Assembly: GCA_963789705.1 (NCBI GenBank)
Contig: CAWBLN010000008.1
Span: 83,474 to 147,473 of the forward strand
Source: an uncultured Thermoleophilaceae bacterium
GTDB taxonomy: Bacteria; Actinomycetota; Thermoleophilia; Solirubrobacterales; Thermoleophilaceae
Direction: 5' to 3'
Length of the DNA: 64,000 bases
Positions 1 to 64,000 of the stretch are shown here, piece after piece. The notes beneath the pieces were generated by a model. That model saw only the letters and a list, made by a program, of their open reading frames with translations, ran no database searches and was not told the origin of the DNA. The translations under genes were made by a program, and so were the position numbers. Numbering within the stretch: position 1 is the first letter of the stretch; each line of letters starts with the position of its first letter.

Positions 1-204
1 CTCGCACGAGCGGGTGCAGGATGCGCTGCGTCGAGTACACCCGGTCCAGGTAGTTGGACACCTTTCCGCAGAGGAAGCCGACCGTGATCGGGTGGTCGGG
101 GTCGCCGCTGACCTTGGTGGCGCGGCCGTCCTCGACGGTCACGTGCATCGCGCAGGTATCGGGGCAATCGTGCGGGCAGGCGCCGCGCACGAGGCGAGCG
201 GCCA
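1..204 (-). CDS. molybdopterin (bis-MGD) oxidoreductase, N-terminal 4Fe-4S domain; partial (runs off the window) and out of frame with its ATG
   Basis: Reverse-strand translation gives CPHDCPDTCAMHVTVEDGRATKVSGDPDHPITVGFLCGKVSNYLDRVYS, which is the Cys-x2-Cys-x3-Cys Mo/W bis-MGD Fe-S signature. The only ATG (202-204, MAARLVRG) is 1 nt out of frame. The shift lies between 179 and 201, for example at the G-run 179-181. Confidence 0.6.
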
Positions 205-224
205 TGAGGAAATCCTACGCCGCG

Positions 225-827
225 TCAGAGCGCCTGCCGGCCGCGCAAGGCGCGGCCGAGGGTGATCTCGTCGGCGTACTCGAGGTCCGAGCCCACCGGC
301 AGGCCGCTGGCCAGGCGGGTGACGGCGACCTCGGGCGCCTGCTCGCGAACCGCGTCGGCCAGGTACAGGGCGGTCGCCTCGCCGGTCGTGGTGGCGTTGG
401 TGGCGATCACCACCTCACGAACGCCGCCTCCGTTCGATACCCGGCCGAGCAACTCGCGGATGTGCAGGTCCTCCGGGTCGACGCCGTCGATGGGCGAGAG
501 AGCGCCGCCGAGTACGTGGTAGCGGCCGTGGAACTCGCCCGAGCGCTCTATCGGGATCACGTCGCTCGGCTGCTCGACTACGCACAGCGTGGCCGCTTCG
601 CGGCGCTCGTCCTGGCAGATGCGACAGGTGGCCTCGGTGGCGAGGTTGAAGCAGACCTCGCAGTGGCCGACCGTCGCCTTGACCTCGCGGATGGCGTCGG
701 CCAGCGCCAGCGCCTCCTCGTCGGAGGCGCTCAAGATGTGAAACGCGAGCCGCTGCGCGGTGCGCTGCCCGATGCCGGGCAGGCGCGCGAGCTCGGTGAT
801 CAGGCGGTTGACCGGCGCGGCGAACAC
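225..827 (-). CDS. recR: recombination protein RecR
   Basis: 200-aa ORF starting MFAAPVNRLITELARLPGIGQRTAQRLAFHIL, with a Cys4 zinc finger (CEVCFN...CRIC) and a Toprim-like C-terminus. Sits in the conserved dnaX-ybaB-recR order. Confidence 0.95.
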   Translation of the reverse strand: MFAAPVNRLITELARLPGIGQRTAQRLAFHILSASDEEALALADAIREVKATVGHCEVCFNLATEATCRICQDERREAATLCVVEQPSDVIPIERSGEFHGRYHVLGGALSPIDGVDPEDLHIRELLGRVSNGGGVREVVIATNATTTGEATALYLADAVREQAPEVAVTRLASGLPVGSDLEYADEITLGRALRGRQAL

Positions 828-910
828 GAGCCCGCAAGGCTAGCCGCAGCGCCGGGCGATTCCTTACGTCTCCGCAGAACGCCTCGTTGCGCTAGCGTCG
901 CGGCGTCTCG

Positions 911-2029
911 ATGCCCAGCGCGATCGTGATCGGTGCCGGTGTCTTCGGCGCCTCGGCGGCCGACCGGCTCGCCCGCGATGGTTGGGACGTCACGCTGGTC
1001 GACCGCCTCGAGCCGGGTCATCCGCGCTCGGAATCCGGCGGCGAGACCCGGCTCATGCGCTGCTCGCATGGACCCGACGCGTTCTACACCCGATCGGCCC
1101 GTCGCGCCTGGGATCTGTGGCGCGAGCTGGGGGAGGGAGTTCTGGTCGAGCCCGGGGTCGTGTGGTTCGCGCGCGCCGCGAACGGCTGGGAGGCCGAGAG
1201 CGAACGGATTCTGCGCGAGGCCGGCATCCCGGTCGAGGTCCTCGAGCCCCACGCGGCGAGGCGGTTCTTTCCCAGCCTGGCGGTGGACGACCTGGCGTTC
1301 GTCCTGCACGAGCCTGAGGCCGGGGTGCTCAAGGCCTCCCAGGGGGTCAGGGCCCTCGTGCGGCGGGCGAAGGACGCCGGAGCACGCCTGACCCTCGGCT
1401 CGGCACGGCCGGCGGGCCCGGACGCGGAGGTGGCGGGCCGTCGCCTCGAGGCCGACGCGCTGGTGTGGGCCTGCGGAGCCTGGCTCGCGCAGCTGTTCCC
1501 GACGCTCGCGCGGCTTCGGGTGACGTTCCAGCAGCTCTCGCTGTTCGAGGCGCCGCCGGAGTGGAACGGCCCCGGCTGGGTCGACTTCGATGCCGCGACC
1601 TACGGACATGCCCTGATAGAGCCGTTCGGCTTCAAGGCGGCGTCGGACCTCGACGGCCCCGACATCGACCCCGACGAGCGCGCGCTCGAGGCCGGCGAGA
1701 GTGCTGTGGCGGCGGGCCGCAAGTACCTCGCTCACCGCTTCCCCGCCCTGGCCGATGCGCCCGTCGCCAGCGCCCCGGGCTGCCACTACAGCGCCACGGC
1801 CGACGGCCAGTTCATCTTCGCGCCCCACCCCGAGCACGAGCGCACCTGGCTGCTCGGCGGCGGATCGGGGCACGGGTTCAAGCACGGTCCGGCGATGGCC
1901 GAGCACGTGGCGTCGGTGCTGGCGGGCCGGGCCGAGCCCGAGCCGCGCTTCGCGCTGGGCGAGCGAGCGACCGCGCGGAGCCTGCGGACGGCTGGCTTCG
2001 GCGCGGCCGGGCCTGAGCCGCCCGCCTAG
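911..2029 (+). CDS. FAD-dependent oxidoreductase (DAO family; sarcosine/glycine oxidase-like)
   Basis: N-terminal Rossmann motif IVIGAGVFGASAADRLARDGWDVTLVDR and a C-terminal GGGSGHGFKHGP motif typical of the DAO family. Confidence 0.8.
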   Translation: MPSAIVIGAGVFGASAADRLARDGWDVTLVDRLEPGHPRSESGGETRLMRCSHGPDAFYTRSARRAWDLWRELGEGVLVEPGVVWFARAANGWEAESERILREAGIPVEVLEPHAARRFFPSLAVDDLAFVLHEPEAGVLKASQGVRALVRRAKDAGARLTLGSARPAGPDAEVAGRRLEADALVWACGAWLAQLFPTLARLRVTFQQLSLFEAPPEWNGPGWVDFDAATYGHALIEPFGFKAASDLDGPDIDPDERALEAGESAVAAGRKYLAHRFPALADAPVASAPGCHYSATADGQFIFAPHPEHERTWLLGGGSGHGFKHGPAMAEHVASVLAGRAEPEPRFALGERATARSLRTAGFGAAGPEPPA

Positions 2030-2370
2030 AGCCCCGGCAGTCCCAGGCCCCCGAGTCCGCCCGGGCCCGCGAGCCCGCCGGCGGCGGCGTTCATCTTGGA
2101 GGCCGCCAGCTCCTGGGCGGCGCGGATCGCCTCGTTCACGGCGGCTTGGACCATGTCCTGGAGCATGTCGACGTCCTCGGGATCCACCGCCTCGGGGTCG
2201 ATGCTCAGCTCCCTGAGCTCGAGGTCCCCGGAGATCTTCACGGTCACCATGCCGCCACCGGCGCTCGCTTCGACGACCTCGTTCCGCAGCTCCTCCTGAG
2301 CCTTGGCCATGTCGGCCTGCATCTTCTGGACCTGCTTCATCATGTTGCCCAGGTTGGGCTGGCCCGCCAT
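2026..2370 (-). CDS. ybaB: YbaB/EbfC family nucleoid-associated protein
   Basis: 114-aa ORF containing NMMKQVQKMQADMAKAQEEL...GGGMVTVKISGDLELRELSIDPE. Lies between dnaX and recR. Confidence 0.9.
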   Translation of the reverse strand: MAGQPNLGNMMKQVQKMQADMAKAQEELRNEVVEASAGGGMVTVKISGDLELRELSIDPEAVDPEDVDMLQDMVQAAVNEAIRAAQELAASKMNAAAGGLAGPGGLGGLGLPGL

Positions 2371-2372
2371 CG

Positions 2373-4010
2373 CTACTCCCCTTCGGTGTCGAAGACTTCC
2401 TCGGCCGCGAACTCCGCTCGCAGGCGCTCGATCAGCTCCTCCTCGCCCAGCACGGCCGGCCCGTCGCCGCCATCGCTGTCGCGCAGCTCGTAGACCACGT
2501 TGAACGCCTGCCCGCTCAGCCCGCGCAGTGCGCGCTGGACCAGGTCCCGGTTCGCCTCCGCCTTCTTCTTGATGAAGGCGGCGTCGGGTGGGAAGGCGAC
2601 GATCAGGCGATCGCCCTCCAGCGCCAGCGGGCGAGCGGCGCCGAGCGCGGCGCCGAGCATCCCGTTCTCCTCGGTCACCGCTTCGGCCACGGCGGGCCAG
2701 ATGGCTTGCAGCTGCTCCAGCTCGAGCGCGCCGAGCGCCTGCGGAGCCGTTTCGGGCTCGGCCTCCACCGCAACGGCTGCCGAAGCGCCCGCCCTCTGAG
2801 CAGGGGGGCGTTTCGGCGCGACGGGGGTCTCGGCGGCGGTCGCGGGTTCGGCTTCGCCGCCGAGCCTCGCCTCGAGCTGCTCGATACGGAACATCAGCGC
2901 CCCGAGTGAAAGGTCCGCCTGCGGTTGCGTCGCCTTGAGCAGCGCCATCTCCAGCTGGATCCGGGGCTCCGAGCCATCCTTGACGGCCGAGATCGCGCTC
3001 GCGAGCAGGTCTATCGCCCGCAGGATCTCGCCCTGGGAGAAGCGCTCGGCCTGCGCGGCGAGGCGGTCGGTGTGCTCCGCCGTGACCGAGAACGAGTCGG
3101 GCACCTGGCCCAGCGTCTGGACGACGAAGAGATGGCGCAGGTGGGCGGACAGGTCGCGCATGAACTGCGTGAAGTCACGCCCCGAGTCCGACAGGCGCTG
3201 CACGGCCAGCAGCGTCGCGCGTGGATCGTGGTCGGCGAGCGTCTCGGCGGTGTCGAGCACGAGTCCGGCGTCGGCCACCCCGAGGATGTCGAGCACGTCC
3301 TCGAGCTTGACCTGGTTGCCGCCGTAGGTGACGAGCTGCTCGAGCGTGCCGAGCGCGTCGCGAAACGAACCGGTGGCCGCGCGCGCCAGCATCCCGACGG
3401 CCGCGTCGGGCAGCTCGATCTCCTCCTCGGCGGCTACCCGGCGAAGCACTCCGGCGATCTGCTCGAGCGAGGGACGCTGGAAGTCGAAGCGATGGCATCG
3501 GTCGACGATCGTGGCCGGCACCTTGTGCGCTTCGGTCGTGGCCAGGACGAAGACCACGTGCGACGGCGGCTCCTCCAGCGTCTTGAGGAACGCGTTCCAG
3601 GCCGACGGCGAGAGCATGTGGGCCTCGTCGAGGATGTAGACGCGCCTCCCACCCTGCATCGGCGCGAGAGCGACGTTCTCGCGCAGCTCGCGGATGTCGT
3701 CCACCGAGTTGTTGGAGGCGGCGTCCATCTCGACCACGTCGAGCGAGGTACCGGCGAGGATGGCGCGGGCGGCCTCCGACTCCGTGTCGAAGTCGACGCG
3801 CGGACCACCCTCGGCGTTCAGAGCACAGGCGAGCAGCTTGGCCATCGAGGTCTTGCCCGTACCTCGCGACCCGACGAAGAGATAGGCGTGATGGACCTTG
3901 TCGAGCCCGATCGCGTTGCGCAGCGTGCGAACGATGTGCTCTTGGCCCACCACCTCGTCGAAGGTCCTCGGGCGATGGCGACGGTAGAGCGAGAGCATCG
4001 GTCGCCCCAT
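2373..4010 (-). CDS. dnaX: DNA polymerase III subunits gamma/tau
   Basis: LSLYRRHRPRTFDEVVGQEHIVRTLRNAI, Walker A GSRGTGKTS, and VYILDEAHMLS. The listed 911-aa ORF carries a low-complexity N-terminal extension. The real start is the ATG at 4010 (MGRPMLSLY) or at 3998. Confidence 0.9.
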   Translation of the reverse strand: MGRPMLSLYRRHRPRTFDEVVGQEHIVRTLRNAIGLDKVHHAYLFVGSRGTGKTSMAKLLACALNAEGGPRVDFDTESEAARAILAGTSLDVVEMDAASNNSVDDIRELRENVALAPMQGGRRVYILDEAHMLSPSAWNAFLKTLEEPPSHVVFVLATTEAHKVPATIVDRCHRFDFQRPSLEQIAGVLRRVAAEEEIELPDAAVGMLARAATGSFRDALGTLEQLVTYGGNQVKLEDVLDILGVADAGLVLDTAETLADHDPRATLLAVQRLSDSGRDFTQFMRDLSAHLRHLFVVQTLGQVPDSFSVTAEHTDRLAAQAERFSQGEILRAIDLLASAISAVKDGSEPRIQLEMALLKATQPQADLSLGALMFRIEQLEARLGGEAEPATAAETPVAPKRPPAQRAGASAAVAVEAEPETAPQALGALELEQLQAIWPAVAEAVTEENGMLGAALGAARPLALEGDRLIVAFPPDAAFIKKKAEANRDLVQRALRGLSGQAFNVVYELRDSDGGDGPAVLGEEELIERLRAEFAAEEVFDTEGE

Positions 4011-4180
4011 GCTAGTGGTGTGCCCGGCGACGTTGCCGGGATCCTGGCGAGCGAAAATCGAGCCTGGCCAGGACGCAGGGAGCGGCAATAGCAGTGAGCT
4101 ATTGCCGCGACCGAGGACGCAGCCAGGCGAAGATTTGCAGCCGCCAGAAACCGGCGAACGTTGGCGGGCACGCCACTGGC
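4011..4180 (+). ncRNA. unclassified rod-like structured element of about 170 nt (6S-RNA-like architecture, or a palindromic repeat element)
   Basis: 4011-4039 pairs with 4151-4180. Perfect sub-helices: 4044-4049/4142-4147, 4055-4059/4132-4136 and 4062-4068/4122-4128. There is a 13x13 nt purine-rich bubble (4069-4081 / 4109-4121), with both sides containing AGGACGCAG. The apical stem is a perfect 11 bp (4082-4092/4098-4108) with loop AGUGA. Three G-U pairs exist only on the + strand. Confidence 0.35.
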
Positions 4181-4266
4181 CGCGCAGGTGGCGGCCCGGT
4201 GGGAGGACGCCGGACGCGCCCGGCGAACACAGTGATTCCGCGCCCCGCTCCTGCCGCGCGGACCGC

Positions 4267-5772
4267 ATGGACTCCCACGAAGAGACGAGCGAGAGGTTCT
4301 CGGGCATCGGTCCCCAGACGGCGGCCGCTCGCGGAGGCGCCCGCACTGCTCCGGAGAGCGAGCCGCAGCCCCAGCCCGAGCCGGAGCCCAAGCCCGGGGA
4401 GATCAGTGTGCGCCGGCTCGCCGAGCCTCCGGCACCGACCGATGCTCCTCCGGCACCGACCGAGGCTCCTCCGGCACCGACCCGCGAGCGGGTGTCCGCC
4501 CTTCTGGCGCTCGGCTCGGCAATCGGGGTCGTCGCATTTGTGGTCGCGTCGCTCACGCAGTCGGGCGCGGCCACGCCGGGGGCGACCTTCGAGGCAACCC
4601 CGGCGAGCCGGGCAGTGGCTCCCGGCGGCCGGATCGTGCTAACGGGCTCGGAGGCGCCGGAATCCACCCCGCTGGTGCTCGAAACACGGTCGCGGGGCAC
4701 GGGCTGGCGGCCGGCCGGGCGCGCGACCTCAGACGACGGCGGAGGGTTCCGTCTCGAGGGCCGCGTCGTCGGCCGCCCCGGACCGATCGCGGTGCGCGCC
4801 CGCGCTCCGGGACTGGCCGTGGCGGCGCCCGTGCGTGTGATGGTGCGCCCGCTTCGACTCGCCTCGGTCGGCGACATCAACCTCGGCGACATACCCGGGG
4901 CGGCCATTGCCGCGAACGGTCCGCGCTGGCCCTGGGAGAGCGCCGGCCGGTGGCTGCGAAGCGCGGACATCGCGTTCGGCAACCTCGAAAGCGCGGTCTC
5001 CACGCGAGGCACGCCGTTTCCGAAGCAGTTCAACTTCCGCGGGACGCCGGCGGCCCTGGCCGGGCTTAGGCGGCACTCGGGAATCGACGTTCTCAATCTC
5101 GCCAACAACCACGTGGGCGACTACGGGCCGCAGGCCACCCTCGACACCGTCCGCGGCGTCGAGCGCCTGGGGATGAAGGCGGTCGGCGCCGGGCCCGAGC
5201 TACGGCGCGCGCTGGCACCCCAGGTGGTCGAGCGGATGGGCCTGCGCGTGGCGTTCGTCGGCTTCTCGAACATCGCGCCCGTCGAGTTCGCGGCCACCGA
5301 GAGTGGTCCGGGGACCGCCTGGGCGACACCCGAGTCGATCGCCTCGGCGGTGCGGGCGGCCCGCCGGCAAGCCGACATCGTGGTGGCGACCTTCCACTGG
5401 GGGATCGAGAAGCAGACGCTGGAGAGCGCCGATCAGCGGGCGCTCGCCGACGTCGCCGTCAGCGCCGGGGCTCAGCTCGTGATCGGGGCTCACCCGCACA
5501 CTCTCCAGCCTGTACGCCGCCAGGGAGCGGCCCTGGTCGCCTACTCGCTCGGCAACTTCGTCTTCGGCGCCTACTCCAGCGACACGTCGACCACCGGGAT
5601 CCTCGAGGTCCACCTGACCGCGGAGGGAGCGACGGCCGCCCGCTGGCGCGCCGGCGAGATCGCCGATGGCCGGCCGCTGTTCCACGGCGCGCGTCCACGC
5701 CGCCTCCCGATGGGCGACGACCTGACGATGGAGACTGGCGTGAACCTGGCCGGTCCGATGTCGCCCCTCTAG
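4267..5772 (+). CDS. CapA-family (poly-gamma-glutamate synthesis / metallophosphatase-like) protein with an N-terminal membrane anchor
   Basis: The C-terminal two thirds carry SVGDINLGD, FGNLESAVS, NLANNHVGDYG, FHWGIE, GAHPHTLQP and SLGNFVFG. The N-terminus has a Pro-rich repeat and the TM segment ALLALGSAIGVVAFVVASL. ATG at 4267 was chosen; the listed ORF start at 4009 overlaps dnaX. Confidence 0.75.
   Translation: MDSHEETSERFSGIGPQTAAARGGARTAPESEPQPQPEPEPKPGEISVRRLAEPPAPTDAPPAPTEAPPAPTRERVSALLALGSAIGVVAFVVASLTQSGAATPGATFEATPASRAVAPGGRIVLTGSEAPESTPLVLETRSRGTGWRPAGRATSDDGGGFRLEGRVVGRPGPIAVRARAPGLAVAAPVRVMVRPLRLASVGDINLGDIPGAAIAANGPRWPWESAGRWLRSADIAFGNLESAVSTRGTPFPKQFNFRGTPAALAGLRRHSGIDVLNLANNHVGDYGPQATLDTVRGVERLGMKAVGAGPELRRALAPQVVERMGLRVAFVGFSNIAPVEFAATESGPGTAWATPESIASAVRAARRQADIVVATFHWGIEKQTLESADQRALADVAVSAGAQLVIGAHPHTLQPVRRQGAALVAYSLGNFVFGAYSSDTSTTGILEVHLTAEGATAARWRAGEIADGRPLFHGARPRRLPMGDDLTMETGVNLAGPMSPL
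4426..4482 (+). repeat. 21-bp tandem repeat, about 2.7 copies, in frame inside the CapA-like gene
   Basis: cctccggcaccgaccgatgct / cctccggcaccgaccgaggct / cctccggcaccgacc, encoding PPAPTDA / PPAPTEA / PPAPT. Confidence 0.85.
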
Positions 5773-6260
5773 CTACTCGACGTCCTGGTCGTCGAGCGCC
5801 TCGAGCGCGACCCCGCGCTGCGGGACTTGGCGGCCGAGCGCGCGCTGCGTGACTTGGCGGCCGTCGTGCCCGAACCGGATCTCGAGGCCGCGCTCGTGCG
5901 CGACTTCGAGGCCGAGGCGCCCGAACGGGTTCCCTGCGCCCGCGTTCGTGCCGCCTTGCGCGCCGCCGCCGAGCGGCCGGCAGCGTCTTGGCTGCGTGTG
6001 CGCGCCGCTTTGCGCGCGGCCGTCTTGCGAGTGCCCTTCTCGGTGTGGCCCTTCAGCTCTTCGACGAGCCCCTCAAGGCGGTCTACCGCGTCGCGCAAGG
6101 GCTTTGGCGCCTGCTTGCCGTCAGACACGTGAGCCGGCAGCTCCGAGAGGTCGCGGGCGACGCTCTTGCGAATCCCGTGATCGCGCATCTTGCCGTACAG
6201 CTTCTTATCCCTCTTCGTCTTGGCCATGGCGAAGAGCTTACCCGCGCTCGGCTTGCTCAA
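5769..6260 (-). CDS. hypothetical small basic protein with an Ala/Arg/Ser-rich repetitive tail
   Basis: 163-aa ORF: AKTKRDKKLYGKMRDHGIRKSVARDLSELP followed by AARKAARTRSQ / AARKAARTRAQ repeats and a Ser/Arg tail. Third codon positions are GC-rich. An alternative ATG start is at 6227. The gene abuts the 3' end of the E1 gene. Confidence 0.55.
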   Translation of the reverse strand: MSKPSAGKLFAMAKTKRDKKLYGKMRDHGIRKSVARDLSELPAHVSDGKQAPKPLRDAVDRLEGLVEELKGHTEKGTRKTAARKAARTRSQDAAGRSAAARKAARTRAQGTRSGASASKSRTSAASRSGSGTTAAKSRSARSAAKSRSAGSRSRRSTTRTSSS

Positions 6261-8559
6261 TCGAGCAGGTCGAGCGCAGCCCCCACGATCGTCTCCACGT
6301 CGATCTCGTGGTCCTGGTAGACCTCGGCCAGCTCGCCGGACTGTCCGAAACGGGTCACTCCCAGCGGGGTAAGCGGCGTCGCGTTCACGGCGGCGAGAAA
6401 GGCCAGGGCATGTGGATCGCCGTCGAGCACGGTCACGATCGGCGCGGCCCGGTCGGATGGAAACAGCTCGCGGAGGATGGCGTCGCTGCCATCGCCGAGG
6501 CCGGCGCGGGCACGCACGGCCCGAAAGAGGAGGTCGGCGCTAGTGAGGCAGATTGCGTCGACCCCGTCGCCTAGCACGTCCGCCGCACCCAGGAGCTCGG
6601 GAACCACCGCGCCCATGCCCACCAGCGTCACCCGCGGACTGCCGGCCGCGCGGCGCAACGGGTAGCCGCCCGCGAGCACGAGCTCCCGGTCGGCTCTCGC
6701 CCGCCAGCGACTGGTCCACGGGTCGCGTCGAGAGGCGGAAGTAGGCCGACTCGCCGCCGGGGCGGCCCAGTCGCGAGAGGGCGTGCAGCAGCGTCCACTC
6801 GAGGTCCTGCCCGAAGGCCGGCTCCCAGGCCGTGCAGCCCGGCTGGGCGATGCCGATCGAGGGCGTCACGATGGACTGGTGAGCGCCTCCCTCCGGCGCC
6901 AGCGACACGCCGCTCGGCGTGCCCACCAGGATGGACTGTCCGCCGGCGTACATGCCGAAGGACCAGGGTTCGAGCGCGCGCCCCACGAACGGGTCGTAGA
7001 TCGTCCCGATGGGCAGGAGGGGCTGGCCATAGCGGCTCCAGGAGGCGCCCAGCTCGCCGAGCAGCCCTACCAGGTTGGTCTCCGCGATGCCCAGCTCGAT
7101 GTGCTGTCCGCGCGTGGACTCGTGCCAGTGCACGAGCGTCTGACGGTCGTCCTCGAACCAATCCCGCCGCTCGCCCACCGACCAGATCCTCCCCTTGTTG
7201 ATCCACCCGCCCAGGTTGGTCGAAGAGGCGACGTCGGGGCTGACCGTGACCACCCGCTGCGCCACCTCGGGCTCGTCGTGCACCAGATCGACGAAGAAGC
7301 GTCCGAACGCCTGCTGGGTCGACTCTTCGCCGCGGTGCTTTCGCCCCAGGCCCACCGGGACGGCCGGCGGGGTCACCGGCTCGGGCTCGTCGCGGGCCAG
7401 AGCGGCGGCAGCCGCGGCACACAGCTCGGCCTCGGGGCCGGCGGGGTCGAACGCCGCCCAGGGATCGTCGGCGTCGGCGTCAAGCGCCTCGGCGAGCTCG
7501 AGCATCTGCTCGCGCGTGAGCAGGGCGGAGTGGTTCTCCGGATGGCCCTCGATGGGCAGCGACCACCCCTTGATCGTGTAGGCGAACACGACCGTGGGCC
7601 GGTCGGAGTCCACGGCCCGGTAGGCCTCGATCAGCTTCGCCGGGTCGTGGCCGCCGAGGTCCCGCAGGGCGGCGCGCAGCTCCTTGTCGTCGAGCTTCCT
7701 GACCAGCCCGGCGAGGCTGCGGGCCCCCGCCGGCAGCCGGTCGCGCAGCTCCTGGGGTGTCGCGCGCAGCAGCCGCTGGTACTCCTCGTTCGGGCATCTC
7801 GTCGATGCGCCGGCGCAGCGCCGCTCCCCCCTGCCGCTCGAACAGCGCCTCGAGCCGCGTCCCGTACTTGACCGAGATGGTCTGCCAGCCCGCCGCCTCG
7901 AACATGTTTGCCCAGCGCCCGAATGCGATGTCGGGCACCACCCGGTCGAGCGACTGGCGATTGAGGTCGACGACCCAGAGCACCTCGCCGAGCTTGGCTA
8001 CGCTCGGATCGGCGACCGCCTCCCAGACCGCACCCTCGTCGAGCTCGGCATCGCCCACGAGCGCGATCTGCCGGCCCATCGGAGGCGCCTCGAGGCGGTG
8101 CGTCTCGAGGTAGCGGCGCGTGATCGCGCCCCAGATGGGGGCGGTGGCACCGATGCCGACCGAGCCGGTCGAGTAGTCCACCGGGTCGGGGTCCTTGGTG
8201 CGACTCGGATAGCTCTGCAATCCGCCGAAGGCGCGCAGTGTCTCCAGGTAGGGCCGGTCGAGGTGACCGAGCAGGTAATTGATCGCGTGCAGGACGGGCG
8301 AGGCATGCGGCTTGACCGAGACGCGATCCTCCGCCCGCAGCTCGGAGAACCAGAGCGCACACATGAGGCTCACCATCGAGGCGCTCGAGGCCTGATGACC
8401 TCCGACCTTGACCCCGCTGTGGTTCTCGCGGACCCGGTTCGCGTGGTGCACGATCGCCGTCGCCAGCCACAGCACACGCCGCTCGATCGATCTCAGGGTG
8501 GCGAGGTCGGGCGTGCCGGGCGGCTGCGACGGCGAGGTGGCGGTCGTTGAACCACTCAT
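6257..8559 (-). pseudogene. aceE: AceE-type (homodimeric) 2-oxoacid dehydrogenase E1 / transketolase-like protein, split across three frames by two 1-nt shifts
   Basis: Three collinear ORF pieces (8559-7480, 7613-6540, 6679-6257) read as one E1: ...VGGHQASSASMVSL...GDAELDEG...RRIDEMP | NEEYQRLL...DSDRPTVVFAYTIKGW...YFRLSTRPVDQSLA... | ELVLAGGYPLRR...TRFGQSGE. The shifts are at G-run 7792-7794 and C-run 6685-6687. Confidence 0.8.
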
Positions 8560-8659
8560 CTAAGGCGATCCTCCCACCCCTCCGGCCATGGGTGGGAAAG
8601 CGGACCGTGCACCCCTCCTCGAAGCCGGTCCTCGGGCGTGCCCGCCGGTCGTCGGCTCC

Positions 8660-8756
8660 GGCCAGGCTGATCCGCGGCGCACGAGCGGTATCGCTTAAGG
8701 CTGCTTCCTCCCGGATCTGACCTGGTTCGCGAGCGCTCGCCGCGCGGGACCCGGCC
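8660..8756 (-). ncRNA. ffs: signal recognition particle RNA (small bacterial 4.5S type)
   Basis: The minus strand reads GGCCGGG...GAACCAGGUCAGAUCCGGGAGGAAGCAGCCUUAAGCG...CCUGGCC. This matches the domain IV core CCAGGUCAGGUCCGGAAGGAAGCAGCC of E. coli 4.5S RNA as I recall it, with a GGGA (GNRA) tetraloop. The 5' GGCCGGG pairs with the 3' CCUGGCC. End coordinates are approximate. Confidence 0.85.
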
Positions 8757-8901
8757 ATCTACGCCTCTGTCCGGCGTACTGACCCCGAGAGCCGAAGCCC
8801 CTCGAACGGGAATTCAGCCCCACTAGAGCGGATTGTGGGTGACAGGGCACCGCTACCTCCCCGCCTAGCACGGTCCTCGACACAGCATAGAGTGCCGAGA
8901 C

Positions 8902-9288
8902 ATGTCCCACCGCCAAGCCGTCTCCACCGACTCAGCCCCCGCCGCCATCGGCCCCTATTCGCAGGCGATGCGCACCGGCAACCTGCTGTTCTGCTCGGGA
9001 CAGGTCCCGCTCGAGCCCTCCACCGGTGAGTTGGTGAAGGAGGACATCGAGGGCCAGGCGCGCCGCTGCCTCGAGAACCTGACCGCGGTTTGCGAGGCGG
9101 CCGGTGCCTCGCTGGCCGACGCGGTCCGCTGCACGGTCTACCTGACCGACATGGGCGACTTCGCGCGGGTGAACGAGGCCTACGGTCGGTTCTTCGAGGG
9201 CGAGGAGCCACCGGCTCGGGTGGCGGTGGCGGTGGCGGGCCTGCCCAAGGGCGCGGACGTGGAGATCGACGCGATCGTCGCTCTCTAG
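8902..9288 (+). CDS. ridA: RidA/YjgF family reactive-intermediate deaminase
   Basis: 128 aa with APAAIGPYSQAMRTGNLLFCSGQVPL...ARVAVAVAGLPKGADVEIDAIV. Confidence 0.9.
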   Translation: MSHRQAVSTDSAPAAIGPYSQAMRTGNLLFCSGQVPLEPSTGELVKEDIEGQARRCLENLTAVCEAAGASLADAVRCTVYLTDMGDFARVNEAYGRFFEGEEPPARVAVAVAGLPKGADVEIDAIVAL

Positions 9289-10064
9289 ACCGCCGGCGTC
9301 TGGCGCTCCGCCCCGAAGAGCAACAGCTGCATGGCCCGCCACGCGGGCCGGAAACCAAGCCGCGCGTACAGGTCCTTCGCCCGCCCCTCGTCATCGGCCA
9401 CGATCCACAGGTCGCGCACATCGCCCGCGGCCTCGATGCCCGCGCAGGTCAGCGCGGTGCCGAGCCCGCGGCCGCGGTGGTCGGATCGCACGAAGGCCTG
9501 GGAGACCTCCGCCGATCGGCCGATCCGCTCGACCTGGGCGTACGCCACGGGAATGCCGGCGTCGCGGACGGCGAAGACCTGCGCGCCGAGAAGCCGATCG
9601 GCTTCGCGGGCCTGCGCGAGATAGTCGCCGGGAGGCTCGTCCGGAAAGTCCTCTCGGTGCCAGGCCAACCGCAGGTCCTGCACTGCGTCGTAGGCCACCT
9701 CTTCGACCACGATGTCCGACCCGGAGGGCACGGGAGCCTCGTGGAGCATCCAGACGAGGCGCTCGGTCAGCCAGCCGCGGGCCTGAAAGCCCACCTGGAG
9801 GGGCTCGGCGATCTCGAGGCTCTCCACGTCGATGCGCCGGTGCGCGAGTCCCGCAAGGGCCTCGTCGGCAAACGCCGCGAGCGCGTCGGCGCCCATCCCC
9901 GGGTCCTCCTCGACCCGGACCACGTTGAAGTCGAAGTAGCTGGGCCACCGGGTGGCCCGGACGATCGTGCCGTGGGTCCACGGCTTGATCACGTCGCACA
10001 CGGCGTCGTGCGCCGCGTGATGCCACGCGCGAGCGCGGGCCGTCGCGCCGGCGTCCTCGGTCAT
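9285..10064 (-). CDS. GNAT family N-acetyltransferase
   Basis: 259 aa. The acetyl-CoA binding motif VRSDHRGRGLGTALT sits in the C-terminal half. Confidence 0.75.
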   Translation of the reverse strand: MTEDAGATARARAWHHAAHDAVCDVIKPWTHGTIVRATRWPSYFDFNVVRVEEDPGMGADALAAFADEALAGLAHRRIDVESLEIAEPLQVGFQARGWLTERLVWMLHEAPVPSGSDIVVEEVAYDAVQDLRLAWHREDFPDEPPGDYLAQAREADRLLGAQVFAVRDAGIPVAYAQVERIGRSAEVSQAFVRSDHRGRGLGTALTCAGIEAAGDVRDLWIVADDEGRAKDLYARLGFRPAWRAMQLLLFGAERQTPAV

Positions 10065-10068
10065 CGCC

Positions 10069-10758
10069 CTAGCGCTCGAGCGGATGCAGGTCGGGCTCGC
10101 CGCCCGTCCAGGCCGCCTCCGGGGCGGGCGGCGGGTAGGTGTGCGTCACGTCGCGGTCGTCAGCTCCGGCGCGGCGCATATGGCGGTAGTAGCGGTGGTA
10201 GAGGGGGGCGGCGAGCACGGCCAGCGCAGTGAGGAGTATCAGGCCGGCGATCGTCCACGCCTGGAGCTCCAGCGGCGCCCAGTCCCCGGCCGCCCAGCTC
10301 GCCAGCCCGGCGAGGACGAACGACAACCCCACGCCCGTGTAGTAGTCGAGCGGGAAGCGCCAGATCCACGGCACCTCGAACCACCAGACGTTCCCGCGCC
10401 TAAAGCGCCGCACCGTGTACGCGGGGTTGAGCACGAACCAGAGGTAGTCCCAGAACACCGCGAGCGCGAAGTAGGTGCCCACCGCGAGCAACTCGCCTTC
10501 AAGCGTCCAGTCCACCCCGGACACGAAGGGGAGATGGAGCAGCAGGAGCGGAATCGTGAACGCGAACGTGTGGTAGCCCGTGAGCGGGCGGTGTCCCATC
10601 ACCCATCCGAACACCTTCCCGAACCGCCCCCGCTTGTAGTACCAGGTCGGCAGCCGCTCGGCCCATCCGTGGCCGCCCTCGATCTCGATCTCGATGCCGC
10701 CGAGACCCAGCGCCCAGAACCACAGCACCAGCGTCCGGCCGATGTCGAGCTCGTCCAT
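10069..10758 (-). CDS. hypothetical polytopic membrane protein
   Basis: Several hydrophobic helices (LVLWFWALGLGG, FAFTIPLLLLHLPF, GLSFVLAGLASWAA, IAGLILLTALAVLAAPL). The internal ATG start (MDELDIG) is preferred over the listed start at 10818. Confidence 0.5.
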   Translation of the reverse strand: MDELDIGRTLVLWFWALGLGGIEIEIEGGHGWAERLPTWYYKRGRFGKVFGWVMGHRPLTGYHTFAFTIPLLLLHLPFVSGVDWTLEGELLAVGTYFALAVFWDYLWFVLNPAYTVRRFRRGNVWWFEVPWIWRFPLDYYTGVGLSFVLAGLASWAAGDWAPLELQAWTIAGLILLTALAVLAAPLYHRYYRHMRRAGADDRDVTHTYPPPAPEAAWTGGEPDLHPLER

Positions 10759-10804
10759 GGGACGGGATTTCGAGGCCGGGGGCGGCTCCACCTGCTTTCG
10801 CCGG

Positions 10805-12079
10805 CTAAGTGATCTCACCTCGGGCCGGATCGACCTCGCCTTGCTCGCCGCGCTCCACGAGGCCTTGGATGCGATCGATGGCCTCGTAGATCTCGGCGAA
10901 ACGCGTGTAGAGCGGTGGCAGGCCGAGGCGGATGGAGTCGGGACCGCGGAAGTCGGGGATCACCTTCGCCTTCTCGATCAGGACGCGAGTGATCGGCCAG
11001 GCCTCGGCGTGCCGGAGGCTGACGTGGGCGCCGCGCCGGGCGGCGTCGCGTGGCGTTCCCAGCTCGAAGCCGAGCGGGGCGAGACGCTCGTCGACGAGGT
11101 CGATCGCGATGCCGGTGAGCGCGCGGGCCTTCGCCCCGAGGGCACCGGTGCCGGCCTCGGCCACGAGCCGCGCGCCCTGCTCGACCGCTGCCGTGGCAAG
11201 GATCGAGGGGGTGCCGGCGAGCCAGCCGCGGATGCCCGGCTCGGGGTCATATGGGCGCTCCATCTCGAACTGGTCGCGCTGGCCGAACCAGCCCTGGACC
11301 GGAGTGCGCAGCTCGGGTTGGCGGTCCTTTCGGATGTAGAGGTACGCGGGCGCGCCCGGTCCGCCGTTGAGGTACTTGTAGGTGCAGCCGACCGCCAGCT
11401 CGACCCCCCGCTCCGTCAGGTCGATGGGCACGGCCCCGGCCGAGTGGCTGAGATCCCAGATCACGGGAGCCGGCGCGTGAGCGGTGATGCACTCGATGTC
11501 GGCGAGTGCCCCGGAGCGGTACGCGACGTGTGAGAGCGAGACTAGGGCGATCTCTTCGCCCGCGCACGCCTGCGCCACGTCGGCCGGCTGCGGTCCCTCG
11601 ATCGCATCGGCCTCGAAGGTGATGAGCCGGCGGTCGTGGCGGCGCGCGAGGCCCTCGAGCACGTAGCGGTCGGTGAGGAAGTTGCCGTGGTCGGTCACGA
11701 TCGCCCCGTCCCTGGTCTCCAGAACCGCGGTGGCGAGCTTGAAGAGGTTGACCGTGGTGGAATCGGTGACGATCACCTCGCCCGCGCCCGCGCCCAGTAC
11801 GCCGTGGGCCAGCAGGTCGCCGGCGCGCTCGGGCAGGTCGACCCAGTCGTGCCAGCCGGTCACGAGGTCGGCGCCCCACTGGTCGATGCGCCCGTGCAGC
11901 TCGTCGCGTGTGGCGAGCGAAAGTCGCCCGAGCGAATTGCCGTCGAGATAGAGGGTGTCGGGCGCGCCGAGGACGAAGCGATCACGAAAGCGTGCGAGGG
12001 CGTCCTGGGCGTCGAGGCGCTCGGCGTCGCCGCGTTCGATAACCGCCGGTCCTCCAGCCAGTTCACCACCGGCGGCCAC
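10805..12079 (-). CDS. kynU: kynureninase
   Basis: LDAQDALARFRDRF...LYLDGNSLG...CTYKYLNGGPGAP...VIPDFRGPDSIRLG. A GTG start at 12079 is proposed; the listed ORF start at 12142 lies deeper inside the upstream gene. Confidence 0.85.
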   Translation of the reverse strand: MAAGGELAGGPAVIERGDAERLDAQDALARFRDRFVLGAPDTLYLDGNSLGRLSLATRDELHGRIDQWGADLVTGWHDWVDLPERAGDLLAHGVLGAGAGEVIVTDSTTVNLFKLATAVLETRDGAIVTDHGNFLTDRYVLEGLARRHDRRLITFEADAIEGPQPADVAQACAGEEIALVSLSHVAYRSGALADIECITAHAPAPVIWDLSHSAGAVPIDLTERGVELAVGCTYKYLNGGPGAPAYLYIRKDRQPELRTPVQGWFGQRDQFEMERPYDPEPGIRGWLAGTPSILATAAVEQGARLVAEAGTGALGAKARALTGIAIDLVDERLAPLGFELGTPRDAARRGAHVSLRHAEAWPITRVLIEKAKVIPDFRGPDSIRLGLPPLYTRFAEIYEAIDRIQGLVERGEQGEVDPARGEIT

Positions 12080-12750
12080 GCGGCCGAGCGGGGATCGAGG
12101 TGCTCCATGTGACCGACCGCGGGCAGCTCGACGAGCTCGCATGGGTCATTCGCGTCTTGAGCCCGGCGGTGGTACCCGCGGGCGATCGAGATCGGCACGA
12201 CGTCGTCGTCCAAGCCGTGTACCAGCAGCTGGGGCACGCCGAGCGGGAGCCGCTCGATGGGCGAGGCGGCGTCGTAGCGCTCGGGGTACTTCCCGGGCGG
12301 GCCATCGAGCAGGCGGCGCACCACGTCACCCGACAGGTGGAGTCGCAGGGCCTCGCGCAGGTCGACGACGCCGGCCTGCGCCACCGCGCCGGCGGGCCGG
12401 ATGCGCGGCTCCCAACCGGGCGCGCCGACGGGCAGCCCGCGCCGGGCCGCGGCCCAGAAGGCGAGGTGGCCGCCGGCCGAATGACCGATGGCGAACACCC
12501 GGGCGAGATCGATCGGCTCCTCGAGCTCTCCCAACCGGTCGATACCCGCGGCGACGTCCTCGAACGTCTCCGGCCACCCGCCGCGGCTACGCCAGCCGAG
12601 CCGCCGGTACTCCAGGTTCCAGACCGCCCAACCGCGCTGCGCCAGGTCGCCGGCCAGGGCGTCCTCGAGCCTCAGCTTGTAGCGAGCCCGCCAGAAACCG
12701 CCGTGTATCAGGACCGCCACGGGCCAGGGCGAACCCGCGTCGGCGGGCAA
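11860..12750 (-). CDS. alpha/beta hydrolase, kynurenine formamidase-like; both ends unresolved
   Basis: VAVLIHGGFW oxyanion motif, GHSAGGH nucleophile elbow, and LVHGLDDDVV...GHMEHL. The conserved N-terminal peptide VYRYGDRRDQFGELT lies upstream of the only start (TTG 12750), with no start codon before the stop at 12829-12831. The frame also runs about 220 nt into kynU without a stop. Confidence 0.6.
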   Translation of the reverse strand: MPADAGSPWPVAVLIHGGFWRARYKLRLEDALAGDLAQRGWAVWNLEYRRLGWRSRGGWPETFEDVAAGIDRLGELEEPIDLARVFAIGHSAGGHLAFWAAARRGLPVGAPGWEPRIRPAGAVAQAGVVDLREALRLHLSGDVVRRLLDGPPGKYPERYDAASPIERLPLGVPQLLVHGLDDDVVPISIARGYHRRAQDANDPCELVELPAVGHMEHLDPRSAAWPPVVNWLEDRRLSNAATPSASTPRTPSHAFVIASSSARPTPSISTAIRSGDFRSPHATSCTGASTSGAPTS

Positions 12751-12846
12751 CGTGAGCTCCCCGAACTGATCCCGGCGATCCCCGTACCGATAGACCCGCG
12801 CCTCGATCCGGGCAGTATCGCCCCGCGGCTAAACTGCCCGTCTCCC

Positions 12847-12918
12847 GGGCGCGTAGCTCAGTGGGAGAGCGCTCGCTTCACACGCGAGAGGTCGGTGGTT
12901 CGAAACCACCCGCGCCCA
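12847..12918 (+). tRNA. tRNA-Val (anticodon CAC)
   Basis: GGGCGCG acceptor stem pairs with CGCGCCC, followed by discriminator A. D-arm GCTCAGTGGGAGAGC. Anticodon stem CTCGC/GCGAG with loop TTCACAC. T-arm GGTGGTTCGAAACCACC. No CCA is encoded. Confidence 0.95.
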
Positions 12919-12936
12919 TTGGAGGAAGCCCAGCCA

Positions 12937-13800
12937 GTGTCGACGCCCGGCCCGGCCACGGAGCCACCCCAACCCGCGTATCAAGCCACGGCCGGCGGTC
13001 CGCTCGCGGTCGACCGGGAGCTGTACGAGCGGCTGGCCTCCAAGAGTGACGCTCGCACACTCGTGGAGGAGTTGGTCATCCCGATGCGCTCGGGGCGAGC
13101 ATGGACGGTGCGCGCCGGGCAGCTCTGCCGCATCGTGGTCGTCGAGGGGCCCCAGGTCGGTGACCTCAACCTCTGGAACCTGCACAACCCGCGAGAGCGG
13201 TTCTGGGCTGCTCGGACGCGGCAGCTCCACCGGGCACATGTGTCGACCTACGACCGCCTCTGGTCGACCCTGCCCTACCTGCGCCCGCTGGCCACGATCA
13301 CGAACGACACCGTCACCTACGGCGTCGATGACGACGGGGGACGCTGTCACGACTTGCTCGGTACTCGCTGCGACCCATACGTCAACCAGCTACTCACTGG
13401 CGAGGCCTTTGACTTCCACTGCCACTCCAACCTCACCCGTGCGGTGCTGCCGCACGGGTTGACCGAGCTCGACGTACACGACGTGCTCAACGTCTTCCAG
13501 GTCACCGGGCTCACGCGCGACGGCGATCAGTACTACATGAAGGCCAGCCCGGCGCGGCGCGGCGACGTCTTCGAGTTCCTCGCCGAGATCGATCTACTGT
13601 GCGCGCTCTCGACCTGCCCCGGCGGCGACCTGTCGGTGCCGCTGTGGGGGCCCGACGCGGGCGACCCGCTTCCGACCTGCCGCCCGCTCGGTGTCGAGGT
13701 CTACCAGCCCGACTCCGAGCTGCTCGCTGACTGGGAGGCGCCGCAGCCCGCCGGCTACAGCGGGCTCCACGGCATCACGTTGCCGGACGGCCGGCGCTGA
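12937..13800 (+). CDS. DUF1989 domain protein (urea carboxylase-associated family)
   Basis: GTG start 9 nt after GGAGGAA. Contains RSGRAWTVRAGQLCRIVVVEGPQVGDLNLWN...CHSNLTRA...NVFQVTG...ALSTCPGGD. Confidence 0.75.
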   Translation: MSTPGPATEPPQPAYQATAGGPLAVDRELYERLASKSDARTLVEELVIPMRSGRAWTVRAGQLCRIVVVEGPQVGDLNLWNLHNPRERFWAARTRQLHRAHVSTYDRLWSTLPYLRPLATITNDTVTYGVDDDGGRCHDLLGTRCDPYVNQLLTGEAFDFHCHSNLTRAVLPHGLTELDVHDVLNVFQVTGLTRDGDQYYMKASPARRGDVFEFLAEIDLLCALSTCPGGDLSVPLWGPDAGDPLPTCRPLGVEVYQPDSELLADWEAPQPAGYSGLHGITLPDGRR

Positions 13801-15151
13801 CGGCCTCCCCGCGGCGGGCGCGCCGGTGCGTGCCGCCCGCCCCCGCCGCCTCGGCCAGCGTGAGGTCCTTCGTCTCGGGCGCCATGACCCACGTCACCAG
13901 GAGGCCGGCGAGCGTCAGTGCGACCGCGATGAACAGGGTTGCGCCGATCCCCCACCAGTCGATGAACAGCGGTACCAGGAACGTCCCGCTCGCCGCCCCG
14001 ATGCGGCTGAAGGCGGTGGCGATGCCGAAGGCCGTGGCCCGGACGTCGGTGGGGAAGATCTCGTTGGGGTAGATCCACTGCAGGATGAACGGGCCGCCGG
14101 AGAAGATCGCGTAGGCGCCGAACCCGATCATGACCGCGGCCGGCTGCCCCGGCGCCGCCGCGGCGAGCGTCAGACCCACAGCCATCAGCGAGAAACACCA
14201 GAGGCTGAGCGCCCGGCGCCCGAACCGCTCGCTGGCGAACATCGCGGGGACGGTTCCCACCAGGAAGGCGAGCTCGATCACCGCCGCGACGATGAACGTC
14301 TCGTCACCCGCGCCGAAGCCGAGCTCCTCGAAGATGCTGGGGCCGTAGGTGAGAACCGCGTACAGCGGGGTGACCTGGAGCATCCAGTAGAGCCCCGCGA
14401 AGATCATCCGGTTCAGGTAGGGCTGGCGCCACACCTTTCGGAAGTCGGTCTGCACCGTCTCCTCCTCGGGCAGGTCCTCGAGCTTGGCGTCCTCGCCGTA
14501 GACCTGGCGCACCACCGCGTGGGCCTCCTCCACGCGCCCCTTGGACAAGAGCCAGCGCGGCGACTCCGGCGTGCCGAGTCGCAGCATCACCGTGAGGAGG
14601 CCGGGGATCGCCGGCGTCGCGAGCATCCAGCGCCAGGCGTCGTCGCCCAGGCCGAGCATCGCGTAGCCCACCAGGTATGCGGTCAGCGCACCCAGCGCCC
14701 AGGCAAAGGTGAGAGCTCCAAGCAGAAAGCCGCGACCGCGGCGCGGCACGAACTCGGCCAGCAGCGAGGTGGCGATCGGGTAGTCCGCGCCGATGGCGAC
14801 GCCGAGCAGGAAGCGCAGAGCCATCAGCTGCCATGCCTCCTGGATGAAGAGGCACAGGAGCGAGCCCACGATCAGCAGGCAGAGATCCAGCGTGTACATC
14901 GTCTGGCGCCCGATGCGATCCGTCACGTAGCCAAAGACGAGCCCGCCGACGAAGATGCCGACCAGGGCCGAGGCGCCGATCAGACCGGTCGCCACGCTGC
15001 CCAGGCCAAGCGCCGGTTCGGCCTGCGTGAGAGCGACGCCGATGATGCTGAGCACGTAGGCGTCGATGAACGGCCCACCGGAGGAGTACAGCGTGAGCTT
15101 CCGGTGGAAGCCGATGGTCTTGGCGTCGTCGATGAGGCTGCCCGTTGCCAT
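13775..15151 (-). CDS. MFS transporter, sugar-porter family
   Basis: ATG at 15151 preceded by AGGAG. Contains GRQTMYTLD, PESPRWLLSKGRVEEA and ERFGRRALSL. About 12 hydrophobic segments. Confidence 0.85.
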   Translation of the reverse strand: MATGSLIDDAKTIGFHRKLTLYSSGGPFIDAYVLSIIGVALTQAEPALGLGSVATGLIGASALVGIFVGGLVFGYVTDRIGRQTMYTLDLCLLIVGSLLCLFIQEAWQLMALRFLLGVAIGADYPIATSLLAEFVPRRGRGFLLGALTFAWALGALTAYLVGYAMLGLGDDAWRWMLATPAIPGLLTVMLRLGTPESPRWLLSKGRVEEAHAVVRQVYGEDAKLEDLPEEETVQTDFRKVWRQPYLNRMIFAGLYWMLQVTPLYAVLTYGPSIFEELGFGAGDETFIVAAVIELAFLVGTVPAMFASERFGRRALSLWCFSLMAVGLTLAAAAPGQPAAVMIGFGAYAIFSGGPFILQWIYPNEIFPTDVRATAFGIATAFSRIGAASGTFLVPLFIDWWGIGATLFIAVALTLAGLLVTWVMAPETKDLTLAEAAGAGGTHRRARRGEAVSAGRPAT

Positions 15152-15161
15152 GAATCTCCTC

Positions 15162-15625
15162 TCAGCCCGTGCCGAGCAGCTCGATCTCGAGGCTCGTGGG
15201 GTTGCCGCCGTTGATGGGCACCAGATCTTGAGGGCACGCGGAGAGGACCACGATGGAGTCCTGGACCGCTCGCAGGACGACGCCATCTCCCGGGCGGGTG
15301 GGAGCCGGCTCCCAGCCAAGCGATCCATCCTGCTCCACGGGAATGTTCATGAAGAGGTGATGGGTTGCGGGATCTCGAGGATCGGCCGTCTGCGGTTCGT
15401 CACGAACTCGTCGCCCTCCAGCGGAAAGAGACGGCTCACGTGGGCGCGCGTGTGCTCGGCGCTCGCGTACTCGGAAGGATCCTCGGCCGAGAAGACAAAC
15501 AGGTCGCCCACCTGGCTTCCTTCAGGGTCGGTAACGCGAAAGGACGTACCCGCGCCCACGTGCGCGCTACGACCCTCGCGTTCGGGTACGACGATCGTGC
15601 GTGCGCTTTCGGGGGTTGCGGTCAC
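15162..15625 (-). pseudogene. DUF1989-family remnant (N- and C-terminal parts only, in different frames)
   Basis: 15625-15347 encodes VGDLFVFSAEDPSEYASAEHTRAHV...NRRRPILEI. 15350-15162 encodes MNIPVEQDG...GDGVVLRAVQDSIVVLSACPQD. The central 60-70 aa usual in this family are missing. The C-terminal piece reads ...HHLFMNIPV in a frame shifted relative to the N-terminal piece. Confidence 0.55.
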
Positions 15626-15696
15626 GCTCGGGGGTGACCTACCCGGTGGGCTATCGCGCTATTCGTCGCCCGAGACCCCAAACCCCGGGGCCCGCT

Positions 15697-17406
15697 TCAG
15701 CCATCGACGAGGGCGGCGTCCTTCGGACGGCCGCGCGGATGTAGCCGATCCGACGCGAACAGGCGGTGGAGGAGCTGAATCGCCACCGAACCCTCACCGG
15801 CCGCGGACGCCACGCGCTTCACCGACCCGTGCCGGACGTCGCCGGCCGCGAGGACCCTCGGCATGCTGGTCTCGAGAGAGAACGGGGCACGATCGAGCGG
15901 CCAGGCCGGGTCGCTGCCGAGGTCGGGTCCCGTGAGGACGAAGCCCTCCTCATCCCTATCGATCTCCGCCGGCAGCCACTCGGTGTGCGGCGTGGCCCCG
16001 ATCATGAGGAACAGCCCACCGGCTTCGACGGTTTCCTCTTCCTCCTCGGCGTGATCACGAAGGACCAGGTGCTCCAGCCAGCCGTCGCCACCGCCGCCGA
16101 CGATCTCGGTCCGCAGCCGGACCTGCAGGTTGGGCGTAGCCTCCACCTCCCGGACCAGGTAGTCCGACATCCCGGCGCCGAGTGAGCGCGCGCGCACCAC
16201 GAGCGTGACTCGCCGGGCGTAGCGGGCGAGGTACAGGGCGGTCTGGCCGGCCGAATTCGCGCCACCGAGGACGTAGACGTCCTCGCCGGCTATCGCGGGC
16301 GCCTCCGACGTGGCGCCGCCGTAGAAGACGCCGGCGCCGTTCAACGCCTCCAGCGCCGGAATGCCGAGCCGGCGATAGTTGGCGCCGGTGGCAAGGATCA
16401 CCGCGCGGGCGCGGACACCGTCGCTGTCGGAGAGCTCGACAAACAGCCCATCGTGCTCGCGGCGCAGGCCGGTCACGGTCTGCATGAAGGCGAAGTTGGC
16501 CCCGAAGACCCAGGCCTGGTCGTACGCCTGCCGAGCCAGCCGGCGGCCGCTTAGCCCGCGAGGGAAGCCGAGATAGTTGCGAATCAGCGAGCTGGAGGTG
16601 GCCTGGCCACCGATGCCGCCGTCGTCGACCACGAGCGTTCTGAATCCCTCCGATGCGCCGTACACGGCCGCCGACAGGCCGGCCGGTCCCGAGCCGACGA
16701 CCACGAGATCGAAGTCGCTGCGCTGCGGATCGACGGACGCACCCGTGGCCCTCGCTATGTCGGCGTTGCTCGGGTCGGCCAGCGCCGTCCCGTCGGGAAA
16801 GATCAGAAGGGGCAGCTTCTCCCCGCCGCCGGCCTCGGCGAGCAAGGAGCGTCCATCGACCGAGTCGGCGAGGCAGAACGAGTGCGGGACCGCGCAGCGA
16901 CCGAGCACATTTCGCAGCTCGTAGGCTCGGCCCGACCACGACTCGCCGACCACGTGGACCGTGTACGGCGAGGTGCGCTGGGCCTCAGACCACTCGAGCA
17001 GGAGGCTGGAGATCGCCTGATGGAAGAGCTCGTCCGGTGACGCCGCCGGCCTCAGGATGTAATGGTCGATCCGCCCGTGCGCCATCGAGTCGAAGATCGC
17101 CTCGCCCGTGGCCCGATCGCCCCATTGACCCCACCCGATGAGCAGCCCGCGCTTGGCCTGCGGGTGCAGGTGACGCGCCTCGTCGAGCAACTCGCTCCCG
17201 GTCATCCCGGTGAGTCTTCGTGCCGCGAGGATCAGGGCCACCTCCTCGCCGCCGGCCGCAAGCTCCTCCAGGCAATCGAGCCCGTCCTTGGACGATTTCA
17301 GGCAGACGACCCGGTAATGCCGCTCGTAGCGCTCGCGCAGCTCCCGCTCGACGTCGCCCAGGGCGGCTGGATCCTCGTCTACGACTACGAGCGCGGGTCC
17401 GGTCAT
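15697..17406 (-). CDS. pseudo-receiver domain fused to a thioredoxin-reductase-like FAD/NAD(P) oxidoreductase that lacks the CxxC
   Basis: ATG at 17406. The N-terminus LVVVDEDPAAL...VALILAARRLTGMTGSELL is REC-like, with Ala at the phospho-acceptor position. The C-terminus has VVVGSGPAGLSAAVYGASEG and VLGGANSAGQTALYL. GATSEA occupies the place of CATCDG. Confidence 0.8.
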   Translation of the reverse strand: MTGPALVVVDEDPAALGDVERELRERYERHYRVVCLKSSKDGLDCLEELAAGGEEVALILAARRLTGMTGSELLDEARHLHPQAKRGLLIGWGQWGDRATGEAIFDSMAHGRIDHYILRPAASPDELFHQAISSLLLEWSEAQRTSPYTVHVVGESWSGRAYELRNVLGRCAVPHSFCLADSVDGRSLLAEAGGGEKLPLLIFPDGTALADPSNADIARATGASVDPQRSDFDLVVVGSGPAGLSAAVYGASEGFRTLVVDDGGIGGQATSSSLIRNYLGFPRGLSGRRLARQAYDQAWVFGANFAFMQTVTGLRREHDGLFVELSDSDGVRARAVILATGANYRRLGIPALEALNGAGVFYGGATSEAPAIAGEDVYVLGGANSAGQTALYLARYARRVTLVVRARSLGAGMSDYLVREVEATPNLQVRLRTEIVGGGGDGWLEHLVLRDHAEEEEETVEAGGLFLMIGATPHTEWLPAEIDRDEEGFVLTGPDLGSDPAWPLDRAPFSLETSMPRVLAAGDVRHGSVKRVASAAGEGSVAIQLLHRLFASDRLHPRGRPKDAALVDG

Positions 17407-17491
17407 GCACTGGACTCTAGGGGCGAGCCGCCGCAAGGGGCCCAACCGGCGGCAGTCGAGGCGCGCTCTGGCCGTCCTGACGTTTCTGCTC

Positions 17492-18001
17492 CTAACGCGC
17501 GTCCTCTCGGGCCGCCGCCTCGATCTCACGCTCGAGCTCAGCGGCGTCGGCCTCCATCTGCTTCTCGATCAGTTTGTTGGCACGCTTCAGCGCCTTCTCG
17601 AGCTGCTCCTCGATCTTCGACTCGCCGAGCACGATCACCGCCGCGCTGCCGGACTCGAGCTCCTCGCCGAGCTCCTTCAGATCGCCGCGCGAGATCCCAC
17701 GCGAAAAGTGCCCCACCAATCCCCCGGCTCCGGCACCCACGATCGCGCTGCCGATCAGCGCCGGCGGGAACAACAGCCCCACCAGGGCTCCGACCCCGGC
17801 CCCGGTCCAGGCGCCATGCTGGGTCGGCTTCTCGGTCTTCGTCACCCGGACCTTGCCGTCCGCTTCCTTTCGGATCACGGCCGAGTCAAAAGTCCCGATC
17901 GCCCCCGCGGCGTGGAGATCGAACACGGCCTCGTAGTCGGCCTCGGCATCCGCGATCTCGTCGTAGACGGCGGCGTAGAGAAACACTGGTCTATCGGACA
18001 T
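17492..18001 (-). CDS. DUF1269-type membrane protein (general-stress-like)
   Basis: 169 aa with a Gly-zipper segment GAWTGAGVGALVGLLFPPALIGSAIVGAGAGGLVG and a charged coiled C-terminus. Confidence 0.7.
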   Translation of the reverse strand: MSDRPVFLYAAVYDEIADAEADYEAVFDLHAAGAIGTFDSAVIRKEADGKVRVTKTEKPTQHGAWTGAGVGALVGLLFPPALIGSAIVGAGAGGLVGHFSRGISRGDLKELGEELESGSAAVIVLGESKIEEQLEKALKRANKLIEKQMEADAAELEREIEAAAREDAR

Positions 18002-18070
18002 ACGGCCTCCGTTCGGATACGCGGACGCTCATCCACGCGATTGCAACATCAACAGCCACTTCTCCGCGCA

Positions 18071-18544
18071 TCATTCGCAGTCGATCTGCGCGAAGGTCTG
18101 CTCATACGAGCTTGCCAGCTGCTTGCCTGCGGTCTCCAGCTGGGCCTTTGCGCCACTGGGAGTGAGGTCCGAACCGAGGTCGCCTGCGATCGTCTCGAGT
18201 TCGGAGGTGAACTGCCGGGTGGCCGATTCGACCTCCTGCTTCCGATCTTCGCTGAGGTCTCCCCGTGCGTCCTCGATCTGGTTGAGATCCTCCCCGATGG
18301 CGCTCAGGTTCTCTTCCACGCCGTTGGCCGTCGCGGTTGAAGCCGTGAGCCCGGCCAACTCGTCGATCTGCTTCTGCATGTCAGCGCGGGCGTCGCAGAC
18401 TTGTGTCTGTGCCTTGTCCGCATCCGACTCTCCGCATCCGATCGCCGTTGCCGCAATCAGGAGCAGGCCCGCGGCGAGAAAACCAAGGCAACGCAGGCTC
18501 CTGCGAGGAGTAGACGCGTCTCGGAAGGTGTGTGAGCGACTCAT
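18071..18544 (-). CDS. putative lipoprotein with a coiled-coil body
   Basis: MSRSHTF...LGFLAAGLLLIAATAIGCGES gives a signal peptide with lipobox AIGC. GGAG lies upstream of the ATG at 18544. Confidence 0.65.
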   Translation of the reverse strand: MSRSHTFRDASTPRRSLRCLGFLAAGLLLIAATAIGCGESDADKAQTQVCDARADMQKQIDELAGLTASTATANGVEENLSAIGEDLNQIEDARGDLSEDRKQEVESATRQFTSELETIAGDLGSDLTPSGAKAQLETAGKQLASSYEQTFAQIDCE

Positions 18545-18575
18545 GCCCCTGCACTCCATCGTCCGATCCAGTTCG

Positions 18576-18602
18576 GCGCATCATCCCAACGGGGTGAAAT
18601 GG
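18576..18602 (-). promoter_or_regulatory. recurrent upstream motif, copy a
   Basis: Gene-orientation sequence CCATTTCACCCCGTTGGGATGATGCGC, 32 nt upstream of the lipoprotein ATG at 18544. Confidence 0.6.
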
Positions 18603-18674
18603 CACGCGCTATGTGCGCCTATTCACCATGGATTGCGACACGGTCGCGGAGGGTGCTTACCTCGGATGGCCCGA

Positions 18675-19446
18675 TCAGAGGCCTGTCTTGGCCGCGACGC
18701 GGCCGGAACCCACGGCCTCTTTCAGGGCGTCATAGTCGCGCTCGTTCTGGTCGGCGTAGGCCTCGGCGAACGAGGCCAGCGCACGGTCGAAGCGGTCGCC
18801 CGCACCGAGATAGCTCCCGATCGCGATCGCGTCCCCTGAGCGGGCGTGCGCCTTCGCGAGCGCCCGGCCGCACAGCTCCGCGTAGATCGTCATCGCCTGC
18901 GGGTCCATCATCTCGACGATTGCGGAGCCCTTGCCGTCCCAGAGCTGGCGCATGTAGAAGTCCCGGCTCAGGCCGTCCAATCCCGTGGCCCGGATCCAGC
19001 CGAGCATGATGTCGCCGGCGGCCTGCGTCAGTCGCTGGCCCTCGACGACCCGCTGGCCTTGCTTGGCGAAGGCGGTCTTGCCCAAAAACGGCTCGAGCAC
19101 CGACGCCTGCGCCTCCTTGAGCTGCAGGAACAGCGGGTCGTTCTCGTCGCGGCCCAGCATGAGCACGACCCAGGCGCGCGTGCCGACGCTGCCCACGCCC
19201 ACCACCTTCCGCGCCGCGTGGACGTAGCGAAACCGCTCCAGCAGCTCCCTGCGATCCGCGGTCAGGGTACGCCGGTAGGAGCCGCCTCCCACTCGCCCTG
19301 CCCCGAGCGCGGCGCCACCGCCCTCGTCGCCTTCTCCTCGCCGCCGGCTCGCCGGGTGTGGGTGGGGTACTGGCTTCGGCCGCCTGCTTCGCTCGTGTGT
19401 CGCCACCACCTCCGAGCCATCAAGGGGGGGTCTCAACGTCCGCCAT
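18675..19446 (-). pseudogene. DUF2252 paralog remnant with an internal deletion of about 690 bp and a disrupted 5' end
   Basis: 18671-19282 aligns without gaps to 34087-34698, with about 10 substitutions counted by eye. The next roughly 690 bp of the intact copy (34699-35389) are absent. The ancestral ATG at 19446 now reads MADVETPP and then a stop. Confidence 0.8.
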
Positions 19447-19529
19447 GGTGTCGCTCCCTTCGCGGCCGGGAGAGAGCGCGAATACCTCTCCGCGTGCCGT
19501 CGCTTCCATGGAACAGCGCCGCCGCCGAC

Positions 19530-19557
19530 GCGTCATCGCCCCAACGGCATGAAATCC
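19530..19557 (-). promoter_or_regulatory. recurrent upstream motif, copy b
   Basis: Gene-orientation sequence GGATTTCATGCCGTTGGGGCGATGACGC, 84 nt upstream of the ancestral start of the DUF2252 remnant. Confidence 0.6.
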
Positions 19558-19797
19558 CGGCTGGCGCGGACTCGTGAGGGAGAGCCCGCATTTGCCTCAG
19601 CCAGTTCTGCACAATAGGGTCTGTGCGTTTGGACGCGCTGGAGCCCGCCCAAAGGGGGAAATCTTGGAACCCTCTCGGAGCATCTCCCATCGTGCCGTTT
19701 CCATCGGCCGGCCCAGGTCGATGACGTAGCCGCGCAGGCGAGACCGCGAGGCGATTATGACGCACGCGGAACCACGCGTCTCGGCGGCCAGGATGTC

Positions 19798-22083
19798 ATG
19801 GCCGGGGCGGTGAGCTCCACGGTCCGCGCGTCCCGGGCTGGCTCGCGGCAGGTCCTCAGGGCCGCGCCGGCGTTCGAGTTGTTGGAGTCGAAGCTGCGCG
19901 GGCCGCAGGGTCGCGCCGGGACGGTGCCGCGCACGGCACTGATCGGCTTGCTGGAGGAGCAGTCGGGCGCGGTCCCGATCGTTTTCGTGTCCGCCGGGGC
20001 CGGTTGGGGGAAGACGACACTGCTAGCTCAGTGGGCCTCGCGATCACAGCGGCCATTCGCGTGGGTATCAGTCGACGATAACGACAACGATCCGATCGTC
20101 TTGCTGACGTATCTCGCTGCCGCGCTCGACCGGGTCTCGCCGCTCGACCCGGGCGTGTTCGAGGCGCTGGCGTCGCCAGGCGCTTCGATCGAGGGAACGG
20201 TAGTCCCGCGCCTGGGGGTGGCTCTGGCGACGATGGACGAGGCAGTCGTCCTCGTCTTGGATGACCTGCATCTGCTGGATAGTCCGGTGAGCTTGGATGC
20301 CATCGCCGCGCTCGCGAGGCATGTGCCCGAGGGCTCGCAGCTGGCGCTCTCGTCGCGAGGGCACCCCGCATTGCGAGTCGGGGCGCTTCGCGCGCGGGGC
20401 CTCGCGCTGGAGATCGGGCCGAACGAGCTGAGCATGGACGAGGCCGAGGCGCGCCGGTTGCTCAGCGCGGCCGGCCTGGACCTGGCGGATGGCGAGGTCG
20501 CCGAGCTCACCGAGCACACGGAGGGCTGGTCTGCAGGTCTGTACCTGGCGGCGCTCTCGGCCAAGGCCGGCGGGGCCGGGATGAAGGGCGTGACCGCGTT
20601 CCGTGGGGACGACCGCTTTGTGGCCGACTATCTCGTCTCCGAGCTCCTCTCCCGCCTGCCCCGCGACGAGCTCCGATTCCTGACGAGGACCGCCGTTCTC
20701 GAGCCCATGTCGGGTCCGCTCTGCGACGCGGTCCTCGAGGAGAGTGGGTCCGCGGCGGTTCTGGAATCGCTGGCGCGTTCCAATCTGTTCCTGGTGCCGC
20801 TGGACCGGACTCGAGAGTGGTATCGCTACCACCATCTCTTCCGGGAGCTGCTGCGTTCGGAGCTCGAGCGAGTAGAGCCGGATCTCGTGCCGCGTTTGCT
20901 CGCTCGTGCGGCCGACTGGTGCGCGGCGAACGGGCAGCCGGAGACCGCGATCGGGTACGCGCAGGCGGCCGGGGACGTCAACCGAGCGGCGTGGCTGACC
21001 GTGGGTAACGGACCACGCGTCTACCAAAGCGGCCGTGTCGCAACCGCCGAACGCTGGCTCAGCTGGCTGGAGGCGCATGGGGCACTCGAGCAGAACGCGG
21101 CGGTCGCGGTGCTCGGCGCACTACTCGCCGCTGCCTGGGGCCGACCGGCGGAAGCGGAGCGTTGGGCCGATGCCGCCGAGCGTGGGAGCTACGAGGGCCC
21201 TCTGCCCGACGGCAGCGCCTCGATCGACTCGTGGCTGGCCCTGCTGCGTGCCCAGCTCTGTCGTAGAGGCGTTGCGGGGATGCGTGCGGATGCTGAGCTC
21301 GCGGTCGGGACGCTCGCTCGTGAGAGCCGGTTCTGGGCGCACGCCCTGGGGCTGCTCGCGATCTCGCGGTGGCTGGCCGGCGAGATCGACGAGGCCGACG
21401 ACCTGTTCGCCGAGGTTGTCGAGGCGGGCCTCGAGCTCGGAGGGACGGACTTGGTGATGGTGGCTCTGGGCGAGCGGGCCGCGATCGCGGTCGGAATAGG
21501 GGCGTGGGTCCAGGCGGAGGAGCACGCGAACCGAGCCCTCCGGATCATCCGCCGGCACGGGATGGAGGAGTACCCGACCAGCGCGCTCGCCTATTCCGTG
21601 GCGGCTCGCGTCGCGCTCCATCGTGGGGACGTCCCCCGCGCGCAGGAGCTGCTGGCGCGGGTGCAGCGCCTGCGGCCGCAGCTCACCTACGGGCAGCCGT
21701 ACTACTCGGTACAGACCCGCCTGGAGCTCGCCCGGGCCTACCTGACACTCGCCGACGCCGGCGGCGCCGAGACGATGCTGCGCGAGATCCAGCCGATCCT
21801 GCGCCGACAACCAGACCTCGGAGCGCTCCCCGCACAGGTGGACCGGCTGCGCGCAAACCTGAAGACGATGCGCGCGCACGCCCCCGGGGCCTCGACTCTT
21901 ACCGAGGCGGAGCTGCGCCTGCTGCCCTACCTCGCCACGCACCTCTCCTTCCGCGAGATCGGCGAGCGCCTGTACGTATCGCGCCACACGGTGAAATCAC
22001 ACGCCATCGCGGTCTACCGCAAGCTCAACGTCACCTCCCGCAACGCCGCCGTCGAACGCGCCCGCGAGCTCGGGCTGCTCTAG
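19798..22083 (+). CDS. LuxR-family transcriptional regulator, MalT/LAL type (NTPase + TPR-like + C-terminal HTH)
   Basis: 761 aa. Walker A GAGWGKTT and Walker B VLVLDDLH. C-terminal LTEAELRLLPYLATHLSFREIGERLYVSRHTVKSHAIAVYRKL. Confidence 0.9.
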   Translation: MAGAVSSTVRASRAGSRQVLRAAPAFELLESKLRGPQGRAGTVPRTALIGLLEEQSGAVPIVFVSAGAGWGKTTLLAQWASRSQRPFAWVSVDDNDNDPIVLLTYLAAALDRVSPLDPGVFEALASPGASIEGTVVPRLGVALATMDEAVVLVLDDLHLLDSPVSLDAIAALARHVPEGSQLALSSRGHPALRVGALRARGLALEIGPNELSMDEAEARRLLSAAGLDLADGEVAELTEHTEGWSAGLYLAALSAKAGGAGMKGVTAFRGDDRFVADYLVSELLSRLPRDELRFLTRTAVLEPMSGPLCDAVLEESGSAAVLESLARSNLFLVPLDRTREWYRYHHLFRELLRSELERVEPDLVPRLLARAADWCAANGQPETAIGYAQAAGDVNRAAWLTVGNGPRVYQSGRVATAERWLSWLEAHGALEQNAAVAVLGALLAAAWGRPAEAERWADAAERGSYEGPLPDGSASIDSWLALLRAQLCRRGVAGMRADAELAVGTLARESRFWAHALGLLAISRWLAGEIDEADDLFAEVVEAGLELGGTDLVMVALGERAAIAVGIGAWVQAEEHANRALRIIRRHGMEEYPTSALAYSVAARVALHRGDVPRAQELLARVQRLRPQLTYGQPYYSVQTRLELARAYLTLADAGGAETMLREIQPILRRQPDLGALPAQVDRLRANLKTMRAHAPGASTLTEAELRLLPYLATHLSFREIGERLYVSRHTVKSHAIAVYRKLNVTSRNAAVERARELGLL

Positions 22084-22103
22084 GCAGCGCCGGCGCTGCC
22101 CGG

Positions 22104-22130
22104 CTTTTCATGCCATCGGGACGATGACGC
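22104..22130 (+). promoter_or_regulatory. recurrent upstream motif, copy c
   Basis: CTTTTCATGCCATCGGGACGATGACGC, 80 nt upstream of the ATG at 22210. Confidence 0.6.
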
Positions 22131-22209
22131 GGCGGCGCCCGTGGTGTCTAGTTCGAGGTGTCCGCGGGCACGGTCCGCGGACGCCCCCGGAATGCCACCA
22201 GAGGAGGAG

Positions 22210-22566
22210 ATGGCTGACTACAAGGAGACACTACGCAGGCTCGCGCTGAACGACGAGCGGTTCGTGGAGTCGGTACTCGGCATGGGCCACGACACGGTCG
22301 AGGTCTCACGGCTGGATCAAAAGACGCACGCTCTCGTCCGGCTAGGGGCGTCGCTGGCGATCGACGCGGCGCCGAGCTCGTACCAGTCGAACGTCGAGGT
22401 GGCTCTGGCCGCCGGCGCCGGCATCGACCAGATCGTCGGGACCCTGATCGCCGTGGCTCCCACGGTCGGCCTTGCACGCGTCGTTTCCGCCGCGCCCGAG
22501 CTGGCGCTGGCGCTGGGATACGACGTCGACGCAGCGCTCGAAGAGTCCGGCGTTGACGCGGAGTGA
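22210..22566 (+). CDS. carboxymuconolactone decarboxylase / AhpD-like family protein
   Basis: ATG preceded by GGAGGAG. Starts MADYKETLRRLALNDERFVESVL and contains KTHALVRLGASLAIDAAPSSY. Confidence 0.75.
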   Translation: MADYKETLRRLALNDERFVESVLGMGHDTVEVSRLDQKTHALVRLGASLAIDAAPSSYQSNVEVALAAGAGIDQIVGTLIAVAPTVGLARVVSAAPELALALGYDVDAALEESGVDAE

Positions 22567-22733
22567 AGGCCAGGCCCGCAGTCCGCATTCCTCACCGGGT
22601 CGGGCGCCGTAGCCTGCGGCGCTTGACCGCGCACCGCAGAGCCCGAGTCACGAACGGAACCCGGGCCGAGACGGACGCCGGAATCAGCGCCAGCTCACAG
22701 GTACGTCCTGTGCGGAGGGGATGATCCGTCGGG

Positions 22734-24406
22734 ATGCCGGCCAGCGCGGATGTGTCCGGGCAGGGATCGGGGGCGCAGGCCGGCGCGACGGTGGTGCTGG
22801 TGACGCTCGCCGCGGGCCAGTTCTTGATGACGCTCGACACGTCGGTGATGAACGTCGCGATCGCGACCGTTGCCGAGGATGTGGGCACGGACGTCACCGG
22901 GATCCAGACGGCGATCACGTTGTACACGCTGGTGATGGCGACGCTGATGATCACGGGCGGCAAGGTGGGCGCCCTGATCGGCCGCAAGCGGGCGTTCGCG
23001 ATCGGCTGCGTGATCTATGGGACGGGCTCGTTCACGACCGCCATCTCGCCGTCGTTGCCGGTCCTGCTGATCGGGTGGTCGCTGCTGGAGGGCGTCGGTG
23101 CGGCGCTGATCCTGCCGGCGATCGTCGCGCTGGTTGCGGCCAACTTTCGCCCCGAGGGCCGGCCGCGCGCCTATGGCCTGGTGATGGCGGCCGGGGCGAT
23201 CGCGGTCGCGGTCGGGCCGCTGGTCGGGGGGCTGTTCACAACCTATCTCAGCTGGCGGCTGGTGTTCGTCGGCGAGGTGCTGATCGTGCTGGGGATCCTC
23301 GCGCTGACGCGGCGGATAGAGGACGAGCCCCCGGGACGGCGACCGCGTATCGACCTCGTCGGCGTCGCGCTGTCGGCGGCCGGCCTGGGCCTGGCGGTGT
23401 TCGGGGTGCTGCGCTCGAGCGTGTGGGGCTGGGTCGCGCCGAAGCCCGACGCACCGGAGCTGTTCGGCATCTCGGCGACGCTGTGGCTCATCCTCGCCGG
23501 GCTTTTCCTGATCTGGCTGTTCTTCGAGTGGGAGTCGCGGCTCGAACAGGCGCGGCGCAAGAGCCGCTCGTGCGCCCGTCGATCCTCCGGAACGTCCAGG
23601 CGAGCGGCGGCCTGAGGATGTTCTTCTTCCAGTACTTCGTACAGGCGGGCGTCTTCTTCGTGGTGCCGCTGTTCTTGTCGGTGTCGCTCGGGCTTTCGGC
23701 GATCGACACCGGGGTGCGCATACTGCCGCTCTCGATAACGCTGCTGTTGGCGGCCGCCGGGATCCCGCGCTTCCGCCCGAACGCCAATCCACGCCGCGTC
23801 GTGCGGCTCGGGCTGGTCGCCATGTTCGCGGGCACCGTCGTGCTGCTGGCTGCCATCGACGAGGACGCCTCCGCCGAGATCGTCACGCTGCCGCTGTTGC
23901 TGCTCGGCTTCGGCATCGGCGCCCTGGCCTCGCAGCTCGGCGCCGTCACCGTGTCGGCCGTGCCCGACGAGCAAAGTCCCGAGGTCGGCGGCCTGCAGAA
24001 CACCGCGACCAACCTCGGCGCGTCGCTGGGAACCGCGCTGGCCGGCTCGGTCCTGATCGCCAGCCTCACCGCGACCCTTCTGGCCGGCATAGAGCAGAAC
24101 CCGGCCGTCCCGCCCGAGGTCAGCAAGCAGGCCGATACGCAGCTCTCAAGCGGCGTCCCCTTCCTGTCCGACGACGACCTCGAGTCCGCGCTCGAGCAGG
24201 CCGGCGTGACCGGCCAGACGGCCTCCGCGATCGTGGACGAGAACGCCACCGCGCGGCTCGCCGCGCTGCGAGCCGCGCTCGCCATCATCGCGATCGTCGC
24301 CGCCGCGGCGCTGTTCTTCTCCCGCACCATCCCCACCCGACAGCCCGGATCGCAGCCAGCCGACACCGAGCGCGGACCACCGCACCCCGACGCCGCCCCC
24401 GCGTAG
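22734..24406 (+). pseudogene. MFS transporter, DHA2 (EmrB/QacA-like, 14-TMS) family; one frameshift
   Basis: N-terminal piece 22734-23615: LAAGQFLMTLDTSVMNVAI...GGKVGALIGRKRAF. The C-terminal piece continues in another frame to 24406: EPLVRPSILRN...LQNTATNLGASLG. The frames switch at about 23548-23560 (GGCGCGGCGC). Confidence 0.8.
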
Positions 24407-24480
24407 GAGGTGACCGGATGGTCAAACCCCATCCTGCTGTTGGCGCGACACACGTGCTGGCGTCGTTGACCTCGAGCATG

Positions 24481-24508
24481 CGATTTCATGCCATCGGGGG
24501 GATGACCG
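24481..24508 (+). promoter_or_regulatory. recurrent upstream motif, copy d
   Basis: CGATTTCATGCCATCGGGGGGATGACCG, 121 nt upstream of the ATG at 24629. Confidence 0.6.
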
Positions 24509-24628
24509 CTGGTTGTGGTCGTTGCAGGATTGTCGCCAGGCGTTCCGGCGCCGCGGCGGAAACTGAAACCGCCGGCGTTGGCTAAATCGGCGGGCGGTCG
24601 TGGCCCGGCCGCTGGGAAGGAGAGCTCC

Positions 24629-25018
24629 ATGGACGAGTCTGTGGAGGGCGGAGGCTGGCTTGCGTTCGCCGGCATCATGGTCCTGATAGCGGGGACGCTC
24701 AACTGCATCTGGGGGATCGCCGCGATCGACGGCGCAAACTTCTTCGTCGAGGACCAGCGCTACATCCTCGAGGACCTCAACACGATGGGCTGGATCGTTC
24801 TGGGGATCGGCGTGCTGCAGCTGATCGCCGCGTTTTCGATCTGGGCGGGCGGCGAGTTCGGCCGCTGGGTCGGGGTCATCGGCGCCAGCCTCGGCGCGTT
24901 CAGTGCGCTGCTGTCGATCCCCGGCTTCCCGCTCTGGTCGGTGTGCGTCTTCTTCATCAACGTGCTGGTCGTCTACGGCCTCGTCGTCTACGGCGGCCGC
25001 CAGTCGCGGGCTACGTGA
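24629..25018 (+). CDS. small 4-TM membrane protein (129 aa), paralog of 39277-39666
   Basis: ATG preceded by GGAAGGAG. WLAFAGIMVLIAGTLNCIWGIAAIDGANFFVEDQRYILEDLNTMGWIVLGIGVLQLIAAFS aligns along its full length with the 39277 ORF, which is the same length. Confidence 0.75.
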   Translation: MDESVEGGGWLAFAGIMVLIAGTLNCIWGIAAIDGANFFVEDQRYILEDLNTMGWIVLGIGVLQLIAAFSIWAGGEFGRWVGVIGASLGAFSALLSIPGFPLWSVCVFFINVLVVYGLVVYGGRQSRAT

Positions 25019-25100
25019 CGGGGCCCGCGCAGCGCGGAGGAGGCCATGGACAGGCGCGAGTAGTCGGCGGCACGCGCGAGCCGGCCCATCGCGACGTCGA
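25013..25100 (-). pseudogene. fragment of a PAP2 phosphatase gene (internally deleted copy of 35681-36289)
   Basis: 25013-25029 matches 35697-35713, and 25030-25100 matches 36091-36161 with 2 mismatches seen by eye. This implies a 377-bp internal deletion and loss of both gene ends. Confidence 0.7.
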
Positions 25101-25117
25101 GAGGAGTCTGGACGCTC

Positions 25118-25603
25118 GTGGACCCTGATCGCGCACGGGCCCTAGCCGAAAGGCTTCACCACGGGCAGCGGGACGCTGGCGGCGCGCTGCTGATCGAACA
25201 CGTTCAGAGGGTCGCGGCCGCGGTCCCCGGGGATGCGCGCGTAGTCGCCTGGCTTCACGAGGTGCTCGAGTACACCTCGATCTCGGAAGAGGTGCTGCTG
25301 GCGGAAGGCCTCTCGCTCGACGAGCTGCGCGCGCTCCGGCTCTTGACCCACGACAAGGATGCGCACTCGAGCGCGAGCTATCTGGCCCAGGTCGAGCTGA
25401 TCGCGCGAGCCAAAGGGGCGGGCGCAAGCATCGCCCGCAGCGTCAAGCGCGCCGACCTGGCGGATCGGGCGCTCAAGCCTCCGATCCGCGCCAACGGCTG
25501 GTCACCGCCCTACGAGCTTGCGCTCGAGATCCTCCGCGTCGCGCCGCCCCCCGACACTCGCGCCCTTTCTCCTCCGCCGGCCCCGAGACCCGGGCAGACA
25601 TGA
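25118..25603 (+). CDS. HD-superfamily (RelA/SpoT-hydrolase-like) small protein with a degenerate HD dyad
   Basis: GTG start. RALAERLHHGQRDAGGALLIEHVQRVAA...VAWLHEVLEYTSIS resembles the A..AH.GQ / H..V / LHD..EDT pattern, but reads HE..EY instead. Confidence 0.5.
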   Translation: MDPDRARALAERLHHGQRDAGGALLIEHVQRVAAAVPGDARVVAWLHEVLEYTSISEEVLLAEGLSLDELRALRLLTHDKDAHSSASYLAQVELIARAKGAGASIARSVKRADLADRALKPPIRANGWSPPYELALEILRVAPPPDTRALSPPPAPRPGQT

Positions 25604-25706
25604 ACCCTCTCGCCGATGCCGCTCACCATGCGCCAGCGGCGCGGGCGACCCGCCGCGTAAATCGGGCGGGACGAAGCCAAGGCCGGGCCGGAAAGCGAGG
25701 CCGCCC

Positions 25707-26099
25707 GTGACCCCCAGGGACGAGCCCGACCGGCCGAGAACCGGCCTCGAGTCTCGCGCTGGGCAACTCGGCTTCGCGCTCCGCAGCCTCGCCGCCGATC
25801 TGGTCGACGAGCGCCGGAGGGTTGCCGAGCTGCGCCGCGAGGTCGCGGAGCTGAGATCGCGGCTCGAGTCCCTGCAGCGACCCAACGCAGCGACCCGCCA
25901 TGAAGGCCCTGCCCCAGCCACCTTGCACCGCTGCCGCCATACGGCCCAGCTTGGAAGCCGCGTCGGTTACCGCGCGCCTGGTCAGTGGGTCAGCGCCTTG
26001 AGGCTGACCAGGAACGCCCCGATGAGCGCGACAGCGGCGGCATGGCCGAGCGCCCTGAGCGTTCCTGCGTCGGCGAGGCGAGCGGCGCAGAAGCCGTAG
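25707..26099 (+). CDS. possible small coiled-coil protein (end uncertain)
   Basis: Third codon positions are GC-rich across LGFALRSLAADLVDERRRVAELRREVAELRSRLESLQ. The frame runs into the convergent membrane gene without a stop, so the boundaries are unreliable. Confidence 0.25.
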   Translation: MTPRDEPDRPRTGLESRAGQLGFALRSLAADLVDERRRVAELRREVAELRSRLESLQRPNAATRHEGPAPATLHRCRHTAQLGSRVGYRAPGQWVSALRLTRNAPMSATAAAWPSALSVPASARRAAQKP

Positions 26100-26472
26100 A
26101 AGCCAGCCAGCGCCAGGCCGGACCACTTGGCGACCGCGAAGGCGGTCTCGACCTGCATCGCCCCTGCAACGGAAAGCAGGAAGAAGACGGCGGGGAAGCT
26201 GATCCCGAAGGCCACCGCGCCCGCGTCCGTCGCGATCTCGCGCATGCCCGTGCGGCCGACGCGATGATGGGTGCGAACCTCGGTCCCGACGATCTCGCTA
26301 TAGAACTCGGCGAGTGCGACGGCGACGCCGGTGCCGACGAGCGTGGCGACCATCACGCCCGGGTCTGGATGATGGTCCTCTAGGGCGACGACCAGCGCGA
26401 GCCCGATGATCGTGCCGTAAATGACGCGCGAGACCTGATTCGACCCGAGGTGACCCTCGACGACGCGCAGCA
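25982..26472 (-). CDS. hypothetical membrane protein
   Basis: ATG at 26472 (MLRVVEGHLGSNQVSRVIYGTIIGLALVVAL). Five hydrophobic segments. Confidence 0.6.
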
Positions 26473-26871
26473 TCGGCCAATTATCCCTCCGGGGGCGCGC
26501 GGCCGTGCCCGGATTGGGTCGCGTTGCCACTGCCTGGAAGAGCGGCCAGGATGCTCGCTCCGATGGTCGGTGGGTCCCGCGTCCGAGGCTGGGTGTCGTC
26601 GTGGCTTGCCGTCGGCGCCGCTCAGGACTGCGGTGTGCGGCGATCCTCGCAGCTCGCCGCGACGCCGACGTCGGTTCTCCGATCGAGTCGTCTGTGCGGG
26701 CGGCGACCCTGGCCGAGCTCGCGTCGACCATCCCCAGGGCTCGTCACGAGCCGAGGCGGGACGACTTGGTCGCGCGCAGCCTCGCGCGAGCTCCGCCGAC
26801 TGTTGCGAGTCGTCGGCGCATGACTCGAAACCTAAGAACATCGGGGCCGTCGAGCCAGGGCGAGCCCGACA

Positions 26872-26898
26872 GAAATCATCCCGATGGGGGGATGTGCC
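26872..26898 (+). promoter_or_regulatory. recurrent upstream motif, copy i
   Basis: GAAATCATCCCGATGGGGGGATGTGCC, 66 nt upstream of the ATG at 26964. Confidence 0.5.
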
Positions 26899-26963
26899 AC
26901 CGGGGTCGCCACCGCAAGATTCCGGTTGCCGGCCCACCCCCGACCTCGACCGAAAGGCACGCA

Positions 26964-27184
26964 TGAGCACCGCGGTACGACCTCGTCAACGGACCGCCGC
27001 GAACGACACAGGCGGACCTCGGTCCGCCGACGCGTTCGTCGTCTTGAGAGGTTTCGATCGCTTCGCCGCGAAGTCGTCGTCCTTGCCCGGCGACTTCGGC
27101 GACGAGGGCACCTGCGCGCACGAGGGATCGTGGGGCCCCGCGGCGGAACACGGCGCCTGGCACGGGCCGCGGGGGGCGTTATGA
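26964..27184 (+). CDS. possible 73-aa leader ORF translationally coupled to the GH15 gene
   Basis: ATG at 26964 and GC-rich third codon positions. Its TGA (27182-27184) overlaps the GH15 ATG (27181-27183) as ATGA. No recognisable family. Confidence 0.35.
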
Positions 27185-29127
27185 GCACGGCCAAGACCAG
27201 GAGCCCGGTGAAGCCAACCCGCAAGGCAAAGACCGACGGCAAGCTGGCGGGCGTGCCTGCGCATGAGAGCGCCGCTGCGCCGTCGCCGTTCCCGCCGATC
27301 GGGAACTACGCGTTCCTATCCAACTGCCACACCGGCGCGCTTGTCGCCCCCGACGGGGCGGTCGACTGGCTCTGCGTGCCGCGCTTCGACTCACCCAGCG
27401 TGTTCGGCACCCTGCTCGATCGCCAGGCGGGGTCCTTCCGCCTGGCTCCGTTTGGGGTCAACGTCCCGACGGCTCGGATCTATGAGCCTGGTACCAACAC
27501 CCTCGTCACGACCTGGAACGCGCCCACCGGCTGGGTGCTGGTGCGCGACGCGCTCACTATCGGCCCGCGCCAGCGCGAGGATGAAATCACCCCGCACACC
27601 CGGCCGCCGGCCGACGACGACGGCGACCACATACTCGTACGTACGGTCCTCTGCCTCAATGGAAGCGTCGAAGTCGAGTTGGTGTGCGAGCCGGTCTTCG
27701 ACTACGGGCGCACGCCGGCGGAGTGGTCGCTGGTCGACGGGAGTCGCCACACGGCCGACGCAACGGGCGCCGACCAGACGATCCGGCTCCAGACCAACAT
27801 GGCGGTCGGCGTCGAGGGCGAACGGATCAGGGCCCGGCACACCCTCGAGCAGGGCGACCAGGTCTTCTGCGCGCTCTCCTGGGCCGAAGACCTCGCCTCG
27901 CCCCAGAGCATCGACGAGGCCAACGAGAGGCTCGCCGCGACCACGCGCTACTGGCGGTCCTGGCTGGACCGGTCACGCCCGGTCGACCACCGCTGGCGCG
28001 AGCCGATCGAGCGTTCTGCGCTGGCGATCAAGGGCCTGACCTACATGCCCACTGGCGCGACGGTCGCCGCGCTCACCACCTCCCTGCCGGAGACGCCGGG
28101 CGGCGAGCGCAACTGGGACTACCGCTTCACCTGGATGCGCGACTCGACCTTCACGCTCCAGGCGCTGCATTACCTCAACCTGGACTGGGAGGCCGATGAG
28201 TTCATGCAGTTCGTCGCCGACTTGGAGGCCAACGAGGATGGGGCGCTGCAGATCATGTACGGGATCGACGGCCGGCGCGACCTCACCGAGTCCACGCGGG
28301 AAGAACTCTCCGGCTACGCGGGAGCCCATCCGGTGCGAATCGGCAACGGCGCCTTCGACCAGCGCCAAAATGACGTCTTCGGCGCCGTGCTGGACTCGAT
28401 CCTGCTCCACACGCGGCGCAGCCAGCGGCTGCCGAGGCGGTTGTGGCCGATTGTGCAGGCGCAGGCCGAGTGCGCCACCCGTGTCTGGAAGAGCCCGGAC
28501 CAGGGGATCTGGGAGGCCCGTGGCGAGCCGCAGCACTACGTGTCCTCGAAGTTGATGTGCTGGGTCGCGCTGGACAGGGCGGCGAAGCTGGCCGGCATCC
28601 GCGGCGACCGGGAGGCGGAGGCCACCTGGCGCGCCACCGCAGACGAGATCAAGGCGGACATCCTCGAGCACGGCGCCCGCGACGGTGTGCTGCGCCAGCA
28701 CTACGACACCGACGCGCTCGACGCATCCACGTTGCTGGCGGCGCTCTTCGGCTTCCTACCGGGTGACGACGAGAGGCTGCGCAAGTCGGTCGAGGCGATC
28801 GCCGACGACCTGACCGAGGACGGCTTCGTCCTGCGCTATCGCACCGACGAGACCGACGACGGTCTATCGGGTAAGGAGGGGAGCTTCCTGATCTGCTCGT
28901 TCTGGCTCGTGTCGGCGCTGGCGATCGTCGGCGAGCTGCAGCGCGCCCGTGACCTCATGGAGCGCCTGCTCAGCGTCGCCTCGCCGCTCGGCCTGTACGC
29001 CGAGGAGTTCGACACAAGCACCGGCCGGCACCTCGGCAACTTTCCTCAGGCCTTCTCCCATCTCGCGCTCATCCAGGCTGCCGGACGAATCATCCTCGCC
29101 GAGCGGCTTCCGGAATACACGTCGTGA
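27181..29127 (+). CDS. glycoside hydrolase family 15 (glucoamylase/trehalase-like)
   Basis: IGNYAFLSNCHTGALVAPDGAVDWLCVPRFDSPSVF, ERNWDYRFTWMRDSTF, and QRQNDVFG...EGSFLICSFWLV...GNFPQAFSHLALI. Confidence 0.9.
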   Translation: MSTAKTRSPVKPTRKAKTDGKLAGVPAHESAAAPSPFPPIGNYAFLSNCHTGALVAPDGAVDWLCVPRFDSPSVFGTLLDRQAGSFRLAPFGVNVPTARIYEPGTNTLVTTWNAPTGWVLVRDALTIGPRQREDEITPHTRPPADDDGDHILVRTVLCLNGSVEVELVCEPVFDYGRTPAEWSLVDGSRHTADATGADQTIRLQTNMAVGVEGERIRARHTLEQGDQVFCALSWAEDLASPQSIDEANERLAATTRYWRSWLDRSRPVDHRWREPIERSALAIKGLTYMPTGATVAALTTSLPETPGGERNWDYRFTWMRDSTFTLQALHYLNLDWEADEFMQFVADLEANEDGALQIMYGIDGRRDLTESTREELSGYAGAHPVRIGNGAFDQRQNDVFGAVLDSILLHTRRSQRLPRRLWPIVQAQAECATRVWKSPDQGIWEARGEPQHYVSSKLMCWVALDRAAKLAGIRGDREAEATWRATADEIKADILEHGARDGVLRQHYDTDALDASTLLAALFGFLPGDDERLRKSVEAIADDLTEDGFVLRYRTDETDDGLSGKEGSFLICSFWLVSALAIVGELQRARDLMERLLSVASPLGLYAEEFDTSTGRHLGNFPQAFSHLALIQAAGRIILAERLPEYTS

Positions 29128-29199
29128 GCGCCACGAGGTCCCCGTGATCGGAAGCGGCGCCGGCAACGGTACACCCGTGCGCCACCGCGGGCCTGCCCG

Positions 29200-30561
29200 T
29201 CAGAGGGCGGGGGCCGGAGGCGCCGTGCCGGCGGCGTACTCCTGCATCGAGACCTTGCCGGCGGCCCACGCCGCCATCACAGGGTCGATAATGCGCCAGG
29301 CCTCCTCGGCCTCGTCGCCGCGGATGAAAAGCATCGGATTGCCCTGGAGCATCTCCTCGATCAGGTGGGCGTAGGCCGTGAATCGCGGCGGTGTCGACCG
29401 GGCCTCGAGCTGGTGGTTCTCGGCGGTTTGCTCGGGCCCGTTGAGCGTCGTGGCGACGCGCACGTACGGTTCTATGAGCCCGATCCTGAGCACGTTGGGC
29501 TCGACTCCGGGAAAGCGGTCGGTCAGGTACTGGGGGAGCGGACGGAAATGGATGGCGATCTCGGCGGAGTCCGTCTCGAGGGCCTTGCCGGAGCGGAGCG
29601 TGAACGGGACGCCGTCCCACCGCGAGCTGTTCAGGCCGAGGGTCAGGGAGGCGTAAGTCTCGGTCTCGCGGCTGGGGTCCACTCCGGGTTCGTCCACGTA
29701 GGCGGGCACCTGCCGTGAGCCGATCGTGCCGACGGTGTACCGGGCGCGGATCGTGTCGCTGCGCATTCGCTCCGCCAAGGGCGTGGCCACCGTCCGCAGC
29801 GCCTCGACGCGCACATCCCGGAAGGAGGCGGCGTCGGCTCTGGCTGGCTGCTCCATGAGGAGCAGCGCCATGGCCTCCATAAGGTGGTTCTGCACCATGT
29901 CCTTGAGGGCGCCGGCGCCGTCGTAGTAGGAGGCCCGGCCCTCGAGGGTGAGGCTCTCGAGCCAGCTGATGTCGACGCGATCGACGTGCACCGCGTTGAG
30001 AATCGGCTCGAAGACGCGGTTGAGGAATCGCAGGACGATGACGCGGCGGACGAGCTCGCTGGAGAGGAAGTGGTCGATACGGAAGATCGTGGGCGCCGGC
30101 AGCTGGATGCGGAGGAGCTCGTTGAGGTGGTGTGCCGAGGCCAGGTCGGTGCCGAAGGGCTTCTCGATCGCCACTGCGTCCACGGAGTCCAGCGTCGTCG
30201 CAGCGAGCGCCGGTAGGACCTTTGGCAGGAGGCTCGGTGGCAGCGCGAGGTAGACCAGCGTGTCCGGATGGTCGTCGCCGATCACGCGGCTGACGTCCTC
30301 CGGCCGGGTGACGTCGGCGGACTGGAAGCTCAGCATGCTCACGACGCGATCGCGTGTGGCCGGCGTCACGTCCGCGTGCTCCCGCAGTTTGCCGGCGATG
30401 TGCTCGCGGAAGTCGTCGGTCGACCAGTCGGTGATGTCGGACCCGACCAGCGTCAATCCCGCTGGCAGCAGCTTGTCCTCGGCCAACTGGGCGACCGCCG
30501 GCAGCAGCAGGCGGCTGGTCAGATCACCGGAAGCTCCGAACAAGACCATGCGCTCGATCAT
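29200..30561 (-). CDS. zwf: glucose-6-phosphate dehydrogenase
   Basis: MVLFGASGDLTSRLLLPA, EKPFGTDL and RIDHFLSSELVRRVIVLRFLNRVFEPILN. The ATG at 30561 overlaps the upstream gene's stop as ATGA. Confidence 0.9.
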   Translation of the reverse strand: MIERMVLFGASGDLTSRLLLPAVAQLAEDKLLPAGLTLVGSDITDWSTDDFREHIAGKLREHADVTPATRDRVVSMLSFQSADVTRPEDVSRVIGDDHPDTLVYLALPPSLLPKVLPALAATTLDSVDAVAIEKPFGTDLASAHHLNELLRIQLPAPTIFRIDHFLSSELVRRVIVLRFLNRVFEPILNAVHVDRVDISWLESLTLEGRASYYDGAGALKDMVQNHLMEAMALLLMEQPARADAASFRDVRVEALRTVATPLAERMRSDTIRARYTVGTIGSRQVPAYVDEPGVDPSRETETYASLTLGLNSSRWDGVPFTLRSGKALETDSAEIAIHFRPLPQYLTDRFPGVEPNVLRIGLIEPYVRVATTLNGPEQTAENHQLEARSTPPRFTAYAHLIEEMLQGNPMLFIRGDEAEEAWRIIDPVMAAWAAGKVSMQEYAAGTAPPAPAL

Positions 30562-31461
30562 GGTGTGTCGCCTTTCTCGTCTCGTCGTGGGAGGTCTGTG
30601 TAGCGCGACGAGGGCTGGCCCGTCACCCCGGGGCGGCAACGGAAGATCGCGCCCGCCAGCGGCTCGTCGGCGCGCCGCTCGGAGTCGACCCATGACGTCG
30701 TGATGTAGAGGTCACCGCCGTCGCCGCCGCCGAAGACCACCGAGGTGGGATTCGACGTCGGCAGCTCGACGACGCTGTCGAGCGTGCCGTCGGCGCGGTA
30801 GCGGTGGACCGCCCCGGCTCGTCCAACTGCGACCCACAGCATGCCTTCACCGTCGACGGTCATGCCGTCCGGCCAGAGCTGCTCCCGGCTGAGATCGAGG
30901 AACCGCCGACGACCGCTGAGGACCCCGGTGGGGCGGTCAAGGTCGAAGACGTCGACGACGCAGTCGGCCGTGTCGGCTAGGTAGAGCAGCCCCCGCGGCT
31001 CATCGAACGCGGGCCCGTTGGAGATCGTCAGGCCGCCGACCACACGGGTCACCCGGTCGCCGTCGACGCGGTACAACGCCGCGTTCCGGCGCCGCTTGTC
31101 GAAGGCCATCGTGCCGACCCAGACCCTTCCATGGCTGTCGGCCTTGGCGTCGTTGGCGCGGTTCTCGGGCCTGTCCTGCTCGATCGGAACGCGCAGATCC
31201 AGCGTGCCTGTGGTCCGGTCGAGCACCGCCAGGCCCTCCGGGCTTGCCACCACCGGCTCGCCCGTCGCGCCGAGCACCACGCCACCCGGCTGCCCGCTGG
31301 TGCTCCAGGAGCTGTGCTCAGAGGACTCCGGATACCAGCAATGCACCCGCTCTGCGGGGATATCCACCCACCACAGGCGGGCCGTCGCGGCATCCCACAG
31401 CGGGCCCTCCGCGTGCTGCGCCCGCACGCTCAGCGCGACCTCGACAGGGGTATCGCCCATG
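30558..31461 (-). CDS. SMP-30/gluconolactonase/LRE family protein
   Basis: AEGPLWDAATARLWWVDI..., NDAKADSHGRVWVGTM, SNGPAFDE..LYLADT and PDGMTVDGEGMLWVA. The conserved start is the ATG at 31461. An in-frame ATG at 31643 would add 60 low-complexity residues. Confidence 0.85.
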
Positions 31462-31721
31462 CGGCAGACCCCCGTCAGGCGTGGGCCAGCGCCCGCGAGC
31501 GCCGGGTCGGTCGCCCCGTACCCAGTCGCTCGGTGCGAAGCTCGAATTCGCCGATCAGCAGCCTGTGCGGGGCCTGGGCGCGCGGATCGGGGTCCGAGGG
31601 GGTCTCTGGCGCGGACACTGCGTTCCTCCTTCGGGGCCGCCATAGTCGAGGGTCGCTTGGTCTCTGAGCAGCGTTGCGACGCTCGTGCTTCCGGCGCAGC
31701 GTAGGGATGTGCCCGCCCGTC

Positions 31722-31747
31722 CGCCTCATCCCGATGGCATGATTTCG
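31722..31747 (-). promoter_or_regulatory. recurrent upstream motif, copy e (short-spacer variant)
   Basis: Gene-orientation sequence CGAAATCATGCCATCGGGATGAGGCG. It faces the SMP-30/zwf operon, 261 nt from the ATG at 31461 and 79 nt from the ATG at 31643. Confidence 0.5.
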
Positions 31748-31956
31748 AGCCTTCCGGGGGCGGCAATCCGCCGCCACGACGTGGCCGAGGTCCATCCTGC
31801 GTCGTCGAGCTCTCCAGGTCAAGGAGCATGGCGCCGCCTCGATGTCGTGGTCCACGGGCGCTCGGCGACCGCCTCGCTCCAGCGCGACCAAACTTGCCAG
31901 ACTCCCGGAAGATCGGAGCACACAACGACCGCAGAGCGGCTTCGCGGCACCACGAA

Positions 31957-33417
31957 ATGCCTTCCGCACGCACAGACGACCTCGATGTGATCGTGATCGG
32001 CGCCGGGCCGGCGGGCGTCGTCGCCGCGCTGCGTGCGGCGCGACTCGGAGCTCGAACGGCGCTCGTCACACGCGACGAACTCGGGGGAATGGCCGCTAAC
32101 GACGGGCCGGTGCCGGTGCGGACCCTGGCCTACGCGGCGCGCCTGATGCGGGAGGCAAGGCAACTCGGGCATTACGGAATCAGCGCCGGCGAGCCCACGC
32201 TCGACTATCGGCGTCTGCTCGCGCGCGTGCGCGAGGTGACCGGCGACGTGCGCGCGCACGCGCTCTTGCGCGACGAGCTCCAACAGGCCGGCGTGGCGCT
32301 CTACGAACACGCTGGAACCGCTCGCTTCGTCGAGCCGCACGTGATCGAAAGCGACGACGGACCGCGACTGCGAGCCGCGAACGTCATCGTGTGCACCGGG
32401 GGCGCGTCGCGCAGGCTCCCAGTGCCAGGCTTCGAGCTGACCTGCACGCACAGCGACGCCTGGCGCCTCGAATCGGCCCCCGACTCGCTGCTGGTGATCG
32501 GCGCCGGTGCGACCGGGGTCCAGGTCGCCTCGATCTTCAACGCGTTCGGATCTCGGGTCACCGTATTCGAGGCCGCCCCCCGCATCCTCATGAGTGAGGA
32601 CGAGCAGGTGGCGGCAGCGATGCGCACGGCGCTGGAGGCCTCCGGGGTGCGGATCCTCGAGCACGCCGGAACGATCGAGCGCTTCGAGCCTTGTCCCGCT
32701 GGAGTGCGACTTGTCTATTCCGGGAGCGGTGCGCAGGCGCACGTCGACGCGACGCTCGCCGTCGTCGCGGTCGGCTGGGTCGCGAACACCGAGGGCCTCG
32801 ATCTCGCCGCCGCGGGGGTGCAGACCGAGCAGCGGGGCTACATCGAGGTGGACTCCCAGCTCCGCACGACCGCGCCGGGCATCTACGCCGCGGGAGACGT
32901 CACCGGGCACCTGATGGTCGTCCACGAGGCCGCGCGCGAGGCCTTCCTCGCCGCGACCAACGCAGCCGTCGGACGCACCGACGTCCTTCCCGCGGAGGTC
33001 AGTCCGCTCGGCAGCTTCACCGACCCCGAATACGCCTCTGTCGGGCTCAGCGAGGCGGCCGCCCGCGAGACCCATGACGTCGTCGTGGGGACGGAGGGCT
33101 TCGATTCCATGCCGCGTCCGATCATCGATGGTCGCACCACAGGGTTCTGCAAGCTCGTCGCCGACCGCGAGAACCACGCGATCCTCGGCTGTCACATCGT
33201 GGGTGAGCGGGCCGTCGAACTCGCCCAACTGGCGGCGCTCGCGGTGGCGTCCGGCATGAAGGTCGAGCAGCTCGCCCTGGTTCCCTTCTCGTTCCCCACC
33301 TACGCCAACGCGCTCGGACGCGCAGCGGTCAGAGCCGCGCGCCAGCTCGACTCTCACTCGGGCTGGGCAAACCAGGGAATGGCATCGGACGCCGGAATCG
33401 CCGCGGCCCCTGACTGA
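31957..33417 (+). CDS. dihydrolipoyl dehydrogenase / pyridine nucleotide-disulfide oxidoreductase homolog lacking the redox-active disulfide
   Basis: DVIVIGAGPAGVVAALRAARLG, then GGMAANDGPVPVRTL where GGTCLNVGCIPSK is expected. Second Rossmann motif LLVIGAGATGVQVA. The C-terminus reads FPTYAN in place of HPT.SE. Confidence 0.85.
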   Translation: MPSARTDDLDVIVIGAGPAGVVAALRAARLGARTALVTRDELGGMAANDGPVPVRTLAYAARLMREARQLGHYGISAGEPTLDYRRLLARVREVTGDVRAHALLRDELQQAGVALYEHAGTARFVEPHVIESDDGPRLRAANVIVCTGGASRRLPVPGFELTCTHSDAWRLESAPDSLLVIGAGATGVQVASIFNAFGSRVTVFEAAPRILMSEDEQVAAAMRTALEASGVRILEHAGTIERFEPCPAGVRLVYSGSGAQAHVDATLAVVAVGWVANTEGLDLAAAGVQTEQRGYIEVDSQLRTTAPGIYAAGDVTGHLMVVHEAAREAFLAATNAAVGRTDVLPAEVSPLGSFTDPEYASVGLSEAAARETHDVVVGTEGFDSMPRPIIDGRTTGFCKLVADRENHAILGCHIVGERAVELAQLAALAVASGMKVEQLALVPFSFPTYANALGRAAVRAARQLDSHSGWANQGMASDAGIAAAPD

Positions 33418-33499
33418 GGCACTTTCGGTCCCCGCGAGATCCGCGAGCGCGAACGGTCACCTGCTCCCGGGCGACCCGTCTACCGCACGATGTGGCTAG

Positions 33500-33895
33500 C
33501 TACGCCAGCGCTCTCTGCTTGATCTGCTCGAACTCGGTCTGACTGATCGCGCCGCTGTCGAGCAGTTGCTTCGCGCGTGCGATCTCGCTGCCGGGCCCGC
33601 CGTTGCCGGCCGCGTGGCGGACGTGGGCGTCGAACTCCGCCTTCTTAGCCTGGGCCTGTTGAACGTCGCGTTGGTCCATCTCCCTGCCCTCGGCGATCAG
33701 GTAGACCAAGACGCCGAGCAACGGCACGACAATCACGAACACGGACCAGAAGAACTTCGCCCAGCCGCCGATGTCGTCCCTGCGAAAGACGTCCGCGAAG
33801 ACCCTGATCAGGAGCCAGAACCAGACCACGAAGCCGAAGAACACGAGCATCGTGCCGAGAATGTCGAGGAATGGGTAGTCAGCCGCAATCACCAT
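33500..33895 (-). CDS. PLD-nuclease-N-terminal-type membrane domain plus SHOCT domain protein
   Basis: ATG at 33895. Contains FVVWFWLLIRVFADVFRRDDIGGWAKFFWSVFVIVVPLLGVLVYL, and a C-terminal AKQLLDSGAISQTEFEQIKQRAL (SHOCT). Confidence 0.8.
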   Translation of the reverse strand: MVIAADYPFLDILGTMLVFFGFVVWFWLLIRVFADVFRRDDIGGWAKFFWSVFVIVVPLLGVLVYLIAEGREMDQRDVQQAQAKKAEFDAHVRHAAGNGGPGSEIARAKQLLDSGAISQTEFEQIKQRALA

Positions 33896-33948
33896 GGAGT
33901 CCCTTTCTGTCGAACGCCACGGCGATTGTCCCCCTGCCCCCGGGCCGC

Positions 33949-33975
33949 GCGCATCCCCCAGATCGGGGGATCTCT
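33949..33975 (-). promoter_or_regulatory. recurrent upstream motif, copy j (degenerate left arm)
   Basis: Gene-orientation sequence AGAGATCCCCCGATCTGGGGGATGCGC, 54 nt upstream of the ATG at 33895. Internal spacing is the same as in the main class. Confidence 0.45.
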
Positions 33976-34090
33976 GCACCTCAGACTCTTGTCGAGGCTC
34001 CGATGATGGAGGCTTGACGTGAGCGCAGTGACCGGCATCTGGTGTGCCTCGCGGGCCGCCGAGCGCGGGTTCGCTGTGGCTCGCGGCCGA

Positions 34091-35488
34091 TCAGAGGCCT
34101 GTCTTGGCCGCGAGGCGGCCGGAACCCACGGCCTCTTTCAGGGCGTCATAGTCGCGCTCGTTCTGGTCGGCGTAGGCCTCGGCGAACGAGGCCAGCGCAC
34201 GGTCGAAGCGGTCGCCCGCACCGAGATAGCTTCCGATCGCGATCGCGTCCCCTGAGCGGGCGTGCGCCTTCGCGAGCGCCCGGCCGCACAGCTCCGCGTA
34301 GATCGTCATCGCCTGCGGGTCCATCATCTCGACGATTGCGGAGCCCTTGCCGTCCCAGAGCTGGCGCATGTAGAAATCGCGGCTCAGGCCGTCCAAGCCC
34401 GTGGCCCGGATCCAGCCGAGCATGATGTCGCCGGCGGCCTGCGTCAGTCGCTGGCCCTCGACGACCCGCTGGCCTTGCTTGGCGAAAGCGGTCTTGCCCA
34501 AGAACGGCTCGAGCACCGACGCCTGCGCCTCCTTGAGCTGCAGGAACAGCGGGTCGTTCTCGTCGCGGCCGAGCATGAGCACGACCCAGGCGCGCGTGCC
34601 GACGCTGCCCACGCCCACCACCTTCCGCGCCGCGTGGACGTACCGAAACCGCTCCAGCAGCTCCCTGCGGTCCGCGGTCAGGGTACGCCGGTAGGAGCGG
34701 AGGACTCCCCGCACGAACTCCTCGATCTCATCCTGCTCGACGCCGGACGCCAGCTCCTCGATCGGCATGATGAGCGGCGGGTCGCTCGCGATCCTGGGCT
34801 CGCCGTCGACGAGCTCGGTGAGCTTCGCGAATGCCCTCAGGCTGTCCTTCGATCGCGCCTTCGCCACGTTGCGCTCGAACCGCTTCCGCTGCTTCGCGGT
34901 CCCCTGCCGAGCCGCCAGCGCGGCGATCTCGTCCACGTCGATGCGGGAGTACCAGATGTCAAGGTTGGACATCTGGCCGAACCCCCTGATCGCCTCCCGG
35001 TACGACCGCGTCACCGCCCGATTGATCGAACGCCGCCGTTTCGCGTCAAAGCCTCGATCCCGGCCGGCCACGGCGAAGCTGGCCGCCAGCCGCTTCACGT
35101 CCCACTCGAATGGGCCTGGCAACGTCTCGTCGAAGTCATTGATGCTGAACACCAGCCGCCGGTCGGGCGCGGCGAAACCACCGAAGTTGGACAGATGCGC
35201 ATCGCCACAGAGCTGCACCTGTAGCCCGGTCCGAGGAGCGCCGGCCAGATCGGCCGCCATCGGGTACGCCGCCCCACGGAAAAACGTGAACGGCGACACC
35301 AGCATCCGCCCATAGCGGATCGGCACCAGCTCGGGCACACGCGAAACCGCCTGCTCCTCCAGCAACTCGACCGGATCACGCCGATCAGAGGCCGGCTCCC
35401 ACTCGCCCTGGCCCGAGCGCGGCGCCACCGCCCTGGCCGCCTTGCCCCTTTCCGCCCGCTCCCGAGGCGTCAGGTGCGGTTCCGCCAT
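34091..35488 (-). CDS. DUF2252 domain protein (intact copy)
   Basis: 465-aa ORF. ATG preceded by GAAGGGAG. Contains RVPELVPIRYGRMLVSPFTFFRGAAYPMAADL...LCGDAHLSNFG...FSINDFDET. Confidence 0.9.
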   Translation of the reverse strand: MAEPHLTPRERAERGKAARAVAPRSGQGEWEPASDRRDPVELLEEQAVSRVPELVPIRYGRMLVSPFTFFRGAAYPMAADLAGAPRTGLQVQLCGDAHLSNFGGFAAPDRRLVFSINDFDETLPGPFEWDVKRLAASFAVAGRDRGFDAKRRRSINRAVTRSYREAIRGFGQMSNLDIWYSRIDVDEIAALAARQGTAKQRKRFERNVAKARSKDSLRAFAKLTELVDGEPRIASDPPLIMPIEELASGVEQDEIEEFVRGVLRSYRRTLTADRRELLERFRYVHAARKVVGVGSVGTRAWVVLMLGRDENDPLFLQLKEAQASVLEPFLGKTAFAKQGQRVVEGQRLTQAAGDIMLGWIRATGLDGLSRDFYMRQLWDGKGSAIVEMMDPQAMTIYAELCGRALAKAHARSGDAIAIGSYLGAGDRFDRALASFAEAYADQNERDYDALKEAVGSGRLAAKTGL

Positions 35489-35555
35489 GATGTCGCTCCC
35501 TTCGCGGTCGGCCTAGCGTTTGCCGTCGGTTCCCATCGAACTGCGCCTGAGCCGA

Positions 35556-35584
35556 TGCGTCATCACCCAGATGGAATGAAATCT
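35556..35584 (-). promoter_or_regulatory. recurrent upstream motif, copy f1
   Basis: Gene-orientation sequence AGATTTCATTCCATCTGGGTGATGACGCA, 68 nt upstream of the DUF2252 ATG at 35488. Confidence 0.6.
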
Positions 35585-35590
35585 CGCTGC

Positions 35591-35617
35591 CGATTTCATC
35601 CGATCCGGGCGATGACC
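35591..35617 (+). promoter_or_regulatory. recurrent upstream motif, copy f2 (orphan: no ORF start downstream)
   Basis: CGATTTCATCCGATCCGGGCGATGACC, 6 nt from f1 in inverted orientation. It points into the 3' end of the convergent PAP2 gene. Confidence 0.5.
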
Positions 35618-35680
35618 ACTTGTAAATGGCGGTTCAGGATCGGCGCCATGTGTGTCCTGATACGGCTACCGCTACGACGG

Positions 35681-36289
35681 CTACCGGTTGCGGTGCACGT
35701 GACGGGGCCCGCGGCGGGCGAGTGCGTGTGTGGTGAGCTGCGCCAGTGCGGTGCCGATCAGTGCGCCGGCCAGCACGTCCCCGGGGTAGTGGACACCGGT
35801 GTGGACGCGCGAGTACGCCACCAGTGCGGCGAGCGCGTGCAGCGGGGCAGCGGCCGCCGGCGACGCGTGGCCGACTCCGGTCGCGAACGCGAAGGCGCTG
35901 GCGGAGTGCCCGGAGGGAAACGAGCGCGAGCTCGGCATCCGCACATGGCGGGCGAGCGGGACATCGCGCGCGAGACGGTCGGGGCGACGCCGCCGCGCGA
36001 GCGGCTTGACGGCGACGTTGACCACGGTCGAGGTGACACCGAGCGACGCGAGCCCCTGGGCGGCCGCGCGGCGGCCGGTCCTCCCCCCGGCGAGCGCGAG
36101 CAGCGCGGAGGAGGCCATGGACAGGCGCGAGTAGTCGGCGGCACGCGAGAGCCGGCTCATCGCGACGTCGAGCGCCGGGGTCGGCGTGCGGGCGATGGCG
36201 GCGTAGATCGCGAGATCCAGGCGCTCGGCGTCCTCGATCCAGCGCGGCCGGCGCGGCCGGGCGTTCGTGGGTTCGGCGTCAGGGTTCAA
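35681..36289 (-). CDS. PAP2-family phosphatase (membrane)
   Basis: KPLARRRRP, PSGHSASAF and SRVHTGVHYPGDV, which are the three PAP2 signature blocks. TTG start at 36289. Confidence 0.8.
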   Translation of the reverse strand: MNPDAEPTNARPRRPRWIEDAERLDLAIYAAIARTPTPALDVAMSRLSRAADYSRLSMASSALLALAGGRTGRRAAAQGLASLGVTSTVVNVAVKPLARRRRPDRLARDVPLARHVRMPSSRSFPSGHSASAFAFATGVGHASPAAAAPLHALAALVAYSRVHTGVHYPGDVLAGALIGTALAQLTTHALARRGPRHVHRNR

Positions 36290-36303
36290 GGAGGCCGGAT
36301 CCT

Positions 36304-37607
36304 ATGAGGCGGCTGGCGGCGATCGTCGCGCTGGTGGTGGGGGCCGCGACGGTCACCCTCGCCGTCGCTGTGGCGGTGAGCGAGTTCCCGCGCGGGTTGG
36401 TCCTGCTCGGCTGTGTGGTGGTCGCCGGCGTGTCGGCCTGGTACGGCGTGCTGCGCCGCGGGGTTGCGCGCGTCGCGGGGCTGACCGTCGCGGGGCTGGC
36501 GCTCGCCGGTGCCGTGGTGCTGGTCGTGACGCAGGGGGAGCCGCTCGCCGACCTGCTGGTCGTGGCCGGGCTGCTGGTGTCTCTGGCTGCCGCGCGCGCC
36601 ACCCTCGGTGTCCATGTGGATCGTGCCGGGCGCTTCGGCGCCGCGCCACCCGGTGCTGTTCTTCAACCCGAAGTCCGGCGGCGGCAAGGCCGAGCGCTTC
36701 GCGGTCGCGGACGAGGCGCGCGCGCGCGGGATCGAGCCGATCGAGCTCAGCCCGCCGTGGGATCTCGAGGGGCTCGTTCGCGAGGCGGTCGCCGGCGGAG
36801 CCGACGGGCTCGCGATGGCCGGCGGCGACGGCTCCCAAGCCGTCGTCGCGGCGATCGCCGCCGAGCTCCACTTGCCGTACGCGTGCGTGCCCGCCGGCAC
36901 GCGCAACCACTTCGCGCTCGATCTCGGCGTCGACCGCGAGGACGTCGTCGGCGCCCTCGACGCGTTCGTCGAGGGCGGCGAGCGAACCGTCGACCTGGCC
37001 GAGGTCAACGGGCGCGTGTTCGTCAACAACGTCTCGCTCGGACTCTACGCGGAGGCCGTCCAGCGAGAGGGCTATCGCGACGCGAAGCTGCGCACGCTGC
37101 TGGACACCGTGCCGGACGTGGTCGGTCCCAGTGGCCGCGGGCTCGACCTGCGCTGGACCGGCCCGGGCGGACATGGGCACGACTCGGGTGCGGCGGTGCT
37201 CGTCTCCAACAACCGCTACCGGCTCGGCCGCGCTGTCGGCTCGGGCACGCGGCCGAGGATCGACGACGGCCTGCTCGGAATCACGGTCTTCGGCGCGGCC
37301 TCGGGACGCGGCGAGGGCGGCCGGTTCTTGCAGCGGCCGTGGCGCGAGTGGTCCGCGCCCGTCGTTCGAGGTCGACGCCGACGGCCCCGTCCCCGCCGGA
37401 ATCGACGGCGAGGCGCTCGTGCTCGATGCGCCGCTGCGGTTTCGCATCCGGCCCGGAGTCCTGCGCGTGCGCATCGCCCGCAAGCACCCGGGCGCCTCGC
37501 CCTCGGCCATGGCGCCCGAAGGCGTCTGGGCCGGCGTGGTCGAGCTGGCGCGAATCGCCGCCGGCCGCCCCCAGAAACCCGCAACGTCAACCCCAAGGAG
37601 GCCCTAA
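36304..37607 (+). pseudogene. diacylglycerol/lipid kinase family protein with an N-terminal TM region; disrupted reading frame
   Basis: ATG at 36304 after AAGGAGG, followed by a TM-rich 100 aa. The kinase core is in a second frame (VLFFNPKSGGGKA...GGDGSQAVVA...PAGTRNHFALDLG). The C-terminus is in a third frame (SFEVDADGPVPAGIDGEALVL...RIRPGVLRVRI). There is a firm shift at C-run 37358-37360 and a possible one within 36600-36655. Confidence 0.75.
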
Positions 37608-37825
37608 TGGACCTGTTGGAGATCACCGAGAAGGAACGGCTGAGCCGCGAGGACGCCGCCGCCCGCCTGCACGCCCTAGCCGACGCGCTCGCCAAACACA
37701 ACGACGTCGAATTCGACCGCGGCGGCATGCACTTCAAGGTGCACGTGCCCGACGAGGTGGACTTCAAGCTCGAGATCGAGATCGAGGACGACGAGAGGGA
37801 GCTCGAGATCGAGCTCAAATGGTGA
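37607..37825 (+). CDS. amphi-Trp domain protein
   Basis: 72 aa: MDLLEITEKERLSREDAAARLHALADAL...FKVHVPDEVDFKLEIEIEDDERELEIELKW. AAGGAGG lies upstream, and the ATG overlaps the kinase TAA as TAATG. Confidence 0.7.
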   Translation: MDLLEITEKERLSREDAAARLHALADALAKHNDVEFDRGGMHFKVHVPDEVDFKLEIEIEDDERELEIELKW

Positions 37826-39102
37826 GCCGACCCGGGCCCTCTGCGCGGGCACGTGTCACATCGGTTGCTGCGCTCTCCATCGGTGGGGCCTTGTCGCGCG
37901 GGTGCTGCTCGTACCAGCGGGCGTAGCGATCGGCGAGCGGGGCCGCGCTGAGGCCATGGGCGAAGACCGAGAGCCCCACGGTCAGGTAGATCGCGAGCAC
38001 GATCAGGTGCTCGTGGGGAAGGTTTGACTCCTCGACGACGATCACCGCGAACACGATCGAGGCCAGACCGCGGGGGCCGAACCAGCCGAGGAAGCCGAGC
38101 GTCGGCGCCCTGGCGTGCGAGCCCAACATCGCGATCGCGACCGGCAGCATCCGCACGACCGTGAGGCTGAGCACCGCGTAAAGAACGAGTTCCCAGCTCA
38201 GCTCACCGAGCGCGGGGCCGAGCAGGATGGCCCCGAAGAGAACGAAGGTCACGCCGTTGAGCACGTTCCCCACCTGTTCGCTGAGCTCGTTGATTTGCTC
38301 GGGGTCGCGCCCGAGCGCCAGCCGAAAGGCCAGGCCCGCGACGAAGGCGGCGATGAAGCCCGACCCGCCGAGCGCGCTGGCGATCCCGTAGGCAAGCACC
38401 GCACCGGCGCCCGGGATCACCTGCCGCCACGGGCCCGCGATCAGCTCTCGCCGGCCCGCGTGGATGACGATCGCCGCGACCAGGAGCCCGCCCACCACAC
38501 CGCCGAAAACCCCGTAGCCGATCTCCTCGAAAAGCAGCGTCGCGGCGCCACGGCCCTCGGCGATCTCCGATTCCACGTCGGCCACGGCGACGGCCGCGAA
38601 CAGCAGCGGGCACGCAGATCCCGTCGTTGAGCCCGCTCTCGACGTTGAGCCCCTGGCGGATCCTCCCCGGAACGCGCGGCTCGGTGACCACCGCCTGCCC
38701 CAGCGCGGCGTCCGTCGGCGCCAACACGATCGACAGGATCACAGCCTCGTCGACGCTCAGCCGCCCGAGGATGGCAGTCGCCGCAACGGCCCCCAACGCG
38801 ATCGTCAACGGCAGCCCGATCCCCAGCAGCCGCAGCGGCACCCCCACCTCGCGGCGAAGCAGCCGAAGATCGATACGCGACGCGTCGCAGAACAGCACCA
38901 GCGCCAACGTCGCCTCCGCCAGCGATCGCACAGTCCCGCTCGAGCTCTCGAGGTCGATCTCGCCAAGCACCTCGGGTCCGACCAGCAACCCGACCGCGAC
39001 GAACACCATGGCCGGCGTGACGAGCGTCCCCGACAGCCGCCGCGAAATCGCCGCGACGCCGAGCAGCGTGAGTGCCACGATGGCAAGGGACCACTCCATC
39101 AC
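37815..39102 (-). pseudogene. cation:proton (Na+/H+) antiporter, CPA1 family; one frameshift
   Basis: N-terminal piece: MMEWSLAIVALTLLGVAA...VLAPTDAALG...VESGLNDGICVP. It continues in another frame as LLFAAVAVADVESEIAEG...GWFGPRGLASIVFA. The shift is at G-run 38608-38610. Confidence 0.85.
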
Positions 39103-39144
39103 CGTTGCTCCATGGGATCACCGTGCCCAATCGCCCATGCTCAG

Positions 39145-39170
39145 ACCTCATCCATCCTGGGTGATTTCCG
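39145..39170 (-). promoter_or_regulatory. recurrent upstream motif, copy h (short-spacer variant)
   Basis: Gene-orientation sequence CGGAAATCACCCAGGATGGATGAGGT, 43 nt upstream of the antiporter ATG at 39102. Confidence 0.5.
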
Positions 39171-39192
39171 CAGACCTGGACGCGATTTCGGT

Positions 39193-39219
39193 GGTTTCAT
39201 CCCATCCGGGTGATGCGAC
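39193..39219 (+). promoter_or_regulatory. recurrent upstream motif, copy g
   Basis: GGTTTCATCCCATCCGGGTGATGCGAC, 58 nt upstream of the ATG at 39277. Confidence 0.6.
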
Positions 39220-39276
39220 CCAGCAGCACGCCACGAGAATTCTGATCGGCGAACGAATCAACCAAGGAGGCTCGGG

Positions 39277-39666
39277 ATGAGAGGTACGGGGCGAGCCGCA
39301 TTCGCGGCAACGCTGCTGTTGATCGTGGGAACTCTCAACATCATCTATGCCATCGGCGCGCTGGACAGCGCGAGCATCTTCGTCAACGACCAGCGGTACA
39401 TATTCACCAACCTCAACACCCTGGGCTGGGTCCTGATCATCCTCGGGGTGATCCAACTCGCCGGAGGCTTTTCGCTGTTGGCCGGCAACACGTTCGGTCG
39501 GGTCATCGGGATCATCGGCGGCAGCCTCGGTGCGATCGGGGCCCTGCTGTCGATCGGCGGCGCCTACCCGTGGTGGTCGCTGGCCATCTTCTTCCTGTGC
39601 GTCTACGTCGTCCACGGCATCTTCATCCTCGGAGAGGACGAGCGCGCGGCAACCCGAGCCCGATAG
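39277..39666 (+). CDS. small 4-TM membrane protein (129 aa), paralog of 24629-25018
   Basis: AAGGAGG lies upstream. Contains LLLIVGTLNIIYAIGALDSASIFVNDQRYIFTNLNTLGWVLIILGVIQLAGGFS. Confidence 0.8.
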   Translation: MRGTGRAAFAATLLLIVGTLNIIYAIGALDSASIFVNDQRYIFTNLNTLGWVLIILGVIQLAGGFSLLAGNTFGRVIGIIGGSLGAIGALLSIGGAYPWWSLAIFFLCVYVVHGIFILGEDERAATRAR

Positions 39667-39701
39667 GGCCGGCCCTACCGTCGGCGGCCAAAGTTGCGGC
39701 C

Positions 39702-40667
39702 ATGAGGGCGATGCTCCTCGACGCACCCGGCCGGCAACTGCGGCTCGCCGAGGTCGCCGATCCGAGTCCCGGCCCGGACCAGGTACTACTGCGTGTGCAT
39801 GCCTGTGGCGTGTGCCGCACGGACCTCCACATCGTCGACGGCGAGGTGCCGGCGCCCCGGTACCCGCTGATCCTCGGCCACCAGATCGTCGCGACGAGGG
39901 AGGACGACGGGCGTCGTGTCGGGGTGCCTTGGCTCGGCTGGACCGACGGCACCTGTTCCTTTTGCCGCTCGGGGCGCGAGAACCTCTGCGATGGAGCCCG
40001 CTTCACCGGGCTCGACCTCGACGGCGGCTTTGCCGAGCTCGCAGTGGCCGACGAGCGCTTCTGCCTGCCGCTTCCCGACGGGTTCGCAGATCTGGATGCC
40101 GCCCCACTGCTGTGCGCGGGCCTCATCGGACACCGGGCCCTGCGGCTCGCCGGCGACGCCGGCACGATCGGCATCTACGGCTTCGGAGCCGCCGCTCACA
40201 TCGTGTGCCAGGTCGCGGTCCATGAGTCCCGCCGGGTGTTCGCCTTCACGCGACGCGACGACCAGGGCACTCAACGGTTCGCCCGCTCGCTCGGCGCGAC
40301 CTGGGCGGGCGACGCGGGGGCGGCGCCCCCGGAACCACTGGATGCGGCGCTCATCTTCGCGCCCGCGGGTGAGCTCGTGCCCGCGGCGCTGCGAGCGGTC
40401 CGAAAGGGCGGCACGGTCGTGTGCGGCGGAATTCACATGAGCGACATCCCTTCCTTTCCGTACGCGGACCTCTGGGGCGAGCGAGTCCTGCGCTCAGTGG
40501 CCAACCTGACGCGGGCCGACGGCGAGGAGTTCCTCGCCTTGGCTGCGAAGGTGCCCGTCCGCACGCGCGTGACCACCTACCCGCTCGAGGACGCCGGTGC
40601 AGCTCTGGAGGACCTGCGGTCGGGCCACCTCGAAGGGGCCGCGGTGGTGAGCGTGCACCCCGGCTAG
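39702..40667 (+). CDS. zinc-dependent alcohol dehydrogenase family protein
   Basis: VLLRVHACGVCRTDLHIVDGE...LGHQIV...CSFCRSGRENLC...GIYGFGAAAHI. Confidence 0.9.
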   Translation: MRAMLLDAPGRQLRLAEVADPSPGPDQVLLRVHACGVCRTDLHIVDGEVPAPRYPLILGHQIVATREDDGRRVGVPWLGWTDGTCSFCRSGRENLCDGARFTGLDLDGGFAELAVADERFCLPLPDGFADLDAAPLLCAGLIGHRALRLAGDAGTIGIYGFGAAAHIVCQVAVHESRRVFAFTRRDDQGTQRFARSLGATWAGDAGAAPPEPLDAALIFAPAGELVPAALRAVRKGGTVVCGGIHMSDIPSFPYADLWGERVLRSVANLTRADGEEFLALAAKVPVRTRVTTYPLEDAGAALEDLRSGHLEGAAVVSVHPG

Positions 40668-40669
40668 AC

Positions 40670-40695
40670 CCTGAGCGCTCTCGACGGCGCTCAGG
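40670..40695. terminator. 9-bp GC-rich hairpin between convergent genes (no U-tract)
   Basis: cctgagcgc (40670-40678) pairs with gcgctcagg (40687-40695), with an 8-nt loop. It starts 3 nt after the ADH stop and overlaps the stop codon of the convergent ORF. Confidence 0.3.
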
Positions 40696-40996
40696 ACCGG
40701 TACATCTCGGTGATCGCAGCGAAGCCCTTGAGCGGGAGCAGTGGGCCGTCGACCCGCAGGATCGCCCAGCGGCCGTCACCCGACCCGGTCCGTACCGCGT
40801 GCATGTCCCAGCTGGCGCAGAACCGCTCGATTTCGGACACGGCTGCGTCAGCCACGGTCACTACGGCTGCGGCGCGCGCGTCCGGGGGCCCGGGGGCATT
40901 CCGGTCGGCGTGCCCCTCGAGCCAGCCCAGCAGCATCGCGTCGAGCTGCTCGAACAGCGTGAGCGGTTGGAGGGTCTCGATCTCGGGAGGGTTCAC
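40691..40996 (-). CDS. hypothetical protein (about 101 aa)
   Basis: GTG at 40996 after GGGAG. Contains LFEQLDAMLLGWLEGHADRNAPG...GRWAILRVDGPLLPLKGFAAITEMYRS. No recognisable family. Confidence 0.35.
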   Translation of the reverse strand: MNPPEIETLQPLTLFEQLDAMLLGWLEGHADRNAPGPPDARAAAVVTVADAAVSEIERFCASWDMHAVRTGSGDGRWAILRVDGPLLPLKGFAAITEMYRS

Positions 40997-41024
40997 ACTC
41001 CCTGAGACGCCGTTCTGTGGGGAG

Positions 41025-41971
41025 TTATTCCCCAGTCGCCGGCCAGGCCTCCACGATCGCCCTGACGTGCCGCGGATCGGTGCCGCAGCACCCGCCGAGC
41101 ACGTTGAGACGCGGCAGCTTCGCGGGCAGCTCCGCGTGGCGAGCCCCGAGGTCGGCCGGGTCGCCCTCGTCGAGCTCGGTGGCCTCGTCGAGCTCGGCGT
41201 GGCTCTTCGTGGACGCATTGGCGCGGACCCCGCGGATGCGTTCCCGCCACGACTCGCCCGACCCGAGGACGCCTTCGAAATGCGTCGGATGGGCGCAGTT
41301 GATCACGAAATAGGCGGGCCCGCGATCGGTTTCGGAGTCGACCTGCTCGACGGCTTCGCCCAACGCCTGACCACTCGGAAGCCGGCCGTCGGTCTCCACC
41401 GTGAACGAGATAGCGACGGGCATGCCCGCCCCCGTCGCCGCCCGGGTCAGTCCGACCGCCTCGTCTGCGTAGGTCATGGTGATCGCCGTGATCATGTCCG
41501 CAGCGGTCTCGCTGAACGTGGCGACCTGGGTCGAGTGGTAGTCCTGCGCGGCCGCCGCCGACAGGGTCTCGCCCGGACTGTAACCGTCATCGTGAGGGCC
41601 GATGCAGCCGCTGATCACGACCGGCGTCTCATTCGACTCGTACTGGTCTCGCAGCTCCTCCATGAGTGCGATCGCCTTGCGATTGAGGGCGTCGAGCTCC
41701 TGCTCCGAATAACCGATCTCGGCGGCCCAGCGAGGACTCGCGCGCCACGTCGGGCTCTCGAGCACCAGGCCCATCCCGCGCTCGCGCGCAAGCTCCGCAT
41801 AGGGCTCGAAGTAGCGACGCAGCGCCTCGGTTCCCTCGGCGTCTTGAGCAGGTCGAAGGCCGCGAACGCCGGCAGGTCCAGGCCCTCGTGAAAGATCAGC
41901 GTGGTCTCGATGCCGCCATCGGTCACAAAGAGGCCGCCGTCGAGCTGCGGCAGGCGGTCGCGGTGCTTCAC
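41025..41971 (-). pseudogene. mmuM: homocysteine S-methyltransferase family protein; one frameshift
   Basis: N-terminus LFVTDGGIETTLIFHEGLDLPAFAAFDLLK. It then continues in another frame as DAEGTEALRRYF...VISGCIGP...INCAHP...LGGCCGTDPRHV. One base appears to be missing at about 41841-45 (AAGAC where AAGGAC would restore the frame). Confidence 0.8.
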
Positions 41972-42000
41972 TCAGGCTCCTTTCATCGAAAGGCGCGAGC

Positions 42001-43116
42001 CTAGCTCACGTGCGCCGGCAGCCCGAACCTCTCGAAGAGCGCGGCCACCTTCGCCGGATCGGGAGGCTGTGCCGGCCAAGTGGCGAAGGCCTCCCTGTCA
42101 CCCCCGGCTACCGAGCGCGCGATGAACGCGGTGATCTCCTTGATCTGCGCGCCGTCGAGGGTGAGCACGTCGAGTGCGAAGGGAAGATGGCTCCCCTCGG
42201 CCACCTGCCAGGCATACGCGCCGACGGCGACCTGCCCGTTGGCCCGCGTGGCGAGATGGCTCCATTGCCACTCACCCGACAACGGCCCCGTGCGCAGGAA
42301 TGCGGTGAGCTGCTCGTGACCCCGGTACCAGGTCGCCAGCGGCGGCATCGACCACGCGGCGTCCTCGGCCAGCATGTCGACCACGGTGTTCACATCGCCT
42401 CGCCTCATCGCGTCCATGTAGCTCTCGACCAGCTCCCGTAGGCGGTCGTCGCCCAGCGCCCGCAGCGTGGCCTGCTGGCTTCGATCGGGTACCCGCTCCT
42501 CGACCGCCTTCCGGGCGCGCTGGAGCGCGCTGTTGACCGCGGCCACGGTCGTCTCGAGAGACTCGGCGACCTCCCGAGCGGAGAAGCCCAGTACCTCGCG
42601 CAGGATGAGGACGGCACGCTGGGTGCCGGGCAGGTGCTGGAGTGCGGCCACGAACGCCAGCTCGACGCTCTCTCGCAGCTCGTAGCGGGCCTCGGGGGCG
42701 GCCGAGCGGTCCTCCAGGCCCACCGCCTGGTCGGGGTAGGCCTCGACCCACACCGTCTCGGCCGCGGGCCGGCCGGGCACCTCGCCCAGATCGGCGGCGG
42801 GGCCGTAGTCGATCGGCAGTACGCGCTTGGGCCGACGTGCGATCAGGCTCAGGCAGACGTTGGTGGCGATCCTGTAGAGCCAGGCCCGCAGGGAGCTGCG
42901 GCCCTCGAAGGCGACGAGCCCCCGCCATGCGCGCAGCAGCGCATCCTGCAGTGCGTCCTCGGCGTCGTGGAGCGAGCCGAGCATCCGGTAGCAGTGCGCG
43001 TGGAGCTCCGGACGGTAGGGCTCGACGAGGCGCCGGTAGGCGGCTTCGTCCCCCCCGCGCGCCGCCTCGAGCAACACCCGGTCGCTCGGCGTGAGGATCG
43101 CGGAGCCGGCCGACAT
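42001..43116 (-). CDS. ECF-type RNA polymerase sigma factor with a C-terminal SnoaL/NTF2-like extension
   Basis: Region 2: YRRLVEPYRPELHAHCYRMLGSLHDAEDALQDALLRAW...WLYRIATNVCL. Region 4: LREVLGFSAREVAESLETTVAAVNSALQRAR. The C-terminal extension of about 150 aa reads LRELVESYMDAMRRGDVNTVVDML... Confidence 0.9.
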   Translation of the reverse strand: MSAGSAILTPSDRVLLEAARGGDEAAYRRLVEPYRPELHAHCYRMLGSLHDAEDALQDALLRAWRGLVAFEGRSSLRAWLYRIATNVCLSLIARRPKRVLPIDYGPAADLGEVPGRPAAETVWVEAYPDQAVGLEDRSAAPEARYELRESVELAFVAALQHLPGTQRAVLILREVLGFSAREVAESLETTVAAVNSALQRARKAVEERVPDRSQQATLRALGDDRLRELVESYMDAMRRGDVNTVVDMLAEDAAWSMPPLATWYRGHEQLTAFLRTGPLSGEWQWSHLATRANGQVAVGAYAWQVAEGSHLPFALDVLTLDGAQIKEITAFIARSVAGGDREAFATWPAQPPDPAKVAALFERFGLPAHVS

Positions 43117-43974
43117 CTACACGGAGGCGTTGGCGCCGACCGCGCCGAGCAGCCCGGTGGCCACGGGCGGCACGCGGCCCTCGCGATCGCACTCGGGGTC
43201 ATACGCCGTGAGGGACACCGCCCTCACCAGCCCGGTCCCAAGCACCTCCTCGACCCGCGCGCTGAGCTGGTCTGGGGTGATGCCTCCGGACGCGCTGTAC
43301 ACGTTCACATGAGCCGCTTCACGGTCCAGCACGTCGAGGTCGAGGTGCAGGTAGAGCCCTGTGGGCTCCGGCTCGAGCGAGGTCAGCGCCGCGGCGAGAG
43401 CGTCGCCCGAGGCCAGCTGCCGGGGCGTCACGTGGATCACATCCGACTCGCGCATCCGGACCTCCTCGGGCGCGTCGAAGTCGTGGGCGCCGGCCGACAC
43501 GACCGCCGTCGGCGCCACGGGGCCCCCGCCGGGCACGGCTGCGAAGATCCCGCGCCAGGCGTCTCCGACCAGCACCGCGAGCCCCATTCCATCGAGGTAG
43601 CCGTCGAGGGTCGAGTCCGGCGTGTTGAAGTCGCCGTGCGCGTCGAACCAAACCACGCCGGGCGCGCGCTCGCCGAGACCGGCCACGACGCCCAGCGCCG
43701 CGAAGCAACAGCTACCCGAGAGAACCACCGGAAAGGCGCCCGCCGCCCGCGCGGCGGCCACGCGCTCGCTCACCTGCCGGATGAGCTCGAAGCTGAGCCT
43801 GACCTCGCTGGAGAAGCGTTGCGTCAGCTCGACGACGTCCGTGTCCACCCTCGCGCCGGAGGCCTCCAGCGCCTCCTCGGCGCCGCTTGCGAGCAGCGCC
43901 TCAGGTCCACGTCCGACCCCGTCGCGCAGCCGTCCGAGCTCGTAAGGCACCGCGATGAGGCTGATCGCGTCCAA
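43117..43974 (-). CDS. arginase/agmatinase/formiminoglutamase family protein
   Basis: VVWFDAHGDFNTP, DGMGLAV and LYLHLDLDVLD metal-binding blocks. TTG start at 43974. The stop abuts the sigma factor ATG (TAGATG). Confidence 0.8.
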   Translation of the reverse strand: MDAISLIAVPYELGRLRDGVGRGPEALLASGAEEALEASGARVDTDVVELTQRFSSEVRLSFELIRQVSERVAAARAAGAFPVVLSGSCCFAALGVVAGLGERAPGVVWFDAHGDFNTPDSTLDGYLDGMGLAVLVGDAWRGIFAAVPGGGPVAPTAVVSAGAHDFDAPEEVRMRESDVIHVTPRQLASGDALAAALTSLEPEPTGLYLHLDLDVLDREAAHVNVYSASGGITPDQLSARVEEVLGTGLVRAVSLTAYDPECDREGRVPPVATGLLGAVGANASV

Positions 43975-43984
43975 TGGGCGAAGT

Positions 43985-45121
43985 CTACGCCGCGCCTCGC
44001 TCCCGGGGCCGTACAAGATCGAGCAGCAGCTCCTCCGTGGCGAGCTCCTCGGAGCCCTCGGAGGGGATCCCCACCTCGGCGGCGCGCACCAGGTCGATGG
44101 CCGTGGAGCGCACCTGGCCGACGATCTCCGCCAGCCCCAGATCGGGGTCGCCCTCGAAGCTCTCGGTGGCGCGCGCCGCGGCGCTCGAGGCATGCAGCCG
44201 GACCTCACGGCCATCCGGCTCGTCGCGCTCGAACTCCGCTGCCAGGGCCCACACGGCGTAGCCAGCGCGCGGACGGCGTCCGCCAGCTCCGGCGGCGGCT
44301 CCCCGCCCGCTGCCAGGTAACGGCCCACGTGGCGGGCCAGCACGCGCGTGTTGCGCACCGCGTAGTCGATGTGCCGCATCCCGCGCGCGTAGCGCTCGAT
44401 CTCGTCGCGGCTCGAGCGCCGCCCCGGCGAGAAGCGCGCCGTTTCCCGCGCGACGCTCAGCGACTCCTCGAGCTCGCGCACCCCCTCGTCCATCGCACGG
44501 GCCGACTGCAGGGCCGCCTGCGCACGGGCGCCGTCGCGCTCGGCCAGCGCGGCCGCCACCTCCTCCAGGTTGCGGCCCAACTCCGCGAAGATCGCCTGGG
44601 TGGACCGCGCGACGAGCAAGATCGGATTGAGGGGGAAGGCGACCGCGCTTATCGCGAGGGCCACACCGCCGCCCGGCCAGCGCCTCGACCAGGCGGCTCG
44701 GAGGAAAGCCGGCACTGCTGGGCTCGATCAGCACGAGCAGGATCGCCGAGACCGCCGCCTCGGTCACCAGAACCGGACCGCCGCCGAGGACCACCGCGGC
44801 GCTCATCGCGAGAACCACGAGCAGCCCGAGCTGCAGCGGTCCGGAGCCGATCAAGACCACCAGCAGGTCCGCCACCCCGATGCCCAGGACCACTCCTCCG
44901 ATCAACTCGATGGCGCGCTCCGGGCGCTGGCCGTAGGTCGCCCCGAGGGCGACCACGGCGGCGATCGGCGCGAACACCGGCTGCTCCTCGGAGACGAGCA
45001 GCTCGGCCAGATACCAGGCCGCCACCGCCGCCACCGCGGTCTGCAGGATCGGCCACGCGCGAGCGCGTAGGCGATCGAGGGCGCGGCGAGCGGTCTGACG
45101 TCTGGAATACGCGTTCGTCAT
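43985..45121 (-). pseudogene. FUSC / aromatic-acid-exporter family membrane protein; the central third reads in a shifted frame
   Basis: N-terminus AWPILQTAVAAVAAWYLAELL...RLVEALAG. The centre makes sense only in another frame (GGVALAISAVAFPLNP...ELADAVRALA). The original frame resumes at YAVWALAAEFERDEP... The shifts are at about 44672-44674 and about 44255-44262. Confidence 0.7.
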
Positions 45122-45182
45122 GGGACCAGATCAGAGTGCCACGCCTCGATGTGCAGTCGTTAAAAAGTAGCCGCGCACCGCG

Positions 45183-46061
45183 CTAGAGGCTGGCCCACAG
45201 ATGCATGACAGCGTAAGAGCGCCACGGACGCCAAGCGTCCGCCAGGCGCAGGGCGGAGGCTTCGTCGCCCCGGTGGCCGAGCCGTTCGAGGGCCTTGCGG
45301 AGGCCGACGTCACCGGGGAGCCAGGCATCCCGGTCGGCCAGCGCGCGCATGCCAATGTAGGAAGCCGTCCAGGGACCGACGCCGCGAATCCGCAGCAGGG
45401 CGGCGCGGGTGGCGATCGGGTCGGCGCCCGAGTCGAGGTCGAGCCCGCCCTCGATCACCAGCCGGGCGAGCGTACGCAGGGCCTCCCCGCGCACACGCGG
45501 GAAGGGGAAGCGCTCCGGGTCGGCCCCGACGAGCGCCTCGGGAGAGGGAAAGACGCGCGCGAGGCCCTCGCCCCCCTCCAGCGGCTCCCCGTAGCTCGCC
45601 GCCAGGCGGCCCAGCACCGTGCGCGCTCCGGCGACCGAGATCTGCTGGCCGACGATGGCCCGGACGGCGAGCTCGAAGCCGTCCACCGCGGAAGGCACGC
45701 GCAGGCCGGGCCGGCGCTCCACGAGCGGCCCGAGGACCGGGTCGGCGCCGAGCTGCGCCACCACGGCGTCAAGCTCGGCGTCGAGGTCGAGCAGCCGCCG
45801 GCAGCGCGCGTCCGCGTCGTCGCGGTCGGCGGGGTGGCTGAGCTCCAGGCTGTACCGCACCGCGTCGCCCTGTGCCGTCAGCTCAACGGTGGCGCCGCCT
45901 CGCTCGAGCGCCATCGTGCGCCGGTAGGTCGAGCCATCGAAGTGCTCCACGCCGGGTATGGCCCGGGCACCCAGGAAACGGATCAGGGTCTCGCCGCCCG
46001 TCAACTGCGCGCCCACGTCTCGGCGCCGGCCGAAGGCAACCACGCCGAGATCTCCACCGAC
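45183..46061 (-). CDS. alkA: DNA-3-methyladenine glycosylase II (AlkA-like, HhH-GPD)
   Basis: FLGARAIPGVEHFDG..., AIVGQQISVAGARTVLGRL and LLRIRGVGPWTASYIGMRAL...DAWLPGDVGL. The start is uncertain (GTG at 46061, 46043 or 46040). Confidence 0.8.
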   Translation of the reverse strand, partial: VGGDLGVVAFGRRRDVGAQLTGGETLIRFLGARAIPGVEHFDGSTYRRTMALERGGATVELTAQGDAVRYSLELSHPADRDDADARCRRLLDLDAELDAVVAQLGADPVLGPLVERRPGLRVPSAVDGFELAVRAIVGQQISVAGARTVLGRLAASYGEPLEGGEGLARVFPSPEALVGADPERFPFPRVRGEALRTLARLVIEGGLDLDSGADPIATRAALLRIRGVGPWTASYIGMRALADRDAWLPGDVGLRKALERLGHRGDEASALRLADAWRPWRSYAVMHLWASL

Positions 46062-46891
46062 GCTGTGACCGCCACCGGCTGGGGCAGGGCTGCGATGCCG
46101 CGCTCGAGCACCGCCGGGTCGGCGTGCCGGGCGCTGGGACCCATGGTCACGATGTCGCGCACCTCGGCGGGCCCGAGCTCGAGCGTCCACTCGAGCTCGG
46201 ATTCCCGAGCCCGGCGCAGGTGAGGATCGAGCTGAGCCGCCAGGCGCTCGCGCTTGTGCTCGTCGACGTTCAGGAGCGGGAGGACCTCGATCAGCTCGAT
46301 CAGGTGACGGTCGCTCGGCGTCACGACGATCAAGGTCCCGCTCGGCTGGAGCACCCGGGCCAGCTCGGCTCCGTTGCGCGGCGCGAACACGCTCAGGGCC
46401 AGCGCGATCGCCGCGTTGCGGACGGGCAGCCGCCGCCAGGCATCCGCGGCCACGGCGCCGATGCGCTCATGGGCGCGCGCCGCGCGGCGAAGTGCGTGCT
46501 TGGACAGGTCGAGCGCCAGCCCGGCGCGGCCAGGGGCGCCATCGAGAGCTCGCGCCAGGTACCAACCAGTCCCGCCACCGAGGTCGAGCACCGCGCCGTC
46601 GGGCTCGTGCGCGAGCGCCCGTGACACCTCGGCGGTCAGCGCCTTCGCCAGGGGCTCGAAGTGCCCGGCGCCGAGGAAGCGCTCGCGCGCCGCGACCATC
46701 GCCGCCGTGTCGGCGCTGCCGAGGCGCGCGTCGCCGGGCAGGAGGCTCAGGTAACCCTGGCGAGCTAGGTCGAAGCTGTGGCCGGTCGGGCACCGGACCG
46801 ACTCCTCAACCGCCGCGAGCGAACGACCGCAATGGGGGCAGCGCAGGAGCGGCAGCACGTCGGCGAGCATCGATGCCAGGATCCCATCCAT
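46001..46891 (-). CDS. rlmA: 23S rRNA (guanine-N1)-methyltransferase RlmA-like, with an N-terminal zinc ribbon
   Basis: LRCPHCGRSL...VRCPTGHSFDLARQGYLSLLPG, and the SAM motif VLDLGGGTGWY. An alternative start is at 46870. Confidence 0.8.
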   Translation of the reverse strand: MDGILASMLADVLPLLRCPHCGRSLAAVEESVRCPTGHSFDLARQGYLSLLPGDARLGSADTAAMVAARERFLGAGHFEPLAKALTAEVSRALAHEPDGAVLDLGGGTGWYLARALDGAPGRAGLALDLSKHALRRAARAHERIGAVAADAWRRLPVRNAAIALALSVFAPRNGAELARVLQPSGTLIVVTPSDRHLIELIEVLPLLNVDEHKRERLAAQLDPHLRRARESELEWTLELGPAEVRDIVTMGPSARHADPAVLERGIAALPQPVAVTASVEISAWLPSAGAETWARS

Positions 46892-47246
46892 GGGAAAGCG
46901 CAGCCGAAGGCGGGCGAAGGGCGGCCCGGAGGCCGCCGCGACCACGGTCTACACCGGCCCCCAGGGCGATGTCCTCACGCTGCGCGACGAGCTGAGCCCG
47001 GGGACGCTCCGCGCCGTGCGCGATCTCGACGCCAGGCCGGCCGCCTCCGCCGAGGACCGCTCGCAGCGCCGGGCCGAGTACCTCTTCGAGCGCCTCGTGG
47101 TCCGCTGGGAGATAGCCGGCCTGCCGCTGGAGGGTCAGAAGAAGCTGCTGGGCCGCTACCGCCTGGCCTCCTCGGAGGAGCGGCAGCAGGTGAGGAGGAC
47201 GCTGGCCGAGCACCTCGCGCAGCGGCATCCCGACGTGCGCATCTAA
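46890..47246 (+). CDS. hypothetical protein (118 aa)
   Basis: Very GC-rich third codon positions throughout. No recognisable family. Its ATG shares 2 nt with the divergent rlmA-like start codon. Confidence 0.55.
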   Translation: MGKRSRRRAKGGPEAAATTVYTGPQGDVLTLRDELSPGTLRAVRDLDARPAASAEDRSQRRAEYLFERLVVRWEIAGLPLEGQKKLLGRYRLASSEERQQVRRTLAEHLAQRHPDVRI

Positions 47247-48103
47247 GGAGCCCCCAGCACCGGCTCGGGCACATCCTTCATTGCTGCCGTGCGCGCGTCG
47301 TTGACCGCGCCCGCAACGAGCGAAACCGGCCGAGCGGCCATCGATAAGAGCGACTGCAGCGCTGCCCCCACCGGCAGCCGGGCCGGCGCGCCGCGGCGCG
47401 GCTTGGAAGGTGGCCGGCGCGGCTCGCGCGGCGGCTCCGGGACCCGGACGTCCGGGTCCTCCGGGGCAGGCAGGCCTCCGAGGTCCTCGCCGAGGAGACA
47501 CCCCTGCACGGCCTCGGCCAGTAGGCTGCCGCGCAGCGCATAGCCCTGTCCCGTGGCGTGGATGCGGTCGCGGCCCAGCGCTCCGGGCGTGGACAGCGCC
47601 GCCGAGTGCCAGTCCATCACCTGGGCTCCGCTGCGCGAGGCGAAGTCGTCAACCGCGCGGTTGAGCTCGGCGGTCGACGAGCCGCGCTGACTGGGGCGGA
47701 CGATCGTCGCCACCACCAGGCAGCGCCCGCCCGCCAGGGCCTGCGCCGCCGCCAGGTTCGAGGCGAGCGTGGCTGCGCTCAGGTCGTTCGTCCCGAGCGC
47801 GAACACGATCGCGTCGTGGTCGGGGCGCAGCTCGGTGGCCAGCACACGAAGGCCCGCGCTGCTCGAGCGGCTGCGCTCGGCGTCTACCTCCAGCGGGGTG
47901 CTTGCCAGCGCCTGGCGCAGGTAGGGAGCCGAGCCCACCTCGAGGCTGTCGCCGACCACCAGCACCGGTCCGCCGGCCTCCTGCGCGCCGGCCGGAGTGG
48001 CGGAGAGGACCGCCGCGACAGCAAGAATCCCCGCCGTGAGCTTCCCGACGATCGAGTTCGCGGCCTTCTTCCTGGTCGTGTTCGTCATCTCCTGGGCGCT
48101 CAT
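47243..48103 (-). CDS. secreted SGNH/GDSL hydrolase family protein with a Pro-rich C-terminal tail
   Basis: Signal peptide RKKAANSIVGKLTAGILAVAAVLSATPAGA. Contains VLVVGDSLEVG, FALGTNDL and DRIHATGQGY. Start at 48103 or 48088. Confidence 0.75.
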   Translation of the reverse strand: MSAQEMTNTTRKKAANSIVGKLTAGILAVAAVLSATPAGAQEAGGPVLVVGDSLEVGSAPYLRQALASTPLEVDAERSRSSSAGLRVLATELRPDHDAIVFALGTNDLSAATLASNLAAAQALAGGRCLVVATIVRPSQRGSSTAELNRAVDDFASRSGAQVMDWHSAALSTPGALGRDRIHATGQGYALRGSLLAEAVQGCLLGEDLGGLPAPEDPDVRVPEPPREPRRPPSKPRRGAPARLPVGAALQSLLSMAARPVSLVAGAVNDARTAAMKDVPEPVLGAP

Positions 48104-49436
48104 GCCCCATCCCCGGGCCTGGCGCCCGTTCATTCTGCTCGCTTCGTACGTCTTCTACGGCTGGCTGGACTGGCGCTGGGTTCTCCTGCTCGTCGGCTCG
48201 ACCCTGGTGAACACCGTGGCGGCGCGGGTGATCGCTCAGTCGCCGTCGCAGCAGACCCGCAAGCGAGCTGTGACCGCGGCGGTGGTCTTCGACCTGGGGC
48301 TCCTATGTGTCTTCAAGTACCTCGGCTTCTTCGTCGAGGAGGTTGACGGCGCGCTCGACTCGGTGGGGCTCGGCTCGCCGCTGCCGCTGCTGCAGATCGT
48401 GCTTCCAATCGGAATCTCGTTCTTCACCTTTCAGGCGATCTCGTACGTGGTGGACGTGTACCGCGGAGAGACCAAGGCGGCCTCGCTGGTCGAGGTCGCC
48501 ATCCTGCAGGCATTCTTCCCCCACCTCGTGGCCGGGCCGATCGTCCGGGCCAACGAGCTCCTGCCTCAGCTGCGCACCCCGCGCGATCCCCGGGAGGTGC
48601 TGGCCGGCCCGGGGCTCTTTCTCATCGCCGGCGGCTTGGTCAAGAAGACCGTGGTGGCGGACGAGCTGGCCCGCAACGTCGTCGACCCGGTCTTCAACGA
48701 TCCCTCGGCGCATTCGGGGCCCGAGGTGCTGCTCGCCGTCTATGGCTTCGCGGCGCAGATCTACTGCGACTTCTCCGGTTACACGGACATGGCGATCGGG
48801 CTGGCGCTGCTGCTCGGCTACCAGCTCCCGCAGAACTTCAACCGCCCCTACCTCGCCCTGAGCCTGCAGGACTTCTGGCGACGCTGGCACATGACCCTGT
48901 CACGCTGGCTTCGCGACTATCTCTACATCCCCCTGGGCGGCAATCGCGACGGCGAGCGGCGCACGTATCGCAACCTCATGCTCACGATGCTGCTCGGCGG
49001 GCTGTGGCACGGCGCCGCCTGGACCTTCCTGATCTGGGGAGGAATACACGGGAGCGCCCTCTCGCTCGAGCGCTGGGCGCGCACGCGCTGGGCCGGTTTC
49101 CGAATGCCCGCCTGGCTGGGCTGGTTCATCACCTTCAACGTGGTCTGCCTGGCCTGGATCTTCTTTCGCTCGCCCGACCTGGCAACCGCCTTCGCGATGC
49201 TGGGCGGCCTGTTCGCCGGCGGGCCCTCGCCGCTCGTGACGCTCCCTATGGTGTTCCTGACCGTGGCGGCGATTGCTCTACAGGCCGTGCCCGGTCGGGC
49301 ATGGGAGCGGGCGGAGGGCTGGCTGGTGTCCCGGCCGGTCGCCGCCCAGGGCGTGGCGCTCGGGTTGCTGATCGTGATCGCGGACGCCGCCGTCGGCCAG
49401 GAGGGCGTGGCCCCGTTCATCTACTTCCAGTTCTGA
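48036..49436 (+). CDS. MBOAT family O-acyltransferase (AlgI/DltB/PatA-like)
   Basis: N-terminus SFPTIEFAAFFLVVFVISWAL...ILLASYVFYGW. Contains FFTFQAISYVVDVY, DFWRRWHMTLSRWLRDYLYIPLGGNR and GGLWHGA. Confidence 0.9.
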   Translation: MSFPTIEFAAFFLVVFVISWALMPHPRAWRPFILLASYVFYGWLDWRWVLLLVGSTLVNTVAARVIAQSPSQQTRKRAVTAAVVFDLGLLCVFKYLGFFVEEVDGALDSVGLGSPLPLLQIVLPIGISFFTFQAISYVVDVYRGETKAASLVEVAILQAFFPHLVAGPIVRANELLPQLRTPRDPREVLAGPGLFLIAGGLVKKTVVADELARNVVDPVFNDPSAHSGPEVLLAVYGFAAQIYCDFSGYTDMAIGLALLLGYQLPQNFNRPYLALSLQDFWRRWHMTLSRWLRDYLYIPLGGNRDGERRTYRNLMLTMLLGGLWHGAAWTFLIWGGIHGSALSLERWARTRWAGFRMPAWLGWFITFNVVCLAWIFFRSPDLATAFAMLGGLFAGGPSPLVTLPMVFLTVAAIALQAVPGRAWERAEGWLVSRPVAAQGVALGLLIVIADAAVGQEGVAPFIYFQF

Positions 49437-49437
49437 G

Positions 49438-50424
49438 ATGAATCCCAAGTTGCCCAGGCACCTCACGATGCCGGCCGGGCGCGTGCTCGGCGTGATGTTG
49501 ATCGCCCTGGTGGTGGCCGCGCTGTTCAACTCGGAGGCCATCGTGCGTGCGGGCGAGAGCATGCAGGGCGGGACCACTCGCGACGTCGTGCTGTCCGTGG
49601 CTCGGCCGCTCGACGACGTCGCCGGCGCGGTGGGTCTGCATCTGCCGCGAGAGGGCTTCGACAAGGCCTTCGGTCAGGAGCCGAAGACCGCCGAGGGCAC
49701 CGAGCTCGAGAGGGGCTCGACGGCGATCCTCCGGCCGAAGGAGCGCAAGCCCACCCGGGAGGCGTTCCCCCAGCCGACGCCCGCCAAGCCGATCGAGGTG
49801 TTCGTGACCGGCGACTCCCAGGCCCTGTTCATCGGCGAGCTGCTGACCGACGAGCTGCCGGACGACCTCTTCGACGTCGAGGTGAGCCCGCGCAACTCGA
49901 CCGGCCTCACCAATCCCGAGTTCTTCAACTGGGAGATCAACGCTCAGCAGGAGATCGACGCGCGGCAACCAGGCGCGGTGGTGATGGTCATGGGCGGCAA
50001 CGACGGCTTCAACGTGCTCGGCGAGGACGGCCAGCTCTACGGGCCCCAGGACCCGGAATGGGAGACGGAGTACGCGCGCCGCGCCGCCGTGGTGATGCGC
50101 GAGCTGGGCTCGAACGGCAAGCGCCCGGTGTACTGGCTGCCTCCGCCGACCGCGCGCGATCCCGGATTCAACGTCATCTACCAGACCCAGAACCGCGCGG
50201 TCGAGCAGGCGGCCGCCGCCGTTCCCGGCGCTCGCTACGTCGACATCTACAGCACCATCAACGACGGGCGCTACAGCGACGAGCTCAAGATCGACGGCCG
50301 GCGCGTGTTGGCGCGCCAGTCCGACGGGGTGCACTTCTCGCGCGAGGGGGCGATCGTCCCCACCCGAATGGTGGTCGAGGCGCTGGCCAAGGACTACCCG
50401 GTGCTTCGCGATGCGGCGCCCTAG
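49438..50424 (+). CDS. DUF459-type SGNH hydrolase with an N-terminal membrane anchor
   Basis: Anchor VLGVMLIALVVAALF. Contains VFVTGDSQA, MVMGGNDGF and RQSDGVHFSREG. Starts 2 nt after the MBOAT stop. Confidence 0.8.
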   Translation: MNPKLPRHLTMPAGRVLGVMLIALVVAALFNSEAIVRAGESMQGGTTRDVVLSVARPLDDVAGAVGLHLPREGFDKAFGQEPKTAEGTELERGSTAILRPKERKPTREAFPQPTPAKPIEVFVTGDSQALFIGELLTDELPDDLFDVEVSPRNSTGLTNPEFFNWEINAQQEIDARQPGAVVMVMGGNDGFNVLGEDGQLYGPQDPEWETEYARRAAVVMRELGSNGKRPVYWLPPPTARDPGFNVIYQTQNRAVEQAAAAVPGARYVDIYSTINDGRYSDELKIDGRRVLARQSDGVHFSREGAIVPTRMVVEALAKDYPVLRDAAP

Positions 50425-50986
50425 GGCACCAAGGCTCGCCGCCGCCCTCCTCGTCCTGGCGCTCGCGGCGCCCGCGAGCGCGGACGCGCTCAGCCGCCGC
50501 CTGCTCGTGAACGGCGACTCGCTGGCCGTCGGCACCGCGCCCTACCTGCCGCGCGAGCTGGGGCGCTGGAAGGTGACCCAGTCGACCGCGATCAGCCGGC
50601 ACGCCTACGAGGGCGCGGACGTGATGCGCGCGTACGGGCGTGCCCTGGCCCGCGTCATCCATGTCAGCCTCGGCACGAACGACGATCCACGCTCGGTCGA
50701 GGCGTTTCGCTCGGCCGTCCGTGAGGTGATGGCCGTGGCCGGGCCGAGGCGCTGTGTCGTGTGGGCGAACATCGTGCGACCGGCGGTGGCCGGCGCGAGC
50801 TATGCCGCGTACAACCGTGCCCTCGCGCAGGAGTCGCGCCCGCGGAAGAACCTGCGCGTGGTCAACTGGGCCCGCCTCGTTCGAGAGAACTCCCACTGGC
50901 TGGCCGGCGACGGCGTGCATGTGACGGCCGAGGGGTACCGGGTCCGGGCGCGGGCGGTCGCCCGTTCCGTGCGCCGCTGCCGATGA
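50411..50986 (+). CDS. secreted SGNH hydrolase family protein
   Basis: Signal peptide PRLAAALLVLALAAPASA. Contains LLVNGDSLAVG, VSLGTNDD and AGDGVHVTAEGY. Overlaps the previous gene by 14 nt. Confidence 0.75.
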   Translation: MRRPRAPRLAAALLVLALAAPASADALSRRLLVNGDSLAVGTAPYLPRELGRWKVTQSTAISRHAYEGADVMRAYGRALARVIHVSLGTNDDPRSVEAFRSAVREVMAVAGPRRCVVWANIVRPAVAGASYAAYNRALAQESRPRKNLRVVNWARLVRENSHWLAGDGVHVTAEGYRVRARAVARSVRRCR

Positions 50987-50987
50987 G

Positions 50988-51515
50988 TCAGTTGAGCGAC
51001 GGGTCCACCGGCATAGTGGACAGCAGGCGGTAGCCGCCGCCCTTGCGCTGGAGCGCCTCGGACCAGATGTCGCCGTCGGTGAACGCGTCGCCGGGTTCCG
51101 CCGGGATGGTGACCCACGCGTCCTGCTCGAGCTCGTCATCCAGTTGCCCGGGCGCCCAGCCGGTGTAGCCCGCGAACACGCGGATCCGCCGCAGGGACCT
51201 GTTCTCGGCGTCGGGATCCAGCGTTCCGACCGCGCCCACCACCTGCAGGCCGGCCTCGGCAGGGTCGGCGAACTCGCCCAGCGCCACCACGGACTGCGGC
51301 GAGACCGGTCCGCCGATCCGCAGAAGCTCCTCCGCCTCCGCCAGCTCGGCGAGCTGGGGCACGGCCTCGGCCACCAGCGCCTCGGACTCTCGATTGAGCA
51401 CGACGCCCATCGCACCGTCGGGTCCGTGCTCGATAACCAGCACGACCGTGCGCCGGAAGTAATCGTGCAGCGAGGGCGCCGCGATCAGGAGCTGTCCACG
51501 CAGGCTGTCGGGCAT
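50988..51515 (-). CDS. YqgE/AlgH family protein (UPF0301)
   Basis: LRGQLLIAAPSLHDYFRRTVVLVIEHGPDGAMGVVLNR...RVFAGYTGWAPGQLDDEL. Confidence 0.9.
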   Translation of the reverse strand: MPDSLRGQLLIAAPSLHDYFRRTVVLVIEHGPDGAMGVVLNRESEALVAEAVPQLAELAEAEELLRIGGPVSPQSVVALGEFADPAEAGLQVVGAVGTLDPDAENRSLRRIRVFAGYTGWAPGQLDDELEQDAWVTIPAEPGDAFTDGDIWSEALQRKGGGYRLLSTMPVDPSLN

Positions 51516-51533
51516 GGGAGATACATTCTCCCC

Positions 51534-52412
51534 ATGAACGCAAAGCTGGATACCGGTCGCGTCTTCGAACGCATCTTCTCCTTCTACGGCAGCATGTTCA
51601 CGCTGCTCATCCCGGCAGCCCTCGTGCTGTTCATTCCTGTCGCCCTCATCAACGGGCTGTTGCTGTCAAGCGGAGGCTGGATCCTCGCGCTGTTGGCCGC
51701 GGCAGTCAGCACGATCGCCACCTACTGGTATCAGGGGATGGTGGTCGAGGCGACACGCGACATGGCCGACGGCCGGCGCGACCACGCGATCGGATCGCTC
51801 TTCAGCTCCGCCGCCCCCTTCATCGCCCCGCTGTTCGTGGTCGGCATCCTGGCCGGAATCGGGATCGCGATCGGCCTCCTCCTGCTGATCGTCCCCGGCC
51901 TCTACCTGATCACGATCTGGGCGGTGGTCGTCCCGGTGATCGTGATCGAGCGTGCCGGCATCTTCGACTCGTTCGGACGCAGCCGCCGGCTCGTGCACGG
52001 GAGCGGCTGGCAGGTGTTCGGCGTGATCGTCGTGATCTTCCTCATCAGCTTCATCCTCAGGGCCATCGTTACGGCGATCATCGGCGGGGTCAGCGACGAG
52101 TCCTTCGCCGGCTACGCGATCGCCGACCTGATCGTCAACGTTCTACTGGTGCCCCTGAGCGCACTCGCGGCCACCGTGATGTACCTCGAGCTGCGCCGCG
52201 TGAAGGGTGACGCGCTGCCCGAGGAGGGCGGAGCGCCAGCTCCGCTACCCGCCCAGGAGGGGGCCCCGGCCGCCACGCACGTGTCCGAGCGCCCGCCGGA
52301 GCCCTCGGACGCCCCGCCCCAGAGCGGCCCGGAGGCGCCGCCACCGAGCGCGCCGCCCCCGGGCGGGCCGGAGTCGCCGCCCTCGACGGGAGGGCCGCAG
52401 GCGCCGCGTTGA
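51534..52412 (+). CDS. hypothetical polytopic membrane protein with a Pro-rich C-terminal tail
   Basis: ATG at 51534. Six hydrophobic segments. Tail PPEPSDAPPQSGPEAPPPSAPPPGGPESPP. Confidence 0.65.
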   Translation: MNAKLDTGRVFERIFSFYGSMFTLLIPAALVLFIPVALINGLLLSSGGWILALLAAAVSTIATYWYQGMVVEATRDMADGRRDHAIGSLFSSAAPFIAPLFVVGILAGIGIAIGLLLLIVPGLYLITIWAVVVPVIVIERAGIFDSFGRSRRLVHGSGWQVFGVIVVIFLISFILRAIVTAIIGGVSDESFAGYAIADLIVNVLLVPLSALAATVMYLELRRVKGDALPEEGGAPAPLPAQEGAPAATHVSERPPEPSDAPPQSGPEAPPPSAPPPGGPESPPSTGGPQAPR

Positions 52413-53128
52413 TGCGGGTCCTGTCGGTCGTCCACCACCGCAACGCGGCGGCGGGCGTGTTCGGCGAGCCGGCTCGGGTCGCCGGCCATGAGCTGATCGA
52501 ATGGGTGCCGCATGAGTACCCACCGCCCCCGGTGGGGCAGTTCGGGGCGGCGATCGTGTTCGGGGCGGAGGCGCAGGTCGACCAGGAGGAGACCCGGCCC
52601 TGGCTGCGACCCGAGAAGCAACTGGTCGCGGAGCTGCTCGAGCGCGGCACTCCCACGCTCGGGGTCTGCTTCGGCTCGCAGGTACTCGCCGAGGTGGCCG
52701 GCGCGGCGGTCCGGCCGGCGAAGCACGCGGAGATCGGCTGGAACGAGATCGAGCTGACGCCCGAGGGGCAGGTCGACCCCCTGCTGGGCTTCCTGCCCGA
52801 GCGCTTCGTGGGCTTCGGCTATCACCACTACGAGTGGCTCCTGCCGCCCGGTGCGGTGGCGCTCGCTCGCAGCTCGGTCTGCCTGCAGGCCTTCCGCTTG
52901 GACGAGCGGCCGTTCTGGGGCATCCAGTTCCACCCCGAGGTCACGCTCGCGGACCTCAGCTCATGGCTCGAGAAGTGGGATACCGACCCCGGGGCGGTGG
53001 CCACCGGCCTCGACCCCGAGGCCATCCGCGCGGAGAGCGTCGACAAGATCGCCGCCTGGAACGACGTTGGGCGCGGGATATCCGCCCGCTTTCTCGCCGC
53101 TGCCGCGGGAACCCTTCTCGAGCGCTAG
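52409..53128 (+). CDS. class I glutamine amidotransferase-like protein
   Basis: GVCFGSQVLA nucleophile elbow and WGIQFHPEVT. Confidence 0.85.
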   Translation: MMRVLSVVHHRNAAAGVFGEPARVAGHELIEWVPHEYPPPPVGQFGAAIVFGAEAQVDQEETRPWLRPEKQLVAELLERGTPTLGVCFGSQVLAEVAGAAVRPAKHAEIGWNEIELTPEGQVDPLLGFLPERFVGFGYHHYEWLLPPGAVALARSSVCLQAFRLDERPFWGIQFHPEVTLADLSSWLEKWDTDPGAVATGLDPEAIRAESVDKIAAWNDVGRGISARFLAAAAGTLLER

Positions 53129-53130
53129 GG

Positions 53131-53880
53131 CTACTCGCGTGGGGTGAGGTAGGCGCCGGACAGGCCGCCGTCGACCATGAAGGACGACGCGTTCACGTAC
53201 GTGGAGTCGTCGCTGGCCAGGAACAGGACCGCTCGGGCCATCTCACTCACTTCGGCGAAACGGCCCGGCGGCAGGTGCTCCAGGCGCCGGTCGGCCTTCT
53301 CGGGGTCGCTGGCGTACAGCTCCTGCAGCAGCGGCGTGTTGACCGGGCCGGGACAGAGCGCGTTGACGCGAATGCCCTTGCGAGCGAACTCCACCCCCAG
53401 CTCCCGTGACATGGCGAGCACGCCGCCCTTCGACGCCGTGTAGGAGATCTGCGAGACCGCGGCGCCCATGACGGCCACGAACGACGCGGTGTTGATGATC
53501 GAGCCGCCTCCGTTGTCCAGCAGGTGCGGGATGCCGAACTTGCAGCAGAGGAACACCGATTTGAGATTGACGTTCTGTACCCGGTCCCAGGACTCGACCG
53601 ACGTGTCGAGGATGGAGGCGTCGTCCTCGGGCGAGATCCCGGCGTTGTTGAACAGCACGTCGATGTGCCCGAACTCCTCGCGCGTCCGGGCGTACATGCC
53701 TTCGACGGCCGCGGGATCGGTCACGTCGGCCTGGATGGCCAGGTCGCCCAGCGCCTCGTCGCTGAGATCCACGCCGGCCACCTGCGCACCCTCTGCCGAA
53801 AAGAGGCGAGCAGTCTCAGCGCCGATGCCGCTCGCGGTGCCCGTGATGACGGCAACCTTGCCGTCCAGGCGCCCCGACAT
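53131..53880 (-). CDS. SDR family oxidoreductase
   Basis: VAVITGTASGIGAE, NNAG and YTASKGGV. Confidence 0.9.
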   Translation of the reverse strand: MSGRLDGKVAVITGTASGIGAETARLFSAEGAQVAGVDLSDEALGDLAIQADVTDPAAVEGMYARTREEFGHIDVLFNNAGISPEDDASILDTSVESWDRVQNVNLKSVFLCCKFGIPHLLDNGGGSIINTASFVAVMGAAVSQISYTASKGGVLAMSRELGVEFARKGIRVNALCPGPVNTPLLQELYASDPEKADRRLEHLPPGRFAEVSEMARAVLFLASDDSTYVNASSFMVDGGLSGAYLTPRE

Positions 53881-53938
53881 GGTTACCTCCGCGGGGCGTC
53901 CGGCCCCGCGTTCTGACCTCGCGCTTCGGCGTCCGGCC

Positions 53939-55318
53939 TCACGTTGTCATCTCCGTCGCGTAGTAAACGTTCTTCAGCTCGGTGTAGTGCTCGAGCGCGT
54001 GTGGGCCGAGCTCGCGGCCGGTGCCCGACTGCTTGAAGCCGCCGAACGGCGTGGACACCCGCACCGACGTGTTCGAGTTGATCGAGATGACCCCGGTGTC
54101 GATCGCTCGCGCCACACGGAGCGCCTTGGCGCCGTCGCGCGACCAGACCGACCCCGACAGCCCGTAGATGGTGTCGTTGGCGAGGCGAACCGCCTCGGCT
54201 TCGTCCTCGAATGGGATCACGCAGGCGACCGGCCCGAAGATCTCCTCTCGCGCCGCCCGATCGTCGTTGGACATCGGGGCCAGCACGGTGGGGGCGAACC
54301 AGTAGCCCTGGCCGTCGGGCGCGTCGCCGCGAAAGGCCACGGGCGCCTCGTCGTCCACGTAGGAGGAGACCGTCTCGCGCTGGTCGGCGGAGATCAACGG
54401 CCCCATCTCCGTCGAGTCGTCGAGCGGGTCGCCCACCGCGACCCCCTTCACGGCCGGCTCGAGCGCGGACATGAAGCGGTCGAGCGCCGAGCGCTCGACG
54501 AGGATGCGCGAGCGCGCGCAGCAGTCCTGGCCGGCGTTGCCGAACACCGCCGCCGGAGCGGAAGCGGCCGCCGCCTCCAGATCGGCGTCGGCGAAGACCA
54601 CGTTGGCCGACTTGCCGCCCAGCTCGAGCGTCACGCGCTTGATCGTCTCCGCGGCGCGCGCGGCTATGCGCCGTCCGACCGAGGTCGAGCCCGTGAACGC
54701 GACCTTGGCCACGTCCGGGTGGTCGACGATCCGCTCGCCGACCACGCGGCCGCTGCCCACCACGACGTTGAGTACCCCTTCGGGTACACCGGCCGCGACT
54801 ACGACCTTCTCCAGCTCCACCGCGGTCAGCGGCGTCAGCTCCGCCGGCTTGAGCACGATCGTGTTCCCCGCGGCTAGAGCGGGGCCGACCTTCCAGGACG
54901 CGATGGCCAGGGGGAAGTTCCAGGGGGTGATCAGGCCGACCACCCCGAGCGGCTCCCGGAAGGTGAAATCGAGCCCGCCCGCGACGGGAATCGTGTCGCC
55001 GAGCAGGCGCTCGGGGGCGCCCGCGTAGTAGTTGAACACCTCGGCCACCATCTCCACCTCGCCGTGCGCGTCCGAGATTGGCTTGCCCACGTTGCGGGCC
55101 TCGAGCCGCGCGAGGTCGTCGGCGCGCTCGCGGACCTTCGCCGACACGCTTCGCATCAGCTCGGCGCGTTCGGCGGCCGGTATGCGCTTCCAGGCCGGAA
55201 AGGCCTCCTTTGCCCGCGCGATTGCCTCGTCGGCCTCCTCGGCCCCCGCCCGCGGAAGCTCGGCCATCACGTCCTCGGTCGCGGGCTCCACCACCCTCAC
55301 CAGCGTCTCGGCGCTCAC
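53939..55318 (-). CDS. NAD(P)-dependent aldehyde dehydrogenase
   Basis: ITPWNFPL, FTGSTSVGR, LELGGKS and NAGQDCCA. Confidence 0.9.
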   Translation of the reverse strand: MSAETLVRVVEPATEDVMAELPRAGAEEADEAIARAKEAFPAWKRIPAAERAELMRSVSAKVRERADDLARLEARNVGKPISDAHGEVEMVAEVFNYYAGAPERLLGDTIPVAGGLDFTFREPLGVVGLITPWNFPLAIASWKVGPALAAGNTIVLKPAELTPLTAVELEKVVVAAGVPEGVLNVVVGSGRVVGERIVDHPDVAKVAFTGSTSVGRRIAARAAETIKRVTLELGGKSANVVFADADLEAAAASAPAAVFGNAGQDCCARSRILVERSALDRFMSALEPAVKGVAVGDPLDDSTEMGPLISADQRETVSSYVDDEAPVAFRGDAPDGQGYWFAPTVLAPMSNDDRAAREEIFGPVACVIPFEDEAEAVRLANDTIYGLSGSVWSRDGAKALRVARAIDTGVISINSNTSVRVSTPFGGFKQSGTGRELGPHALEHYTELKNVYYATEMTT

Positions 55319-55414
55319 GGCCCTACGGATACCTCCAGCGGGCTACGCGTAGACCCGCGGTCGAGTGGACACAAAAAAGGACTGGCCAGGAGACCATTAC
55401 CATTGCGGGTCGGT

Positions 55415-56152
55415 ATGTCAAGCACGCCACCGGTCATCGGGATCTGCGCCGTCAAGCAGCGGGCGAGCTGGGCCTTCTGGGACCAGACCGCCCACCTGGT
55501 CGCCGATACCTACGTGAGCGCGGTCCAGGACACCGGCGCCTGGGCCCTGCTGCTGCCCGTCGACGCCCGTTCTCCCGACCTGCTTCTCGACCGGATCGAC
55601 GGTCTGATGCTGATCGGCGGGGCCGACCTCGATCCGGCGATCTACGGCCAGCAGGCCTCGGAGGCCACCGAAACGTCCTATCGCGACCGCGACGAGTTCG
55701 AGCTCGCTCTCACGCGCGGCGCGCTCGACCGCGGCTTGCCGTATCTCGGCATCTGCCGGGGCATGCAGCTCCTAAACGTGGCGCTCGGCGGCACCATCAA
55801 CCAGAACCTCGTGGCCGACGACGGAACGAACCCCCACCGGCGCATCGTCGGGACCTTCGTGGGCACCGAGCACGACATCGACCTCGATCCCGGCTCGCTG
55901 GTGGCCCGGGCAACGGGCGAGGAAATCCATGAGGCTCGCTGTCACCACCACCAGGCGATCGACCGCCTCGGAGAGGGATTGGTGGTCACCGGCCGGGCCC
56001 GTGACGGCGTCGCCGAGGCGATCGAGCTCGAGGGCGACGACCGTTGGGTGCTGGGCGTTCAGTGGCACCCCGAAGCGGGCGACAAGCTCCAGCTCTTCCA
56101 GACCTTTGCGGAGGCGGCCGCTCAGCGGGCGGCTTCCGCGGCGCTGCGGTAG
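55415..56152 (+). CDS. gamma-glutamyl-GABA hydrolase-like (PuuD, peptidase C26) amidotransferase
   Basis: GLMLIGGADLDP, YLGICRGMQLLN and GVQWHPE. Confidence 0.85.
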   Translation: MSSTPPVIGICAVKQRASWAFWDQTAHLVADTYVSAVQDTGAWALLLPVDARSPDLLLDRIDGLMLIGGADLDPAIYGQQASEATETSYRDRDEFELALTRGALDRGLPYLGICRGMQLLNVALGGTINQNLVADDGTNPHRRIVGTFVGTEHDIDLDPGSLVARATGEEIHEARCHHHQAIDRLGEGLVVTGRARDGVAEAIELEGDDRWVLGVQWHPEAGDKLQLFQTFAEAAAQRAASAALR

Positions 56153-56859
56153 CCGCGCGCGGCGTCCACCAGTGAGGCGATCACGCGGCTGCGCTGGTCC
56201 TCCTCCGGATGCCACAGCACGCCCAGCGCGTAGGCCCTGTCCGGCAGCTCGATCGCCTCGACCACGTTGTCGGCGACCGACCAGCCGACCACTTTCACTC
56301 CCTCACCCAGCTCCTCGACGCCCTGGTGGTGGTGGGACTTGACCGCGCCGGCGGTGGCTCCGATCGCCCGGGCGGCCAGTGTGTCCGCGGTGATCCGTAC
56401 CTCGTGGTCAGCGAAGCTGCCCGGTGTATGCCGGTGGCGCTCGGTGCCGATCGCGTCGGGCAGGTGCTGGGCAAGAGTGCCTCCGCGGGCGATGTTGAGG
56501 AGCTGCATGCCGCGGCAGATGCCGAGCACCGGCATGTCGCGCTCGAGGGCCGCGTGGCTGAGCGCGAGCTCGAACCGGTCCCGCTCGGCCCGCGTGCCGG
56601 CCGTCTGCGAGTGAGGCCGGGCGCCGTAGGTGGCGGGGTCGATGTCGGAGCCCCCGGCCAGCATCAGGCCGTCGAGCAGATCGAGCATCTCGCGGGGGCT
56701 CTCGGCGGAGGCGTCGTCGGGCGGCAGCAGCAGCGCCATCCCGCCCGCGGCCTGCACGGCGAGCGCGTACGAGCGCGGTGAGACGTTTGCCAGCACCGTC
56801 CAGGCTCCCCAGCTGACCTGCTCCAGGGCGCCGCATATTCCGATCACCGGCCGGCTCAA
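56122..56859 (-). CDS. gamma-glutamyl-GABA hydrolase-like (PuuD, peptidase C26) amidotransferase, second copy
   Basis: GLMLAGGSDIDP, VLGICRGMQLLN and GVLWHPE. Its 3' end overlaps the convergent paralog by 31 nt. Confidence 0.85.
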   Translation of the reverse strand: MSRPVIGICGALEQVSWGAWTVLANVSPRSYALAVQAAGGMALLLPPDDASAESPREMLDLLDGLMLAGGSDIDPATYGARPHSQTAGTRAERDRFELALSHAALERDMPVLGICRGMQLLNIARGGTLAQHLPDAIGTERHRHTPGSFADHEVRITADTLAARAIGATAGAVKSHHHQGVEELGEGVKVVGWSVADNVVEAIELPDRAYALGVLWHPEEDQRSRVIASLVDAARGYRSAAEAAR

Positions 56860-56870
56860 TGCCGAGGGGC

Positions 56871-58199
56871 TCAGAGGCGCTCGAAGCCGCGGAACTTCTC
56901 CCAGTCGGTCACGGCGGCCTCGAAGGCCTCGAGCTCGATGTGGGCTCGGTTGAGGTAGTGGTCGACCACCTCCTCGCCGAAGGCCTCGCGGGCCATGGAC
57001 GACTCGGCGAAGAGGTCACGCGCCGCGTACATCGTGTGCGGCACGTGGGGCTTGTCGGACTCGTAGGCGTTGCCCTCGACGGCGTCCTCGAGCTCGAGCT
57101 CGTTCTCGATCCCGTGGAGGCCGGCGGCGATCATCGCGGCCAGGGCCAGGTAGGGGTTGACGTCCGCGCCGGGCAGGCGGTTCTCCACCCGCAGCCCCTG
57201 GCCGTGACCCACCACCCGCATCGAGCAGGTGCGGTTGTCCTTGCCCCAGGCCACCGCCGTGGGGGCGAAGGAACCCTTGACGAAGCGCTTGTAGGAGTTG
57301 ATGTTGGGAGCGAAGAAGAGCGTGAGCTCGCGCAGGCAGGCCAGCTGCCCCGCGACGAAGCGATGGAAGAGCGCCTCGTCGTCGGCGAAGACGTTGCCGC
57401 CGCTCTCATGCTGCAGCGAACAGTGGATGTGGCAAGAGTTGCCCTCGCGCTCGTCGAGCTTGGCGATATAGGTGATGGCCATGCCCTCCTGCGCGGCGAT
57501 CTCCTTGGCGCCGGTCTTGTAGATCACGTGGTCGTCCGCGGTCGCGAGGGCCTGGTCGTAGTGGAAGTTGATCTCGTGCTGGCCGAAGTTGCACTCGCCC
57601 TTGGAGTTCTCGACCTTCATGCCGGCGCCGGTCATCGAGTTTCGGATGCGGCGTAGCAACGGCTCGACCCGGGCGGTACCGAGCATCGAGTAGTCGACGT
57701 TGTAGAGGTTGGCCGGATCGAGGTCGCGGTAGCCCTTCTTCCACGCCTCCTCGTAGCTGTCGCGGAACACGATGAACTCGAGCTCCGTCCCGGCCGTGGC
57801 CTTCCAGCCCCGCTCGGCCAGCCGGGCTAGCTGACGGCGCAGGATCTGGCGCGGCGAGGCCACCACGTCGGACCCGTCCTCCCAGGTGAGGTCGGCCATG
57901 ACCAGCACGGTTCCCTCGTGCCACGGAACGGGCCGGAGCGTGTCCATGTCCGGCGCCATCACGAAGTCGCCGTACCCTCGTTCCCAGCTCGACATCTCGT
58001 ATCCGTCGACGGTGTTCATGTCGACGTCGACGGCGAGCAGGTAGTTGCACCCCTCGGCCGAGTGCTCCGCCACCTCCTCGAGGAAGTGGCCCGCGGTCAG
58101 GCGCTTGCCCTGCAGGCGCCCCTCCATGTCGGCGATCGTGAGGAGCACGGTGTCGACCGTGCCCTCGTCAACTTGGCTGCGCAACTCGTCGAGCGTCAT
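56871..58199 (-). CDS. glutamine synthetase family protein, gamma-glutamyl(poly)amine synthetase-like (GlnA3/PuuA type)
   Basis: TELEFIVF, NSKGECNFGQHEINF, REGNSCHIHCSL and SMRVVGHG..LRVENRLPGADVNPYLA. Confidence 0.9.
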   Translation of the reverse strand: MTLDELRSQVDEGTVDTVLLTIADMEGRLQGKRLTAGHFLEEVAEHSAEGCNYLLAVDVDMNTVDGYEMSSWERGYGDFVMAPDMDTLRPVPWHEGTVLVMADLTWEDGSDVVASPRQILRRQLARLAERGWKATAGTELEFIVFRDSYEEAWKKGYRDLDPANLYNVDYSMLGTARVEPLLRRIRNSMTGAGMKVENSKGECNFGQHEINFHYDQALATADDHVIYKTGAKEIAAQEGMAITYIAKLDEREGNSCHIHCSLQHESGGNVFADDEALFHRFVAGQLACLRELTLFFAPNINSYKRFVKGSFAPTAVAWGKDNRTCSMRVVGHGQGLRVENRLPGADVNPYLALAAMIAAGLHGIENELELEDAVEGNAYESDKPHVPHTMYAARDLFAESSMAREAFGEEVVDHYLNRAHIELEAFEAAVTDWEKFRGFERL

Positions 58200-58264
58200 C
58201 TTCCTCGCATAAGGTTCGGAGGGCGGACCTTTGACGCGCCAGCCTATCCGATAGGAATCGGCTC

Positions 58265-59714
58265 TTGCTACTCCTGGGAATCGACGAAGGCACCACGGGC
58301 GTCAAGGCGGCGCTGTTCGACGAGAGGCTTCGTCCGGTGCGCGAGGCTCGGCGCGACAAGGTGAACCGCCACCCCCGGGCGGGTTGGGTGGAGCAGGACG
58401 GCGAGGAGGTGCTCACGGCCGTGGTGGAGGCGGTCGCCGAGCTGCTGGACGACGCTCCCGGCGAGGTGGCGGCCTGCGGCCTCGATCATCAGGGCGAGTC
58501 CGTACTCGCCTGGGACGCCGAGACCGGCCGGCCGCTCACGCCGATCGTGGTTTGGCAGGACAAGCGCTCCTCGGAGGTGCTGGAGCACCTCGGCGACCAG
58601 GAGGAGGAGATCCGCGGGCTGAGCGGCCTGCCCTTCGACCCCTACTTCTCGGCGGCGAAGCTGGCCTGGCTGCTCGAGCGCGACCAGGGCGTGGCGCGTG
58701 CTCGTGAGGCGGGGACGCTGCGCATGGGGACGGTGGACTCGTTCCTGTGCGACCGTCTGGGCGCCGGCTTTGCCACCGACGCCTCGACCGCCTCGCGCAC
58801 GCAGCTGCACGCGCTCGGCCGCCCGGGATTCGACCCTCGCCTGGCCGAGCTCTTCGGCGTGCCGGCGGAGGTGCTGCCCGAGGTACGCGAGACCGCGGGC
58901 GATCTCGGTGTGCTGCGACACGAGTCGTGGCCCGTGGAGCTACGGCTGTGTGGTCAGGTCGTCGACCAGCAGGCCGCGCTGGCGGGCGCCGGGTGCGTGG
59001 AGGCGGGTCGGGTGAAGGCGACCTACGGGACCGGGGTCTTCGTGCTCGGCCACGTGGGCGCCGAGGTGCCGCGGCCGGCGGGCGGCCTGCTGCCGACGGT
59101 GGCGTGGTCGATCGAGGGACGCACCGAGTACGCCATCGACGGCGGGGTGTTCGCCGCGGGGGCGATGCTCGAATGGATGTGCCGCGAGCTCGGTCTGGCC
59201 GACCGCCCGGCCGACCTCGCCGTGATGGCCCGCGAGGCCGAGAACAGCGCGGGCGCTCGCGTGCTCCCAGGGCTGGCGGGCCTCGGCGCCCCCTGGTGGA
59301 AGCCCGACGCCCGCGCCGTGCTGGCCGGGCTGCACGGCGGCACCACGCGCGAGCACGTGGCCCTGGCCGCGCTCGAGGGCATCGCCTGGCGGGTGGCCGA
59401 CGTGGTGGCGGCTATGCAGGAGACCGTGGACGTCGCCTCGCTCCGCGTGGACGGCGGGCTCACCAACGAGCCGCTGCTGCTGCAGCTCCAGGCCGACGCG
59501 ATCGGCGTGCCCGTGGAGGCCGCAGGGGCGGACGCGACGGTCCTGGGCGCAGCCGTCCTGGCCGCCGTGGGCTCGGGCACGATCGGCTCGCTGGCCGAAG
59601 CCGCCGAGCTGCTGCCGGTCGACCGGCGCGTGGAGCCGGCTCGCGACGCTTCGTGGCGGGAGGCAGAGCATGCGCGCTGGCGGGGGTTTGTGGCGCGCGG
59701 CGGCAGAGCTCTGA
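58265..59714 (+). CDS. glpK: glycerol kinase (FGGY family); 3' end uncertain
   Basis: LLLGIDEGTTGVKA, VVWQDKRS, ATYGTGVF and VDGGLTNEPLLLQLQADA. The frame has no stop and runs on to 60670. An out-of-frame TGA at 59712-59714 would give a normal-length protein (...GFVARAAAEL). Confidence 0.85.
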
Positions 59715-59786
59715 ACGGCAGCAATAAGGGGGTGAACCTCGGCGCTTTGCTGACTTTGCCCCCGTATAGGGGGAAAAGTCGGCACT

Positions 59787-60670
59787 GTGGAGCAGAAGCT
59801 GGCCGATATGGCGCGCCGCTCCCATGGCGTGGTCACCCGGCGGGAGCTGCTGGCAGCGGGGATCAGCGGCAAGGAGATCGAGCGGCGCCTGGGTACCGGT
59901 GCCCTTATTGCTGTCTTTCGCGGCGTCTACCGGGTCGGCCACACGGCACCCAGCCTCGAGGCGCACTACCTGGCGGCGGTGAAGGCCTGCGGCGACGGGG
60001 CGCTGCTCAGCGGCCAGGCGGCCGCGCATCTGCTGGGCCTGCTAAAGGGGCGGCGCCGCCGCCCGAGGTGACCGCCGCCACAGACAGACGCGTCAAGGGA
60101 GTGAGGACCCGCAGAGGACGGCGTCAAGCCACGCTCTGGCGCGGCGTCCCGGTCACAAGCGTGGCCGAGACCCTCTTCGACCTGGCTGCTGTCTTAAACG
60201 CAGATGAGCTGGCCCGCGCCTGCCACGAAGCCGGCGTGCGCCACCACACCACCCCAAGACAGGTCGAGGCGGTCCTGGCCAGACGCCCCAACGCCCCCGG
60301 CGCGGCCAAGCTTCGCAAAGTGCTGCGCGGCGACGTCCACGTCACGCTCAGCACGCTCGAGCGCGCCTTTCTTGCCCTGCTGCGCCGGCACCGCCTGCCC
60401 CTACCGAAGACCAACAAGCGTGCCGGCGGGCGACGAGTGGACTGCCGGTGGGCGCGTCACCGGCTGACCGTCGAGCTCGACGGCTACCGCTACCACCACA
60501 GCCGCCACTCCTGGGAACAAGACCGCCGCCGCGAACGCGAAGCCTATGCCCGCGGCGACGACTTCCGCCGCTACACCTACGGCGACGTCTTCGAGCACCC
60601 CCGGCTCATGCTGCGGGAGCTGCGAGCGCTACTCAAGCCCGCGCCGTCGGCTCTTCCTTCTCCTCGGTGA
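59787..60670 (+). pseudogene. AbiEi-like N-terminal domain plus DUF559 endonuclease-like protein; one frameshift
   Basis: N-terminus RRSHGVVTRRELLAAGISGKEIERRL..GALIAVFRGVYRVG. After G-run 60046-60049 it continues in another frame: PEVTAATDRR...LTVELDGYRYHHSRHSWEQDRRREREAYARGDDFRRYTYGDV. Confidence 0.75.
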
Positions 60671-62207
60671 TGCCCAGGCCCTCGTCGAAGTCGATCGTGC
60701 TCACCGGGCCTTCGTAGGTCTTGCTGGCGCTCACGTTCCACCAGATCGCCAGCGCTAAGAAGACCACCACGATCGCGGGGGCGTAGTTCAACCTGGTGGC
60801 GTCGAAGTCGTCGTTCCATGGCAATCCCGTCGGCGCGAACGGGAGTAGGAACACCAGCACGGAGATTTCCACCCAGACGAGCGCGACCACATTCACCCAG
60901 CGGTACTTCTCGCCGAGATTCCATGAACCGGGCTCGAAGTTGCTGCCTGCCCGCCAGCGCAGGTACACGGGAATGACGTAGGCGATGTACAGGCCGATGA
61001 CCGCGATCGCCACTACAGCGAAGAAGGCGAATGGGAAGCCGGCCTCCGTGCCCTTAAGCGCGGGCAGGGTGATGATCAGCGCCAGCACACAGGACCCGAG
61101 CACCGCAGCCACGGGCACGCGCCTCCTGTCAACTTGGCTCCACAGGCGCCAGCCGGGCACAGCCCGGTCTCGCGAGAAGGCGTAGAAGGTGCGCGAGCAA
61201 CTGGTGATGCAGGCCATGCCGCAGAAGAACTGGCCGATCGTCGATATGAGGACGATCGTCTCCGCCCAGCCGGAGCTCATGGCGCTGGTGAAGATGGGAA
61301 TCGCGCCACCGGCGGCGGCTTCCACATCGACTGCCGCGAAGGTGATCGCCAGCAGAACGAACCAGCCGACGAGCGCGGAGAAAAAGACCGACTGCCAAAT
61401 GCCCTTGGCTGCCGCTACCTCAGCGTCTTTTGTCTCCTCAGACAGGTGGGCCGAGGCGTCGTAGCCGGTGACCGTGTACATCGTCAGCAAGAAGCCGATC
61501 GGGAGCACCCAGACCCAGAAAAAGAGATCTGAGTTTGACCCACCGGAGAAGCCCGAATTGTTGATCGTCTCAGTGAAGACGAAGTCCACACTCTGGTGGC
61601 GGTCGGGCACGATGATCAGGATCAGGATGATGATCCCGACGCCGATCACGTGCACGCCCACCGAGATGTTGTTGAACAGAGCCACCAGGTTCGACGAATA
61701 GATGTTGATCAGGGCGTGCAGGGCCAGGATGAGGATGAACAGCAGGAAGATCTCGTCGAGCTCGCGGGCGCCCGTGAAGTCGATGATGAGGTTGAGGTCC
61801 CAGAGGCTGAACAGGTGGGCCGCAAAGGTGGCGCAGCCGTAGTCCACCGAGGCGACCACGGCGATCAAGCCGATCACGTTGAACCAGCCGGTGAACCACG
61901 ACCAGCCCGGTCCGCCGAGCTTTGCCGCCCACCAGTAGGGACCGCCCGCGGTGGGATATGCAGAGCACAGCTCCGACATCGAGAGGGCGACCGTGAGGAT
62001 AAGCGCACAGATGATCGGCCAACCCCAAGAGATCGAGATCGGTCCGCCGTAGTTGAAGGCCTGGCCGTAGGTGGTGAAACAGCCGGCCAGCACCGAGATG
62101 ATGGAGAACGAGATCGCGAAGTTGGAGAACGAGCTCCAAACGCGACTTAGGTCCTGCTTGTAGCCGAGCTCCGCGAGCCGCTCTTCGTCCCTATTCGCGA
62201 TGCTCAA
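60633..62207 (-). CDS. APC-superfamily amino acid/amine permease
   Basis: 524 aa. AELGYKQDLSRVWSSFSNFAISFSIISVLAG...SELCSAYPTAGGPYWWA. About 12 TMS. Confidence 0.9.
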   Translation of the reverse strand: MSIANRDEERLAELGYKQDLSRVWSSFSNFAISFSIISVLAGCFTTYGQAFNYGGPISISWGWPIICALILTVALSMSELCSAYPTAGGPYWWAAKLGGPGWSWFTGWFNVIGLIAVVASVDYGCATFAAHLFSLWDLNLIIDFTGARELDEIFLLFILILALHALINIYSSNLVALFNNISVGVHVIGVGIIILILIIVPDRHQSVDFVFTETINNSGFSGGSNSDLFFWVWVLPIGFLLTMYTVTGYDASAHLSEETKDAEVAAAKGIWQSVFFSALVGWFVLLAITFAAVDVEAAAGGAIPIFTSAMSSGWAETIVLISTIGQFFCGMACITSCSRTFYAFSRDRAVPGWRLWSQVDRRRVPVAAVLGSCVLALIITLPALKGTEAGFPFAFFAVVAIAVIGLYIAYVIPVYLRWRAGSNFEPGSWNLGEKYRWVNVVALVWVEISVLVFLLPFAPTGLPWNDDFDATRLNYAPAIVVVFLALAIWWNVSASKTYEGPVSTIDFDEGLGITEEKEEPTARA

Positions 62208-62255
62208 CCTGATCGGCCATGGGCGTCGACCTCTCCTCCTCGGTAGACGGTTGGC

Positions 62256-62333
62256 ACGATCGGCGTGCCTGTCGAGGCCGCCGGCGCTGATGCGACGATG
62301 CTCAAGCGCCGCGGTGGTGCCCGCCGTGGGCTC
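62256..62333 (+). pseudogene. relic of a glycerol-kinase (FGGY C-terminal) gene
   Basis: acgatcggcgtgcctgtcgaggccgccggcgctgatgcgacg...gcccgccgtgggctcg aligns with glpK 59498-59575 (IGVPVEAAGADAT...AAVGS) at about three quarters identity by eye. Orientation is the same as glpK. Confidence 0.5.
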
Positions 62334-62344
62334 GCGTGCAACTC

Positions 62345-63938
62345 TCAGTCACGCGTGACGATATCCTCCTCCAACGTGCGCACCGGACCCTGGTAACGGT
62401 CCTTGGCCGATACGAGGTACCACCCGCCGAATATGAGCGGGATGATGATCGCCAGCGGCACGTAGTTGACCAGGCTTGCATCGAAGTCGTCGTTCCACGG
62501 CAGGCCCGCAGGCGTGTACGGCAGGAACACCAGGCTGTAGACGACTAGGACCACGAACACGATCGCGAGGGTGTTCACCAGCCGATAGCGGCGACCGAGG
62601 TTCCATGGTCCGGGCTCGAACTGGTCTCCCTTCCGCAGCCTCAGGTACACCGGGAGGATGTATGCGATGTACAGGCCGACGGTACAAATCCCGGTGATCG
62701 CGAAGAACGCGAACGGGACGTTGTTCTTGCCGAACATCGCCGGGATCGCGACCAGCAGCGAGAAGAACGAGACCGCGATCACCGCATTGAACGGCACCCG
62801 GTCGCGGTTGACTCGCCGGAATATCTCCCAGCCGGGCATTCCCCGGTCGCGCGAGAACGCATACCAAGTACGCGACGCGCTTGTCAGGCCCGCCGCTCCG
62901 CAGAACAGCTGCCCGACGGTCGCGATCAGTATCACCAGCTTGGCCGCCCACGAGTCGAGCGCCGAGGTGAAGACGAAGGTCGAGTAGCCGGCGCCCTCGT
63001 TGATCGCGTCCACGTCGGTGGACGCGAACAGGAAAGCGAGCAGGACAAACCAGCCGATCAGCGCCGACCAGAAGACCGAGCGCCAGACGCCCTGTGCAGC
63101 GGCCGTGGCGGCACCGCGGGTCTCCTCCGCGGTGTGGGCGGAGGCGTCGTAGCCAGTCTGTGTGTACATCGTGAGCAGGAATCCAATCGGCAGGACAAGG
63201 AGCCAGAAGCCGAGATTGCCGGTCGAGCCGTCATGCAGCCCCGAGTTGTTGATCCGCTCCCCGAACACGAAGCTGAAGTCTTGGTGATCGTCGGGGACGA
63301 AGATCAGCAGCCCCAGGATGACCGCCACGCCGAGCAGGTGCCAGCCGACCGAGATGTTGTTCATGAGGGCCAGGAACTGGTCGGCGAAGATGTTCACCAC
63401 CGTGTAGAACACGAGGATGAGGAAGAAGAGCAGCCACTGCTCCGCGAGGACGTGTTCGGTATCCCCGAAGTTGATCCCGAGGATCGTTGAGCCCGTAGAG
63501 GCCGAGCAGGATGTTGAGGAACGTCGCGGCGCCATAGCCAACCCCCGCGACGATCCCGACCAGGCCGACGATGTTGAACCAACCCGTCATCCAGCTCCAG
63601 CCCGTGCCGCCGAGGTCGTGGGCCCACCAGTATGGCCCGCCGGCGGTGGGGTACTTCGAGGTCAGCTCGGCCATCGAGAAGGCCACCATCAGTACGAAGA
63701 CGCAGAGCACCGGCCAGCCGATCGAGATCGCAGCCGGCCCGCCGTTCTGCCAGGCGAATGCGAAGTTGGTAAAGACCCCGGCGAGGACCGAAATGATCGT
63801 GAACGAGATCGCGAAGTTGGTGAAGCCCGACCAAGCCCGGGAGAGCTCCTGCTTATAGCCGAGCTCGTGGAGTCGCTGCTCATCCTCTGTGAGGGACTCG
63901 CTCCCTCTGGCGGTCCTGGGCTCGTCCGACGGTGACAT
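62345..63938 (-). pseudogene. APC-superfamily amino acid/amine permease, second tandem copy; one frameshift
   Basis: ATG at 63938 after GGGAGG. HELGYKQELSRAWSGFTNFAISFTIISVLAG...AELTSKYPTAGGPYWWA...LLGLYG, then continues in another frame as STILGINFGDTEHVLAEQW... The shift is at C-run 63492-63494. Confidence 0.85.
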
Positions 63939-64000
63939 CCGCAAACCTCCCTCGCTTATTCGCTCACGGCCGGCGGCCTGAGCGTCCAACCTCTGGCGGG

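Follow-up and report, generated by a model that had tools for sequence, protein, structure and literature searches.

A MalT-box-like inverted repeat and a candidate MalT-like LAL regulator in a gene cluster of a Thermoleophilaceae bacterium

In Actinoplanes sp. SE50/110, the palindrome 5'-TCATCC-5nt-GGATGA-3' overlaps the -35 box of 17 mapped transcription starts, and its 3' end lies 34.4 +/- 1.0 nt from the mapped start (Droste et al. 2020, PMC7567727). The core of this motif is the E. coli MalT box GGA(T/G)GA. The MalT-like regulator of Actinoplanes activates a 51-gene region, the "maltose-regulated large genomic region", which is also found in other Micromonosporaceae; deletion of malT (ACSP50_3915) lowers 42 of the 51 genes and its overexpression raises 39, the known signal being maltose together with growth phase (PMC7567727). 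The MalT boxes of E. coli and Klebsiella are 5'-GGGGA(T/G)GAGG-3', and the sequence of the E. coli malP promoter directly shows the boxes GGATGAGG and CTCATCCCC.

A first-pass annotation of the 64-kb stretch of Thermoleophilaceae DNA analysed here (the window) had listed eleven intergenic copies of an orientation-locked motif and proposed them as an undescribed stress-regulon signal. All 11 copies are present where it placed them, in non-coding DNA within 18.5-39.2 kb, and both the imperfect palindrome and the divergent pairs f1/f2 and h/g were correctly recognized (Table 1). The signal itself, in contrast, had already been described, as the palindrome is published for Actinoplanes sp. SE50/110 with the same gene families in its regulon (PMC7567727). 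The copies are far more numerous than chance would provide: TCAYSCNNNNNGGRNGATG with at most one mismatch has 12 matches in the window (h being counted twice, once per strand); in 100 dinucleotide shuffles the figure was 0.88 +/- 0.91 and never rose to 12. A weight-matrix scan of the window found no site outside 18.5-39.2 kb, that is, 11 sites in 20.7 kb versus none in the remaining 43 kb. All of them can be placed on the core TCAYSC-N5-GGRYGA with a spacer fixed at 5 nt, j being degenerate. Of these, a, b, c, d, f1, f2 and g (seven copies) are strong, i and e rate as good once the true core is applied, and h is a canonical TCACCC-N5-GGATGA devoid of the TG flank; j is weaker, yet its counterpart at 11448-11473 of the related locus L002 precedes the SHOCT orthologue. 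The two distances from TTT to GATGA reported earlier, 14 and 11 nt, turn out to be an artefact of register: in most copies the GATGA is made up of the GA of the half-site and the TGA of the -35 box, whereas that of e and h is simply the half-site, whose invariant sequence is GGRYGA.

Table 1. Motif sites, promoter elements and genes of the cluster (window positions; target genes and -10 boxes are predictions)
Feature	Position	Strand	Core or setting	Predicted -10 box	Target or description
Site a	18581-18597	-	TCACCC-cgttg-GGATGA	TGGAGT 18558-18553 (predicted start near 18546)	157-162 aa protein without Pfam match, 18071-18544/18559 (likelier start ATG 18544), then DUF1269 (17492-18001)
Site b	19536-19552	-	TCATGC-cgttg-GGGCGA(TGAC); in divergent gap before regulator gene	TTCCAT 19513-19508	DUF2252 remnant with internal deletion, 18675-19427
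Regulator	19798-22083	+	between sites b and c		MalT-like LAL regulator (large ATP-binding LuxR-family; Pfam)
Site c	22108-22124	+	25 nt past regulator stop codon	TCTAGT 22147-22152	AhpD/CMD-like gene, likely start ATG 22210, end 22566
Site d	24486-24502	+		CAGGAT 24525-24530	DUF7144 four-transmembrane protein, likely start ATG 24629, end 25018
Site i	26876-26892	+	TCATCC-cgatg-GGGGGA	CAAGAT 26915-26920	GH15/trehalase-like gene, ~27238-29127; start ~27238, possibly 27130
Site e	31726-31742	-	TCATGC-catcg-GGATGA	TACGCT 31703-31698	SMP-30/gluconolactonase (30558-31460) and zwf (29200-30693)
Site j	33954-33970	-	degenerate TCCCCC-gatct-GGGGGA	GACAAT, 1 nt off phase	SHOCT-domain gene, 33500-33895
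Site f1	35563-35579	-		TTCGAT 35540-35535	intact DUF2252 gene, 34091-35488
Site f2	35596-35612	+	divergent partner of f1	CAGGAT 35635-35640	
Site h	39148-39164	-	TCACCC-aggat-GGATGA	CACGGT 39125-39120	Na+/H+ exchanger, start 39099; frameshift near 38608-38684
Site g	39197-39213	+		GAGAAT 39235-39240, 1 nt off phase	second DUF7144 gene, 39277-39666

The cluster resembles the Actinoplanes region in several respects. In both cases many sites lie in one large cluster that encodes a MalT-like regulator, and relatives differ in gene order yet retain the sites. The gene families in common are SHOCT, three DUF1269, DUF2252, an AI-2E transporter, diacylglycerol kinase, MFS and glucosidase/glycosidases, to which two MalT-like regulators can be added. 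Contrary to the Actinoplanes region, the present one belongs to another class of Actinomycetota (Thermoleophilia, with some Acidimicrobiia), its arms are degenerate (TCAYSC, GGRYGA) and its distal arm often reads TTTCAY rather than CATCAY. It includes AhpD-like, DUF7144, GH15, SMP-30 with zwf and Na+/H+ exchanger genes that are not members there, it lacks the arginine deiminase operon of Actinoplanes, and it is predicted from sequence, whereas the Actinoplanes regulon was established by expression and genetics. With the E. coli and Klebsiella systems it shares the core hexamer (GGATGA or GGGTGA), a promoter-proximal box that abuts or overlaps the -35 region and a STAND-type ATPase with a LuxR-type helix-turn-helix. 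Nevertheless, the E. coli boxes are asymmetric and arranged as direct or mixed repeats, whereas a single inverted repeat with a 5-nt spacer is found here, and the targets are not the maltodextrin uptake, transport or catabolism genes of the enterobacterial MalT regulon.

Applied to relatives as a strict regular expression with 2 substitutions, the motif as first proposed returned only noise. The sites of relatives were found instead by reading the upstream regions of orthologues and by iterating a weight matrix over the window and 80 related loci (1.52 Mb). This matrix recovered 142 sites (consensus WTCAYCC-N5-GGRYGAW), 86 of which score on both strands. The intergenic enrichment and upstream conservation by which the motif was to be checked are both observed: 126 of the 142 sites are non-coding, compared to 44% of random positions, and a site precedes the orthologue in 26 of 79 DUF2252 loci, among them every one of the seven closest. 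Sites are kept upstream of orthologues with 60-88% protein identity from several orders. An exact-protein look-up of the DUF2252 protein of the window returned nothing on record. The many similar short palindromes in the non-coding DNA of a limited region could also be the copies of a dispersed REP/MITE-like repeat without regulatory role, a reading to which the upstream conservation across these orders and identities, the restriction of the shared stretch to only ~21 nt between unrelated flanks and the fixed phase to the -10 box and gene starts (see below) leave practically no credibility.

Across 160 related loci, a two-fold symmetric site emerges, (C)ATCAYCC-N5-GGRYGAT(G). The arms of such a site can pair (TCAYCC with GGRTGA, T-G being a wobble in RNA) and all copies are sense-oriented relative to a gene, which would suit a hairpin formed in the 5' leader by the transcript (or by single-stranded DNA), such as a stability or riboregulatory element. 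Yet the variable arm pair 8:18 (34 C-G, 35 C-A, 74 T-G and 51 T-A) displays no covariation (Fisher p = 0.23), with a trend slightly opposite to Watson-Crick pairing; the combination of C with A is found in 35 of 203 unique sites. Particular bases are conserved beyond what mere pairing would demand, and no Rfam family reached its gathering score at any motif site. In addition, the motif precedes the -10 box and would thereby stay outside the transcript, and the mapped starts of Actinoplanes are likewise downstream of it (PMC7567727). A hairpin is thus extremely improbable; since the arms vary independently, the motif is better explained as a DNA site for a dimeric protein.

The position of the sites relative to promoter elements points in the same direction. 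A -10-like T-W-n-n-A-T is found at matrix positions 44-49 of 112 gene-oriented sites, T49 being present in 71% of them against a background of 15% (p = 1e-39). This TAnnAT, a -10 box of the housekeeping type, lies 23-28 nt past the A of GGRYGA, so that 22 nt separate the motif from the -10 box, and the T is at the exact phase in 9 of the 11 window sites and one base away in the other two (p = 1.6e-6). A weak -35 hexamer, ATGMCS (ATGAC), abuts the gene-proximal arm, the -10 box being 17 nt further. From the -10 phasing alone, transcription is predicted to start ~35 nt past GGRYGA, to be compared with the 34.4 +/- 1.0 nt mapped for the same palindrome and the same -35 overlap in Actinoplanes. 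When sites were chosen by their symmetric core and oriented by the downstream gene alone, the gene-proximal side had the stronger TG flank and -10 T (0.61, 0.71 and 0.57 versus 0.37, 0.42 and 0.30). The orientation lock of a symmetric site can be attributed to the merging of its gene-proximal arm with the weak -35 box, and the proposal of an orientation-locked cis-regulatory signal common to a co-localised gene set is supported.

The gene content of the cluster resembles the SigB/SigF regulons of other Actinobacteria. The SigB/SigF stress promoters of Actinobacteria and Firmicutes are also orientation-specific and upstream of similar poorly characterised stress-type genes, and the copies here are orientation-locked at a short distance from start codons. 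The motif could accordingly be read as a promoter recognized by an alternative sigma factor of the general-stress type, TTTCAT being the -35 and GATGAC the -10 element. However, these blocks are 11 nt apart, too close for -35/-10 contacts by a sigma-70-family factor, and many copies that look functional have CAT, GAT or AAT in place of the TTT. SigB/SigF promoters are non-palindromic and contain their -10 element, whereas the present motif is symmetric in relatives (86 of 142 sites score on both strands) and lies upstream of a separate TAnnAT box, 22 nt away at a fixed phase. It does not match GTTT-N14-16-GGGTAT either, its TTT and GGG being 9 nt apart. SigB/SigF-like as well as ECF-like promoters were rejected on the grounds of spacing, symmetry and the separate -10 box, and a sigma-factor promoter is considered very unlikely. 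Of the three mechanisms that the first-pass annotation had left open, a protein site of the activator type at the -35 box is thus supported; symmetry and the separate -10 box contradict a sigma promoter, and the absence of covariation contradicts an RNA hairpin.

The promoter model has consequences for individual genes. The setting of the copies near genes stands, but several of the start codons assigned to the targets (GTG 22141 for c, GTG 24515 for d and ATG 18559 for a) were probably misassigned, because they precede the predicted transcription starts; more probable codons are given in Table 1. The one proposed for the target of site a is beside the predicted start, which suggests a leaderless mRNA. 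In the case of site e, the SMP-30 start codon would be ~230 nt past the predicted transcription start, a layout that is identical in the L002 orthologue; on the plus strand, toward the oxidoreductase gene at 31828, a reading of the sequence revealed no -10 box at the expected phase. The regulator-site-CMD order seen at site c also occurs in metagenome loci, and the L001 orthologue of the Na+/H+ exchanger has a site that scores 26.4 with the weight matrix. Site f2 has an ATG (35648) at its predicted start and no ordinary target gene in the window, and it faces the 3' end of a PAP2 gene (35681-36289, minus strand). A role of f2 as a phased upstream helper of f1 is unlikely, since equivalent pairs are not evenly spaced (33 bp apart in the window, 41 bp in L004, 48 bp in L010 and 76 bp in L001) and f2 has a well-placed -10 box of its own.

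The best candidate for the protein that binds these sites is encoded within the cluster. The regulator in Table 1 is made up of an AAA_16 ATPase, a MalT-type TPR region and a GerE/LuxR helix-turn-helix. It matches the NCBIfam MalT model NF003420 (E = 3.4e-89) with a score of 300 bits against an equivalog cut-off of 537, which makes it a MalT-like protein and not a MalT equivalog. Its match to E. coli MalT (2e-45) has 32% identity across the N-terminal 372 aa, and the helix-turn-helix is 34% identical; the protein is 761 aa long, compared to 901 aa for E. coli MalT. Its best 120 database matches are all from relatives, with at least 68% identity, and homologues are annotated as "maltose regulon positive regulatory protein". 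Autoregulation is not evident, as site b does not point at the regulator gene.

An independent sample of 80 metagenome loci (677 kb), fetched by the regulator protein alone, yielded 77 sites, with 127 strand hits compared to 0-4 in simulated sequence. A site lies within 150 nt past the regulator stop codon in 19 of 69 of these loci (p = 5e-18) and within 500 nt upstream of the regulator in 9 of 70, and a CMD-like gene is found in 24 of 80, mostly near the regulator. At the threshold used, 37 of the 80 loci have at least one site, a figure to be read in light of the many short contigs and of homologues that are ~50% identical. Regulators of the MalT-like class also adjoin sites in L002, L067, L072, L073 and L074. 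In L010 and L022, the neighbor of a site is a NarL-type response regulator, whose helix-turn-helix is of the same kind.

The palindrome could alternatively be the operator of a repressor or of another GerE-family protein, for instance a NarL-type response regulator: a protein bound over the -35 box could repress by occlusion, the GerE-bearing response regulator genes of L010 and L022 are divergent from the site, and the helix-turn-helix by itself does not tell members of the LuxR family apart. Nevertheless, the -35 hexamers (ATGMCS) are weak, as expected of activator-dependent promoters, the linkage to MalT-like regulator genes is strong and was obtained independently, and no response regulator is present among the Pfam-screened ORFs of the 18.5-39.2 kb cluster. 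Moreover, the Actinoplanes genetics show a MalT-like regulator activating at the same motif (PMC7567727). Such an operator is therefore regarded as unlikely, and the motif is, with good confidence, the DNA-binding site of a MalT-like LAL regulator, for which the protein encoded at 19798-22083 is the best candidate. As for other candidate sites, to our knowledge neither those of DosR, CRP and BldD nor the NarL heptamers or the lux box fit the motif.

Under the MalT-like hypothesis, a dimer of the C-terminal GerE-type helix-turn-helix domains would recognize the inverted repeat (C)ATCAYCC-N5-GGRYGAT(G), centered at about -43, with the gene-proximal arm at -40 to -35 reaching into the weak -35 hexamer. 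By analogy with the MalT proteins of E. coli and Actinoplanes, the regulator would be switched on by ATP and a small-molecule signal, after which it would bind the site and recruit RNA polymerase to otherwise poor promoters. About ten transcription units within 21 kb would be co-activated in this way: the protein without Pfam match together with DUF1269, the DUF2252 remnant, the AhpD-like gene, the two DUF7144 genes, GH15, SMP-30 with zwf, SHOCT, the intact DUF2252 gene and the Na+/H+ exchanger.

The regulon is thus of a known kind, of which this is a new example in the Thermoleophilia, and the signal itself is not of a new kind. The "stress regulon" label is plausible from the gene content. 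A wider reading, possible but short of probable, is that the motif, the MalT-like regulator and a core gene set (DUF2252, DUF1269, DUF7144, SHOCT, AhpD-like, AI-2E, diacylglycerol kinase and ion/solute channels) make up an ancient regulon triggered by a sugar or energy signal and devoted to stress or dormancy rather than to maltose catabolism. It would span at least three classes of Actinomycetota, namely Actinomycetes (Micromonosporaceae), Thermoleophilia and Acidimicrobiia, and would serve a stationary-phase, osmotic or acid-type stress or dormancy response. On this reading, the diverged distal arm (TTTCAY) of the present lineage may reflect an asymmetric use of the dimer. Regions that match the Actinoplanes one in site geometry and overlap with it in gene content exist in Actinomycetota far removed from the single family in which it was described, which argues for a role of the regulon broader than maltose. 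For the poorly studied soil Thermoleophilia, most of which are uncultured, an anonymous repeat becomes a testable regulon with predicted promoters, predicted starts and a named candidate regulator, and the DUF2252, DUF1269, DUF7144, DUF6325 and SHOCT families would gain a common regulatory handle.

The eleven copies of the motif that the first-pass annotation had placed between 18.5 and 39.2 kb of the window were all recovered at their positions and, as it had claimed, all of them lie in non-coding DNA according to gene calls based on third-position G+C and Pfam. Seven copies (a, b, c, d, f1, f2 and g) share a block of fixed length, gaTTTCAYSCCRTYNGGGNGATGMS. The relaxed pattern TCAYSCNNNNNGGRNGATG, with at most one mismatch, has 12 matches in the window (h being matched on both strands), where shuffled sequence gives 0.88 +/- 0.91; the G+C content of the window is 70%. 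A weight-matrix scan of the window found no site outside this region. The only Rfam matches in the window are a signal recognition particle RNA and a tRNA, neither of them at a motif copy.

The same element is found upstream of the DUF2252 orthologues of related genomes, where its left end varies (TCTCAT, ATTCAT, ATCACC or GTCACC). When the matrix was iterated over the window and 80 related loci (1.52 Mb), it converged at 142 sites, 86 of which score on both strands, and their consensus is two-fold symmetric: (C)ATCAYCC-N5-GGRYGAT(G). With a crude gene call, 126 of the 142 sites fall in non-coding DNA, compared with 44% of randomly chosen positions (p = 1e-28). A hairpin was rejected since the variable pair Y8:R18 shows no covariation between the arms (34 C-G, 35 C-A, 74 T-G and 51 T-A; Fisher p = 0.23); two-fold symmetry combined with arms free of covariation rather argues that the motif is a DNA site recognised by a symmetric dimer. 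In contrast to this arm pair, the outer spacer positions (matrix 11 and 15) show a palindromic association over all loci, with 57 C..G and 30 G..C against 30 C..C and 15 G..G (Fisher p = 0.0008), which may reflect regulator paralogues with different spacer-base preferences or the common ancestry of the sites.

The alignment of 112 sites by the direction of the downstream gene displays an actinobacterial housekeeping-type -10 box as a second signal, spread over matrix positions 44-49: T(0.47) W(0.69) n n A(0.39) T(0.71). The T falls exactly at position 49 in nine of the 11 window sites and one base off in the other two (p = 1.6e-6). Taking T49 as -7, transcription is predicted to start about 35 nt downstream of the final A in GGRYGA, which would centre the site at about -43 and make A21-T22-G23-M-C-S (ATGACS) the -35 hexamer. 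As a control for circularity, sites were selected again by the symmetric core alone and oriented solely by the side bearing a gene: the frequencies of the TG flank and the -10 T were 0.61, 0.71 and 0.57 towards the gene, compared with 0.37, 0.42 and 0.30 on the opposite side. The orientation lock noticed earlier thus holds, and it would exist because the proximal arm is fused with a weak -35 box. The two distances formerly measured from TTT to GATGA (14 and 11 nt) are apparent only, as GATGA had been read in differing registers: GATGAC is the half-site GA followed by TGAC, whereas the GATGA of e and h belongs entirely to the half-site.

Across loci, the families downstream of the sites comprise DUF2252 (whose presence reflects the choice of loci), DUF7144, sulfatase, AhpD/CMD-like, DUF6325, ClC channel, SHOCT, Na+/H+ exchanger, AI-2E transporter, PLP-dependent decarboxylase, SulP, aquaporin, GH15 and SMP-30. 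They also include six large regulators of the LuxR family that combine an AAA ATPase with a MalT-type TPR region. The window regulator, which is one of this type and located between sites b and c, is the sole DNA-binding protein found in the cluster. It matches the NCBIfam MalT model (E = 3.4e-89, under the equivalog cut-off), shares 32% identity with E. coli MalT across 372 residues (34% in the helix-turn-helix) and has 91-92% identical homologues in metagenomes. In 80 metagenome loci (677 kb) fetched by the regulator protein alone, 77 sites were found, corresponding to 127 strand hits, whereas simulated sequence gives 0-4. A site lies at most 150 nt past the regulator stop codon in 19/69 loci (p = 5e-18), as site c does in the window, and at most 500 nt upstream of the regulator in 9/70. 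A CMD-like gene occurs in the same locus in 24 of the 80, in most of them near the regulator. By these independent linkage counts, the regulator, the site and the AhpD-like gene make up a conserved module. Alternatively, the site could be bound by a repressor or by a different protein of the GerE family, for instance a response regulator like the one that adjoins sites in two related loci (L010 and L022). By analogy with E. coli and Actinoplanes, the MalT-like regulator, switched by ATP and a ligand, would most likely activate at the -35 box; protein binding, activation as opposed to repression, the true start positions and the inducing signal are alike inferred.

Because the half-site GGRTGA matches the core of the E. 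coli MalT box, directly readable in the malP promoter, the literature was searched, which led to Droste et al. 2020. In Actinoplanes sp. SE50/110, 17 mapped starts inside a 51-gene region have a palindrome, 5'-TCATCC-5nt-GGATGA-3', that overlaps their -35 region and lies 34.4 +/- 1.0 nt from the start (PMC7567727). Deletion of the MalT-like ACSP50_3915 lowers 42 of these genes and its overexpression raises 39 (PMC7567727). The region encodes SHOCT, three DUF1269, AI-2E, diacylglycerol kinase, MFS, glucosidase and two MalT-like regulators, and A. missouriensis has a DUF2252 gene (PMC7567727); the gene families met with here are the same. The motif is real and functional and, far from being the undescribed signal first proposed, is well explained by this published system (PMC7567727).

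An ATG stands at the predicted start of sites a and f2, which suggests leaderless mRNAs. For sites c and d, the likely gene starts are ATG 22210 and ATG 24629 instead of the upstream GTG codons formerly assigned. Site e, whose TACGCT -10 box is perfect, is predicted to drive SMP-30 and zwf with a leader of about 230 nt. Site f2, previously considered an orphan, has a well-placed -10 box (CAGGAT); it runs into the convergent PAP2 gene from the 3' side and could yield an antisense RNA. The roughly 20 codons that follow its ATG resemble a 29-codon leaderless ORF (MVLLRPHRPRRPPVAGNVMRP...) behind the equivalent site of the related locus L001, which is then predicted to drive a 72-aa Amphi-Trp gene. 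This module, 94% identical, is a separate gene in L001 and is joined in frame to the diacylglycerol kinase in the window, which may be a fusion or result from a missed stop or start codon. The DUF2252 gene adjoining the regulator is an internally deleted remnant (it lacks the part corresponding to orthologue residues 60 to 290, approximately) that retains an intact site b, predicted to drive it, and a -10 box. The exchanger downstream of h matches its L001 orthologue in two frames overlapping near 38608-38684; it carries a frameshift, from either a pseudogene or an assembly error.

Coordinates of the features discussed (in the window unless a related locus is named)
Feature	Position	Strand	Remark
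Long (Bacillus-type) signal recognition particle RNA	8605-8873	-	Rfam RF01854, 177 bits; outside motif cluster
tRNA gene	12847-12918	+	Rfam; outside motif cluster
DUF2252 remnant	18675-19427	-	behind site b
MalT-like regulator	19798-22083	+	
SMP-30 gene	30558-31460		
DUF2252 gene	34091-35488		full-length paralogue of the remnant
Site f2 and downstream stretch	35596-35700	+	ATG at predicted start, 35648
PAP2 gene	35681-36289	-	
Diacylglycerol-kinase ORF	36608-37825	+	
Amphi-Trp module	37607-37825	+	72 aa
Na+/H+ exchanger	37845-39099	-	
Stretch with the equivalent of f2, L001	9540-9760	-	
Site-preceded gene stretch, L067	6324-7649		
Site-preceded gene stretch, L072	12956-14347		

Proteins from uncultured Thermoleophilaceae and Solirubrobacteraceae genomes (L001-L004) share 84-88% identity with the window DUF2252 protein, and it has weaker relatives in Solirubrobacterales and other orders; together with the regulator homologues in metagenomes, this assigns the window to a soil-dwelling member of Thermoleophilia (Actinomycetota). 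The site is conserved upstream of orthologues, as it precedes DUF2252 homologues in 26/79 loci, among them those of the seven closest relatives, Solirubrobacter soli DSM 22325 (L011), Baekduia, Conexibacteraceae, Gaiellales, Miltoncostaeaceae and a Microthrix genome (Acidimicrobiia). No site was found in the Streptomyces DUF2252 locus, and the Nocardioides one has just one weak site, immediately downstream of the gene. The sites are clumped, since some loci hold as many as 8 per 21 kb and many others hold none, in agreement with the 'island' behaviour described for Actinoplanes. In several related loci (L067, L072, L074, L015, L075 and L076), the site stands ahead of a ClC chloride channel, a glutamate-decarboxylase-like PLP enzyme, a Na+/H+ exchanger and an aquaporin, a set reminiscent of acid or osmotic resistance systems. 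The stress label would fit the overall gene content (ion channels, antiporter, decarboxylase, AhpD-like, trehalase-like GH15 and zwf). The main interest of these results lies in the reach of the published MalT-type system across Actinomycetota.
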